A program made the translations under genes and the position numbers. This document shows, one piece after another, positions 1-64,000 of a DNA stretch of 64,000 nucleotides. The notes under the pieces are model-generated. The model was not told the DNA's origin. It saw only the letters and a list, made by a program, of their open reading frames with translations, and did no database searches. Source of the stretch: Trichosphaerium sp. ATCC 40318 (lineage: Eukaryota > Protista > Tubulinea); the NCBI GenBank assembly GCA_038496445.1, contig JALMLS010000455.1:372001-436000 (forward strand), given 5' to 3'. Within the stretch, counting starts at the first letter, position 1, and each line of letters opens with the position of its first letter.

Positions 1-156
1 TTGAAAAACAATTTCTGAGTGGCTGTTAAGCCACAGTCGGCAAGCTGTTTCTCGCTACTTTACCCAAGCGTTTAAACTATCGCAATGAGGCGTTTATTTA
101 GCACAAGGATTAATTGAAGCGGTTAAATGTTTGCGTTGAACAAACTCAGTGTCGCA

Positions 157-3100
157 ATGCGAGTTATACGCGTAGGGTACGCTTACATGCTAATTTAGAA
201 ATATAACAACGCGTTTTAATTGTATTTTGTTAATAATAGGCCTAAACTACGCTCTGGTCATTCAAAAGCGCTAAAAAAGCAAAATAACCAATGTATACAT
301 GCCGCCAACCGACAGTTTATCTATGTGCCTAGAAACGCATGTAGATCATACTACATATCGCGCAGCCAATTAAATAAGCAAAGACAACGCCATAAAGAGA
401 TGCAAGCAGCACGAGGTGAATTTATTAAACCGTTTGTAATTTATTTCTCTAAAACACCTCCTACAGATCGTGCAGATGCGTCAGTACACATACCATCACA
501 AGTGATGGCAATTCTTGTACCTTACCCCATCTATCCCATACAGGGAGGTAAGCTCTTCATCTCTACCACCATACACGTTTCTGGCTGTTTAGATTTAACT
601 CCTGTCGTGTTTAGATGAGACAGAACTTGTTATTTCGTGTGATACGCTGTCTTCAGCTCTAAAATCAAGGTTTCCAAGCCAACATGAAAAGAAATTAGTA
701 GGTCTATTTTTCTCCATAACTGGAAACACAATAATGACCAGCATGGATGACATAACACCTATTGGTACTCTAGTTAATTTAATTAATGTATCAGAAGTAC
801 CAGACAACGAGGTACGTCCTAAACGACGGATGAACAAAATTAGAAAAAATATCCTTTCTTTCAAATCACAACACGTGTTTTTCTATTTTACGTGGGCTTA
901 TGTATGTTACGTATTAGAACGGTGAAAATACGCTTGTTAAGCTTCATTTTAAAGTGCAGCATCGTATAGAAGCTGTGTCAATATCAGGGCGCGTTGGTGA
1001 ATCTAATATGTTTGATTTAAACATAAAAGCAAGATTTTGGAAGGTATTATCGTGTAGTTCGATTTGTATATTTACTCGCTACTAGTTAGTTGTTGATAAG
1101 AGCATAACCCAAGGGTTGACATATTGTATTGATAGTAGTCTCCGTAATGTATGGCAACTTTTTGACGCAATAGAAGGGCAAGCCACAGCTCCTGGCCAGC
1201 AGTACGTCTATCTTACAAGGTTGTAAATCGTGTAATTCGATTGGTAGAGGTGTAAATCTACGTGATCCTGTTTCCGCATCTTTATCCCACGTGGTTACAG
1301 CATCTAACCGCGGTGTCAAGCTATGGCAAGAAAGGTTCTTGGACAAGTTACAAAGTAAGCTTACTATTTTTTTTGTCAAGATTGAATAAAACTAACGCCA
1401 AACATAGTTATTGTAGAGACTGATGGTAAGTGAACAGCTTATAAAATACCTAGATACTTTTATCTTATCATTACGTATGTAGATGTTATTGAACTACAAA
1501 AGCGGACCCTTTCGTTCTTGTCATACATGTCTGCGAGATTGCGCCATTACATAGACGTAGAAAATGAAGTTAGGTCACAACAAAGAAAGTCTGTTCTTCT
1601 AGAAAGATGTCACGTTTTACAAACACGCACATCACGTGCATCAGGGAATTCAGTATGTAGTTGTATTCCTCTTTTTTATTGGTATGTACTCATGTCATTC
1701 TCTTGTAGCCAGAAAGATTAACAGAAAAATATCAACAGCTCATTAAGAGCAAGAAGATTCCAAAACAAGTTGCAGCTGTAATAGAGGTTTGTTTTCTTTT
1801 CATTTTCTCAAAACCTTTTTCTGTGTTGCACGCGCGTTTGTACTAAATATAGCTTTAATTATAAAAGGATGAAGTATCAAGGTTAGGTCATATACAACCT
1901 TCTCCTTTAGATTTTGAGTTTACACGGAGATATGTCGATTGGTTGACATGTTTGCCTTGGTCAAAAACATCAAAAGAAACTGTTAATATAGCCAAGTACA
2001 TACAACTATTTTCCTTGCTATTCACTATTGACACTAGTAAATAGGGCAAGGGAAATACTTGAACGAGATCATTACGGTATGAAGGATGTTAAAGAGCGTA
2101 TTCTTGAGTTCGTTTCGGTACAGCTTTTGTTTGAACAAAAGATAACTTAACTTTGATTTTAGGTTGCCTCACTTAAAGGTGCTGTTTCAGGAAAGATTTT
2201 ATGTTTCGTAGGACCACCTGGTACAGGCAAGTACTTCTTGTAATATATTGTGTAGATTGTGCACTTATAAATACCCAGGAAAGACTTCTATCGGCTCTTC
2301 TATTGCAAAAGCAATGAATAGAGAATTTTACAGATTTTCAGTTGGTGGTCTTTCTGATACAAGTGAGTTGAAAGGTCATCGTAAAACCTATGTAGGGTAC
2401 GATATCAGTTAAATAACTTACATCATCGTTTACTGAGTGATTAATGGATTGTATCTAGAGCAATGCCTGGGAAACTGATACAAGCAATGAAAGCTCTCAA
2501 GACTTCAAACCCAGTAATTCTTATTGATGAAATTGATAAACTTGGATCAGGTGTAAATCAAGGCGATCCAGCATCAGCTCTACTAGAGATTCTTGATCCT
2601 GAACAGAACTCTAACTTTAGAGACTTATTCCTAGGTTCGGAATTTTCCCATTTTACTTTTCAGGTTTTTTTCTTTGGTCCAATTCAAAAACCATGCTTGT
2701 TGACCTCACTGTGCTTTTGGTATTTTAAAGATGCTATAATTTTACAAGCGTTAGAATATGCGAGGCAGCCATATTTAAGCCTTCTTACTCGTCTGGAGGC
2801 AATTTGCTAATGTTGTTACAGATGTTCCGTATGACTTGTCTAAGGTTTTGTTCCTTTGTACAGCCAATACTACAGGCACAAATCTATCTATATACATCAA
2901 TAATATCTAAAATTAATCTAGAAACAATTACTAGACCACTGCTAGATCGTATGGAGGAGGTAACGCTTAGTGGCTATGTACTGGAGGAAAAGATTCAAAT
3001 ACTTAAAAAATACTTAATGCCAAAAGTACTAAAGGAAGCTGGCTTAAATACAAATCATATAACTATTGAAGAAGATGCTATGCATCAGTTAATACGAAGC

Positions 3101-4369
3101 TATTGTAAAGAATCAGGTGTAAGATCTTTAGAAAGGTACTTACAACGTATCGTCAGAAAAGTTGCCTTAAAAGTTGTCTCCGTAAGTCACGTTCTCGTGG
3201 AAGTTGTTTTTTCTTGACTTGCAACAAAGCTTCATCTGATTTCTGTTTTTTTGCCTAGGGACATGAAGAGACTGTAGTTGTTGGTGTAGATAATCTATCT
3301 ACATATGTTGGGTTACCAGAATATGATCCTGCTAGTATATACAACGACTTGTTACCTGGTGTTGTTGTTGGACTTGCTAAGACTGCACAAGGTGGACAAA
3401 CTCTGTTTGTTGAGGCTGTAGAAGACAAGGTAACTCTTTACTTTCTATTATCAATATATATTTATCTTTACATAGATTGTGAAAGCGTCATCTCTAAAGA
3501 TAACAGGTACACAATGCATTTACAGTGCAATTACATAAACATTGATAAATTAATATCACGATCATCGAAGACTTTTTTTGCCTCTAATTTTTTTATTTAG
3601 GCTTTGTACAGGATGTCATGAGGGAGGCTACAACTATTGCCTTTAGCTTTGCTAAAAAATTCCTGTTTTCTTTTCAATCACAAAGATATTTTGAAGATGT
3701 ACGTGGTTCTTTAAGTTTGTTTTGAATGTTAACTTGGCCAGTCTGCTGTTCATATTCATTTTCCTGCTGGTGCTATTCGAAAGGATGGTCCTTCTGCTGG
3801 TGTAACTGCTGTTACCTCTTTTATTTCGCTTGCATTGGGAGTATCAGTATCTTCAAGCCTTGCTATGACTGGAGAGGTACATTTCTTTCCACAAACTCTG
3901 ATACAGCAAAGCCTTTTTTTTAACTTTTTATTCTTTAGGTGACTATTGCTGGCCTTGTACTACCTGTTGGTGGTATCAAAGAGAAAGCAATTGCTGCTAA
4001 ACAAGCAGGTTTGTATACATGTGACACGTATAGTTGTTTACGTTTGTGTACTAGGTATCAACACTTTATTGTTGCCAATGGCGAACAAGGAAGATTTTAA
4101 TATTTTGGAAGACTATATCAAGAGTAACTTAGAAGTCCACTTTGTAACTACATATCAGGATGTCTTTAAGGTATATCTAGTATACATTTTTGTGTACAGA
4201 AAGTTACTGTACTATCCACCAACAGAAGGTGGTTTGTGCACTTTTTTGTAGCCGAAGCAGAAGTTATTGTTTTGGCAACATTTTTAGTTTGGGGGTTTTT
4301 TTTTCTTCTCTTGCAAGAAAGATGCTTATTATTTGTTGGTAGGTTGCTTTCCCATCTCTTAATACGTGA
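157..4369 (+). CDS. LONP1: Lon ATP-dependent protease (mitochondrial type), multi-exon
   Basis: Spliced exons give [15 protein letters not shown], Walker [23 protein letters not shown], Walker [16 protein letters not shown], catalytic [17 protein letters not shown] and PVGGIKEK. Stop TGA at 4367-4369. The start at 157 (MRVIRVG|PKLR) is tentative. Confidence 0.93.
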
Positions 4370-5933
4370 GTTTCTTTAAAAAAATAATACCTGTAAATTA
4401 AGAAGAAGAAAAACTTGCTCAAGTCATACTCAATAAAACAAGGGTGACTTGATTTATGAAGAGTATTGATTTTTAAAGGATGCAGTCAAACAAAGACAAG
4501 ACGAAAATGTAGTTTACTTCTGTTACAGAAGGTAAATAAGCGATGATGTCAAGCGTGTACTATAAAAAAAACTTATGTCAAGATAACCGGTCTTTACTCC
4601 CTCAACAAGAGTACCAACTTCTTGTAATAACCATAAGCACGACAAAATTACCAGGTAGACATACACTATAGCAGTCAAAATTATTAAATAAATAAACCAC
4701 GTGGACTACCAAAGTAGCGACTCCTGCGACCATTAGACTAATCCTCAATCCCAACAAAAGCTATTGCAAGACGATCTGGGAGGAAAGGAACACTGTCCCT
4801 GACCGATAGCTCTGGCGCAGAGCGAGCGTGCGTGTGGTGTACATAACACGATCGCATGTGCATGAAGAAATGAAGAAAAACGAAAAAATTTGGTTTTTTT
4901 TTTTTTCAAACGGTGGGTGATTTCTGCTTGCTATCGAATAAACTGCCTCAGTTGGTTGCTTGTCTTGTTGTATCAGTCCAGCTCGTTCAAACGCCTGAAA
5001 TGTCTCGCATGTTCAGACATGTAACTTCTTCAGCTTTTTGTCTTTTACGAAGATTTGTCATTCTGTGAAAAAGTTGTAGCTCGTGGAAACGTTACGCTTG
5101 ATCTACTTGAACTAGTAGCACAGTTTAGAGACGAAAAACTTGGGTACGTATCCAGTTTTTTTCATAAAAACAGAAAACTGACATTTTTTGCAACCGCAAT
5201 TTTTTTGTTTTGTACTATCACCTATTTTTAAGCACTTTGCCTTTGTATTACAACCGATGAGCCACGGGGTGTAGTCACTTGGGATATTTAGACGAAATAT
5301 ATTCTCCCTTATTCATCCGGCCTCCAAGATTGGGAGGCCACGAATGGATTGCATTCCCAATTCGACACTCATCAATTTTGTTTTTTGAGCAATGGGTACT
5401 GTTTGTTTCAGTCAAATTAACTAGCCATTTCCCCACTTATTTTTCGCCCTGAAATCACTGGTATTTGTTGTAGTATGCATAGATTGGAGCACTTTCAAAG
5501 AGTAAAATTTATGGCAAAATAACTAGCTAACTAACTCGACTGAAACAGACAATTGAATAACTAAATGCACATTTCGAGTGTAAAAAAAAAGGTTGCAACA
5601 ACTCAATAACACCAAGTTGAACATGAGTACAAGGGGTACATGCCTTTAAAAAAAAACACCAATGTGTGCCATGGCCTTGAGAAAAAAACCCAATCGAGTT
5701 ATATTTACTGTTGTTTATTCTTATGCACACGTTTTCCTTCCACTTTACATAATACCAACAGTTGGGTTTCTTTGTACACTCGTATCAATAAAACAGCACC
5801 AAAAGGTAATATTAACACAATATATTGGCCACAAGAGGTATAGGAAAAACGGGAATGCCAAAAAAATGGGGGGTAAGAGGAGAGGAGTTGATGAAGAAAA
5901 AAATTCTTCTTGTTTGTTGTTGTTTCTACCTCA

Positions 5934-8489
5934 TTAAAATGAGAACAATGGCGATGCATATGACATTGGTGGAACATGAGGATGTGGTACAGCATCAAAT
6001 GTGATATATTCAGCAGACATATCCTTACCGCTGATACGAATAAGAGCACCCTTGTTGCCCATCTAGAGTGGGAAAAGTCAGAAGAAAAAAAAAAAAGGAT
6101 TGGCTTGTTTGAAAGGTTGGGTTTTTCAAACGAATGACGTACTTGATCGCAGTAATTTGGTGCCGAAAAGACTGTGACAAGCTTTCCGTTTGCTTCAATC
6201 TCATATCCATTTGCTTTAACTTCATGTGAGCGAATGACCATACCTATTAACACATTAGGAATGATACCAACTCATTTAGAAAAAAAAAATAAGGTAATAA
6301 AAGAATTCAATCATTTGTGTGGCCATTTGGGCGTTTTTGATGGCCAGAAGTTTATCAAAAATATAATGCTTATCAAGCATAAGCTTTTAAACTCGGAATA
6401 ACCGATAAAAAAAGACGTACCAAGGCCGTTATCATTCAAAAAACGTTCAACAATATCTGGCCCAAAAGCAAATCCAATACCACGTTTACTTGGTCCTCTA
6501 CCAGGCATAGCTTGCGGATCAGCCCAAAGTAAGTCTGAAAGAAGCCCTGTATAATGATTTAACAATAGATTAACATAAAACCATATGCTCAAAAAGAATT
6601 AAAACAAATCCATTAAAGAAGCTATATTGTCAAAAGATGTGTAAAAAAATTGTGGACACTTATTGATATAACAATGGGTTCGATGGAACGCAAGGTAACG
6701 CAATAAAAAAGTTTTTTTTGGTTTTGTTGAAGAAATATCAAAAATGACATTGTTCGTTTCTTTTGTGACGTACCACTATCGCCTGGTTCTCTCATTCTAT
6801 CAACACGAGCAATTTGTTCAAGTTTTACGCCATCTGTAGATGGTAGACCGCCATGAACTGCAAAATACTTTCCGCCGATAACATGACATATAGGTAAGCA
6901 TGAAAATACCTCAGTGAATAAGAAATACATTGTTTCAGTGTATCTAATAAAATATAAGTACAAAAATAAAGATACAAGTCCATAATCATTGATTGAACTT
7001 TATAAAACACAAAATTCATTCAATGAAAAGAAAAAGGAACATACTTGGCTTTGACTTCACCGTGGAAGCCATAAATCTTGTTCATGGCTGTAGTTTCGTG
7101 GTTTCCACGAGCCATAAAGAAATGGTTTGGGTACAAAAGTTTAAGAGAGAGTAAAGTGAAAATGACTTCACAAGAAAAGCTTCCTAATAACAGAAAATAG
7201 TTAGACGATATCCAAAAAAAAGAAAAAAATAAAAGGATTTGTGACACATGTCTTGTATTGTGATGTTTGAAAATGTGCCGACCATGCTTGTAACATACCT
7301 CTATCTACAAAGTCACCATTGAACAAATAAGGGTTCGTCTCGGATGGGAAACCATTAACTTCGAAAATATGAATTAAATCGTAGAATTGTCCATGAACAT
7401 CTCCACAGACATTGAATACGCCTAAAAAATCCAACTGGTTAGTATACTATGTATCACAGAAAAAAATAATCAGAAAAAAATCCACAAAAAATTTGATTTC
7501 AGGATTATGTACCATCCTCTGGTACATCAATATTAACGAGGCTAGGCTGTTTCTGCAAGAATTCCTTGACTTGTGATAAAATCTTGTACGCATATCAAAG
7601 ATAGTTAAGGAGAAAAATGACGAAGAAGATCAAAAGCCAAAAAAAGGAAGGAAAAAAAAAGCCAAAAGTCCATTTTATCAGAGTTGTGTGGATACTTATT
7701 ATGTATTTGCTTCTGAGCCTTAAAAGCTTCTATCATATCCTTTACGAATTTAAGAGTAATTTTATCTTCATCGAAACGAGGACCGATATAGTTTTCTTGT
7801 ACGCCTTTTCTACTATTAGACAAAGGAACAAGGAGAAGTGACATAGTACTATCACGTCATAATACGACAATAGTTTTTAGAAAACGAGTAAAGACAGGAA
7901 GCGCTCGAAGAACAAAAAAAAAATAAAGCGGTAGGTACCCATGTCGTTTATGGCTAATTCTTCAAGGACAGAGTGTTTATCACTCTTTGATGCGATAGCC
8001 GCGGCAAAACGCTGTTGCTTCACAATTTTACTGCATTCATTAAATTTGTTGCGCGCTTCTCTGCTCTTTGGCACTAATTTCACTGCCTACGGACCGTTTA
8101 GGTGTTATTCCCCGTTTATACCTAATCATGGCGTATGAAGAAGAAACGTACTGTACGAAAGTCCTACACTACTATTAGATAACGATGGTGACAATGGTTA
8201 CCTTTAATGCAAGTGCTGTTTTTCCGAGCGCCATGTACGCCGAACCGCGTCTGTAGTACCCTTTTACGTATGCAGGGTCTAAAGATATGGTCTGCTGAGC
8301 GTCTACTACAGCACTACCATAACTTTCTAGTTTTAGGTGCGTAGCAGCGCGATTACCGTATAGAATTGCGTTTGAGGGATCTAGCTCGATCGCTTTTGTG
8401 TACAATTGCAAGGCGGCATTATACTTGAATTGTTGAAAAAACTTGTTAGCCTCCTTTTTTATCTCAACAGCACGCTGTACTCGATCCAT
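5934..8489 (-). CDS. PPP5C: Ser/Thr protein phosphatase 5 (TPR + PPP catalytic domain)
   Basis: Three N-terminal TPRs, then [55 protein letters not shown] and C-terminal [12 protein letters not shown]. Confidence 0.97.
7596..7695 (-). other. U12-type (minor) intron with GT-TG termini in PP5
   Basis: Donor GTATCCA, branch TCCTTAAC 8 nt before the end, ends CTTTG. This junction restores IHNK|YAYKIL; no in-frame AG is available. Confidence 0.8.
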
Positions 8490-8648
8490 TTGCAATTACA
8501 AGTTACGCTAATAATAAAAAAAGATAAACTCAAAAAGTCAACGACTTTATGCCTCAAAAAGCTTGGCGATCATTGTCTTCAACAACTGCTTGAACTCCGA
8601 ATTACACTTTATTAAAACATCAAGTATACCTCTAGATACCAACGTACC
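8490..8648. promoter_or_regulatory. Short bidirectional promoter between PP5 and GNAT
   Basis: Divergent ATGs about 160 bp apart; contains GTCAAC. Confidence 0.6.
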
Positions 8649-10083
8649 ATGTCAGTACAGATAGAGATGCCAGTTAAACCAGTAGTTACGTTAATAGAAG
8701 ACAAAAACCTTAGGTCATCACAAATAAGGTACTGCTAAGCTTGTAAATGTAATACGAAAACATTTAAACCGAATACCGCAATTTTAGCGTCGGTAAAATG
8801 TTAGTTGAACGTGATACTTGTCTAATACGTATCAATAGGGCTAGTGATTACCCAGAATACGAAATTATAGTGCGACAAGTAAGGATAGAGCCAGAAGAGT
8901 TTCACAAAGACCTATTTGCTATGTGGGAGGTTCAAAACATCGCTTATCCGCCTGACATACAAGAGCCATTAGAAGCATTGAAAAAAAAGGCTAAAGAGTG
9001 TCTAGACACGACACTCTTGGCATTCGATAAAAATAAGCCAGATGAGCTCGTAGCCTACGCTATATGTACGTACAGCAATACTCAAACAAAAAATCGCGTT
9101 GCCCTAAACAAGTAATAACGTAAAACGAAATTCTTTTCACTCCATTTTTTTTTTTGAATGAAATTCTGTTTGAAACTCCGCACGGTCTTTGTTTTTGTTT
9201 GTTTCGCTTTACTATGCGTTGTCGTAGTGCTTGTCGTTGTCCTTACAGTCACTAACTCGGATTTGTTCAAGGTATGCCATCGCGAACTATCACAGAAGAA
9301 GATAACTACGCATACGGTTACAATGATAAAATGGTTATTCATGATGTCGCTACTAACGTAACGACAATGAAAGCTAAAGGTCTTGGTCACTTGTTTCTTC
9401 AAATAGCAGGGTGTTACGCTTTACAGCAAGGATTTAGAAGCTTAGTATTAGGTTCTACGCAACCTGCTGAGACTTTCTGGCTTGGTAAAGGGTTTAGAGA
9501 TGTTGGAGGCAATGAAACAAGAAAACAGTTTCAAGACACTACATTACGTGTTATGGAGCAAGATATTACTTGGAATACTAAGTATGAAGTATATAATTGG
9601 TTGAAGATACAAAAGGTTCGCGAAAAAGCAAAAGAAAATTTTTTCTGTTTTTTTTGCTTTTTTTTTTGGTGACCCTGAAAAACAGTGTTTTTCACTTGTT
9701 GTACGTACCTTGCGTTTTCTCATTGTTCCTTAGGATGAGTATAATAAAACTGTTAAATTCGAGGATGGTCTTCAATTAATGATTGATGCTACACCTACAG
9801 TAATGTTTAAGGTACGGAGGGTATCTTTTTTTTTTTTTTTCACCGAAGTAGAAAAAAGTCTTTAAAAATCAACAAGCTGTCACTTTTCGCCGTTACTGTG
9901 AATTTAGTTTTTGTAGAATACCTTTTTATATTGTTTAAAGCGTACCTATATGCTTTGTTTTGTATTTGAATACAATGTGTCTAATGAAACTTTTTTCTTT
10001 AGCTTGCTGCTTCTGGAAGCAAGAGGAAGGTAGACTATTACGATGGTAATACGAGACCAACGAAGCGAAGACGCACCAGATAA
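8649..10083 (+). CDS. GNAT-family N-acetyltransferase, probably nuclear
   Basis: Spliced ORF with IHDVAT...KAKGLGHLFL (acetyl-CoA motif A) and VLGSTQPAETFWLGKGF (motif B). Basic C-terminus PTKRRRTR. Confidence 0.75.
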
Positions 10084-10279
10084 GTAGAAGTGCGTAGACG
10101 GGTTTGTTTTACCCGTCAAACAATGTAAGTAGTAGATTAAAATGTTTTGTACAATCTCTTGTCTTGTTCTTCTTCTGTTGCTACTCGCAAGAGTCGTAAA
10201 TTATTGTTTAAGAATTCAAGCCAAAATTGGTCAAAACTAGTCTTCCAGCTACTTGGAATTCGCAAACGACTCAAATCCT

Positions 10280-12048
10280 TTATTTAACACATTTTACTCT
10301 TTCTGGTGGTTCAAACGGGTCTATGTTCATACTTGTAAAGAAGCTTGATACTAGGTACAATGAACCACATAGTACTTGCTGCCTATTTGACAGTGATTTG
10401 GCTTGATGGAATGCTTCTACAACGTCCTTCGTCTTGTGTACTATAACTTTGTCGTTCTCTGATTTTACTGCGTTTTCAATTGCAGTCACATGATGGCACT
10501 TGCAAAAAGTCAAAGTGAGCGAGTAACATGTTTAGTTTGTGTTTAACATACCTTTATCCAGTGCATTCCTTCTGGTTGTTCAAATGTTGTTGCGATAACA
10601 TTATCTCCATTGTTAAGGCCTATGGCATGGAAAATATCTTTAAGACTCTTGGAGGCAGTGCAAGCAAATATCCACGTTATTCCCTTTTTTAGAGATAAGG
10701 AAAAACGAGAATTTTGGTTGGTTTGTTTCGCAGTGTACCTTGTCTTTTCGTATTTCTTTAATGTACTTCCCAAGGGATTCAGCAGAGTCTTTATTATGTG
10801 CTCCATCTATGAGTATATTCCCAAACTCAACAGTATTCATCCATTGTAGTCTTCCAGGCCAACAGGTTTTTTTTAATCCTTTTTGCATGCTATCTTTAGT
10901 AATTTTATTAAAACCTTGTCGCTTCAATTCAAAAGAAACAGATATTGCCACAGCTGAGTTGTCTCTTTGAAAATCTCCATGAAGACCTGATTCATACATA
11001 AGAGAATCATTTTCCACCTTGGAGAAATTAAAACCAAGTAATATCTACGAAGGGAGGTACTTGGAGCTAGGTACACTTACCGTAAAAAGTAGCTTTGCCT
11101 TGTCAGAGTTGTACTCAGATGATAGTACACTTACAACTTTTGCTTGTTTTTCTTGCGCTATCCTTTTTATAGTCTTCTCAGCGCCGGGATACTTTTGCGC
11201 AGCAAGGAAAACAGTGCCATCTGTACAATCAAAATAAGTAAATAGCCTTTGTTTTTACGATGTACTCTGTTTGATAATGCCAGCTTTCTCTGATGCAATT
11301 TCCTCAATGGTGTTCCCAAGGAGACCCAAGTGATCATAAGCAACCTTTGTAATTATAGATATCAATGTATTATCTATGACATTTGTTGCATCCAGACGAC
11401 CACCAACGCCAACTTCAACAATCGCCACATCAACCTTAGTTTAACATTTCATTGAATATGGAAACTTCTGCACAATTCCAAGGCGTACCTCTTCCTGAGC
11501 GAATATATACAATGCTTGTCCTGTCAATATTTCAAAAGGACTAGGTTTGGGTTGTGTTTTATTTGCTATAGCTGATACATGTTTTGAAGCAGAAGCCCAA
11601 AGGTCATCATTAACTGGACGACCTTTCAAAGGCTTTAACAAAAAACAAGCATAGGAAAAGCAAAAATATCACGTGGAGTGTTAAAAATAATTTCCTATGC
11701 GTTTTTTTTTGTGTTGTATACGTACAGTTTATTAATACGCTATCTTGAGGAGATATAAAGTGAGGAGAGATAAATCGCCCTGTTTTATATCCACACTGCT
11801 TCTATTAGTATTTTACGCGTAGAAATAGTTGTTGGTAGTAGTTTAAGTATGAATGAATAAGGTTGTACCTCATGTAAAATATAGTCAAGAAAAGCGCACG
11901 TAGACCCTTTTCCATTTGTTCCTGCGATGTGAACAATCTTTAGACGCTCGTTGGGCATACCTAGGGAAAATTCAGCGTTCAGTGACAAAGAGAGGAATAT
12001 ACCAAGGTTCTTTACTAGTGCTCGGACATTATCAAGACCGAGTTTCAT
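10280..12048 (-). CDS. folC: Folylpolyglutamate synthase / dihydrofolate synthase
   Basis: [77 protein letters not shown]. Confidence 0.95.
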
Positions 12049-12158
12049 AGTGAAGTTATTGACGTCAAGATGTCTCAGTTTTTGGCTGTCTTTTTTGGTG
12101 AATTCTGTTGACTTGGCTTAGCTCTCTTTTTTAGAAGTCAACAACGCCGTAGCCGTTA
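12049..12158. promoter_or_regulatory. Short bidirectional promoter between folC and eIF2-beta
   Basis: Divergent ATGs 110 bp apart; contains TTGACGTCAA, GTTGAC and GTCAAC. Confidence 0.6.
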
Positions 12159-13210
12159 ATGGCGGTTCCATTTGAAGCAACAGGCAAAAAAAAGCGTAAA
12201 AAGAACAGGTACGCGATGTATGTGGCTTTCATAATGAACCTTTGTGTTAGAGCGCCTAAAGCATCCCTACAGACATATTACGATAAGGCTGTTGAGGATG
12301 AAACGAATCGTTACAGAGAAGCTTATGAAGTAGATGAGGCGTATGAATTTCTACTAAAACGTGCATTCAACGCTAAAGAAAAACAGGGTGCGCTGTCTAA
12401 ACTGAATTCAACACAAGATTATTAATTCCAGCTCAAACAACTGCAACAGCTAGACGCAGTGATTGTGCTACATTTCTTAGCTGTTTTAATACACATCAAT
12501 AATGTTAATCACAGAAACGCTTTTCAACATTGGCCATGCTTCTAACTACATTAAAATAGGCAGTGGATTCACTAAACTTAAAGTTGAACCCCCACGGATA
12601 GTTTTAACAAAACGTCGGCTTGCATGGACAAATTTTGGGACAATATGTGCTGCAATGTCAAGGGAAAAGCGTCACGTGATGAATTTCGTACTTGTAGAAC
12701 TCGGTACGTAATTCTCGCACGTGGGATTTGTTAACGTCCCTTTCATTTCTTTGTTTTTCAGTTTGAACTGTTTGATATTTTTGTTGTCTTATTTGTTGTT
12801 AGGTTCACCTCCTGCATTTTTAAATGGCGATAGTGGTAAACTAACTATTAGGAAAAGAGGTACTTGGGGAGCAAGTACAATGGAAAGTCTTTTATCAAAG
12901 TACTTTAGTACATACGTCATTTGTCAGACTTGTATGTCCTTGTCACTTATCAGCTGTTCCTCCATTGACTGCCTTTTTTAGGTTCAAGCCCTGATACAGT
13001 ACTGGAACGTGATACTTCGAATAGGTTGACTTACAAAGTATGTCGTACATGCAAAGCAAAGGCATCTGTAATAACCATAAGAACAGGATTCCAAGCAATA
13101 GGTAAAAAGCAATCGAGAAATACTTTATGGGTTTTGTAGTACTGATTTCTACCTATGTTGTAGGTAGAGGAGAAAGAAGGCAACAAAGAAATGAACAAGC
13201 AACGACCTAA
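12159..13210 (+). CDS. EIF2S2: Translation initiation factor eIF2 beta subunit-like (eIF2B/eIF5 domain)
   Basis: Poly-Lys N-terminus, YEFLLKRAF, WTNFGTICAAMSREKRHVMNFVLVELG, and zinc ribbon YVICQTC.SPDT...CRTC. Confidence 0.85.
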
Positions 13211-14097
13211 CACCAACTTCTAAGTGAGTATGAAATACTTGCCAATGAGTGGAATTTCCTGAATGTAAATAAACAATCCTTAAACGCATCATTGTAGATG
13301 GCAATCATCTCCACGCAACAACAGTACCGTCTTAATACCTGATGAGGTATTCGCTTCAGAAAAAAAGAACTCTTTGAAGTAGTTCTGAAGAATTACGGCA
13401 AGGGTACAGCAATACTAACCTGCCCTCAGTTGTGAGTAGTACACTACTGCCTCGCCGTAATTCTCCTTTCACATAATACCATATGTGGTTGTGAGTTCTG
13501 AATGCTGTTGGAGAGCGTGCTAAGGTGAAATGGGCGCCTTCACAAGTAGGAAGTACCACATAAAGTCAAGAATTCATCACAAAGAAAGGAAGAGACTTTT
13601 TTTTTGGCTTCAGAAACCCGTTACTAATTAATCCAAACATCGCTAGTATGACTAGCAGATTTTCTTTGAGCCAAAGCGAACTAATAATACCAAAGAAAGA
13701 AGCAACACTTTCTCCTCCCTCGCGTGCAAAAAGACCTAAAAACACAGGAAAGAGGAGACATAGGAGAGGCTCCACGTGCGTAATATTAATTTATTTTTTT
13801 TACACCTGAAAAGAAGAATACATCGAAACTCTTTGTCAAATTATTGTTTTTCCGTACCCAATCGCTGAGAAAAATGTATAAAAGAACTTAAACGTGTTTT
13901 GAGCGAATCCACAATAAGAGATAAAATAGTTCTGATAAAGACACGTTTGAGATTTTTTTTTTTTCAATAAGATCAAAACTTCGTTTTGGGACAATTTTGT
14001 CACTTCTCTAATGAACGATTCACTACAACGCCTTTTTTAGAGCGAATATTCTGTTTAAACAAAACAGAGAAATTGTGTCAGAAAGTACTAATCAATT

Positions 14098-15883
14098 ATG
14101 AATAGGATAGGAGGAAGAAATAGACCTCTAGAAGATGATATAAATAAAGAAAAAAGAAGGCGTTCTGGTGGATTTTTTCAAAATAGCGTACCCTTTGTTA
14201 GATCCAAGATATTTGGTTCGTCATCCGATAGACATGATAGTAAACCAATGGCATATTGGAATAAAGTATATATTGGAAAACATGGAGAAGAAATAATCGT
14301 ACGAGACGACTTCGACCATTCTTTTTCTATCTATTTTGTTTGTGCTTTTAAGTACAGCTTGCTTACTATGCACTAAGGATACGTGTGTTCCAGAAATATC
14401 TGTTTCTATACATGTTGTAGAATGGACTGCCGGTGATCGTACGCTAAGAGGTCGCCTCTATTCGCCAAGAGACACTACAGAATTTAACGGAAAACTTGTC
14501 GTTTTATATTCTGGGTCAGGGGGATCAGCTGAAACTTATTCTCTTGCTATAGCTGTTGAATATGCGTATCTGGGATGTAAGGTACTACGCGAGGACATGT
14601 TTGCAATTTTCTTTGCTAGACTTTTTTTGGTCTTTCTGTCACGTGACATGTAAATTGGGAAAAAACATGAAAAGTTATTAAACTAAGTTTCACTATTAGT
14701 GTTTGGCTTTAGATTACCAAGGGTATGGAGCAAGTACTTCAGCTTCATATGTGTTCAAAAAGAAACATAAAAAATACGAATCAGGTACTACAATATAAGA
14801 TAGAATTTTGAAAGTGTTCTTCCATTTTTTTCTTTCTTTTTTTTGTTCACCAGCTATCCATTATAATACCTCAAGTTTTTTCATAGAATAAAACTTGAGG
14901 TTCAACGAGGTAGAGTAAAAATTAAAGTAAGAATTTATGTGATTAGAACAAAGTTGTATGAAAGCGAATGCCTCAGAAACTTCAATGTCGTTTTTCGATT
15001 TTTTTTTTGTTTTTTTTTCTTCATCTTTTTTCTTATGTATGTTGTGCTTTAGGTATATCAAAACTTAATGAAAATAGTCTACTATCTGATGGTATTGCTA
15101 TGTATAACTGTGCTCTCAAAACTGTAAAATGTAAAAAGGGAGAAAGGAAAATATATTTCAAACCACGTGATATAATAATACATGGATACTCTCTTGGTGG
15201 TCCTGTGGCCTCATTTACAGCTTATAAAGCTGCTTGTAAAAATCAATTAGTATGTGGAGTTATTTTGGATAGAATAATGCCATCTGTCAAAGAAGGAGTA
15301 TCAATGCATGGTACGATAGCTTTTTTTTTTTCTTGAAGCTTTCTTATTTTTTTCTAATTTTGTTTACAAAGGATACCCGTCTCTTGGTGGTTCTGTAGCA
15401 AAATATGTAGTTGGAAGATTGAGTGTAGCAATATGGCTATCTAAATTACGTTCTATATATGATACACTACCTCTTCTTGTGATAGCAGCTGGACAACTCG
15501 ACCCACTCTCAAAATTCGACACAAGAATAAGTACGATTTTTTTTCGCTTTACTAATTTCGTGTTGACCTTGAAGTCTCTTCTAATGTTGCTTCTACAAGG
15601 TTTCTTTGCTGAGGTTCTTGGGTTCAAAAACGCAAGAAGAGAGGTCGTTATTGATGCTAAACATAAAGATCATTCAATGGTAATGAGAGCTACAGCAAAG
15701 GCTTTAACAATGATTATAAAAAACGATACTTCAGACTTTGCAAATCAACATCATGTGGTTTCTTGGAGTGGACACAAAAAATCATTATCTACATTCAACT
15801 TGAGCAATCTGACAAAGATTCTATCAACAGCAGATATAGATACACAAGGAAGCGAGGTGATGTCGATAATGTCAGATATGTAA
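14098..15883 (+). CDS. Alpha/beta-hydrolase (lipase) resembling the MARTX toxin ABH effector domain
   Basis: GKLVVLYSGSGGSAE, LDYQGYGAS, nucleophile elbow IIIHGYSLGGPVA (15172-15210), GVILDRIMPS, and a late His (KDHS). Five introns. Confidence 0.85.
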
Positions 15884-16272
15884 AAAGAAAACGCGCTTGT
15901 ACAAAAAAAACAAAAAGAAACTGAAAAGACACGTGTATCAAAAAAATTATGTCTCAGAAAATTCTTCAGGTGTGTCTCGTGAATATACGTTTCGAAAAAA
16001 AGCTTCTGGGTCACGTGGTTTGCTAACACCTTTGTAAACCCGATGACAGAATCTATTTCCTCAAATAGCATGTGAGAGTACTTTATCGTACTGGTAAAAG
16101 AAAACTTCAAGGATTTATAATTGAAGATGCAATCAAAAGGCCGGTATGTCTGACATAGCAACTAAACTTACGTGTAGAAGTTACTAAATGCTAAGACAAC
16201 CATAATTTCACTAATAACTGGTTTTGGGATAAGCGCAGCTCTAAACTTTATAATTACAGTAAGAATATTTAT

Positions 16273-17706
16273 CTAGTTAACATCTGCTCTCAAGCTCTTG
16301 ATACATTCATCTGTTACTAGAGTATTTTCAACTTCAATGGTGTGTACTCCTTTTAGTTCTTTGACACCTTCATCTGTGACTGCTGTGTTGTTAAGACCAA
16401 TGCTATGTACACCCTTTAGTGCTATGATTCCTTCATCTGTGACTGCTGTGTCTTCAAGGTTAATAGTATGTACACCTTTTAGTGCTTTGACACCTTTATC
16501 TGTGACTGCTGTGTTGTTAAGACCAATGCTATGTACACCCTTTAGTGCTATGATTCCTTCATCTGTGACTGCTGTGTCATCGAGGTTAATAGTATGTACT
16601 CCTTGTAGCGCTTTGATGCCTTTATCCGTGACTGCAGTGCTATCAAGATAAATAGCATGTACACCTCTTAGTGGTCTGATTCCATTATCTGTAACTGCAG
16701 TGTTATCAAGGCTGATAGTATGGACACCTTTTAGTGCCCTGATGCCTTTATCTGTGACTGCTGTGTTGTCAAGGCTGATAGTATGGACACCTTTTAGTGC
16801 CCTGATGCCTTTATCTGTGACTGCAGTGTTATCAAGGTAAATAGTATGTACACCTTTCAACGCTTTGACACCTTTATCTGTGACTGCAGTGTTATCAAGG
16901 CAAATAGTATGTACACCTTTCAATGCTTTGACGCCTTTATCTGTGACTGCAGTGTCATCAAGATCAATAGTATGCACACCCTTCAATGCTTCAACGCCTT
17001 TATCTGTGACTGAAGTGTCATCAAGGTAAATAGCATGGACACCTCTTAATGCTTTGATTCCTGTATCTGTAATATTCTTGCAATTTGAAAGTATAATTCT
17101 ATGTACACCAGACAATCGTTGAAGGTCGTAATCGTCTATATTACTTTTTTTTGAGAAACTAAGGTTTTTACAAGCAGATAATACTGAAGCCAAACTACCT
17201 TTTAAAACCCCACAACAAATTTCAGTATTGTTTATAATACCCTTGTACTGTTGGATCCTAACAATATCTTCGGCACGTGATAGATAAATCTTAGTGTATC
17301 CAACAATATCATGAATGATATCTGACAGCACGTGACACGATTGAACAATACTAAACCTTGTTTTGCCGTCAGTTAGCCGCAGTATTTTTGATAGTATCTC
17401 TGGCGGTAAATCGAGGATGTCTTGCTCTTTTCTAGTCAATACGTGCTTGGTTTCGCCTTTTCTCGTGACAAGGTAAAGTTCAGGACCTGTTAAATGAATA
17501 TTCGTTGTATTTGTGGTGATATCCGCATGTTTGAAGAGAATATGATCTAGGTTCTTTAATAGAGCAGCATTTGATACTTTTAAGAAACTCTCAAGTTGGT
17601 TTATGAAGGTTTCACGCTGTTCTGTTTTAATTCTACTAAACTCTTCCTGACGATTCTCTTGGTAATACGTGAGTGCTTGCTCTACTGAAATACTGTACGA
17701 ATTCAT
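16273..17706 (-). CDS. Intronless F-box + leucine-rich-repeat protein
   Basis: F-box ILDLPPEILSKIL...QSCHVL followed by about 13 22-aa repeats (LKGVHTIxLDNTAVTDKGxxA). First true ATG at 17706. Confidence 0.9.
   Translation of the reverse strand: MNSYSISVEQALTYYQENRQEEFSRIKTEQRETFINQLESFLKVSNAALLKNLDHILFKHADITTNTTNIHLTGPELYLVTRKGETKHVLTRKEQDILDLPPEILSKILRLTDGKTRFSIVQSCHVLSDIIHDIVGYTKIYLSRAEDIVRIQQYKGIINNTEICCGVLKGSLASVLSACKNLSFSKKSNIDDYDLQRLSGVHRIILSNCKNITDTGIKALRGVHAIYLDDTSVTDKGVEALKGVHTIDLDDTAVTDKGVKALKGVHTICLDNTAVTDKGVKALKGVHTIYLDNTAVTDKGIRALKGVHTISLDNTAVTDKGIRALKGVHTISLDNTAVTDNGIRPLRGVHAIYLDSTAVTDKGIKALQGVHTINLDDTAVTDEGIIALKGVHSIGLNNTAVTDKGVKALKGVHTINLEDTAVTDEGIIALKGVHSIGLNNTAVTDEGVKELKGVHTIEVENTLVTDECIKSLRADVN
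16290..17110 (-). repeat. 66-bp tandem repeat array encoding the LRRs, with a 132-bp higher-order duplication
   Basis: The unit tctgtgactgc(t/a)gtgtt...tacacc recurs every 66 bp. Units 9-10 and 11-12 form a near-identical pair, and units 6 and 7 are near-identical. Confidence 0.9.
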
Positions 17707-18076
17707 ACTTTGATGTAAGTTGTAACTGTTGCTTTGTGGCTTTCCGTTGACTTTGAAAAAAAAGGAGTTTGAAAAACTTTTAGGAAAACAACCCGCTGTT
17801 TTAAAAACCTCCACAACACCATTTACATGCTGCGTAAGGTTTCACCTCACTCTGGTAGCAAGTGCGTTACTACGCATTTGTCGTTAGTTTATAAAACGTA
17901 CTCTTAAAACAAAACTTGTTTTTGTGGATAATAAAGTACACGAAATGTTGGACTTGTTCCTTTAATTTTTTTTGTGGTACGTGACTAATTCATAGTTGCT
18001 ACTTTTTTAACATATGCACATAGGCTTAAAATGATGAACTTAGTGGTGCTATGTGTAAATAGCACTACGCTCAGTA

Positions 18077-19058
18077 TTACCCATCTTCCCAATCTTTTAC
18101 CAGCATAGCTGCTATCATTATGAAGGCTTCTTCAACTATAAACATATTAGTATGCTAAGTTAAACACTTGAAGAATACATACCATTTGTTGCTTCAGTTG
18201 CAGATGTCTCAAGTAAATGTAGGCCTAGAGCATCAGCAAACCTCTTTTTTAATGTTAATAGTTTTAAAGGAAGTATATATTTACCTCAGCTTCCTCAGTA
18301 TCAACAACACAGTTTTCAAGTTGGTCTTTTTTGTTTCCAACAATTAATACTTGTGGTTCTCGTCCATATCTGTCAATTTCTTGTATCCACTTTACTACAT
18401 TGCGAAAAGTATCTTTCGCAGTACTGTCATATACAATCACTATGCCTTGTACACTTGAAATACAACGACCTATTTTTAGGGATCTTCTTTCAGTCCCTTC
18501 ACAAAGTAAAGAACCAAACAAAATTAGGATGTGAGTTGTGTACAGCAACTGTCAACCATGTGAGTATCCCAAATATGTAAGGCTACTTTTTTATCATAAC
18601 ATGTAATGGTTTTCCTGTATGTAGACACCTGTAACTAATCACGTGTCACAAAGTAGTAATTAAAAGTTACATATTGGCTACCAACATACAAAGCCAGGGT
18701 GTTCATCATATACGATTCTAGACGAGTCATCATCAATGAAGCTATCTATCAAAGAACTCTTTCCAACACCACAATCTCCAATGACACAGATTCTGATATG
18801 ATAATCGCTGCATACATGTAAACAACAACAGTGACTACAAACATCTATTGTACTATGAAATCTGAGGCTTATTTGCAACATGTGGAGCGTTAAAAGCATC
18901 TATAAAGAAATAAGTCACCTAAAACAATACAATTGCATCAAAACACTCACACATAGCACATATGTCTAAATTTTGCATTGTGAAGTAAAATAGTGGTATT
19001 TGCATGTCATGCAATCACTTGTACCTTTATTTTTGTTTCGTTTGGTGCTATTACCCAT
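18077..19058 (-). CDS. Divergent Rab1-like small GTPase with MGN- N-terminal extension
   Basis: YDYHIRICVIGDCGVGKSSLI, LHIWDT, GIVIVYDST, KWIQEIDRY, VGNKKD, ETSA, VEEAF. Spliced N-terminus MGNSTKRNKNKDICAM. Confidence 0.82.
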
Positions 19059-19610
19059 TGTAATACAGCGAGACGACTCTGGTTTTAGTTTGCTGCTTGT
19101 TAAATATAAAATGTGTGGTGTTCCTGTGGAATTATAGCATACAGGATTTGACTGCTATTTTGTTTTTAAGGTTAAGATTACTTTTTAAAGGCCACTGATA
19201 GGCTACCTATGTTCACAAACCATCCTAAAAGTCAGGCTTAAAACGCAAAATAGCGCGTATTTCAGGTCAAATCTGCAAGCATAGACAACAACAGTCAATG
19301 TAAAGCTACAGAGATTTCATAGTACAGCTACTTAGTTTTTACCTTGATAACATGGTGGTCACAGATGAAGGCACCACTTGTTGCTCTAACAACATATAAA
19401 CAAGTGGTATATCTGCCAATTTACAGTTGCAATGATACCTGCAATAACGTTGCCTCTACCAACATTACTACAACACAATCTGCATAAACAATTCCCCTAA
19501 AATTCCAAGATCCACACTTCCACCTAAAAACACTAGCTAGTATCACCAACAACATTACTACCAATACTTTTGCATCCAATAAAATCGACATTGTTATTTA
19601 CATGGCTCTT

Positions 19611-22600
19611 TTATTTAATTACTATCAAAGAGCGTTTTGTACATATTCTCCTCTTTGTGGCAATAGAATAGATGAGTTTAGGGTATCACTTTCAACACCT
19701 GGTGTCATTAGCTTTACTTTACCTGAGAACACTTGTTAGAACAATTGTGAAGACAAAGGTAAAAAAAAGTGTGCTTACCTAATACTGGTGCATCTTTGCT
19801 TGGAGGTATTAATGATAGTGGCTCTACAGTGGTATCTATAGAACATACGATATCAGGTCGTATTTTCCTAATTGTAGCAACAAGTGTCTCTAAATCACCT
19901 TTCCACCAATACGGAACAAGAACTAAAGAAACACCTATAATTCATAAGAACAAAAAAATCACCAATCTTCTCAACAAATTGCAAATAACTCCTCACAAAA
20001 ATACTGTATTGTACTTTAAAAAGCGTGCAGTTTGTGAGGTCAACATTAGGTGAAACCTGGTTTGCTGTAACTGTGAACAAGACAGTACAAAAACAAAGCC
20101 AACTAGCACTTTTTTTTTCCAAAAAACGGGCACGTGCCTATATCTTCGCAGACTTGGCGTTTTTCTATATCCAACACTTCTCTTTGAGTTACATGAGGCC
20201 CTTCAGGAAATATTTTATCTTGATAGTGCTGCTCTCCTTGGTACTCAAGAGCCAAACTTTTATCAGGAACAAAAACATCTACAGTAAGAAGTACTCCAGA
20301 ATTGTATCTTGTGCCAATATAATGTTCTTCTCGTACTTCCGAATCTGGAAGAGCTTGTTTAACTCTATTAATAAGAGTCCTACGAATATGAGCGTTTACA
20401 ACAAAATGAGTCAATTCACTGAAAAAAGAGACAAAAACAAAAAAGACGAAAGGAGCACTTCCCCGTGCACAAGATATTATATTTAAGTGTTGGCGTAATA
20501 AATACGATAATCATAGTTATGGGGAAAGCAGTTGAACATAGCGAAACTAATCACATGGGTTTTGATGAACTCAGGCGTACATTTGTTTTGACTTTTTAGA
20601 ATGATTTTTAAACTTCTGCCATTGCCAGTTGTATGAATCATCCAAAGATGTCAAACATCTAGGATAATAAGGCATTATACCTGAACCACCTAGATTAGCA
20701 ATCTGTGTTGTGGACAGCCGATACCTAAAGAACAAAAAGTTACTATTAAAACACAAGGTATAACTATTGACTGCGAAACGAGCATGCCACTTACCATCCT
20801 TCGGCATTTGTGATATTTAAAGCTTTCTGTACATGTCTGAGAAACGATATTTGTTTGTCTGGGTGCAACCAAGCGCCTTTAGGAGCAGCAGGACTAATAA
20901 CAGTAAATCCAAAAAACCCGAAAACGAAAAGCAAAAATAAAAACTCACGTAAAATCCCAATTGTGCTTGTCGTATACGTCCATTAGAGCATTGTTAAGTG
21001 AGTATTTATATGCTGATAATAGAGGATGTATATTATATTTATATAAATCACGTTCTCTGATTGTTAACCAATCATCAAGTATTTTTAGTTCTAACTTTTC
21101 AGCAATAGAATCTAACTTTTTTCTTTCAAGTAATATTCTACCATCCCATGTATTATTAGGTGCATTCCTAAGTATTCATAAGAATCCAATAGCATACTAT
21201 AGTACGTAATTTATTGGCGTAACATGAAGAAAGTACGGGTAAAAAGCTATAAATGGAAGAAAAAACGAAAAAAAAACAATGTTAGTCCATGACCAACAGT
21301 CATTCTGTCTGGCTCTTGGAGTGCAAAAATTAATAAAATAGGTTACCTGGACCAATTATATTCTGGAAAAATAGACTTAAGGGCTCTAGAAATCGATCCA
21401 CGATAGCTATTCAAGAAGAGTTATAATCCTAATGAAAATATTTTTATCTACTTACATTTGTAGTATATTTTGAGCACCGCATACTTCCAAGTCTGCTGGT
21501 AGTACATTATACCAATCATCATAAGTACTTAAAGAAAGAATCTCAGACACATATTCTAGTTTATATCTCTGGTTGTCTATTTTATTCCAAAACGTGAAAG
21601 GAAGCCATCTAGACACACGTGTTATCACAGCTTTTTTTTTGGTGGTCTGACGTACTTAAATCGCCATTGTTTCCATTCATAGTTAGGATAGATATCCTTG
21701 ATTGCTGTACTTATAGAAGCATATCTTTGGATACCGTTATTACAAAGAGAAATTAAATATAGAAGTGACCTACTTATTTACAACTTGGGCTCCAATTTTA
21801 CCAAGCTCTTCTGTTGAGATATCATACAAACCTTCAAGGTCAGTAATTCCAAGGTCTTCGCTTATATCCTCCAAGTATCCTCTACACCTTTCTTTATCAT
21901 CCCAGTGCCCCATTGGTGCACATCTAAACGAAGCATATTGTGATCAACAATAGAACCAAAAGGAAATGAAGTTTAACAGTGTTTTAAAGAAATGCAATCA
22001 ACAAGCCTTCTTAGCTCAGCGGTAGAGCGAACGGTTCTTGTCCGTTTGGCCATGGGTTCAATCCCCATAGGAGGCTGTAAATGCTTTTGACGCCTACATT
22101 CATTGTACGCAAACTAAAATTCATACATTTGCACACTTTGAATTTCAAAGAAAAGCATAGAATCGACGTGAAACGTACTTGAAGTTCAATACTTGCCAGT
22201 CATGATTAGGATATAAAGTTTTCATCATATTATAAACAGATCCTGAGTATCTAAGGATAATTTTAGAACCACAGAGACAGAGTATGATCAAGCAAATGAG
22301 ACGAATTTTCGCTTTAAATTCGATCATTGAAAATAACAATTTTTTGACCTGTTAGTCTTTACGGATAAACGTACACGTTCATTACTCTGACAGCATTGTA
22401 TTCTTTCATGTCACGCGAAGTGACAGCATACCAATCATCTAGATGTTTAAAGTTTATTTCCTCGCTTATTTGCTCCAATCTTTCTTTCTGGTTACGCTCA
22501 TTACTCCAGTGACCTCTAGGAGTGCGTTGTATGCGCCTTTTGCTGTCACCTATAGAATTAGTAAATCAAACGCGCCTTATATTCCTAAAACGGTCTTTGC

Positions 22601-22675
22601 TAGGGATATCTAGGCGTATCCGCTACCTTTTTTGTGGTTTTCTCTGTTTCTCACCAGGCGCCGTGTATGCGCCAT
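19611..22675 (-). CDS. Trp/Tyr-rich helical-repeat protein with C-terminal PD-(D/E)xK-like (RAP/Vsr-type) endonuclease domain
   Basis: Five repeats starting PRGHW, PMGHW, PFTFW, PNNTW and PKGAW, each with D(D)WY...Y.GS...AL..(L/I)YP...W. Then LTVDVFVPDKSLALEYQGEQHY...DIEKRQVC..IGVSLVLVPYWW...LVATIRKIRPD. One junction near 21170-21345 is unresolved and the start is tentative. Confidence 0.8.
22005..22076 (+). tRNA. tRNA with CTT anticodon (Lys-like), atypical anticodon loop; intronic and antisense to the host gene
   Basis: 72-nt cloverleaf: acceptor GCCTTCT/AGGAGGC, D stem GCTC/GAGC, anticodon stem AACGG/CCGTT, T arm ATGGG-TTCAATC-CCCAT. Intact A and B boxes, TTTT at about 22085. Confidence 0.85.
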
Positions 22676-23460
22676 TCTACGGCCTTAAAACCGGGTATGT
22701 ATCATGCTACAATGCTTTATTACACAAACCAGTCAACCTTTATCAACAAAAACTAACACGGTGAAACCCTTTCACATCACAGTTTCCTATAATTCCAATT
22801 GAGAGACAACAAAACTACCAATTACAGCGACTTTGCAACAGGCAAAAACCAACTCAGTTGACCCCTAAGCGATTCTTCTATAAATCGTGTCATTCCAACT
22901 ATGTTGCAATACTGCAACTAGTTAGATGAGTTGTTGTAAATCATTAATAGCTGACAAACAAAAAATAGGTTACAGTCTCTGAGAGACTTCATATCAACTA
23001 GGTAGCTCTTTATTTTGTATTGTTATTGTTTCTTACAGCAAGACAAACAACTGTATGATGCCCAAAGTTATAGATTGGTACCTAATTCTAGCTCTGTTGT
23101 GAACTTTGTACTTGGCTTGCGCCTCGAAACTTTGTGATTCTTAATTTAGTCTGATAGGTGGTACACTCCAGTATCGATTGTTACCACTTTACTGCGCGTT
23201 GTGGGTCTGTTGAAACATTGACTTGAAGACATAATGGTCTGTTAAACATTTGATAGCGAGCGAAACTTCGAGAGTTAATTGCAATCAGTGAAGACTGCAT
23301 AAAGTATTTAGCACTTGCAAAGATCGAGCGATGCTGTTGAGTCTTAAACAGGCATGAAGGCTGTTGAGAGAAGATTTGTTGTCTCAGTGTTAAGCAAACT
23401 CTAAACGTTGAGTTTAAGCTTTGTTACCTTTTAACTTCGTACACCACTCGCAAGCAAACC

Positions 23461-24587
23461 ATGGATGCGTTAAAGCCTTATTTAGTGCATTTCGAGCCAG
23501 TCGTTGCGTTTATTACAACCAACGCTACAATAGTGTCTAGAATAAGCGCGGTAGGCGCCACTATTGTATATTGCAGCGTTTCTATGTACTTATCAGCTCG
23601 AAAATTACGGAAGGCTCTTACAGACAAGGAAAAGTTCGCCAAGAGCATCAATATAGCGAAATACACTGGTACGCGTAATTACAGAGCGAAAACTTCAAAA
23701 AAAGCAAGTTGAACTTCACGTTCTAATAAACAGTTAGTTCCTACTCATAGTGCCGTTCTTGGTAAGATGCCATGGATATTCAAAGCTTTTATTGGTTATA
23801 TTACTTTCAGGCCAACCCTGTGGCGCAGTATCCAAAAAAACAACTTTTTTGTTTGTTATTACAACTTCTGTTGTTGGAATGATTGTTCTCTTTAACGTCT
23901 CTTATATCTTCTTGTTCACTACATGGTTGGAGAAAAAGCAGAGTGGTGAGTATAATAAAGTTCTATTTGTTCAACATTGACGCACGTGACAGGTGGAACG
24001 AAATGGATGACAAAGTCATTCTTGGTGCTTTGCCATTTTCGAGAAATGTGAAGCAACTTCACGATCAAGGTACCTCCAACGAAGTAGCTTTGCCACACTA
24101 ATATTTTAATACAAAGGTGTTGTTGGTGTAATTAACACATGTGGCGAATATGGCGGTCCTGTGGATGAATACAAGAAGCTTGGCATAACTCAAATTATGC
24201 TTCCAACGCCTGACTTTACATCACCAACACTTGAACAGATTGATAAGGGCATAGCATTTATTAGAAGACATGCAGTAGATGGCAAGAAAGTTTATGGTAG
24301 GAAGGAATTGAACCTTGTCTTTTGCTGCACACCACAAACGTGGCAGAACCAGCAAAAGAAAAGTAATAATGAGCTATAAATAGTAACGTTGTTTTTTTTT
24401 AGTGCACTGTAAAGCAGGTAAAGGTAGAAGTGCGACAGTTGTTATATGTTACCTAATGGCTCAGTACAATATGACTCCACAAGAAGCACAGATGCATATG
24501 ATTAGAAGAAGACCACAAGTTTGTAAGTATCTTTGGGATAGAAAAGAAGTTGTATCTTATCAAAAAAAGATAACAAATTACTCTTAA
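23461..24587 (+). CDS. PTPMT1: PTPMT1-like dual-specificity (phosphatidylglycerophosphate) phosphatase with N-terminal TM extension
   Basis: TFRPTLWRNLL, WWNEMDDKVILGALPF, GVINTCGEY, LPTPDFTSPT, and P-loop VYVHCKAGKGRSA. Confidence 0.88.
23828..23905 (+). other. U12-type (minor) intron with GT-AT termini in the PTPMT1-like gene
   Basis: Donor GTATCCA, branch TCTTTAAC 9 nt before the end, in-frame stop if retained, no AG inside. The AT end restores TLWR-N-LL. Confidence 0.72.
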
Positions 24588-24979
24588 TAGCTGAAATAAA
24601 ACATAGTTTCTACCCATTTAACACATGTACATTTACTTCACAAGCATATCAGTTGCTATAGTATAATGATACAAGAGCAGCAATAGCGTACAAAGTCGTC
24701 CCTACTTTAACTCAGGTCTGATACTTTTTATTTTGTTCTTAGCTAAAGGACTTGCTCTATTTTTTTTAATTCGGTAGTGCAAGTCGTACCAAGCAGTAAC
24801 CAAAAACCCAGTAATTGTAAGGAACGCGAAAGCGTCCATTATCTACTAATTGATAGAACAATATTCATAGCTTCGCAGTTTGGGGTCCACAAGACGAGGT
24901 AACAGTCAACCTTGGTCCATAAGAATTCGCTAGTTTGTTTTTTTTATTTGTAGCAAGAGTATTTCTACATACTGGGCTA

Positions 24980-27900
24980 ATGGAGATTGTTTATGAAGCA
25001 GATACGAGAGATTATGATAAAGCTCTTGAAGCGTTAGATGAGATGAAGGAAATATCCGCTTTAATGAATCAACACCTTACTACACAGAACGCAAGCCTTG
25101 AGATAGTACAAACAAATATTGAACACGCTTTTGATCAAATAGACGTTGGTCTTGAGACTCTAGTGGAAGCAAGGCATTTAGATGCTCGTAGTAATGTTGC
25201 TACAGGTACTTTGATTGGTACTGGCGTTGGTAAGTAAAATACAAAACCAATAAACTTCATTCTAATTTGGACTTAAAAAGGCGCTGTTGCTGGAGGTGAG
25301 ACTTGAGAAGGCGTAAAACCGCTTGTATTTATGAGAATGATTATTTAGGTATCGGTGGAACTGTAGCAGCACCCGGTTTAGGCACTGCGATAGGTATTGG
25401 CGTTGGAGTAGCTGCAGGAGCAGCAGTTGGGGTACTTTAGCTTTTTTTAGTTTTTTTTAAAATTGATCACGTGTTTATTTTATTTGTAATCAGGCGGGAG
25501 TTGGTGTTGTAACGAAGGTATGTGAGGTTTATTCCATAACAACGAAAAGTTAAAATGTCACAGGCAGCTAAGAACCACAGAACTGATAAAATCCAAAAAA
25601 AGTATCATAAAAAGAGAGATCAATATAATACTGCTTCGCCTGTTGGTAGATCGCTTGGACAAAAGAAAAGGCCACGTAAATAATTGAAATAATAATCTTA
25701 GCTTGTCACGTGAGGTTTTGACATTGCATCTAGAAAGCTACAGCGGAGTACCACCTCAGAGTAATAGAACGCCGATAATTTCCAAGGATGCGGTATGCCA
25801 TACTTTCATGTTTGTATCATTGTGTTTTTATGTCATTATGTCATGCGCTTATTGTCTTTCTAGAGGGTAAAACAACTCAGTGTTAAAAGAGACGAGAAAT
25901 ATGAGTATTTTTGGGGCATGTTTCCTGTACTAAGAAACAAAGAAAAGGTGGTAAAGAGTACGTTATCTTTTTCTTTCAAACTATTTTCAAAGAAAAGCTG
26001 CTAAAACAGTTACCTCTTTCGTTGTGTAGTGACACTTATTTAAAATACCTAGATTATATATGCTCTATGGGGTCATCTGTTGGTGGCAAGCTCTTCGTAA
26101 CACCGAATTACTTGTGCTACACAAGAAGAGAACTTGTTATCCCGTTCTCAAAAATAAGTAATATCACAATGAAAAAACTTGGTCCTTGTTACAACCGTAT
26201 ATTGGTTAAAACATCTGTTCCTTTTGGTACGTAATAGCGGTTCTATTATTTTATAATTTCACGTGATATTTTATCCAACTCACGTGTTCTGAAGGTACTG
26301 AAAACAGAAAGTTAATAAAGTTTTGGGGTTTTGCTTTTCATGCATTGGAGGCATATTACTTAATTAGATATTTATGGTTAAACGCTCCAGTAAATATTGT
26401 TGATCCTGAAAAAGCAAGAAAGGCTCTTGTGGAGAAGCACAAAGCTCAGTTAGCCGTTACAAATGAATATGATATTCCGCAAAATCAAAAACAAACAGAC
26501 ACATTTGATGATGTTCCTGAAGGCTTTTTTGATAAAGCAACGACTATTATTGCAGAAATAGAAGATATAGGAGCAGCAAACCTTGAACTGATAGCAGAAG
26601 CGGACGGTACAACCAAAAAAGAAGCTTAAATCAAAACCCTTTTTTCTCTTTTTCAACTCGTTCATTCTTCGTTGTTTGCTGCTCCTTACTCGTTTATATA
26701 GAAACGATTTCAGCATCTAAGAAAAGGGAAGCTCTCCTTTCTTCCGGTCTAGGAGCAAGTGATAAGCTTCTAGGCAAATATTTTGGTAACCTTTGGAAAA
26801 AAAAGCGAAAAGGAACAAAAACACGTGAATGGGATAAAGAGATAACTCTTGACATCGAAATTCTGAGAAAAAATCAAAGAGATGCATGTACGCCATAGTC
26901 ATAAATAACTCGTTATTTGACCTACTACTATCATAATAATAACTTGGTATTGCAGTCAAGGAATGCTTGTTAGTGCTTGGAGAACAAAAGTTTTGGTGTA
27001 TTGATCCAATAACTTTTGATCTCTTAGACAAGAAGCATTGTGAATTTGCTTATTGCAATATTGAATCTATAATAGCAAAAGTAAGACCTCTTCATATTGA
27101 TGTAACGTACGCTTCTCGAAAACCAATTTTTGAATGGTTTTTTGAAGACTTCTTGGTGTTTGTTTACTGATTATTTGTAGATTTACGTCATTCTGTGGAG
27201 AAAAGACTCTAAGTTTCATGTCAGCCTATAGTCAAATTGTTATAAATGCATTAGTGATTCACTCTGAATTATGGCAACATGCACCAAAAGTTATTTTCGA
27301 ACCAGGAATCAAACCATTTGCTTACGGTACTCACAAAGTTTTAACATTTTTTTTTCAACAGAAGAAAAAAAATATAAATCTACAAATAAGACGAAAGCTG
27401 GCTTGACTGACCATCTTTTTAGGTTATGCTTCAATATCAAATAAAATATCTAATTCACGTGACCCATCAAGCGATGGTATCATAATAGGTGACGATGATG
27501 ATTCAATACCACAAATACAAACAGAAAAAAAAAAAGAAGTCAAAGACGGATTCGACCTTATTGAAAACGGACTAGTACGCATACTTTATTTTCCTCAACT
27601 AAATCAAACATACTGCTACCTGTGTGATAAACATACTTGTTATCAAAACTATGCAGTCTAGTCGAATAGCTTTATGCTAGACGCACTTAAAACTACTCTA
27701 AAAAAGCGGTGGAATTTCCATGTGTTTTTTCACGTGCCACAACAAAAAAACATAGAAGCGTATTTGATACATATATAACTGTGTTTAATCTTACATATGT
27801 TTTTAGGATAGAATTCAAGGTATCGCTCATAAGGTTAGTGGAAAATATAAGTATGGAAGTTTGTTGTTTATTTTTTAATAATAGGAGGGAAGAGCTCTTG

Positions 27901-27998
27901 ATGACCAAACAAAACAGCTTCAAGAACTTTACGAAAATATAGATAATGATGTTGTAAAAATGAAGAAACTAACAAATAAGATGCAAAAAAAGATGTGA
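24980..27998 (+). CDS. Multi-domain SNARE: STX17-like Qa SNARE + Gly-rich membrane hairpin + GRAM/PH + Qb-like + PH-like + Qc SNARE
   Basis: LNQHLTTQNASLEIVQTNIEHA-type Qa helix, G/A-rich hairpin GTLIGTGVGAVAGGIGG..PGLG, GRAM YICSMG..GGKLFVTPNYLCY...VIPFSKI, and C-terminal GLDRIQGIAHKEGRALDDQ...MKK. Joining into one gene depends on the intron at about 25646-25732. Confidence 0.68.
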
Positions 27999-28511
27999 AT
28001 ATTGTAGCTAATAAAAGTTTTTTTTGTGATGAGCTGTGTATGACTGATTGTTGCAAATCATCATACTCCAATATCTAGAGGAAGGATAAAACATAGCATC
28101 TACACCAGTTAGTTTATGCTAATTTCAATTTTTGATTTTATACCATTGGCAGCGTACTTTTCACAGTCACGTGTTTTAGAAAATTACCATTCTGTTAACA
28201 GTAATTTAAACACAAACAGCCATAGATCCTAATCAGTGAAGGCTATTTGGTCTAATCCTGTTACAATAATGCCTCAACAGTAGGCCCTCTAATTTAGGTT
28301 AAGCGCACTCAGAACGTGCCTTTAAATAACATGGCGCTTATTTATTTTCGTGGAACAGTAAACCCGCCGTCTCGCTTGATTACTAAGTTTAACCTCATTA
28401 CCTGTTACAGTAAAAAAAAGGCTACCTGTAACACAGTGTTTCAATAAACACTCACTTTGACCAATTACAGAAATTAGTTTTTGCGCGGAAACAAGGATAT
28501 AACCATAAGTG

Positions 28512-28836
28512 ATGGGACATGGTACGTTGATTTGACCAACATACAGCTTTGGTTTAACGTAAACGTGATTAACTTCGCTCAGCTACAAATACGAACAAGC
28601 CAACACAGCAGAGATTGTATGAACAAGCTCCACTGAATGCTACAATTGTTGAACAGAAGGCTCAAATTGCTGAACTGGAAGCTCAAAATGCTGAAAAGGC
28701 CGCTCAAATTGCTAAACAAGACTCTAGAATTGCTGAAATGAAGGCTCAAATTGATAAACAGGCTGCTCAAATTGCTGAACTGGAAGCTCAAATTGCTAAA
28801 CTGGCCGCTGAAAATACTGAACAGCACGTAGTTTGA
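28512..28836 (+). CDS. Small heptad-repeat coiled-coil protein (one intron)
   Basis: ATG at 28512, intron 28522-28582, then repeated 21-nt gctcaaattgct units encoding AQIAELE heptads. Confidence 0.55.
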
Positions 28837-29443
28837 TGGGTGTTTATATAAGGTGTACCTTAATTGTTTATTCATTCCAGCTTATCCATAAATAAAATCC
28901 TCAAAGTACTGAAAGATTAGTTTTTGGTGTAGTGTTGTAGGCCTGGATAAGGCCAGTGAGTTGAAAGGCCAAGATCAGCAGTACATCTCGAATGACTTTG
29001 CCATCAATATATGCTCCTCAGGATCTTCTACAAGAACTGTGTTGTTACTAAATACCCACTTTGAAAACAGCTTCTTTGAATACTGTAGTTTTGTCAAATC
29101 CTTCCTAGTCCTGGTATAAAAAAAATCAATGTTCAAGTTGCGCTATCTGTGGGTATGTCTACGTGCTCTTCATGCAAGTTGTAAGATCAAGAGCTCTTCG
29201 ATCTGACTAAACTCGAAAACCAAAAGTCTCAAACAGCAAAAAGTTGTGCAAACTTGAATGATGCATAAAATACTGTGTTGCTAATTGTGCCTTCTCTGGC
29301 ACTTACAATTACATGTACAGTTGTACAAAAACGCCTGGAAAATATTTTCGAATCGTATTGCAGTATTTATTTGACAATAACGAAGTCGACTTTAACAGAC
29401 AATAAAATAGAAAGCCAGTAAAAACGAAAAAAAGTGTTGAGCT

Positions 29444-30770
29444 TTATTGAAATGACATTTCCAGTCCTGCACCGGTTTGTTCATATACAGTTGTGGAACC
29501 ATATTCTCCTTTCCTTCCAGTAACAGTGTTCACAAGGAACATGACGCCATCTTTAACATAGCCAGGTAAGTTTGTCCAAAAATAATAGTTTGGGAGCAAG
29601 TGGTGTTTGTCACTCCATGGTCGCTTCCTGCAAGTACAAGATTATAATTTACCATCAAAAATGTTTACTGAGAAACGCACACTTTGAATTTGTTCCACAT
29701 AACGCCAGCGACAATGTAAATGACAACAACTATGAACAATGAAATGAGGAGCATTGTGCCAATGCCAACACTGGATCTACCGCCGTTACCTGAACGTGGG
29801 CAAGCGTTTTTGGATCGCACAGTTATCTACTCTTATGTTAAGTTCAAAAAACCGAATCCCTGGTGTACAATAGCGTTGAAAAGGTCACTATTATCAACTT
29901 CTGAGTTCTCAAACCCTAGAATATTTGTCAGTAAAATAATATTACCACACTTTATACCTGAGAATTCTGGATCACAAATAAGTATCAAGGTAGTTCTAAT
30001 GCTACTATAAGGCTCTTTTTAAAAGGCGTAAGAATAATTGTAAAAAGGGTACAACAGAACAGACTTACCGACAAATTCTATCTCAACACCTGAGTCTCCA
30101 GCTGCGTTACTGTAGGATAAAAATGTGGTTCGGTCCGAGGTGTACATGCCGTCGCAATTTGTAAACTCTCTTATGTGCCATAGACCCTGCACCGCAGAAC
30201 ATACGCCACATTGTTCGTCTTCTTTTACAAAACTGTGAGTGTCACGCTATTTAATGGAGTTTTAGTACGTACCGACATGACCACAAGTTTGGCCGTGGTC
30301 ACCACAAACAAACCAGCGATAATGGAAACCGGCCTGTGGAAAACCTATTTTTTCTTGTACACCCAAGGCCTTGTAGATGTCATAAATAACAATTGATAAA
30401 CATGCTGTTTGCGTACAGTAAGGCCAGAGAGATCATAGATAGTGCCATCGACTATCAAGTAAGTAAAAGAGAAAACGGAAGTTTTGAAATCTGGAAGTGT
30501 GATGGAAGTCTTTTTTCTCTCCCACCGTCAAATTATAGGTATCCTTCTCTTTGGTATTTGTTGATGGCATGGAGAGAAAACGACTTCCATCCCCATTTCC
30601 CCATTTATCATAAATACTATCGTACCATCTAAGTTGCTACAATCAGGTGGAAATGCCAAAGAGACAGTAACACAGAGCGCAAGGAAAGTTGTTAACGTTG
30701 TTCTCGCTATACAAATACGTAAGATATTTCTTACCTCTCCACAACGTAATTATAACCACAACGTACCCAT
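29444..30770 (-). CDS. MRH-domain (M6PR/ATG27-like) type I membrane protein
   Basis: Signal peptide, DGTIYDLSGL, Cys-rich ectodomain ending SKNACP, TM GIGTMLLISLFIVVVIYIVAGVMWN, tail LPNYYFWTNLPGYVKDGVMF. Confidence 0.78.
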
Positions 30771-31608
30771 GAAGTGAAGTTAATGTTAGTTGAGCAATAA
30801 ATAAGTGTGATATGGCTTATGACCATGTCTAAAATAAAACGAATTGATCACGAAAAAACCCGGATACCTCCCGAAAAAAATCAATAAGTATTCTGAAAAT
30901 ATTCCTTGTTTTCAATGGTTACCCGCTTTTTAAACAAAAACAGTCTTGCTTGGTTGTAGCACTATTACTACGTAAATTGAGAGTTCAATACTAAGTGGAA
31001 AATCGCTTTTGAAGTGGTTGTAAAAGTTGTAAATAATTGCTTGCACTTCTCAGACTGTATGGAATGGAGGTCTTACTTTTCCGGTTATAAACCGGTTAAC
31101 CGTTTAGGTTTTGAAGGCCGGTTAACCTCTACTTCTTAGCGACTATGATTCAGTGAAATCTTGCTTAACAGCGCTGGACAAAGGCAAACATTGTAGCAAA
31201 AATCGACTCAATAAAAATAGTTTGTCACTATCACTTGTTTTTAAAGCGTATGAGAAGTCTGGATGTAAAAAAAGCATCTAATGGCTTCCAATACACCCAA
31301 CAACTTTCCTTTTCACCATATCCGGTTAAGGGTTTGGCAGTTTAGTTATCAATCTCAGGTAGGGTGGAGTGTCACATTGACAAAAAACTTTTTAACCTGA
31401 TTTTTTGTTCCAAATTAAAATGAACTTTTTGTTTATTCAAAGTTAGTGGCGACGGAAGAGTCTCGCTGTAATTATCCCGTGCCCTTAGCAGTATATTGCA
31501 AACACGTGGTTTTTTTTGTTATTTATAAAGCGTACAAAGTTTACAACAAGGCTTTTTTATGGTGGGTATAAGCAAAGTGCAGCAAGAAAAGGTAATGCTT
31601 TTCGTTTT

Positions 31609-34092
31609 TTACTTTTCTTCCAATGAAGGGAATATCTTTTGTTTCACTGCGTAGTTCATACTCTCTTCGATAAGTTTTTTAGTTACCTACGTAATAATAA
31701 GCACCAGTGAACATAATTGAGTAAACAATAAACAAAAAGCTTAAAGAAGGGTTTTTGTGTACCTTTGGGAACTCATACTCAAAGCCAAGTTCAGTCTCGA
31801 TTTTTGATCCATCTATTCGTGTTTGATTATCATAGAGTAGCTCTGGAGGTAATACAGGGCTAAGTGGCGTCACTTCAATCTCATAGTGCTAAAAAAGAAT
31901 CAATTAAAAACGAACAAATGAAAAGAAAAAAAACAAGAAAAAAAGTCAAGTTTATGTCAACGTACACCTAGTAAAGAAACCCATGGATTCAAGTGTTTAT
32001 CGTTTACTATCCTTTGTGTTTCTTTGAAGCTTGCCTTTGCGAGAGAGCACTTAATCTTATTATAGTAGCCTGTTTGGATACCAAATATTTCTTCCAAGAT
32101 TTTATTGATTGTATTCTGGCTTGTATCTCCCTTATCTGCGACATTATAGATCTTACCAGGCTAAAAATAAACGTTAGTACACTTTTTACTGTATTTACCA
32201 AAATACACGTGATAACGACAGAAAAAAGTAAATAACAGATGAATTCGTCATTACACTGCACGCTATACGTGTACTTTGGTTTTACTTCACAAAGAAAATC
32301 ACGTGATTTTTGGGTTAAATAATCATGAATTCATTGGGAAATTGGCGTATCGCGTAAAAAGGGTTCTAACAGTAGAACAACGACTAGAATCGCTAATTTT
32401 CGAAACCTCTTACGAGAATTGGACATTTCCCAATGAATCGCAGAAATAAAAACAGCAGGTATTCTTTTAACCAAACAAAGCTGTAGCGTTGGAGTTTTTT
32501 TTTTCCTATTTGTTCTCTAACTGCGAAGCATTACCTCTGATTTTATGCAAGCTGTCCATATTGCTTTTGCTACATCTCGTACATGTACGGTATTGATACG
32601 TAAGTCACCATCCCATAAACACTTCATTTTTTTATCCAAAAATTTGTAAATCCTTCCAGCGATAATTCTAGGCACTAGAACACGTATTTTAGTCGGTCAC
32701 AGGTATGTTAATTATCTATCTTACTTAATCCTCTTGCGTCAGCAGGTCCATAACATATAGCTGGTCTTAAAACTACATAAGGTAGTCTAATTAAAATCAT
32801 TAGTGATCAGACGTTAGCAGATGTGTAAAAAAAAAAAGAGCTATAAACAGCTTGCTTGTTTTGTATCACTTACTTTGTTCCGACAACGTGTTGCTCGGTT
32901 TTATACTTGTACGTTGCTAATGGCGTCCATGGTTTTATTTTTGCGTCTTCGGTACAGGAGCTCTTTACGGAGTTATTAAATAGCGTCACGAAAGAATAAA
33001 AAAACAGTGCTTTCTTCAAAAAAAAAGAAAATTGAACGTTTTCTTTCGTGATCTTTTATTTTTAAAATAGTAGTCTTTGACATACACAGTGTCAATGTCA
33101 ATAGATTGGTAACAAACAAACATAAAAATTATAACAGCAAGTCTTTTTTTGTGTGCACTTTTAACCAAAACTTTCAAATTTAAACAAAAATCTTCTTTAA
33201 ACAGGCCACGCGGTAGATATAAATCACGTGATTGCTATGAAAATAGAAAAAAAGCTGATAGACAAAAAATAAATCGATAAAATAAATTTTTGTTTCGAAC
33301 AAAAAAAAAAATCACGTGATGAACAAAGTTGGCGTTTGTGTTTGAAGTGTCTTTGTTTAGTTTTATATTATAAAAAAGACACTAATTTTAGAGATAGTAG
33401 GATCTAGTTGTGGGTATTATTGGTACCTTACTAGGGGCATAAACCTGAGCTGTAGATACTTCTATGTACTTTTTAATCTCATATTTCTCTGCTTCTGCTG
33501 CGATTGTTTGTCCAAGCTTTAGCACTCTCTCCTGATACATCTAGGAGCGTGTTAGAATGAATATCAGACGAAGATCTGCCTTTTAGTAGACAAGAACAGA
33601 AAATAAACTCTCGGACTCATTGTATTGTCCACCGGTGGTTGTTTAGAAGTCACTTGTTGTAATTTTTGGTGTTATAGAGAACGTAGAGGTAAAAAAGGGT
33701 AAATTTCGTCCTAACACTCAACGTTTTCGATGTGTATACGGTTTGGAGCTTACCAGTTCATCTTCACCATAGCGTGTCTCTGCAGCCAAATTTACTATGT
33801 AATCAAACGGCCCTTCATCTCTCTTGAACGCTTTTTCGATGTGCGCTGTATAGGAGATTAGAGTTTAACTTTGTATGTTGTATACCGTACCGGCAGCCCC
33901 GCCCTGAACAAACTCCACGACAGGATTCTCGAACGCTTTTTTATGTTTCTTGCTAAAAAACGATGCGGAGGGTTTCCTAGGGTCTATGCCACGGATTTTA
34001 GAACACAGATCGTTGCTTGTCAGATACTCTACGAGATTACGACCAATAAACCCGGAGGCGCCGAATATCAGTATGCTAGGTTTCTCTGCCAT
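31609..34092 (-). CDS. NAD-dependent epimerase/dehydratase (extended SDR)
   Basis: ILIFGASGFIGRNLV, VNLAAETRYG, IEVSTAQVY, YK motif, VLRPAICYGP, NTVHVRDVAKA, YNVAD. Confidence 0.88.
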
Positions 34093-36155
34093 TTATAAAG
34101 TGACTAGTAGTGTCTATCTACAAAAAAAACAAAAGAACACGATGGTGTGTTGTACACCGGCGAAGAAAAAATCAAAAGACAATGAATCACATGTTGGGTG
34201 TTTGTGTGTTAGGCGCTCATTTTTTTTTTCTCTTTTTCTTGCTGTCCACTGTCTGTTTTCACTTCGTCCACAGGTTTTTTTTTTGAGTTTCGAGAAGAAA
34301 AAAGAAATGGGTTCCAGGGCGATCCGTAGTGCTTTTATTCAAAAACTGACAACAGTGAAACAAACTATAGTACTATTTTTATCCGTGTATCACAAGGAGG
34401 ACACACACGTGGCATATTGCGGGTTTTTTTTTAGAAATACATCCTTGAGGTACCAACACGTCGGATTTACTTTCCATTCATGTTCTAACGCGTAATCAAA
34501 TGCTCCCTACTCGTTTTAGCATCATCAAGCGTTTTTTTCAAAAGACATGGCGTCATAGTGTACCTTTGCTACTTTTCCTGCTATACCCTGTCCACGCATA
34601 CTCTCAGGTGTTTCTGGACGAATTGTTAGTACAAAAGAGTCGTTCTTGAAGGCAAACAAAACCTGTATGCCAAAACTCGTAGTGGTTCAATTTCTTTAGC
34701 GGGTGATACTCTATTTTCGCCATTTCTAGAGCGCATTTAACATTTTGACGTTTTTAGATGATGTTATGACGTGCCGTTCTTCTCTGGGAAGTTAATAACG
34801 AATCTTTTATTCTCTGGCTCATGTACGACGTTCATGGTGCGTTTTGTTAAGGTTATGTAACGTTTTTGCTTTAAGGTGCGTATTGGCTTCGTAGAAGTAT
34901 ATAAGCGATCAATAAAGAGGTGTGAAGATGATCGTAGGTACATAGAATTGAATAACGTTTACTGACTTCACGTAAACTTATGTTTACCCTTTCCATTGCG
35001 TTTTTCACAACGAGAATTCTGATGGTACTTCAGTTGGTCCTACAAGAATTAAGAAAAGAAGCGATACATGAGATATTAATGCAACGAACAAGCCTCCTTC
35101 ACGTGGCGCAAATTGTAACCTTGTTGATAAAGTTCAACAGGTCACGTGATTGCATTACCTTCCGTCGCACGTGAAGCAGTTTTGCCTTTTTTGGTTGAGA
35201 TGAGGGATCAACTCATCTCGCTTTTTATTGCTTGCTGGTGAATGCATTACTGTATCAAGTCCAGCGTTGTTCGTTTTACATGAATAAGTGCTTTAATAAT
35301 GACATACACTTGCGCCTTTGTACTCCCTGAAACCTTTCATGAGCTTTTCACTGGAGGATCGTAATAAAATGGATTTCAATAGCTGGGTGTTCTTGTTGTC
35401 AATACCAACGCATGTTCTCATTTGTCTTTTTTATTGATAACAGTTGGTCACATAACGTATTCACCAAACAACTTGGTTTAGACGATGAACACTTTTTTCC
35501 ACTTAGAGGCGAAAATCTCATAAAAGCTAATAGCCAAAGTTTAACCCACTACATTACACGTGCTCACGCAAATCTTAAATTGGTGGCAATAAAGTAATGA
35601 ATTCACCTTTTACAACTCAAATGTTCATTTACTGCCAAAAAAACAGTTGCCCACTGTTGGATAACAAAAACCTAAGTGCTAATAGTCTACTATAAATTTA
35701 TGTTATTACTCACTTAGCTAGTAAAAATAATCAACACGCTCAAAGTTGACGATTTCAAAAAAAACTAAAGGCACAAGTAAAATGTTAAACAACTTTTTCT
35801 TTTGGACAGGTCTATCCATATACGGCCTCGCTGGCTTCATTGGGCACTATAGTATAGACTCTTGTTTTTGTAAGAAAAAAAGGGTAGCACCCGAATTCTG
35901 AACAGTGTAGAGATAGCCTAAATTATGTGTTTACTCTGCACTGATGTTTTTGTGGCACACAAGAACCACATACCAAATCATGACCTCAATTGTGGTTCTG
36001 TGTCAATGCATGTTTACCAGGTTATGTAAAGTGCGTTTCAAGGTGTCTTAGTTGAATCTTTCCTGTGAATCTAAGTTGAACTTGTTAAGAAACCTGTCTA
36101 TGTTCCACTATGTCACGAACGCAAATTGTTGGCAGAATCATTTAAATTGAAAAAC

Positions 36156-37127
36156 ATGCACAGACACACACAAGCTATAACTATAATAGTTGTATTTGCG
36201 ATACTTATCTCAATCGTATATTGTAGCTGTAAGGATATCAAAGCATCTGATGGATCCAATTACGATTTAAACGCTATCATTGGAAAGGTAGAGACTGGGC
36301 TAGGCACCGATCCTTGTAATGGTTGTAAGGTAAGAATTAGCAAGCTAAACAAGCTCGCCTAAACACCACGTGAAATTACTTCTCTTTGAAAGGATACTAA
36401 TAGTTTCGAAGGATGGACATTACCAATACCAAGTCTCAGTATGCAAACAACAAAGTGCTCCATGTGGTGTACGCCATTTTTCTCCTTTTTTTCTGCTATC
36501 AAGCTGTAATTCTTGCTTTACAGAACAGTGCCACAAACTGGGGTGTTTGTCAAGCATGGGATAATTATAACAACTTAGGTTCAATGGTACTGTTTGTAAC
36601 ACGACCAGAAAAATCTTAATATTTTCACTACAGGCTCTTATTGGCAACTTTGCTCCAGCCAGCGTAACTGGTTTGGTAGGTGGCAAAGGTGTCACGTTTA
36701 GATACACCGGAGGACAAGATGGAAGGAGTGCGACAGGTTAAACACTTAGTAAATAGCAGTGACTATTCTAATATATTTAGCTGAGATTTCATGCAAGAAA
36801 GGTGCTGGAGGCACGTGATTAAATGACTATTTAGTAGCAATGTGTTTTTCTTTGTATTTTATTATTAGTTGGTGTTGTAATTTACATTGTTGGCGGCATC
36901 ACTTACAATGTTGTTCGAAAGACAGGAAAAATATTTCCGAATACTGTACGTTATAGAGCGTTTCTGTTTATCCCTGACAACAGGTATAGGACTTTTGGCT
37001 TGATTTCCCTGCTCTCGTTAAGGACGGTGTCATGTTTATTGTCCACCGAGGTAGCATATTTGTAGAAACTGTTGCGTAGCACTCAACGAACTTTGTAGGG
37101 AAAAGTGGCACATACACTGAAGTGTAA
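36156..37127 (+). CDS. Second MRH/ATG27-like membrane protein, apparently internally deleted
   Basis: Signal peptide, DGSNYDLN, YQVSVC, GVCQ, GVTFRYTGGQDGRS, TM VFLCILLLVGVVIYIVGG, tail FWLDFPALVKDGVMF...YTEV. The segment after ISCKKGAG is missing. Confidence 0.7.
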
Positions 37128-37377
37128 ACCAATAAAAACTTTATTTGTTTAATTTGGTACGCGTATTCCATAAGACGCCCATTCACAGACCATGGTATGT
37201 GCTCTTACCATGCCGCTTACCAAAAATAAACTATACTTCTTATTTTTTTCTTCAATGTTATATATGATACCACACGACCCCGTGTCCGCCTATAGTCAAT
37301 ACATACACTGAAAGCAAATGATAGACTTGTGGAGTCTGTTGTTGTTTATCAAGTTTGTCACTTTTATTTTTACGTAT

Positions 37378-38417
37378 TTATGCTTTTACACTAAACCATA
37401 CTTCATTGTGACGATCAATTACACGGTACGGAGGATCATATCCAGCAGATATGTAGAAAGTAGTATCAAAATCAACTCCATCACTTCTTAGTGTTTGTGC
37501 AAGCTTTGCCGCATTTTGTGTAATATCAACTTGAGTTGCGGTACCAGGGAAACTTCATAGAAGAGTCAGCAGGGAAATGCGAAAAAAGTAGGAAACAATG
37601 TTTGTTTTCTTTTGTCGTGCGTACCTTGTTACTGCGTATGTTCCTGGGTTTACTGTCATTATTGATACACCTGATCCTGTTGGTGTTGGTGGCGTCTTAT
37701 CTTGCCAGATAAAAGGCAAATAGAAAGAGATAGTAAAGTTTGATTTACAAAAAGGACCTGCTCCAGGTATGATGTAGTTTCGTACAGGCGCTGTCATCTC
37801 GACCTTCGTCTTCTCTAAAAACGGTCATTAGCTTGTAATAAGACAAAGGATAAACTAATGGGACAGTGAGCTACACATTGATATGCAGGATCACGTGTAA
37901 AGTAAAAACAGCAGAGAAACGGTTTTTTTCTGAAAAGAAGCGGAGTTTTTCATTTGACGTTTCATTTTCTCCGTGTTTTAATACGTAATAGACACGTGCC
38001 TACATTAGCACCAGATATATATTGAAATAGAGCCTCAAAACCAGTGTGCATTGCGCTGTCTAGGTCTGTTCCCTGGATAGTAATACCAACCCATGTTTCT
38101 TTTTCTGTATAGGTACGAAGCTCGTAATCTGTTTTATTAATAGACTAGACATAGTATTAGACTACGAAAGTACCCGTACGATTTACACTTACTTTAAAAA
38201 CCGGACAATCTAAAGAAGAGTGTAAGCAGGTGTAGAGAAAGCGCTAAAATCAAAACATATTGGCTGTATTTTACACATAACCACGTGAATGAACACGTTT
38301 TTTGAGCCGTTAATGAAGTAGCGGCGTACTTATGTCATGGCAAAACCAAGGCTCTTTATTACCAGGCCAGACGGCTAGTGCGATGGTAACAAAGAAAAGG
38401 CAGAGGATAAGCTTCAT
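37378..38417 (-). CDS. Secreted SOUL-family heme-binding protein
   Basis: Signal peptide, PWFC..NCP.F, YELRTY, GFEALFQYISGAN, VEMTAPV, FTISFYLP, AGYDPPY...RHNEVW. Confidence 0.9.
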
Positions 38418-38848
38418 CGGATGTATGATGTGGCGGATTTTGCACGTAGTATTTTCTCCGCACCAGAAATTTAACCACAATTTCGGAACATCTTCCTCGC
38501 GCTTGCTGTCAACTACTCAACTTATCACTTGAGTGCTAAATACGCTGTAGCATTTCATGCACTATGTTTTTATATCAATGACATTTGTGACATACCTAAC
38601 CGGCCCGAATTGTCCAAAGAAATCTTCAAAAAAAAAAAGAATTGAAGAAGTGTTCTTTCATAAAACAACATTCTTACTAGTTTCGCGCATGTTTGATCAA
38701 AACCGAAAAACGTATAGCTGTGTTGGAAATTTTTAATATGCCAGTGTTTAATATGTAGCAAACTGTACAATATGCGTCATTTATTTGGAGTTGTAATAAC
38801 AATTTTTTGGGGTTTTTTTTTTAAGCCGTTGATTTTAATATTTTTTTT

Positions 38849-41800
38849 TTACAATGTCCCTGAAGATGACTTGAAAGTTCGGACCATTTCTTGCGCTTGA
38901 TCAAGTTGTTGTGATAATCGAGCTATTTCAATATCCTTCTCTCTTATTTCTTCTACAAGACCAATAATAATTTTATCCTAAGCAAGATTAAGATCACGTG
39001 ATAAGAAGAGCAGAGAAGAAAAAAACGCGAAAAAAACCCCGAAAAAACTCCACTTACTTTCTCTTCAATCTTCTGTTGTGCAAATATACCATTTGCTCCA
39101 TTCAATGGTGTTAAAGTCGTAAGGGAAAACTGTACAAATAATTTATGGTTTAATAATTCTTCACTACTTGGCCTCGCGTCAGGGTCAACAGCTAATAACT
39201 TCGAAACAAGCTGTGCCTAAAAAAGAAAAAAAAAAGTCAGACTCCGAAATAACACTAAGCTGGGGAACCTCTTCTTTATGATTTTTCCACATTTCATCAG
39301 GTATCAAAGCTTGTCTTGCTCTTAAAAGTTTTCTAACAAAATCTGTAACATTATTGTTCCTTGTCATGTACATTTCTACAAAAATCATTCCAAAAGCAAA
39401 CATATCAGCCTTGAAGTTATAATCGGCAACCTAAACAAAAAAACACGTGTCAACATTCAAAATCAAAGTCCTCTAAGAAGTATAGCATGCATAGTAATCA
39501 CTCACTTCATACATACGCTCCGAAATCAAAGAACAAGAAATAAAAAACAAATTAGAAAATGCTCTTTTAAACGTACACGTTGATGACCTTTTTGATGGAA
39601 TTGCTCAGGTGCAGAGTATAGACGATTTCCAACGCCAGTTGTCAATCTATAATATATTTCTGCAGTTGGCTTATCCCACGACTGAATAGTTTTTTCATCT
39701 GCCTGAAAAACTCCAGGTAGGGAAGCTTGATAAAAAACGTAAATACCAAAAAGTACAACAAAAAAAAAAATTGCATTAGTACACTTTGGATGTCCGCCAT
39801 CAAGTGAAGCAGTAGGTGACTGAGGGAATAAAGTAGGTGGCGCATTAGCCTTAACTCTAGCTTCTTCTCTATCGTTTCTAACTCTAGCAGCAGTCTTCAA
39901 GTCACGTGCCAAGCCAAAATCACCAATTTTAACTAAAAGAAAAAAAAAGTAAGCAAAAAACGCAAGTGAATGGATTTGATAGAAGTGATATCACATTATA
40001 GTTATTGTAAAAGCAAAGAGCATTGAATGAATTACAAAAAACCGGTTAATATATATTTGAGTATACCTGATCGCCCATCCTTGCTGATAAAACTAAAGAA
40101 CCAAGTGAGAAAATGGAAAATAAAAGAGCATTAAAAAAAGAACCAAAAAACTTGTTCCCAAGCTCAGAGCACGTACATATTGGATGGTTTTAGATCTCTA
40201 TGGACACAATCATATTTATGTATATGCCTCAATCCTTTTACTACAAACAAATTAAACAAGAATCTTTTTAACACGTGATAAATTAAAGGACTACTCAAAA
40301 GAGCATTAAAGATATACTTTCAAGGAACGAAAAAGCTTACGTATTTGAAATAATATATGCAAGTTTTCTTGCGGTTTAATGTTACGCTTAGGATCATCAA
40401 GCCAATCTCTTAATGTTGCAGACTGACATAACTCCATTACCATATATAATACACTCTTTTTTGCTAAACAAAGAATTAACTTAGTAATCTATCAATGTGA
40501 AGATCTTGGTACCTATCGAATCTGACAAGCTGTTCGTAGATCCAGTTGATAGCAAACTAGAATCAATAGATGAATAACTCCCATTACTAGCAGAGAATAC
40601 AAGAGAAGATTGACTTGTTGAGAAGGAATGTACATCTCCACTTGCAGATCTAGAGACAGGGTATAAATATCAAGATGTTAAAAAAAAGATAATACGCAGT
40701 AACACTGTTACTCGTTTTCCTGAAGCTCTATACACAAAAAGTGATCTTCAACGTACGTAATGGTCTCCCCTTCTTTGGATGTAGCATCACCTACAGTTGT
40801 ACCACTCCGTGTCTTTTCTAAAGAACTCTTTCGTGATAATTCTTCACTTGTCTCCTTTATAACATGCACGCTGTCTTCTGAGAAGTCATCCTCCTACAAC
40901 TCTAATAAACAATCGTACAAAAGAAAACAAGGCAAAACATCTTTAAATCCATTAACGAATTCACAACTAACCTCTAACCATGAAGTGTAATATCGCCTAG
41001 TAGAACCATTAGATCAATCAATCTCAGAACGAAAAAAAGAAAAAGTTAAAACTTTTTCAACAATGACTTTGACAGCTCCATGAAGGGTTACGTACACTAT
41101 ATTTTCATGTGGACTCATTTTTGCGAGTACATTTACTTCTTTGACTCTCCTTTTAAGAAGTTGAGCATCACGTAAAGTATCTAAACTCTACAGAAAAAAA
41201 TCAACAAAAAGGTTTACACAAAATAAAAATATATCAAAACTCGTAAAACAAAAAGGCAAAACTGAAGTGCCACTGGCTTTATAACCACTCCAGCATGCTA
41301 AATATTAACACGGACACACTAATTTCTCCGGTGACACGCGACACTGTAAGAATAACTGAAAAAAAAGCGTAGAAACCCAAAGTGGGGTGGCTTACCTCGA
41401 AATGAACTTTTTTAATAGCATAAAATTGACCATCTAACTCATTCTTACACTTGTACACTGCTCCAAAGTTTCCTCTTCCTAAATGCTCAATCTCTAAACA
41501 AAAATTTTAGTAAGACTGCAAACAAATAATACAATAGAAGAGGGGCCTGCGGCAGTCCACAAAGAAACAAAAAAAAAAAAAGAAATTGATTCCTACTTCC
41601 AAAAAGGCTTTTTACGCTACTGATTCACGTGGTTTTTATACAAGGGTTGTAAACGCTTGATTATGAGCTCGAAAAAATATCAAAAAATAAATAAAACAAA
41701 ACTCGGCGTTAGATTACGTCGTAAACATTTCGCAATAACCTTGCAAGCGTATTTTACGCAAAATTAAAAATACTTATCACAAAAACAAAAAAAAGTTCGT

Positions 41801-42499
41801 CTTTCTTCGAGAATTGTTTGACAAGTCCGCGCTCCCATACGCACCTTTGTATTCATGAGCGTATCTCTTACTTCTAGCAGCTGATAACTTTGAAGTGTCA
41901 CGTATTACAGCAACAAAGCCCTTTATAGGCCCAGAATCAGATTTAATCTCTCCCAACGATATTTCTATTGGGAATACAACTCCATTCTTTCTACTTCCTT
42001 TGAGTTGACGTGTAACACCAATCTTCGTGTACGTTTTAGCGTAAAGAAGAGTGTTACGAGAAGAAAAAAAAACCCGGTAGAACCGCGTACTAGTTTGCCT
42101 TGGCGTGTTTTATGGTAAGACTTTAAGAACATGTGGTGGACATCTCTATAAGGCGAAGGCATCAAAGTAGATACGTTTTCGCCAATTATCTCGTCTCTCT
42201 CGTATTCAAACATCTAGGGAAGTAGTGTACGTGTTATAAATGTGTATAGCATTATTAAATAACGGTATTTGGTATATACCTTTACTGCGGCATCATTAAA
42301 GGATGTAATGACACCTTGTTTATCTGTTGTAACTATAGCGTCTATTATGGCATTGACAACAGCCGATTCGGCCATAGTAAATTCGAGAGTACCACTGCCC
42401 TTCCTATTGTCTGTCATTCATGTATTAGACATTCTTAGTGCTCTCACTTGCCGATAAGTTTGGTTTCCTCTTTTTCGGTTCTTTGGCGCTATTATACAT
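38849..42499 (-). CDS. eIF2-alpha kinase (HRI/PERK/GCN2 family) with N-terminal FixL-type PAS domain and C-terminal coiled coil
   Basis: [28 protein letters not shown]...[22 protein letters not shown]...IGVTR...[15 protein letters not shown]. Kinase [38 protein letters not shown], long Ser-rich insert, [40 protein letters not shown]. The start (42499, or 42417) is tentative. Confidence 0.9.
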
Positions 42500-43548
42500 C
42501 CCCCCGAACCTCTTTTGCTACCTTGGGAACTTGAGCGGTATTGGCTCATGCGGGAGCAACAGCCTTCTTTTTGATTTAGCGTTGAAATAGCAAAGCTCGC
42601 CGTTGACGGTCTTTGTCTTTTAGCAGGTGGTGCTAAAACCTCTTTTGAGCATTTACGACGCATGTACGTGTGTGTCACAAGTGTCTATTGTCGGAAAATG
42701 AACTAATAATTCATTGTGACACATTTAATGCTTGTAGGCCTCTTACCAGCTGTTTTCTATGAGAATTCATTGGGATTTATGCCTGTTACACGCGATTTCG
42801 AAAGGAAAATACCTAACCTGTTGCTTTTTTCTTGATTCACAATGTACTAAGAACGGAGTAATGTACTGGTACGTAAAAACGCGTAACGGGGGATTATGCA
42901 ACTAATATACGAGCCTCAGTTCTTGATATTTAATAGCTCAGCTATGGGGCAAAACGCTAGTTACAGCTTTGGAGACGGACAAAAGGAATAAAATGTCCCA
43001 ATCCGTATTTTATTTTTAAAGTGATAAAAAGTGTTAAAAAGTACTGAAAAACTGTTGCTGTTTTAAAGAGCTCGTTGCTCCGCTATTATTAGTTTTTGAT
43101 ATTGAACTCCATTGAAAAGTAGTACATAGCCCTTTGTTTAGCGTCAAAAAGCTAAAGCCTATACACAGAACGGCCACAATTAAGAAAAACAGTCACATAC
43201 AATTTTTGGTCTTTTCACGGATTTTCACCAACGCAAACGTCATAGCTACATTACTTTCAAGTATTTTCTTGATTGTAATGAATACTAAAGACATAACTAG
43301 CAAAGGATGGCGTACTACTGTAACATACTATTGATTCAAATAAAGAAAGTAACTTTTCCGAATGAGACTAGAAAACTCAAGCACTAGATTATTCATCTTT
43401 TAGCCGTCTACAATATCTTTGTTTGTCGAGAACCAAGGATTAAGACACTAGTCTTAAAGTCACATGTAGTATTAAAACGCACACAAACAGGCTTTTATTG
43501 TGCTTTTAAACAGGTTTTCTTTAAAATATCTAAAGGTATTACATGGTT

Positions 43549-48766
<5,218 letters not shown>

Positions 48767-49071
48767 TGCCAAAAGAGTTAAATTACGGCTAAAGTGACAT
48801 TTTGTTAAGCACTCTTTTTTTCCTAGGTTTCAACAGCAAAGCGCATTAAATACTCTATGGTGAGTATCAAAGTCGTAATATGTTTTGCTAACAGAGAGTT
48901 GACACGCCAAATGACAGGTGTCACTTAATTAAACTTTTTTACCTCAGCATAGGACTGCTGTATGGTTTCAACAGTCAAAGTAAGTGCCCACAAAGAATGA
49001 CGTATTTTTTAACCGCTTAACTGACAACTGCCATATTTTTGATAGAAGCGTATTTAACACGGTATGAGGAG
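48767..49071. promoter_or_regulatory. Bidirectional promoter between the HYKK-aminotransferase fusion and Piezo
   Basis: Divergent ATGs about 300 bp apart; multiple TGACA/GTTGAC/GTCAA motifs. Confidence 0.55.
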
Positions 49072-52000
49072 ATGACCATTTCGTTGTTTGTTTACACCAA
49101 GGTGTTTGCCTTGGTGTTGCTCATCGGTACCCAAAAACAGATGAAACTGCTCTAACACTTACCAGCCGCGCTAATACGCATTACCGCGCCGTCATACATC
49201 TATCTCTTTAGTTTTTTGCTACACACGCTGTTCGTGCCGCACGCAGTGCTGCAAGCGCGTCGTACGTATCAAAATTACTACTTACGAGTATTTTGACTAA
49301 ATGTACAGGTACTCTGGCAAAATGCTTGATTATCTACCTGTTAGTACTATCATCTGCCATGTGCCTTGGCCATATTTTATTCCAGTCTATTGTTTGGTCA
49401 CTTCCTTCACTTTGGGGTAATTTATCTGATGAAGGAAAGCAGATATTCCAATTTGTGGGCTTTGAAAAGTGCGTATACGAGAGAATCTTCCAACAACTAA
49501 TGTTATTGATAAAAAACTCCCAAACGTTCAAGAATACAACCAATAGCAATTTAACGCGTAAAAAACACTTGTTGTATGATTTTTACTTGTTTTAACGTTT
49601 AAATGTCACTAAAACGCCAAAATTACGTAAATATCCCTCAAACGGTATTAATATCAATCCTAGGAGCGATAAATGGTATGAGATAATACGCCTTATAGCG
49701 CCTGATGTAGCTGTTTGCGCTTTTTGTATTTTCTTCACTGTCATGTTGAAAAAAAAAGCTCTTTTTTCGGATGTAAGGATGGGTACGTTTAATTTATAAG
49801 TGTTCCACGTGAAAAGTTACATTTCGCATTATGGAAATTTCTACTCCACACCCATCACAAAAATTGTGAAAAGGCTATTTTTTGAAGCACGTGTGCGAAG
49901 CCTTCCTTACTTGTTTTAGAAATGTACAGAAAACAAGCTGCAGGAAAACCTCATGGTCTTTCTTATCTTGTTGGATTTATTCTATTCCTTCTAAGTTGTG
50001 CTTATCCTTCTATACCTTCATTTGTATACAGTGGTTGCTTTTTGATAACACTTACATTACAAGCAATCATGAAGCTTTCAATGTTTAGGATAACAACAGT
50101 GTACGTCGTTAATTACAGCTTGATTTCTTTTTGAAAAAACCTTCGGTACTCATCTTTCAGACGCTAAAACCTCTCTAGGTTTTGGCCATGGGTTTATATT
50201 TATACTGTGTTACATGTTATAGCCATGTACGCATTTCAGATACCGTGGTTAGAAAAGAAAACTCCAGATGTACAACAAAAAAAAATACCTTTTTTGTTCT
50301 GTCTAAGTTTTCTCCTTGAAGGCCTTGAAGAAAGTGTTTGGAGTTCAATCAGTATCAAGTCTAAAATGGGATTATGTATCCGTATCTATTGTAGCTGGAT
50401 GGTTACTTCCAATAGCATTATGCATCACTGTACGTTTATTTTTCATGATTAATAATGTTACTGCTTTTTTCTACGACGTTCTTGACTTTTACTTATTTTA
50501 TAGTACTCTTACTGGTTCCTACATCGTGCGGTTAGAAATAAGATACACAAAGAATTCCCAAAGTATCGCAAACTTACTGGTAAAGACGATAAGGCTGATA
50601 AGTAAGTTTGGTTTGATTTCCATAGTAGTTTCTACTTTAACATTTATTACTGGTTTGTTAATTCTATTTCTAGAACCAAAAGTGATAAGAAGCGCACAAA
50701 GCATTCTTCCTACTTCAAAAATATCGGTTATTATTGGTATAAGCACGGTTGGAACGTACGTGAATGTTTCTATTAAAGGAAACATCAAATGTCTAATTTT
50801 TTAAATAGCTTGTTCTGTGTTTCCTTCTTTTATCAGCGTTTATAAATCCATCAGTATTCGGGTTTGTTTTCGTAATTGCTGTTTGCATAGGTATGAAAAT
50901 ACACATATTATAAACACTGTACTGACCTTTTTTTTTAAGGTAGTGTCGTACCGCCAAGACTTCTTTGGAAATTCCGATTTTTTTTGATTTTGAACATTTA
51001 TTTCATATGTATCTTGGCTGTTCAGTTTGTATTTAACATTGGTCTAACAACGTTCAAAGAAGTAAGCAGTATTTAATAAGTTGTTCATTCGATTGTTTTT
51101 GAAACTAACGAGGTTTTCACAGTCTGATAATCTAAAATCAATTGGTATGAAACACTGGGATTTATTTGGTGTCTACTACGGTGGGCAGTTGTTCTGTGCC
51201 TGTATACTCTCTTTATACTCTCGTAGTACAATATATGAGTCAGAAAAAGCACCAGCATTAACTACTAGTTTCAGTTCAAGTGAGGTAGTTACAATGAAAG
51301 CACTAACAAATGTAATAACTTTTTTTAGGAAACAGTAGTACTTGAAGATGAGCAATTAGGAAGCAACAAACAAGCATTTTCTTTAGCGAATACTCTACTA
51401 CTGGATGCTACAGCACAGTTTCCTTCTGCTAGAAACCGTGGAGATGCTGATAAAAAGCCTAATACTGATGTTTCAGCTGACGCTGAGGGACCGCTTTTGG
51501 TTAAAAGCAGTAGCACTGACAGTAATGGTTCTACTAAGAAACGAAAGCCCCGTAAAAAGAAGAGTAAGAGTGACACAGAAGATATATTCAGTAGTTCATC
51601 TAGAAGTAATTCATCAAGAAGTGATAATTCAGCAGCAATAGAGCAAGATGCTGATGGTGTGATACATATTAAGAGAAAGAAAAGGTAAGCACTAAGTTTC
51701 TTATTTTTTTCTTCTTCAAAATTTTGTTATTTATGTACTTTATTCTTAGGAGCATTTCCCGTACTCTGTATAAACTATTTAACAGTAAAACCGTTGCTGC
51801 GTTCTGGAATGTATGTAGATTGGTTGGATTAATCCTATTACGTTATTCATACTTGATATCTCTTGTTGGTCTATACTTTGCTTCACTCTTCACTGGTGTT
51901 ACAATATTTAACGCTGGTTATCGTAAGTTTTATTCAGCTCGGTTTGTTCATTAACTAATGACCCTCTTCTCTTTCTTTAGTTATGTTCTTTATTGCTTTT

Positions 52001-55000
52001 GCTATATCAAGACGTTTTGCTATGTTTTCTTGGCTTGCACTTGTAGTTTATACTCAGTTTGTTGTGAGCACTGTTTATGTTTGGCAGTTTACTTGGACGA
52101 CTAGTCTTGGAAATAAATATCCTGATCTAGTTATGCGTATAGGTACGTTAGAAGGACTAGAAGATTATTTAGATGCGAAATAAGTATCAAGGATTGTAAC
52201 ATTGCTTAGGTCTTCAACGTTTCGAAGATACAAGAATTTGGAATGGCATGATCAAAGATCTTATTATTTTCATATTTGCTATTCTTCAATGGCGTGTTAA
52301 TAAGTGGACAGAGTCAAAGTCATCAGGTAAGCATAGTGCTGTTACTATTAAAATATAATTTAAGCTCATACTTAAAATAGAGGTACAGAATGCTGAAGCC
52401 AAGTTACCGAGCTGGATGAGACTGGTACGTACTCAGTTGAATAGTTATGGGGTTTTTTAACAGTTGTTATCAAGGTGGTAACATTTGTTGCTGGTGTATG
52501 GGAATATCTTGGGCTTGTTGCATGTTATGTTGCACTTTGGTGTGTTGCCATTATAGGAACACAAAGTGTTGTTGGATTATTGTACGTTGGTCGTATTACT
52601 TCTGTTCTTGTTTTGTTTCGTCTGCTCTGGCATGTTGCTTATTCTATGCTTTCCGTAGTTACCTTGCGTTCTTATTCACTTGCTTGTGCGTTCATATGAC
52701 AACGTTAGACTCTGTTAAGCATTTGAAACGCTACTGGTTGTTCATTGTTTTCTTCAGTGGTATAATTTTGATCGGTACGTATTTCTGAACCAAAATCGGT
52801 TTATTTATCGTGTCTTATAGGCCGTTATGTCTATCAATTTCCAGTTGTTGCAAGCAAGATATCGGACTTCTACGGAAAGAATAAACGTATCCATACACTA
52901 CACCTTCTTTTTTTTTGTGCTTTTTATTCATTGAACATTTTGTTTTTCTCTTTAACTCATAAACAGCAATTACTCTTGAAGAGATTGGATTAGTTCTGTA
53001 CAGTACGGATAAAACTGATCGAGAAACGGCTCCTCTATTTGTGGGGTTAATTGGCAATACTCTTATATTTGTATTGACTGTCGTTCAATTCACCCTCATG
53101 GTCAACAGCGGCAAGGTGAAACCAATTACAAAAAAACCCCAAGTACTTTTTCCTAATCTCTATTAGGAGCGCGCAGCTGCTCTACGCATGCTTAAAACTA
53201 CACCGATGCTTATGCAAGTCATAGCATTTTTCAGAAGGCTTATGGTCCTTCATATGCCTAAAGTGGCCACTATTGTACAAACATACATGTTTATGGTTAT
53301 TTGGTTTCTCATTTTTTCTGTCTTAGGTTTTGCTTGTCATTGCGTTACAGTACCTCAAAGTATTACACTTTGCATTCATATTTATAGTATTGGTGTGTGT
53401 TCCGTTCCGTTATGCATCTGACCATATTGGTATACCTATCTTAGTGTACACATGGGTATGAACTCAAATTTCTTGCTGTAAGCTTTACAACTTATCATCT
53501 TTTTTTTTTTGATAGGTTCTCATCTTTGCACAACTTACTTATCAATTCTCTGGATTTGACAAAGTAAGCGCTATCCAAAAAGCATTGTTGTTTTGGTTGG
53601 GTATATTGAAAGAAAAGAACAGGTACGAGATTCTTGCATGAAAATGCGTCAAACACTCTTCAAATGGGTTTTTTTCGGTTTTCTCGGTTGTTTTTTTAAT
53701 CATTCCTTGTTTTCCTTGCTCTGACTGTTTGAACTTAAAGGTGGAAGCTTGTAAGCCCTTATTTGTATATTACGATAGTACTTATACTACAACGATTGGC
53801 TTATTTTTGGAAACGTGATGATAGAAAGCAACAGTCACTTAAGAAAGATGTTCTTGCTTTTGATAAATATACAAATGACCTTAAATTATTCGTATACCCA
53901 CGTACCTATGCAGAGTCTAAACACAAGCTTCTTGATAGTGTAAAATGGTATATTTCAAATGCATTCACCCTTCATGGATGGGAGGTACGTAGCTTAAATT
54001 GTACCAGAGCAGTATTGTTTACTGACGACTTGTTAGTTGTGGTGCTTATGTTTAGTCATTGGAATTCTGGTTCGTTATGATATCATGGGTCTGATCTTTG
54101 CTATTGTTCTTGGTATTTACTCTGTTGTATGCACTACAAGGTATCAAGGAAGAACAATTACATGAAAACAAATACCATTTTCTTTGAAGAGGTTTTTTCC
54201 TTAATTTTTGTTTTAGGCCTAAACGAACTTGGGGAATGAGACTTTTACTTGTTGTAATGTCTTTCTCTATGATGTTTCAGTATGTATTCGATAGAGCGTT
54301 CCGGTTACCACCTGTCATACCAGGAGGTGCGATAAACTAAAGCTATATCATTCTGACCTTTGTTAAAATAGATAACACAATACGAGTATGGGATTATCCT
54401 CCAGATCGATGGAATTCCACTTGTAGGTGGGGAGACCCTGCAGCTTATTTGTTACTTGATGTAGCTCCTCCACAGTTTATGATATGTACGTTCAACCCGA
54501 CGAACATCTATTTCGTTGATTTTCGTTTTTTGACCCGAACGATTAAGCTCTATTGTCTTACTTATGTTAAGGTGACTATCTCATTATATTCCTTGGATCT
54601 ACTTTAGTCTATAATTCTACAATGGAAAATACTACAAAGTTACAACAAAGTGACTATTACTATCAGATATTCGTTGATGCGTCTGATCTCCGTAAATACA
54701 AACTTGACAAAAAAAAAGATATACCAATGTACGTTCCTTAACTCTAAGGGAAAAAACTATTTTTCAGGATTTTGACTATGAGGACATACACATGTTCTCA
54801 TTTAGTAGAATAGCATTATTGTTAACTAATTTCGGGTTTTTTATTCAGGGCTTGGATGAAGTCTCTCAGATTTTTGTTTTATCGATTTTCAGTTTACTGG
54901 ATATTGATTTTTGTATTCATCGTTGGTACAATTCAAGCAGATGTACTCTCCTTGGGATATCTCATATTCTCTCTGTATTTCCTAAACAGGCATGAGAGGC

Positions 55001-58000
55001 TTTTCAGAGAGAGAAATCTGAGGTGGAGATGGTTTAGATTGTATAACTTTATAGTTATCTTTGTTCGCGTCTTTTATCAATTTCCTTGTGTTCCTGTACG
55101 CAATGCACTTGGTTTTTTATTCCCTTGTTAACTCAAGAATTTTATGTTAGGCTGCAAATGAAGGCGATATTGATTGGTATGAAGTTCTCGGACTTACAAA
55201 AGTCTACAGAGTTGGTAATGAGAGAGGAAGTATTGCTGATCGTATAATCGCCTTTGATTTGATTATATTCATTCTTTTGGCTTTCCAAAGACGCGTACGT
55301 TGTTATATGACTAATTCAACGTCTTATACAATACACCAAAACCACAGCTGTGTAGTGTTCGATGTGCACGTGCTTATTTCTGTTCATAGTTGTTTAAAAA
55401 AGCAGAATGGGAAATTGTACTCAAAGACATGCGTATACAGCATGAGACAGCTGCTTCTATGGCTCGATTACGTTATAATGAATATCAACAACGTAAACAT
55501 GAAAGAAAGGAAGAAGTGAGACTTTTTAAGGCACAACGTAAACAGCAACTCGAACTCCGTAAGTACACGTTTTTGTAAAAAAACCACTCAAACATATCGC
55601 ACTCACTTGCGATCTCTTACACTCTTTTTTTGGAATAGTCCGTAAAGGTAGAGAGAAGATGCGTAACCTCTTCTTGACTCCAAGAATGGATAGAGAATCA
55701 GAAGATGATGATAGTCACATGGCTAAGCTGAAAAAGATGCGTCGCCTTTCACGTATTGGTTCTTCCTTGGGTACACTCAAAGATATACAGAAGCTTCACA
55801 ATGAGGGGTACACTAAAGCGTAGATTCTATGTTAATATTAACGCCATATAGGGCTCTGAAAGACTCTGGTATTGCTGACGATCTTGGTACCAGCTCTTTG
55901 CTTCGTACACCTTCTGCAGAAAGGAAAAAGAAAGTTCAATTTGCTCTTGACTTGTCTGATGTACAGGAAGAGGAAGATAAACCAAAAGAGAAGGATAAAG
56001 ATGAAGTAGAGCCCAAGAAGGAAGTTAAAAGCATAGTTAAAAAACCCGTAAAAGTCGATTCTGACGATGATAGTGGTGAGTTTGTTATCGAAATAACTTT
56101 TTTTTTTCTATGATTCTTTACTGAATTGGTTACACTAGACTTTGAAGAAAAGGACACAGCTGAATCTACAGACAGTGCTAAAGATATAATCGATGAGGAT
56201 GCAGACTCCGGTTCTAGTAGCACTGATCCAGAAGACTTCAGACTTAGCGAGTACGCTCTTCCCTGTTTATTTTTCTATTTTCTTATTTATTCCCTTCTGT
56301 TAACACGTGCTAGTATGAGCTCGTTTTTTGGTACATTGTTCATGACTGAGGATGACGAAGACGAAGAACAATCAAAACAGGATAAAAAGAAGCAGTACGT
56401 GTCGTGGCTAACTTTAAGCTGTTGTAAACTAATAGTGAATCCAAGAAAAAACAGAAGCAAATTACGAAAAAAATGCTTTTCTTTCATTGGTAGACAAACA
56501 GATAAAGTCATAGCGTTCTTTAAGCCTCACTCAATCCTCAAGATTGATAGTACGTACTTAAAAATAATCACCCTTGCTAACTCACATGCCCAAAACCAGG
56601 TTCACATCCACGATGGGTTCAATTATGGCGCTCTTTGTATGGTGCATTCACGCATCACTCACAGTTCATCGTTTACTTGACATTCATTCTTGCTGCATTA
56701 TTTAATGCTAACTTACTTGCTCTTGTATATCCTATAACATTATTTGGATACGCCATGCTGGAGAGACCTAGACCACCGAAAGTACGCTGTTGTTTCTCAT
56801 GGTTTTACTTCAAACCAAAACAAAATGCTATGATATTTTTTCTTCTCGTACTTTTCCTTTGTTGAGACTATGGGTGATGAAGTGGGTATTTTATTTCTCA
56901 CTACAAAATAATGTTTTGGCTTTTTTGTACTTTCTTTAACCAAACTGGTTGCTTATCTTATTTTTTTCTTCTTTAGATGTATTGGAAGTTGATTAACTAC
57001 TATGTTTGCTTTGTGTTGTGTGTCAAATTTATGTTTCAAATATCCTTCTTCTGTGTATGCCACAGCGCTACTTCAGTCACCTGGTCCACATACCCACATT
57101 GTAATGATGCTGCTACTTGTCGAACACGTATGTCAAAACTCTTTCTTTTCTAATTTCTGTTTTTCCAGCTTTGTTTCTTCTCCTGTTTATGACTTATGAA
57201 TACAATCATGTTGTTCATAACACGAGCTTATTTACCAAAAATTAATAACCCCTAGAACCGCTTGATGGTGATTACAAACCTGATTATCCAACATGGGTTG
57301 GTCTTGTAAAGAATGGATCTAAATCCTATATTATTAGGTACAAAAACAACTGCTATGTCCCACTACTGTTCCTTCTTCAACATGTTCTTTGTCATTTCGT
57401 ACTAACTCATTCCTTCAAGTGCATTTTGGGATGTTGCTGTATTGGTTGCAGTTTCTTTTCATAGATATTGGCTTGAAAAACAAGTGAGTGCTTTTGATTC
57501 CTTATTTCTCTCATTTTTTTTGATTGTTGTTGTTTATCCTTACGTACTTTAAAGGGTTTATGGGATGTCGTGTCTATGCACAGTGGCGAAAATCCAGACG
57601 CTGAAATAAGAAAGACAGAAGCCCGTGAAGCTAAAAAAGCAAAACAACTTCGTGAACAAGAAAAAAGAATACGACATGAACAACTATCTGGATCAGGAGA
57701 TGAAGGAGGTAAACCCTAATATTTTTATACTTGTCTTGTCCACTAGCTGGTCTCTTTGTTTCACGCCTCGTTACTATTCAAAGCATATTAGGTCTATAAT
57801 CAATACTCATGTGATCTTTTAGGTGACTTTTTCCATGATGACACAGACTCCGAGTATAATCCTTCTGATGACCCAGAAGATGTTGAAGATGATACAATAC
57901 TTCCTAGTGATGGTCTACAAGACCAAACCGAAGAAGAAGAAGAGGATAAAGATAAGCGTGAGAGCTTACTTATTGAGGATATTGATCCTCAATCTGAACC

Positions 58001-61000
58001 TGAAGAGAAAGATTCTTTGCTTGGTGACGATGATGTTACTGAAAAGACTGAGCTTTTGTCTCCACGGAAAAAGAAATATATACCTCCTCCTGAAACGAAT
58101 GTATTAAGAAAGCGACGCCACACTGTTACTTCAGGGCTTGATAGTCCTAAAGCAAGTCACTCAAGAAAAAGACGTACACTTGATGATGAAACAGAAGATG
58201 AAGATAATATTGCAATGACTGACAGTCGTGCGTTCCGTGATGATCGTGGTGATAGTGATGATGAAGAAGTGTACGCTGATGTCACTAATGTATTAATTAA
58301 TCTGAATGTTAGATTTACTCCTTGGGACTTTATAATGTTGAGCTTCGCTACAATGAAGCGATACTACAAAAGTACGTAACAAATTTTTTTTCATCCTGCC
58401 ATTAAACCTCTTTCTAGGCTTGCTTGATGAAGACCAAACTGGTACAGACCTTTATGTACCTTTATTTGTATTGGGTACGTGGTATATGGAACGAATTTAT
58501 TGGACCTGTCTCAGCCCTTTGGGCACTACAGGGCTGACAGTAAAACTCAGGGAGAAAAAACAAAGTCTAACTTTTTTTTTTTAGATCTTATATCATTCCT
58601 TGTTCTTCTATTTTATCCATCGGAATTTATTGGTGTTGATAATAATATAGCAACAGTACGCTTTATAATTTTAATAGCATTTATTGTCGTGATAAATGTT
58701 GTCTTGAAGCTAATTTTTTGTTTCTAGTATCTAGATCAAAATAGACTTCCTCTAGCCTTTGTTATGCTTCTTCTAGCTCAATTCTGTTTGATTTGTGTTG
58801 AACGTATAATCTTCCTTTTCCAAAGCGTAATATCTAAGCTATTACTCCAATACACGTTGTTGGTACGCATACAGTAGTTTTTCTAATCCACGTTTGAATT
58901 TGCTTTTTCTAACTCCTATCTCCGACAGGTGTTGTATCACTTCTTGTTGTGGTTCTATGTACCTACTACTAATAACAAGAATTACAATGAATTAAACTGG
59001 ATACAAGTCTTTTACTTTCTGAAGCTTATTTACTTCGTTGTATCAGGCCTACAAATCGCTTATGGGTAACCGGAATCACTAGTAATGTTTTCATTGAACT
59101 AATTTTTTGTTTTAAGATACCCTGCTCAAGGATCTTTGAGATTCATCACAAGTGCTCCAAATCCACTTTATATAAATTGGGGCGCATATCAAGTATACAG
59201 GTATAAAATTAAAAATTAGCTTGACAGTGTGGGAACGAATGTTTGAACATGTTCCTTGTTTTTTCTTATCTGATTTTTTTTTGTGCTGATGCTTTATCTC
59301 CCATAGAGCTATTCCTTTCTTGTTCGAACTACGTACACTCCTTGACTGGGCTGTAACACGAACTACACTAACATTTTATGAGTGGCTCAAACTAGAAGGT
59401 ACGTAATGAGAAGAACTAAATCCTAAACTTTTGTTGTACTCAACTTTTTGTTACTTCCTTAGATATTTATAACTACCTCTTCTTGACAAAGTGTCGTATT
59501 TGCCAAGAAAGAGCATTTGAGAGGTACATATTAGATGAATATTTCTCGATTAATGTGTTAATCCCTCGTAGAAAAGAAGGAGATATACAACCTCTCATAC
59601 TTAAACTTGTTATGGGATTTGGTTTATTCATTCTTTTGGTGTTTATCATTTGGCTTCCTCTCTTTGTTTTCATGCAAGGTAGTTTGTCAAATAAGCCAAA
59701 CCCAGTCACTTCTGTACGTATTAGAATACTTTACATCTTTTTAAATCCGAAACACTTCTTCTTGGTTACTAAACAAGTCAAAGTGTTATTACTTTCCTCA
59801 TTTGCCCTGTTGGTAAAAGTTTTTTGTGGATTACCTAAAGCCCTGAGGCTGGTTTTTTAAGCCTGCTTCTTCCATTTACAGTGTTAAGTTTTCTGTATAC
59901 TCCTTCATAATCAAACTAGCTTGTTTTGTTTTACTTCTCTGTCAGGTTTTTTTTTTTGATATTTGCGTTTTTGATAGGTTGATATCACTATGGGTATAGA
60001 TGGATATGATGCATTCTATACTGTTCGTGCAATGAGTGGAATAACAGGAGTAGAGAAGACAATATTTGACAAAATTGTCGGTGCTTACTCGGCTTCTCGG
60101 TTAATAGGTATGCCGCTGTAATCCAAATATTATCTACAACAACAAAGTTTAATGTGTCAAAAAATCCACCTCACAAAAACAACAAAAAAAGCTCGCGTAC
60201 CATTCCTTTGATACCCCAACACTGTTGGAAGCTGTTAAATCACCTCTTGGGGGTTTTGGGCGCCCTTTTGGTTGATTATTTACTAACTTTTTTTTTGCTT
60301 TTTAGGTAAAGGAGACCGGCAGGATACGCAGCAAGTTACGCTAGGGTCGGATAGTCAGCTGTTATGGCTGATATCCCCACCATCTTTGCAGCAATTCAAG
60401 ACAGCTCTAAAAGGACCTACTGCCCTACGTTTGTTCTACTCTGTAACGTTCACAAGGCAAAATCCACCTGAGGTATGTAACTATCTCTCAGAATATTTTA
60501 TTGTCCCACGTGATAGTTGTGGTGAAATGAACATCTAACTGATCTTCTACAAGATGTTGGAAATTAGCACATTTAGAACTTTGGCAAACATCACTGATGA
60601 AGATCGTGCCTCGCTTCTGAGTGTTCTAGAAGATCCAGAAAAAAACGAGTTTACAGCAAATGCTTTCTTTCCACGTGCTTTCTTAGTACCTGTTACAGGA
60701 GAAATACGGTATGTTGACACAAAAAGTAAACAGCAAATCAAAAAACCCAAAAAGTTGGAAAGTAATAGAGCCGGTCTATGAGCACTCTGTTGACTTTTGT
60801 TTGATCAGTTTTTTTTTGTGCTTATTTTTTTTTGTTTTAGGCTTTCTTCACCTACAAACGTTTTTCCTGTCAACTTCAACCTTATCCAAGATATTACATC
60901 TTTCAATGTATCTCAAGGACCTGGTAAACCTCCTAGAACAGTTGAACAGTATACTGTGTACTGGAAAATCTCACAAAACATAACAAGTGATGATCCGCTT

Positions 61001-61662
61001 GCACGTAAGTGTTCCTTTTGTTGCAACTTTACCTCCTTTTCTTACTTTTTTCTTTGTTTAGAAGATTCAAAAGTTAAGTTTGTTGTTGTATCTGTTGAAG
61101 TGCCTACATTCGGTCAACTAAGTTTTCTAGCTACTGGTGGTATTGTCAGTTTGTGTATCCTTTCACAACGAATTTTTTTTTTGATTTTTTTTTTTACTAC
61201 CAAACGGCTCGTTGTTTGCCTTGACTACTCTTTCAAGACACTATTTTCGTCCTAGCTGTTGGTCGTTTACTACGTACTGGTGTAACAGATATGTCACTTA
61301 GGATTGTATTCGAGGATATGCCTGAGGTAGACGAGATTATGGCTTACTGTGAGGTACATACTTTTTTTTTTCTGAAGAATTCTATTGAAAACGATTTTAC
61401 CTCTCACTATTGTTGACATTCCTTCTCTTTCATCTTTTACAGTTGTTGTTTGTATTTGATAAAATGAGGTCTTGGCTCACGTGTTTTTTTTTCCTTTTAG
61501 GATATCTTCCTTGCACGCCAAGATGGTGACTTTGTTCTTGAAGAACAACTATTCAGAGAACTAATAGAACTTTACCGCTCTCCTGAGCTTATTATTTCAA
61601 GAACAGTACTTCAAAAACCAAAGTTTGGGGTACCTAAAGATAAGAAAACAAAAGAGGAGTAA
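49072..61662 (+). CDS. PIEZO: Piezo mechanosensitive channel, many exons
   Basis: Very long multi-TM gene with N-terminal LLIAALIR..SYIYL, LVYPITLFGYAMLERPRP, SGLQIAYGYP, AIPFLFELRTLLDW..T.TTL..YEWLKLEDI, cap region, GIVSLYTIFVLAVGRLLR and IVFEDMP...DIFLARQDGDFVLEEQLFRELIELYRSPE. Confidence 0.95.
52887..52966 (+). other. U12-type GT-AG intron in Piezo
   Basis: Donor GTATCCA, branch TCTTTAAC 10 nt before CAG. Removal restores the frame NK-P-ITLEEIG. Confidence 0.72.
61155..61237 (+). other. U12-type GT-AG intron in Piezo inner helix
   Basis: Donor GTATCCTT, branch CCTTGAC 12 nt before AAG. Removal restores GIVSL-Y-TIFVLAVGR. Confidence 0.85.
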
Positions 61663-62099
61663 AGAAGAGACTATAAGAAATAAGCTGTAAACAAAAGAAA
61701 AAAAGAACAAAAAAAATTTCAAACAATAAACAATGTAATTAAAGCAACCGTTGTCCTTGTCTTCGCCTCAATACCATAATATCTTTAATTGCACTAAAAC
61801 ACGCACGTGTAGAGCAGACGGAGCATAGTTTTCTTCCGATTAAAAGATGAGTAAACGTACAACTCAGTTCTGAGCAGTCTGGGAATGAAGCTGAGCAAAT
61901 AATACTATTATTCCCGGTAGTCATACGTCAACTTTGTGTTGATATGAGATTTAAATGCGTGTTGTTTTAACAGTAGTCACGAACTACTACCACTCAAGGG
62001 TTTCAAGTACTACTGGCTTATTACACTGAAAATGTTTATGTAGTATTACCGCATATTCGTGTCATTCAAGTATTTACATAGGGTTTTTGTACTAAGATA

Positions 62100-64000
62100 T
62101 CACGCAGCGCCAAGAAGTAAAGGTAATCTAGGTTTCCCGTTTTCTGTAATTTCTTGACATTTGAAACGAATTTTTGATCCGATTTCAGGTCGTGAGGGTA
62201 GTGTTACACCTCTACTAATTACAAAATCTACATTCTCACTTGTTTTACATAATAAACATCCTAACAAAACATCAACAAACTTCAGACCAGGCTTTTTTTT
62301 TGAAGAACAATTTTCTGACAAAAAAATCTGAAATGTATGGCATAAAAAACACTTACCAACATGATTTGTAGTTGTTCCATATCCAGTAACTGTAGCAATA
62401 CTTTCAATAAATATTTTTACCTTAAGAAGTTTATGTGTACGACCAGTAGCGTATCTATAAAGATAATTAAAAAATGAGTCAGTATTCAAAAAAAAGATTT
62501 AAAGAAAGCAAACATTTTGAAATCATTCACTCTCACACCTTCTCTTCTTCCCCACACCCTTTAAAATATCGGTTTTGAAATAAAATACAATGTGTGGTAA
62601 TACACAAGTATACAACAAAGGAAATACAAGGAAGGAAAGGGAAGTGAATGATAAAGAAGAAAAAAAGAGGAAAAAGTTACGAACAGTGTTCTTGGTTTGC
62701 TCAGCATTAAACCTTCTCCTCCTTTCTTTTCTATTTCTTTCAGCATTACTCTAACATGATCATTATCTTCTGCTTTTTTATGGTCTACCATTGTAATATG
62801 TGAGTCACATGGCTCTAAAACTTGTTTAAGATATTTCATCCTGTGTTCGAATAGTAGATCCGCTTTTGGGCAATCAAACACTTTGTATTCGATACAAGAC
62901 CAAAGATCGGCTAAAAAATAGTGAATACACAGTGTCAAACGATCAAAAAAGTTGTTATTTTTCTTGTAAGTGAAAGGCACAAGTCACAGCAAAAACTTTT
63001 GTTGAAAAGATAGTTGTGTGCAAAGAAAGTGCGCTTTCAGGTTGTTTAAACTTTCTCAAATCGCTTGCCTTTCACTACAAAGTAAAGGACGCATTTTACA
63101 AAGAAAAACCGTGAGGTGGCTGCAAATGGAAAATAAACTGTTTGAAACAAACGAATAAAAAACAAGATTTGATTATAACTTACAGCGTCTATTCATAACG
63201 ATGTTAGACGTTGAGTAGAACTTTCCTGGTCCACCATATAGCTCTCCATCAAGGTGATCATTTGGTAGAGTCTCAGTAAACCAATCAGGAGAAGAAAGTT
63301 TTTTACCACAACGTGATACAAGCGACCTTACAGATTAAAAAATAAGAAAAAAAATAAACTAGATCCTTTGTGACGCTTACTTTCCATCCCAATAAGCCCT
63401 GACGCCATCATATTTTTCAGAAACCCACCAACCAGTTACATCTTTAACACCATCCCACTATGTCGAAGTAAGTAATGACAACAAGAGGAGAGAAAGTATT
63501 ATATGCTTACTACTTTAGCCAACATTAACTCCGGTGCATCTGATGATCGAGTATTCTCAGGTGATATAGTTGACCAGTCTTCGAATGGATATAAGTTAGC
63601 TAATGCTCTGTAGAGAGAGTGATTATATCTAAGATCATTATTGAGAGATAGGAGGTATAGAACAGGAGAAAGAAGAAAAAAAAGAAAAAAAGAAGAAAAA
63701 AAGAGAAATTTGTTTTTATTTTTTCTCAAAAGAAACACACGCGTACTGCCTAAAAAATGCGCTGCCAACATCTTCAATATCTTCAGGTAGAATATTTTTA
63801 AAATCAGAGAGAGTTTTGACTTCCAAAAAACGAGCTATGGTTGATCCTAGATACTGTTTTTGGTTGTCTAGATCGTCCCAATACCCTCTCGGTACCTTAT
63901 CAAATGATTATGTTGATATATAAGATAAACTTCGCGCATACCTGACTAGAAAATCATAAATACGTGAAATCTTGTAAAAATTAACGTAATTTCGCAAAAA
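62100..64000 (-). CDS. Helical-repeat protein with C-terminal minimal ATP-dependent polynucleotide ligase (5' end outside the window)
   Basis: Repeat VPRGYWDDLDNQKQYL...YNHSLYRALANLYPFEDW, then LMLAKW..DVTGWWVSEKYDGVRAYWDG (motif I), LDGELY (III), YKVFD (IIIa), GGEGLML (IV), LLKVK (V) and an OB fold ending GKPRLP. Confidence 0.9.

Follow-up and report, generated by a model that had tools for sequence, protein, structure and literature searches.

Modular repeat proteins that read nucleic acids, such as the PPR, OPR, PUF and TALE proteins, are few, and each of them opened a field. The PPR, OPR, HPR and TPR class is built of two-helix repeats of 34-40 aa. In the RAP and FASTK proteins, a Vsr-like nuclease fold has been turned to mitochondrial RNA (PMC8190603, PMC12242768); RAP domains have been modelled on the templates 1vsr and 3r3p and are undetected in Amoebozoa and Excavata (PMC8190603), and FASTKD5 cleaves RNA in vitro (PMC12242768). 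That the mitochondria of protists can use divergent DNA ligases to seal nicks is known from the kinetoplastid LIG k-alpha and k-beta (PMC10719067), and Physarum shows insertional mitochondrial editing (PMC4758236).

The window analysed here, a stretch of 64,000 nucleotides from Trichosphaerium sp. ATCC 40318, is intron-rich with short introns and has a GC content of 36%. The initial annotation proposed that one uncharacterised helical repeat carries an endonuclease in one gene (gene 1) and a ligase in another (gene 2), together forming a modular cut-and-ligate system. Our leading, though tentative, reading is that the repeats form a duplex-DNA-binding array derived from mobile elements, which is imported into mitochondria and carries nicking and sealing enzymes. 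A close rival, which we regard as possible if somewhat doubtful, holds that the repeat-nuclease proteins are mitochondrial RNA factors analogous to RAP/FASTK: the array of each paralogue would select a site on a transcript, to be cleaved or processed by the Vsr-like domain, the ligase being a mostly decaying passenger and gene 2 a separate mtDNA ligase that keeps some repeats.

Gene models and the shared repeat

Database searches and folds used single window exons or natural homologues as queries, and the AlphaFold structures are those of P0007, the closest homologue, not of the proteins of the window; joined spliced models were used for the reading frame, the repeat alignment, the alternative 5' end and one ligase tree. 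The spliced model of gene 1 (Table 1) is a single 561-aa open frame with GT-AG introns, bar one GC-AG, at a locus that is real as annotated but ends with a stop codon at 19625 rather than at 19611. Its five repeats, spaced by 75, 73, 71 and 74 aa, are followed by the nuclease domain; a ligase remnant in the tail was ruled out, as the HMM found no match. Gene 2 shows one repeat only in the window, fused to the ligase inside one exon, with no nuclease domain between the two.

Table 1. Features of the two repeat-bearing genes, in positions of the window
Feature	Position	Strand	Description
Gene 1	19625..22675	(-)	13-exon model, 561 aa; 5 repeats and Vsr/EDxHD-like nuclease; 5' end uncertain
Candidate alternative first exon, gene 1	23193..23300	(-)	would give presequence-like leader
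Gene 1 exon 1	22627..22675	(-)	Arg-rich basic leader; fails presequence rule (2 acidic among first 20 residues)
Gene 1 repeat 1	21917..22520	(-)	exons 2-3 and beginning of exon 4
tRNA-Lys(CTT) gene	22004..22077	(+)	antisense, within gene 1 intron 3
Gene 1 repeat 2	21602..21916	(-)	exons 4-5
Gene 1 repeat 3	21161..21601	(-)	exons 6-7
Gene 1 repeat 4	20884..21160	(-)	entirely inside exon 8
Gene 1 repeat 5	20600..20883	(-)	exons 9-10; end approximate
Gene 1 exon 11, nuclease core	20138..20379	(-)	conserved D-E-H-D
Gene 1 exon 12	19779..19934	(-)	nuclease domain end (VPYWW); preceded by GC-AG intron
Gene 1 exon 13	19625..19722	(-)	short tail
Gene 2	62100..63895	(-)	7 exons; 5' part beyond window; last repeat and Lig E-type ATP-dependent DNA ligase
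Gene 2 visible repeat	63580..63892	(-)	exons 1-2; end approximate
Ligase motif I exon	63381..63457	(-)	KYDG; catalytic Lys codon at 63415
Ligase adenylation-domain exon	62685..62910	(-)	KVFD, EGLML
Ligase OB domain exon	62100..62314	(-)	Pfam DNA_ligase_OB_2; Lig E DNA-binding motifs eroded

As first proposed, the two genes share homologous repeats, and both are real. An HMM trained only on the repeats of gene 1 gives that of gene 2 a score of 47.4 bits, against 11.5 for the best of 2000 shuffles and at most 6.6 for the rest of the window; BLASTP between gene 1 and gene 2 exons gives E=4e-7, and a profile of 109 sequences recovers the gene 2 exon and gene 1 exon 8 with probabilities of 97.0% and 97.8%, respectively. 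The period, initially put at 65-70 aa, measures 71-75 aa in gene 1, with a family median of 75. The 75-aa unit is predicted to form roughly five helices and to stack as an ordered array (two-repeat model with pLDDT 96 and pTM 0.80), as the DNA reading would have it. Among 109 two-repeat segments and the window exons there were no Pfam matches to PPR, OPR, HPR or TPR, and the 75-aa period likewise sets the repeat apart from PPR, OPR and HPR, as had been noted. Foldseek gave the repeat model no solenoid match (TM <= 0.31), no fold counterpart in the PDB and no known interaction fold; PDB sequence searches with repeat and nuclease queries were also without a match, and assignments to SAM, HTH and annexin were dropped at E >= 0.6.

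The repeat is uncharacterised in that it has no solved structure, but not entirely without a name: it is distantly related to DUF4046 (PF13255) of Bacillus plasmids. The two align in hhalign at a probability of 96% (E=1.4e-9), and tblastn matches the repeat to many DUF4046-annotated genes (E ~1e-6). They have in common the core Y-x-x-S...YP...W-x-F...P-x-x-FW, whereas the members of the repeat family fall below the Pfam cut-off: the window exons and two-repeat segments gave no DUF4046 match above gathering, P0105 gave a single faint one, and the one DUF4046 protein tested is without a nuclease domain. A literature search found no paper on the function of DUF4046 and, within its incomplete coverage, no published description of the repeat family, which is apparently undescribed.

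Eukaryotic repeats are near neutral (median charge +0.8) and those of the window are for the most part neutral or acidic, which speaks against DNA binding; the arrays of two mobile-element/viral proteins are strongly basic, at +6 per repeat. Among the conserved columns acidic ones outnumber basic ones, and the top covarying pairs look structural. Variability, which the initial annotation had suggested examining for hypervariable columns, is dispersed across about ten exposed columns; it yields no two-column recognition code, and a two-residue code was dropped.

The nuclease domain

The D...EYQGEQHY domain of gene 1 is encoded in exon 11 (codons D 20279, E of EYQG 20246, H 20228 and second D 20171) and belongs to the Vsr/EDxHD fold class, in agreement with the initial assignment as a nuclease. 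Judged from its residues it looks active: D, E, H and D are retained in 80 of 83 nuclease domains, a set in which HMM selection favours conserved domains. This count replaces one of E/G/H invariance, dropped because the filter had built it in. The near invariance differs from RAP, where about 50% keep the catalytic residues (PMC8190603).

With the nuclease domain of the P0007 model, Foldseek finds 3r3p as the best domain-level target (TM 0.65) and 1vsr at 0.53, the same templates as those used for RAP (PMC8190603), and the matches of P0007 include Toxoplasma mitoribosome chains and FASTKD4; the shared templates and these chains favour the RNA-factor reading. Further likenesses to RAP/FASTK and OPR-RAP (NCL) proteins are leaders that, by a crude rule, resemble presequences in much of the family, helical repeats before a C-terminal Vsr-like domain (in the P0007 model) and lineage-specific expansion. 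Against this, RAP-type chains reach a TM of only ~0.24 on the whole P0007 model, Pfam RAP (PF08373) touches one of 54 nuclease domains (E=0.03) and does not match the window nuclease exon, the repeat of 75 aa and about five helices is unlike the 35-40-aa hairpin of RAP proteins, and fusions to DNA ligases exist here.

The closest relatives of the nuclease are phage homing endonucleases (gene 1 nuclease exon against PHROG 9084, E=9e-7; 3r3p and 1vsr in the Foldseek comparison above), which argues for DNA and against the RAP/FASTK analogy. As in I-Bth0305I, N-terminal repeated modules precede a C-terminal Vsr-fold nuclease, and the Asp-to-His distance of 17 residues equals that of D196-H213; the second Asp, however, lies 19 residues past the His in the gene 1 family, as against 9. 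In contrast to EDxHD homing endonucleases, the gene 1 repeats are no NUMODs (no Pfam match in window exons and two-repeat segments), and gene 1 is a 13-exon spliceosomal nuclear gene rather than an intron or intein ORF, Rfam finding no self-splicing intron there. In the nuclease tree, the repeat-bearing domains of eukaryotes and bacteria cluster together (SH-aLRT 90), in line with a mobile-element origin.

The ligase domain

Gene 2 ends in a complete KxDG ligase, as first described: KYDG and the later motifs are present, PF01068 and PF14743 score above cut-off in single-exon scans, PRK09125 matches at E=5e-15, and 8u6x and 4d05 are its PDB matches. The editing and splicing RNA ligases (Rnl1/Rnl2/REL type) are defined by an RNA-ligase profile and lack a cis OB domain; gene 2 matched no RNA-ligase profile, only DNA-ligase families, and has an OB domain. 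By its sequence it is thus a Lig E/PRK09125-type DNA ligase rather than the kind of RNA ligase used in editing or splicing, two of the chemistries initially suggested.

Gene 2 has the adenylation and OB_2 domains of Lig E with motifs intact, and is 41% identical to a Myxococcales ligase; near the leaderless Myxococcales branch lie a few eukaryotic, mainly fungal, ligases of unknown function (PMC8455567). It differs from Lig E in that a repeat array, rather than a signal peptide, precedes the ligase, and it falls outside the leader-bearing Lig E clade (support 92/93). The OB motifs G-K-G-K-aromatic and F-basic-I-G-S-G-F-x-D of Lig E (PMC6144786) are eroded to degenerate traces in gene 2 and in the triple fusions described below. 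LIG k-alpha and k-beta are a precedent as protist mitochondrial DNA ligases, and the review describes no repeat array for these (PMC10719067). A scan with exon 5 matched ligases and found no repeat-ligase orthologue of gene 2.

Distribution and domain architectures

The family comprises 3,375 clusters. It has expanded in Amoebozoa and also occurs in Heterolobosea, whereas bacterial mobile elements and giant viruses rarely carry it. Bacterial copies lie on plasmids or integrated elements beside ParA, Rep or integrase genes, a setting that supports DNA as the substrate, and further copies are on giant-virus-like contigs. A viral scan with P0036 and a search of a phage collection gave no match, and homologue searches with P0007 and P0158 almost none. 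Cavostelium has at least 12 family clusters, and one contig of one genome carries 13 or more paralogues in tandem, a pattern of organellar RNA factors that counts for the RAP/FASTK analogy, as does the occurrence of the family in Amoebozoa and Excavata.

Long arrays are over-represented among the 150 best matches. In ten relatives a single chain combines repeat, nuclease and ligase, and from their sequences genes 1 and 2, the former a repeat-nuclease and the latter a repeat with a presumably active ligase, look like halves of such a three-part protein. The nuclease is intact in the triple fusions, and the ligase lysine is lost in eight of them, which counts against the DNA reading; since Lig E without its lysine retains DNA binding (PMC6144786), ligase domains that have died could be kept for binding DNA. 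The tree test neither establishes nor rejects a common origin of the gene 2 ligase and those of the triple fusions (p-AU 0.217). Some relatives have, after the ligase, a PARP-like zinc finger that is absent from the window; its four Cys are invariant and PARP1 fingers are its best, though weak, PDB match (E=0.02), with no Pfam zf-PARP match. P0124 has an additional N-terminal phage-endonuclease-like domain. Neither ligase nor zinc finger occurs in 84 of 96 nuclease-bearing proteins. A class of 'repeat-only' proteins was dropped, since 54 of the 68 look truncated, with a repeat no more than 45 aa from the chain end. Pfam scans found no RNA-specific domain in long-tailed members, and all enzymes found on the array belong to DNA-acting classes.

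N-terminal leaders

By a crude composition rule, 40 of 70 N-termini resemble mitochondrial presequences (8.6 expected), and Arg-based cleavage-like motifs occur in 14 of the 70 leaders (2.2 expected). Such leaders are borne by 10 of 11 genes of the tandem cluster; among 13 neighbours two have them, and one of these two is the known mitochondrial protein NIPSNAP. On the other side, the leader of gene 1 itself fails the rule, and the Lys-rich leaders of some cluster genes might act as nuclear signals. An alternative first exon of gene 1 requires a 516-nt intron, exceeding every other intron there, and the N-terminus of gene 2 lies beyond the window.

Origin and possible functions

We hypothesize that the family probably arose from a 'repeats plus Vsr/EDxHD nuclease' gene of bacterial mobile elements or giant viruses, the presumed direction of transfer being from these to eukaryotes. 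In amoeboid eukaryotes, the gene would have acquired introns and mitochondrial-type leaders and then multiplied, and some copies would have gained a Lig E-type ligase and sometimes then the zinc finger. The protein would enter mitochondria and bind duplex DNA through its array, with selectivity perhaps depending on how many repeats it has and on their exposed residues; the D-E-H-D nuclease may nick or cut next to the bound site, and the ligase, where intact, may seal nicks. The role of such a protein would be to maintain mtDNA or to clear unwanted DNA, rather than to edit RNA. The rival RNA-factor reading must account for the same repeat on intact DNA ligases and bacterial plasmid proteins.

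It is improbable that these nucleases serve in defence or conflict from the nucleus or cytoplasm rather than in mitochondria, with giant viruses, endosymbionts or selfish DNA as targets and repeat shuffling in tandem clusters as the source of their diversity. The tandem-cluster genes, with 4-13 repeats each and intact nucleases, the presence of homologues in giant viruses and mobile elements and the Lys-rich leaders would suit this; the cleavage-like leader motifs, the purifying selection overall on cluster repeats (rough pN/pS 0.46) and a PADLOC search without a credible match tell against it.

The initial proposal, in which sequence-reading repeats would guide a coupled cutting and rejoining for insertion/deletion editing, splicing or programmed rearrangement, appears very unlikely. 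Its pairing of activities is borne out by the ten single-chain proteins, two of which keep KxDG, one from Physarum, which edits by insertion; genes 1 and 2 as working partners are not, since nothing ties the two together and they lie 40 kb apart. Insertion editing in Physarum is co-transcriptional, the ligase is of DNA type and mostly dead in the fusions, most nuclease-bearing proteins have none, and code columns were not found. Least credible is a protein-interaction or structural scaffold with both enzymes aimed otherwise, for which near-neutral charge, the excess of acidic columns, structural-looking covariation and faint Pfam SAM-like scores speak, against the attachment of the repeat to nucleic-acid enzymes only, the two basic arrays and the lack of a matching interaction fold.

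In this family, a repeat without a solved structure spans thousands of clusters with an almost invariant nuclease and presequence-like leaders, and occupies lineages reported to be without RAP proteins. Its members are candidates for unexplained mitochondrial DNA or RNA processing in amoebae, Physarum included, and suggest a route from mobile-element nuclease to organellar factor parallel to that of RAP. A more speculative and rather doubtful extension, in which sequence reading by the repeats is purely our inference, is that the 75-aa unit is a new module whose exposed residues on helices 3-5 specify bases, the family being natural nucleases whose repeats program them for nucleic acid in mitochondria, a few of them joined to a ligase as single-chain cut-and-seal enzymes. 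If such a code exists, it would offer a programmable nuclease that needs no RNA guide and is already imported by mitochondria.

A 75-residue helical repeat common to gene 1 and gene 2

The window gene carrying a Vsr/EDxHD-fold nuclease (gene 1) and that carrying a Lig E-type DNA ligase (gene 2) have the same helical repeat. Using a profile built from the gene 1 repeats alone, the gene 2 repeat could be identified at 47.4 bits, whereas the highest-scoring of 2000 shuffles reached 11.5 bits; further independent comparisons of the repeats of the two genes agree with this result. The common repeat proposed in the initial annotation is thus confirmed, and its period, given there as ~65-70 aa, is corrected to about 75 aa. 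The same profile found no third repeat-bearing gene within the window, the DNA of which is intron-rich, eukaryotic and about 36% GC. In gene 1, five repeats spaced 71-75 aa apart precede a D...EYQGEQHY...D domain, and in gene 2 the one visible repeat is fused to the ligase inside exon 2. Every intron of the gene 1 array is in phase 2, and the introns fall at equivalent points of the repeats, ahead of the Y-x-x-S helix and following W-x-x-x-x-F, which suggests that the array has grown through duplication of intron-containing units.

Features of the window and of related loci (window positions unless a locus of a relative is named)
Feature	Position	Strand	Description
Gene 1	22675 to 19625	minus	13 exons splice to a single open frame of 561 aa
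Gene 1 array introns	22675-20581	minus	
GC-AG intron of gene 1	19935-20137	minus	One such intron, after the nuclease exon; needed for the reading frame
tRNA-Lys(CTT) gene	22004-22077	plus	Antisense within intron 3, the longest intron of gene 1
Gene 1 flanks			By eye: Rab-like GTPase just downstream, dual-specificity phosphatase just upstream
Gene 2	63895 to 62100	minus	5' part beyond the window
Single-exon ORF	16273-17814	minus	Long; one stretch F-box-like; a leucine-rich repeat of 21 aa in about 12 copies (63-bp period)
Tandem repeat	28640-28824	plus	7-aa, coiled-coil-like, 21-bp period
Neighbouring genes	2445-60778		By eye: Lon protease, PP5-like phosphatase, folylpolyglutamate synthase, PAS-domain protein kinase
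Tandem cluster of paralogues	L202:1-23861; L203:13928-21598		
Single intronless gene	L006:10001-16375		25 repeats and one nuclease domain
DUF4046 gene	L169:4788-6680		Bacillus thuringiensis plasmid, among cry genes and transposases

A search of 1.84 billion proteins with a profile of five repeat-bearing exons retrieved 3,375 clusters with E-values of 0.001 or below. The consensus, derived from about 900 units with a median period of 75, has 75 columns, of which W5, D29-W30-Y31, G43, P63, W67 and F72 are strongly conserved. Pfam and PDB sequence searches gave the repeat no name, though it is a distant relative of the DUF4046 proteins of Bacillus plasmids; a literature search of incomplete coverage found no paper on DUF4046 and none describing the repeat family. 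An AlphaFold model of two repeats is all helical (pLDDT 96, pTM 0.80), from which a defined packing of adjacent units is predicted. A Foldseek search with this model against the PDB returned nothing alike (best E=0.6, TM at most 0.31). The variable columns (35, 36, 39, 45, 48, 56 and 59 among others) are scattered across helices 3-5, the top covarying columns look structural, and the analysis of column variability and covariation found no two-residue recognition code; we consider it doubtful that the repeat is a new base-reading code. The net charge per repeat is about +0.8 overall. It reaches +6 in two proteins of mobile elements or viruses, and five of the six repeats in the window range from 0 to -5.

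The nuclease and ligase domains

The closest relative of gene 1 is P0007 (47% identity over exon 11), and a model of this homologue comprising three repeats and the C-terminal domain (pLDDT 88) matches the catalytic domain of I-Bth0305I at a target TM of 0.65 and Vsr at 0.53. Over the whole chain it gives weak matches to Toxoplasma mitoribosome chains and FASTKD4, and none of its PDB matches reaches E=0.001 or better. Numerous viral nucleases of the Vsr, DUF559 and homing types match it too, and a search with gene 1 exon 11 gave a PHROG of phage homing endonucleases (E=9e-7). The D, E, H and D residues are complete in 80 of 83 nuclease domains, as they are in gene 1, and the Asp-to-His spacing is identical to that of D196-H213 in I-Bth0305I (PMC3239194). 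The gene 1-type domain very probably has nuclease activity. What it acts on is not revealed by the fold, since RAP domains of the same fold act on RNA (PMC8190603, PMC12242768).

The families PF01068, PF14743 and PRK09125 were all recognised in the gene 2 exons, which also match the Lig E structures 8u6x and 4d05; Lig E is a class of nick-sealing DNA ligases (PMC6144786). Leaderless Myxococcales ligases are the nearest neighbours (41% identity). Among 165 repeat proteins, 84 combine repeat and nuclease, two add a finger to these, and ten are triple fusions of repeat, nuclease and ligase, at least three of which carry a further four-Cys finger. The catalytic lysine is retained in only two triple fusions, P0105 and P0158 of Physarum. 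No fetched relative has repeat and ligase without nuclease, so the visible layout of gene 2 is unusual in this sample. A test of a single origin for the gene 2 and triple-fusion ligases gave a p-AU of 0.217, with long branches. Between them, P0033, P0142 and P0158 have repeats flanking the nuclease on both sides or following the ligase, showing that the modules are freely shuffled.

Leaders, distribution and genomic setting

By a crude presequence rule, which is a non-validated predictor (no more than one acidic residue, one Arg or more and a net charge of +2 or higher in the first 20 aa), 40 of 70 complete proteins are presequence-like, compared with an expected 8.6 from internal windows (no more than 17 in any of 500 draws). 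Of the 70, 14 contain Arg-based cleavage-like motifs, against 2.2 expected. The viral members tested failed the rule. The gene 1 leader is basic, yet also fails; a candidate alternative first exon would provide a better presequence-like leader.

The 30 proteins looked up include 12 clusters from Cavostelium apophysatum and one protein each from Physarum polycephalum, Heterolobosea BB2 and a marine protist transcriptome (P0007), most of the others being metagenome sequences. The tandem cluster comprises at least 13 intronless repeat and nuclease paralogues within about 35 kb of an AT-rich contig, on which its neighbours include P450 and RING-finger genes. Each paralogue has 4-13 repeats, one has two nuclease domains, and every nuclease motif that was read is intact. 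The presequence rule is passed by 10 of 11 genes of this cluster, against 2 of 13 neighbours, one of them a NIPSNAP.

Prokaryotic copies are rare, the repeat being present at 3 of 80 genome loci bearing this nuclease. One, P0124 (L002/L003), lies behind ParA on a conjugative plasmid or element of roughly 17 kb that also encodes TrwC, a coupling protein, an AbiE pair and an integrase; another is on a Flammeovirga plasmid near Rep/ParAB, and another adjoins an integrase. P0124 carries, in addition, an endonuclease-like domain at its N-terminus and a zinc-ribbon-like stretch that contains Cys. Related genes are also present on giant-virus-like contigs. A quick nuclease tree groups the repeat-bearing eukaryotic and six repeat-bearing bacterial nucleases apart from repeat-less ones (SH-aLRT 90, the branch not being starred). 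Mobile elements or viruses are the presumed source of the eukaryotic genes, a direction of transfer that is inferred.

Possible functions of the repeat proteins

The probabilities expressed here are our own judgement. We tentatively favour a repeat array that would be imported into mitochondria and bind duplex DNA, there positioning a domain that nicks or cuts and, for some of the genes, a second one that seals. This reading is preferred because the partner domains are all of DNA-acting classes and relatives reside on mobile elements. A close rival, and a real possibility, is a RAP/FASTK-like RNA cutter. In its favour are the architecture and the number of paralogues, and also that the ligase has decayed and that RAP is reportedly missing from Amoebozoa and Excavata. 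The repeat family has in common with RAP proteins and EDxHD endonucleases the plan of repeats plus a Vsr-fold nuclease, but fails tests that define each of these groups. A defence role outside mitochondria is unlikely. The cut-and-religate editing system envisaged in the initial annotation is unlikely, since the ligase is of the wrong, DNA-type class, mostly dead and usually absent, and we give very little weight to the repeat being a scaffold. On the favoured reading of an imported, duplex-DNA-binding array, gene 1 and gene 2 resemble two halves of a three-part protein.

Follow-up and report, generated by a model that had tools for sequence, protein, structure and literature searches.

Does the minus strand at this locus encode one protein in which a heme-PAS sensor of the bacterial FixL type is joined to an eIF2-alpha kinase, and, if so, what would such a protein sense? 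The original prediction for this DNA, a 64,000-nt stretch of the Trichosphaerium sp. ATCC 40318 genome (hereafter the window), had proposed such a fusion and had cast it as an oxygen- or gas-sensing stress kinase. We address the reality of the gene, the character of its two domains and the signal that may connect them, drawing on transcript contigs, family scans, structure-database searches and comparison with known sensor kinases.

Gene structure and expression of the PAS-kinase locus

Transcript data reveal that the architecture is real: a single expressed gene joins a FixL-type PAS domain to a kinase. A 2198-nt cDNA contig matches the window sequence and holds the PAS and kinase exons together, all exons are spanned by one cDNA contig (X4), and the splice that links the PAS to the kinase (exon 4 to exon 5) is present in RNA runs of three studies (X1, X2 and X4). 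Of the splice joints, 15 are documented by RNA contigs, and a 16th (41188-41395) was deduced by record arithmetic of an RNA contig. The peptide strings quoted in the original prediction were located in minus-strand exons, and the gene end that it placed at 38849 coincides with the stop codon (Table 1). Furthermore, the domain-architecture search proposed with it returned Pfam PAS/PAS_9 and then Pkinase, collinear on the exon pieces; together with the joint cDNA contig, this bears out the order it had given, a PAS ahead of a kinase with a large insert.

Bacterial contamination was ruled out, because the PAS exons are interrupted by spliceosomal introns whose removal is visible in the cDNA; the introns between these exons measure 66 and 68 nt, both in phase 0. 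Five exonic differences from the contigs of a related organism are synonymous without exception (5/5), indicating that the sequence is under constraint.

The 5′ end required revision. A first exon opening at ATG 42499 and closed by a 37-nt GT-AG intron had been predicted, whereas the intron seen in the RNA contigs is of the GC-AG type and 48 nt long: the joint at 42402/42451 carries 2 nt of slack in X2 and X4, and only the +1 register of this RNA-supported joint yields GC..AG. With this intron in place, ATG 42499 and the motif PKKRKP, formerly read as a nuclear-localisation signal in the first exon, fall out of the PAS frame, and the observed splice leaves PKKRKP outside the protein. The out-of-frame ATG 42499 opens a 43-codon overlapping upstream ORF, and upstream ATGs also occur at 42724 and 42714.

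The X4 contig reaches across 42451-42700 and ~55 nt beyond. Within exon 1, frame 0 has the highest codon score of the three frames, the extension that begins at ATG 42663 contains the basic motifs PPAKRQRP and PKNRKRG, and a Pfam scan matched no family. At the opposite end, exon 17 yielded weak Pfam matches limited to coiled-coil families (XLF_CC, Tektin, TPR-like). The RNA contigs place the donor of exon 8 at 40757 and that of exon 15 at 39269, so that the earlier candidates, 40712 and 39254, were dropped; with the exon 8 donor at 40757 instead of 40712, the kinase insert is 15 aa shorter.

Table 1. Features of the PAS-kinase gene, in window coordinates
Feature	Position	Strand	Description
Whole coding span	38849..42663	(-)	17 exons; longest ORF 695 aa, ATG 42663, stop 38849-38851
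Alternative in-frame starts	Met39 (42549), Met81 (42375)	(-)	
Exon 1	42452..42700	(-)	5′ leader and possible N-terminal extension, residues 1-70
Intron 1	42404..42451	(-)	48 nt, GC-AG (GCAAGT...AG)
FixL-type PAS domain	41845..42403	(-)	~residues 84-197; exons 2-4: 42280-42403, 42091-42213, 41845-42022
His138 codon	42136..42138	(-)	predicted proximal heme ligand; equivalent of SmFixL His194 / BjFixL His200 (HMMER alignment, 1d06_A)
Arg158 codon	42008..42010	(-)	position of O2-binding G-beta Arg, BjFixL Arg220 (IGVTR / IGIGR alignment, 1xj2_A)
PAS-to-kinase linker	41845..41893	(-)	~residues 198-213, short; ends in RY..[DE][FY].E-type kinase lead-in
Protein kinase domain	39058..41493	(-)	~residues 214-640, exons 5-16; collinear Pfam Pkinase pieces
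Kinase insert, subdomains IV/V	40450..40893	(-)	residues 285-380, 96 aa of which 28 Ser; LYMVMELC (381-388) comes next
Activation segment	39604..39921	(-)	long insert; Thr525, Asn530 (alignment to PERK 4x7h, 4g31)
C-terminal exon 17	38849..38977	(-)	residues 654-695; coiled-coil-like tail

The PAS domain and its predicted heme pocket

By sequence, the N-terminal domain is a FixL-type PAS. Pfam matches on the three exon pieces (PAS 5-31, PAS 33-69 and PAS_9 64-102) make up a complete PAS fold, and the spliced domain aligns with bacterial PAS domains over positions 7-125 of 128, at ~100 bits and 40-45% identity. In PDB searches, every match to exon 3 was a FixL or DosP heme-PAS; seven FixL chains headed the matches to exon 4, and only two further rows appeared, both marginal (E 0.9 and 1.3). 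The PAS fold of FixL from Bradyrhizobium and Sinorhizobium (PDB 1xj2, 1dp6 and 1d06) is matched over its full length, and the likeness extends to the LMP.P.R..H and FP.E.S.GE motifs and to the D-x-T/S that closes the last strand.

The proximal His and the G-beta Arg of FixL had been predicted to be retained, and HMMER alignments to SmFixL and BjFixL agree. In 1d06_A the partner of His138 is the 73rd residue of the chain, which we take to be SmFixL His194, provided that the chain begins at residue 122, and Arg158 falls on the IGIGR Arg of 1xj2_A, presumably BjFixL Arg220. Hydrophobic residues likewise occupy the distal Ile/Leu positions of FixL (Leu153, Ile154, Ile174 and Leu176). Across the aligned rows, His stands at the proximal column in 373 of 513 (the window's own row counted), and Arg at the G-beta column accompanies it in 283 of 372 bacterial domains, versus 14 of the 140 that lack the His. 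Even after masking of the His and Arg columns, the domain scored 132.5 bits on the HMM of the His-type subfamily versus 103.6 on that of the non-His bacterial domains—a preference of 29 bits for the His-type profile. These sequence features suggest that the domain is probably heme-binding and gas-sensing.

A PAS that carries no heme and instead gives an eIF2-alpha kinase a module for dimerisation or for some other ligand, with His and Arg inherited but unused, appears quite unlikely. Such a reading would accommodate the lack of the His in roughly one in four of the related PAS domains from bacteria, as well as the changes at several pocket-side consensus positions (HD.Y to HH.F, IGIGRE to IGVTRQ, and FG-loop Arg to Ser). 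However, His and Arg are kept jointly, the remainder of the domain leans towards the His-type profile, and the exclusively synonymous differences from the related organism mark the sequence as constrained.

Sequence, family scans and cDNA all uphold a FixL-type PAS fused to an eIF2-alpha-kinase-like domain. The pocket does not copy FixL throughout: the FG-loop Arg of FixL (Bj R206 / Sm R200; heme propionate) is replaced by Ser144, with Lys143 adjoining. Substitution of R200 in SmFixL leaves the spectra with heme, O2 and CO in place but is accompanied by autoxidation and abnormal signalling (PMC10765370). Ser144 resembles these variants, which autoxidise in air (PMC10765370), and the resemblance would suit a sensor of redox state or NO/CO more than one that binds O2 stably.

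This raises the alternative that the same domains and heme respond not to O2 but to NO, CO, heme redox state or, as in HRI, heme availability. The presence of DosP-type heme-PAS chains among the PDB matches is consistent with it. Nevertheless, we regard a non-O2 signal as unlikely, given that Arg158, whose counterpart stabilises O2 in FixL, and the hydrophobic distal pocket are kept. For heme supply in particular, the tight binding of FixL-type hemes speaks against such a role.

The kinase domain and its family features

The resemblance to FixL is confined to the PAS, since the output is a Pfam Pkinase domain and not a HisKA/HATPase histidine kinase. Unlike FixL, which is a histidine kinase, the window protein thus has a eukaryotic Ser/Thr kinase as its output; it also lacks the long coiled-coil linker, carries Ser144 in the FG loop, and is encoded in a protist nucleus by a gene split by spliceosomal introns. 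The catalytic residues are intact, comprising GRGNFG (218-223), Lys240 (the equivalent of PKR Lys296), Glu262, HRD (430-432), Asn437, DFG (451-453) and APE (535-537).

Hallmarks of eIF2-alpha kinases include an insert between subdomains IV and V and an LYIQMELC-type motif (PMC4889150). The insert in the window protein is flanked by RYYTSWLE and LYMVMELC, the latter identical to LYIQMELC at 6 of 8 positions, and a Pfam scan of the insert itself matched no family. In the activation loop, Thr525 occupies the position of PKR Thr446 and of the PERK activation-loop Thr, aligned with PERK ...RHTGQVGT.... Judged from these motifs, the kinase has the eIF2-alpha-kinase hallmarks of a 96-aa insert, LYMVMELC and an activation-loop Thr.

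The PDB was also searched with individual exons. The best kinase match of exon 5 was HRI, at 33 bits versus 26 for the next family; PERK was the sole kinase returned, weakly, for exons 10 and 14, and GCN2 was the best, also weak, for exon 15, the individual PERK and GCN2 piece matches having E-values of 0.2-1.3. Exon 16 matched generic kinases, and exon 6 gave no PDB match. The kinase was assigned to its family by motifs and by the matches of single exon pieces rather than by phylogeny.

PASK offers another familiar arrangement, as it too places an N-terminal PAS before a Ser/Thr kinase regulated in cis; it is a CAMK-like kinase, and its PAS is not of the heme type. PASK was absent among the PDB matches listed for exon pieces 5, 10, 14, 15 and 16 (for exon 5, the best 60 of 402), which leaves a PASK-like reading unsupported.

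Two features of the activation segment are unusual. The spacing from DFG to APE is 81 residues, ~50-60 above that of a typical kinase, and Asn530 (GN) stands in place of the PERK GT, that is, of the P+1-loop Thr (PKR Thr451 position). Most kinases share this Thr, which is no special mark of the eIF2-alpha kinases. Its substitution by Asn530 could weaken or alter catalysis.

A kinase that is not a working eIF2-alpha kinase, having another substrate or weakened catalysis and giving the PAS a different output, is a reading to which we assign little probability. It draws on the change of the conserved P+1-loop Thr to Asn530, on the long activation-loop insert, and on a family call made from short pieces, some of them with weak E-values. 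Against it stand the complete set of catalytic motifs from GxGxxG to APE, the eIF2-alpha-kinase hallmarks, and best PDB kinases that are HRI, PERK and GCN2, with PASK not among the matches listed.

Like HRI (EIF2AK1), the window protein would convey a heme signal to a kinase of the eIF2-alpha type. The two share a kinase insert and an activation-loop Thr, and among PDB kinases HRI matched the glycine-loop exon best. In HRI, heme is bound by the N-terminal domain and the kinase insert rather than by a PAS, and what is reported is heme supply; the kinase insert of the window protein contains no Cys-Pro motif. Because HRI senses heme through an unrelated domain, the convergence with HRI put forward in the original prediction is a fair description if the protein works as proposed.

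Relatives, proposed mechanism and significance

An exhaustive phmmer search with exon 4 (59 aa) against 1.84 billion representatives returned 1139 matches, the best 150 of which contained no Ser/Thr-kinase motif and nothing above 48% identity, so that the window's protein and any close ortholog are both absent from that representative library. Ten of these 150 were Pfam-scanned and proved to be bacterial multi-PAS histidine kinases; eukaryotic relatives that are more distant and have a single PAS may rank lower than 150. Scans of metagenomes and GTDB with the same exon gave matches at 37-54% identity only; the GTDB loci were bacterial, with Rhizobiales at the top, a ranking that says nothing of the donor lineage because the scan uses exact 8-mers. 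No match came from a word search whose query was the 154 aa without stops across exons 13-14, and the ESM Atlas, queried with the PAS piece, returned bacterial PAS fragments only. Collectively, an ortholog of the PAS-kinase fusion was not found among the best 150 of 1139 exon 4 phmmer matches, in the metagenome and GTDB scans, or in the exons 13-14 word search.

The layout of a PAS followed by an eIF2-alpha kinase is nevertheless not unprecedented, since anaerobic fungi possess PAS + PERK-like kinases (Neocallimastix californiae 503500 and Piromyces finnis 367815), for which redox or oxidative-stress sensing was guessed by the authors of that study (PMC10512342). We compared these proteins by their published description, in which the type of PAS was not analysed (PMC10512342). 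Like the window protein, they have an N-terminal PAS, then an eIF2-alpha-kinase catalytic domain, and no luminal sensor; they differ in having a predicted C-terminal transmembrane helix (PMC10512342), where the window protein ends in a hydrophilic, coiled-coil-like tail.

We lean towards the view that the locus encodes a soluble kinase that answers to stress and belongs to the eIF2-alpha-kinase type, equipped with an N-terminal FixL-type PAS sensor that most likely carries a b-type heme on His138. In the mechanism we propose, a diatomic gas (O2 by analogy with FixL; NO and CO are possible) would bind to or leave the heme, or the heme would change its redox state, and the PAS would be altered. 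The change would pass to the C-terminal strand and helix of the domain, and from that helix, after only ~16 residues, to the N-lobe of the kinase. There it may modify N-lobe dimerisation and autophosphorylation of Thr525, and through these eIF2-alpha phosphorylation and the rate of translation initiation. A polarity like that of FixL would make the deoxy form active. That the PAS binds heme, which ligand it takes, in which sense it regulates and what the kinase phosphorylates are all inferred, as are O2 as the signal and a role in hypoxia or encystment.

More tentatively, and with somewhat less confidence than even odds would imply, the protein may represent a further sensor class of eIF2-alpha kinases, in which sensor and output share a polypeptide, a heme-PAS responding directly to O2 (or NO/CO) and switching the initiation of translation. 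Its PAS may descend from a FixL-type module of bacteria into which introns were later inserted, and the protein may be kin of the PAS + PERK-like kinases of obligately anaerobic fungi.

The signals to which the known eIF2-alpha kinases respond are uncharged tRNA, double-stranded RNA, unfolded protein or heme supply, and to our knowledge oxygen acts on them only indirectly. If the proposed reading is true, a FixL-type heme-PAS set ~16 residues from the kinase N-lobe would let a single eukaryotic protein connect gas tension with the rate of translation. Such a protein would likewise offer a compact setting in which to study signal transfer from a PAS to a eukaryotic kinase, and it yields a testable idea of how free-living amoebae may couple hypoxia to dormancy. 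Beyond this organism, it may hint at what the unexplained PAS + PERK-like kinases of anaerobic fungi sense.

Transcript structure of the PAS-kinase gene

The region contains a single intron-rich eukaryotic gene on the minus strand, whose exon model was drawn by eye and then compared with public transcript contigs. A 2198-nt contig from one RNA run (X4, record 13) matches the window with 0 mismatches from 38831 to past 42700 and lacks the modelled introns, while contigs from two further studies (X1, and X2 from a related organism) carry subsets of the same splice joints. Transcript contigs, including those of X1 and X2, join exon 4 to exon 5 (41493/41845), so the PAS-kinase fusion is present in transcribed RNA and does not come from a faulty gene model. 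The window and the X2 contigs differ at five exonic positions, all of them synonymous third-position changes; the sample is small, but its uniformity points to purifying selection.

Features of the PAS-kinase gene (positions within the window)
Feature	Position	Strand	Remark
PAS exons 2-4	41845-42403	minus
Kinase exons 5-16	39058-41493	minus
Exon 8 donor	40757	minus	RNA contigs
Exon 15 donor	39269	minus	RNA contigs
Intron 1	42404-42451	minus	48 nt, GC-AG (GCAAGT...AG), confirmed in two RNA contigs

The original prediction placed the start at ATG 42499. RNA-supported intron 1 puts this codon out of the PAS frame, and its ORF stops after 43 spliced codons, inside exon 2; that first exon was therefore rejected. 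The PAS frame remains open upstream to ATG 42663, yielding a 695-aa protein, with further in-frame starts at Met39 (42549) and Met81 (42375). In exon 1, the frame continuing into the PAS has the best codon score among the three, yet scores below the confirmed exons, so several candidate start codons remain. The N-terminal 70 residues matched no Pfam family.

Within the 5′ leader (42320-42755, minus strand), upstream ATGs open ORFs that overlap candidate start codons: a 23-codon uORF at 42724 overlaps ATG 42663, and the ORF of ATG 42499 overlaps ATG 42375. This layout resembles the overlapping uORFs of mRNAs regulated through eIF2-alpha phosphorylation, and the mRNA in question is that of an eIF2-alpha-kinase-like gene itself.

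Several other contigs touch the region. Intron 13 (39726-39782) is 57 nt long, in frame and devoid of stop codons, and one low-depth X2 contig (record 6) reads through it unspliced; its retention would put 19 hydrophobic residues into the activation loop, although the contig may equally derive from pre-mRNA or DNA. A low-depth contig from a further run (X3, 41400-41544) comprises exon 5 and the adjoining 3′ portion of intron 4 (351 nt), and could be unspliced RNA or an intron-started transcript that would encode a PAS-less kinase. Short T/A-rich stretches at 39219-39239 and 41681-41800 are touched by high-depth X2 and X3 contigs that continue into unrelated sequence, with 11 extra letters at the 41800/39219 joint; these are most likely low-complexity matches of other transcripts, outside the gene. 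An exon of the next gene upstream (43689-44099, minus strand) looks by eye like a class-III aminotransferase.

A FixL-type PAS domain

The three PAS exon pieces gave collinear Pfam PAS/PAS_9 matches. Searched against all PDB sequences, exon 3 matched only heme-PAS chains (SmFixL and BjFixL, the FixL proteins of Sinorhizobium and Bradyrhizobium, and DosP/EcDOS), and exon 4 matched seven FixL chains, the sole other rows being two marginal ones (E 0.9 and 1.3); no non-heme PAS structure, of which the PDB contains many, scored significantly with either exon. The alignments from these searches place His138 on SmFixL His194, the proximal His, and Arg158 on the Arg of IGIGR in BjFixL (Arg220). Both the heme-ligand and the O2-stabilising positions are thus kept, as originally predicted.

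The spliced PAS aligned over its full length with bacterial PAS domains from an exhaustive search (~100 bits, 40-45% identity). Across the 513 aligned rows (512 bacterial domains and the window's own, which is included in both counts), the His138 column holds His in 373 and the Arg158 column Arg in 298; the distal hydrophobic columns are Ile/Leu/Val, likewise in the window PAS. Arg accompanies His in 283 of the 372 His-type bacterial domains versus 14 of the 140 non-His domains. With both columns masked, the window PAS scored 132.5 bits on the His-type profile versus 103.6 on the profile of the rest. A PAS without heme is a main alternative; the PDB matches, column counts, His/Arg co-occurrence and masked-profile scores together argue for a FixL-type, probably heme-binding domain. 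Ser144 stands where FixL has its FG-loop Arg (Bj R206 / Sm R200). SmFixL R200 variants have normal heme, oxy and CO spectra, and show autoxidation and altered signalling (PMC10765370).

An eIF2-alpha-kinase-like catalytic domain

The kinase exon pieces matched Pfam Pkinase collinearly, with all catalytic motifs present. A published alignment (PMC4889150) gives as hallmarks of eIF2-alpha kinases an insert separating subdomains IV and V, an LYIQMELC motif, the PKR Lys296 equivalent and an activation-loop Thr, and all of these were found: the predicted insert (96 residues, Ser-rich, no Pfam family matched), LYMVMELC, Lys240, and Thr525, which aligns with the PERK Thr. Against the PDB, exon 5 matched HRI best, at 33 bits, ahead of Wee1 at 26 and PKR and GCN2 at 25-26 (best 60 of 402 matches). 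Exons 10 and 14 returned PERK as the sole kinase and exon 15 GCN2 as the top kinase, each a weak match singly; taken together, these pieces point one way, to the eIF2-alpha kinases. Exon 16 matched generic kinases and exon 6 gave no PDB match. Judged from exon pieces and motifs, the kinase probably belongs to the eIF2-alpha-kinase family.

The activation loop is lengthened by a large insert, which leaves 81 residues between DFG and APE. Its P+1-loop Thr position (GT in PERK), Thr in nearly all Ser/Thr kinases, is Asn530 (codon 39625-39627, identical in cDNA contigs). As a main alternative to the eIF2-alpha-kinase reading, the enzyme may act on a different substrate or be catalytically weakened. 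C-terminal exon 17 gave only weak coiled-coil family matches in Pfam.

Relatives and a possible gas-sensing mechanism

Among the 150 matches listed by the exhaustive search with exon 4, none exceeded 48% identity and none (0/150) carried a Ser/Thr-kinase motif, so the searched library contains neither the window protein nor any close ortholog of it; eukaryotic relatives at a greater distance may rank below these 150. Ten matches scanned for domains were all bacterial multi-PAS histidine kinases, and metagenome, GTDB and word searches returned bacterial-type PAS matches only, or none. We found no description of a heme-PAS on an eIF2-alpha kinase in the literature. Partial precedent for the layout comes from anaerobic fungi, in which PERK-like kinases are reported to bear an N-terminal PAS and a C-terminal transmembrane helix, with redox sensing guessed by the authors (PMC10512342); by that description, the PAS-kinase order is as here.

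The gene thus encodes a single expressed polypeptide in which a FixL-type PAS, ending in IRDTS, is followed after a very short linker (~16 residues to the first kinase strand) by an intact eIF2-alpha-kinase-like domain. Heme on His138 would bind a diatomic gas, and Arg158 would stabilise bound O2; a sensor of NO, CO or redox state is a main rival to O2 sensing. Gas binding would alter the PAS together with its C-terminal segment, and this change would pass to the kinase N-lobe, through which eIF2-alpha kinases dimerise to activate, as established for PKR, PERK and GCN2. This would set Thr525 autophosphorylation and then eIF2-alpha phosphorylation. The original prediction largely stands, its fusion, PAS and kinase supported by cDNA and family scans and its first exon overturned by the GC-AG intron. 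Its interpretation as a gas-sensing stress kinase is plausible from sequence, and the protein combines known kinds, a FixL-type PAS and a probable eIF2-alpha kinase.
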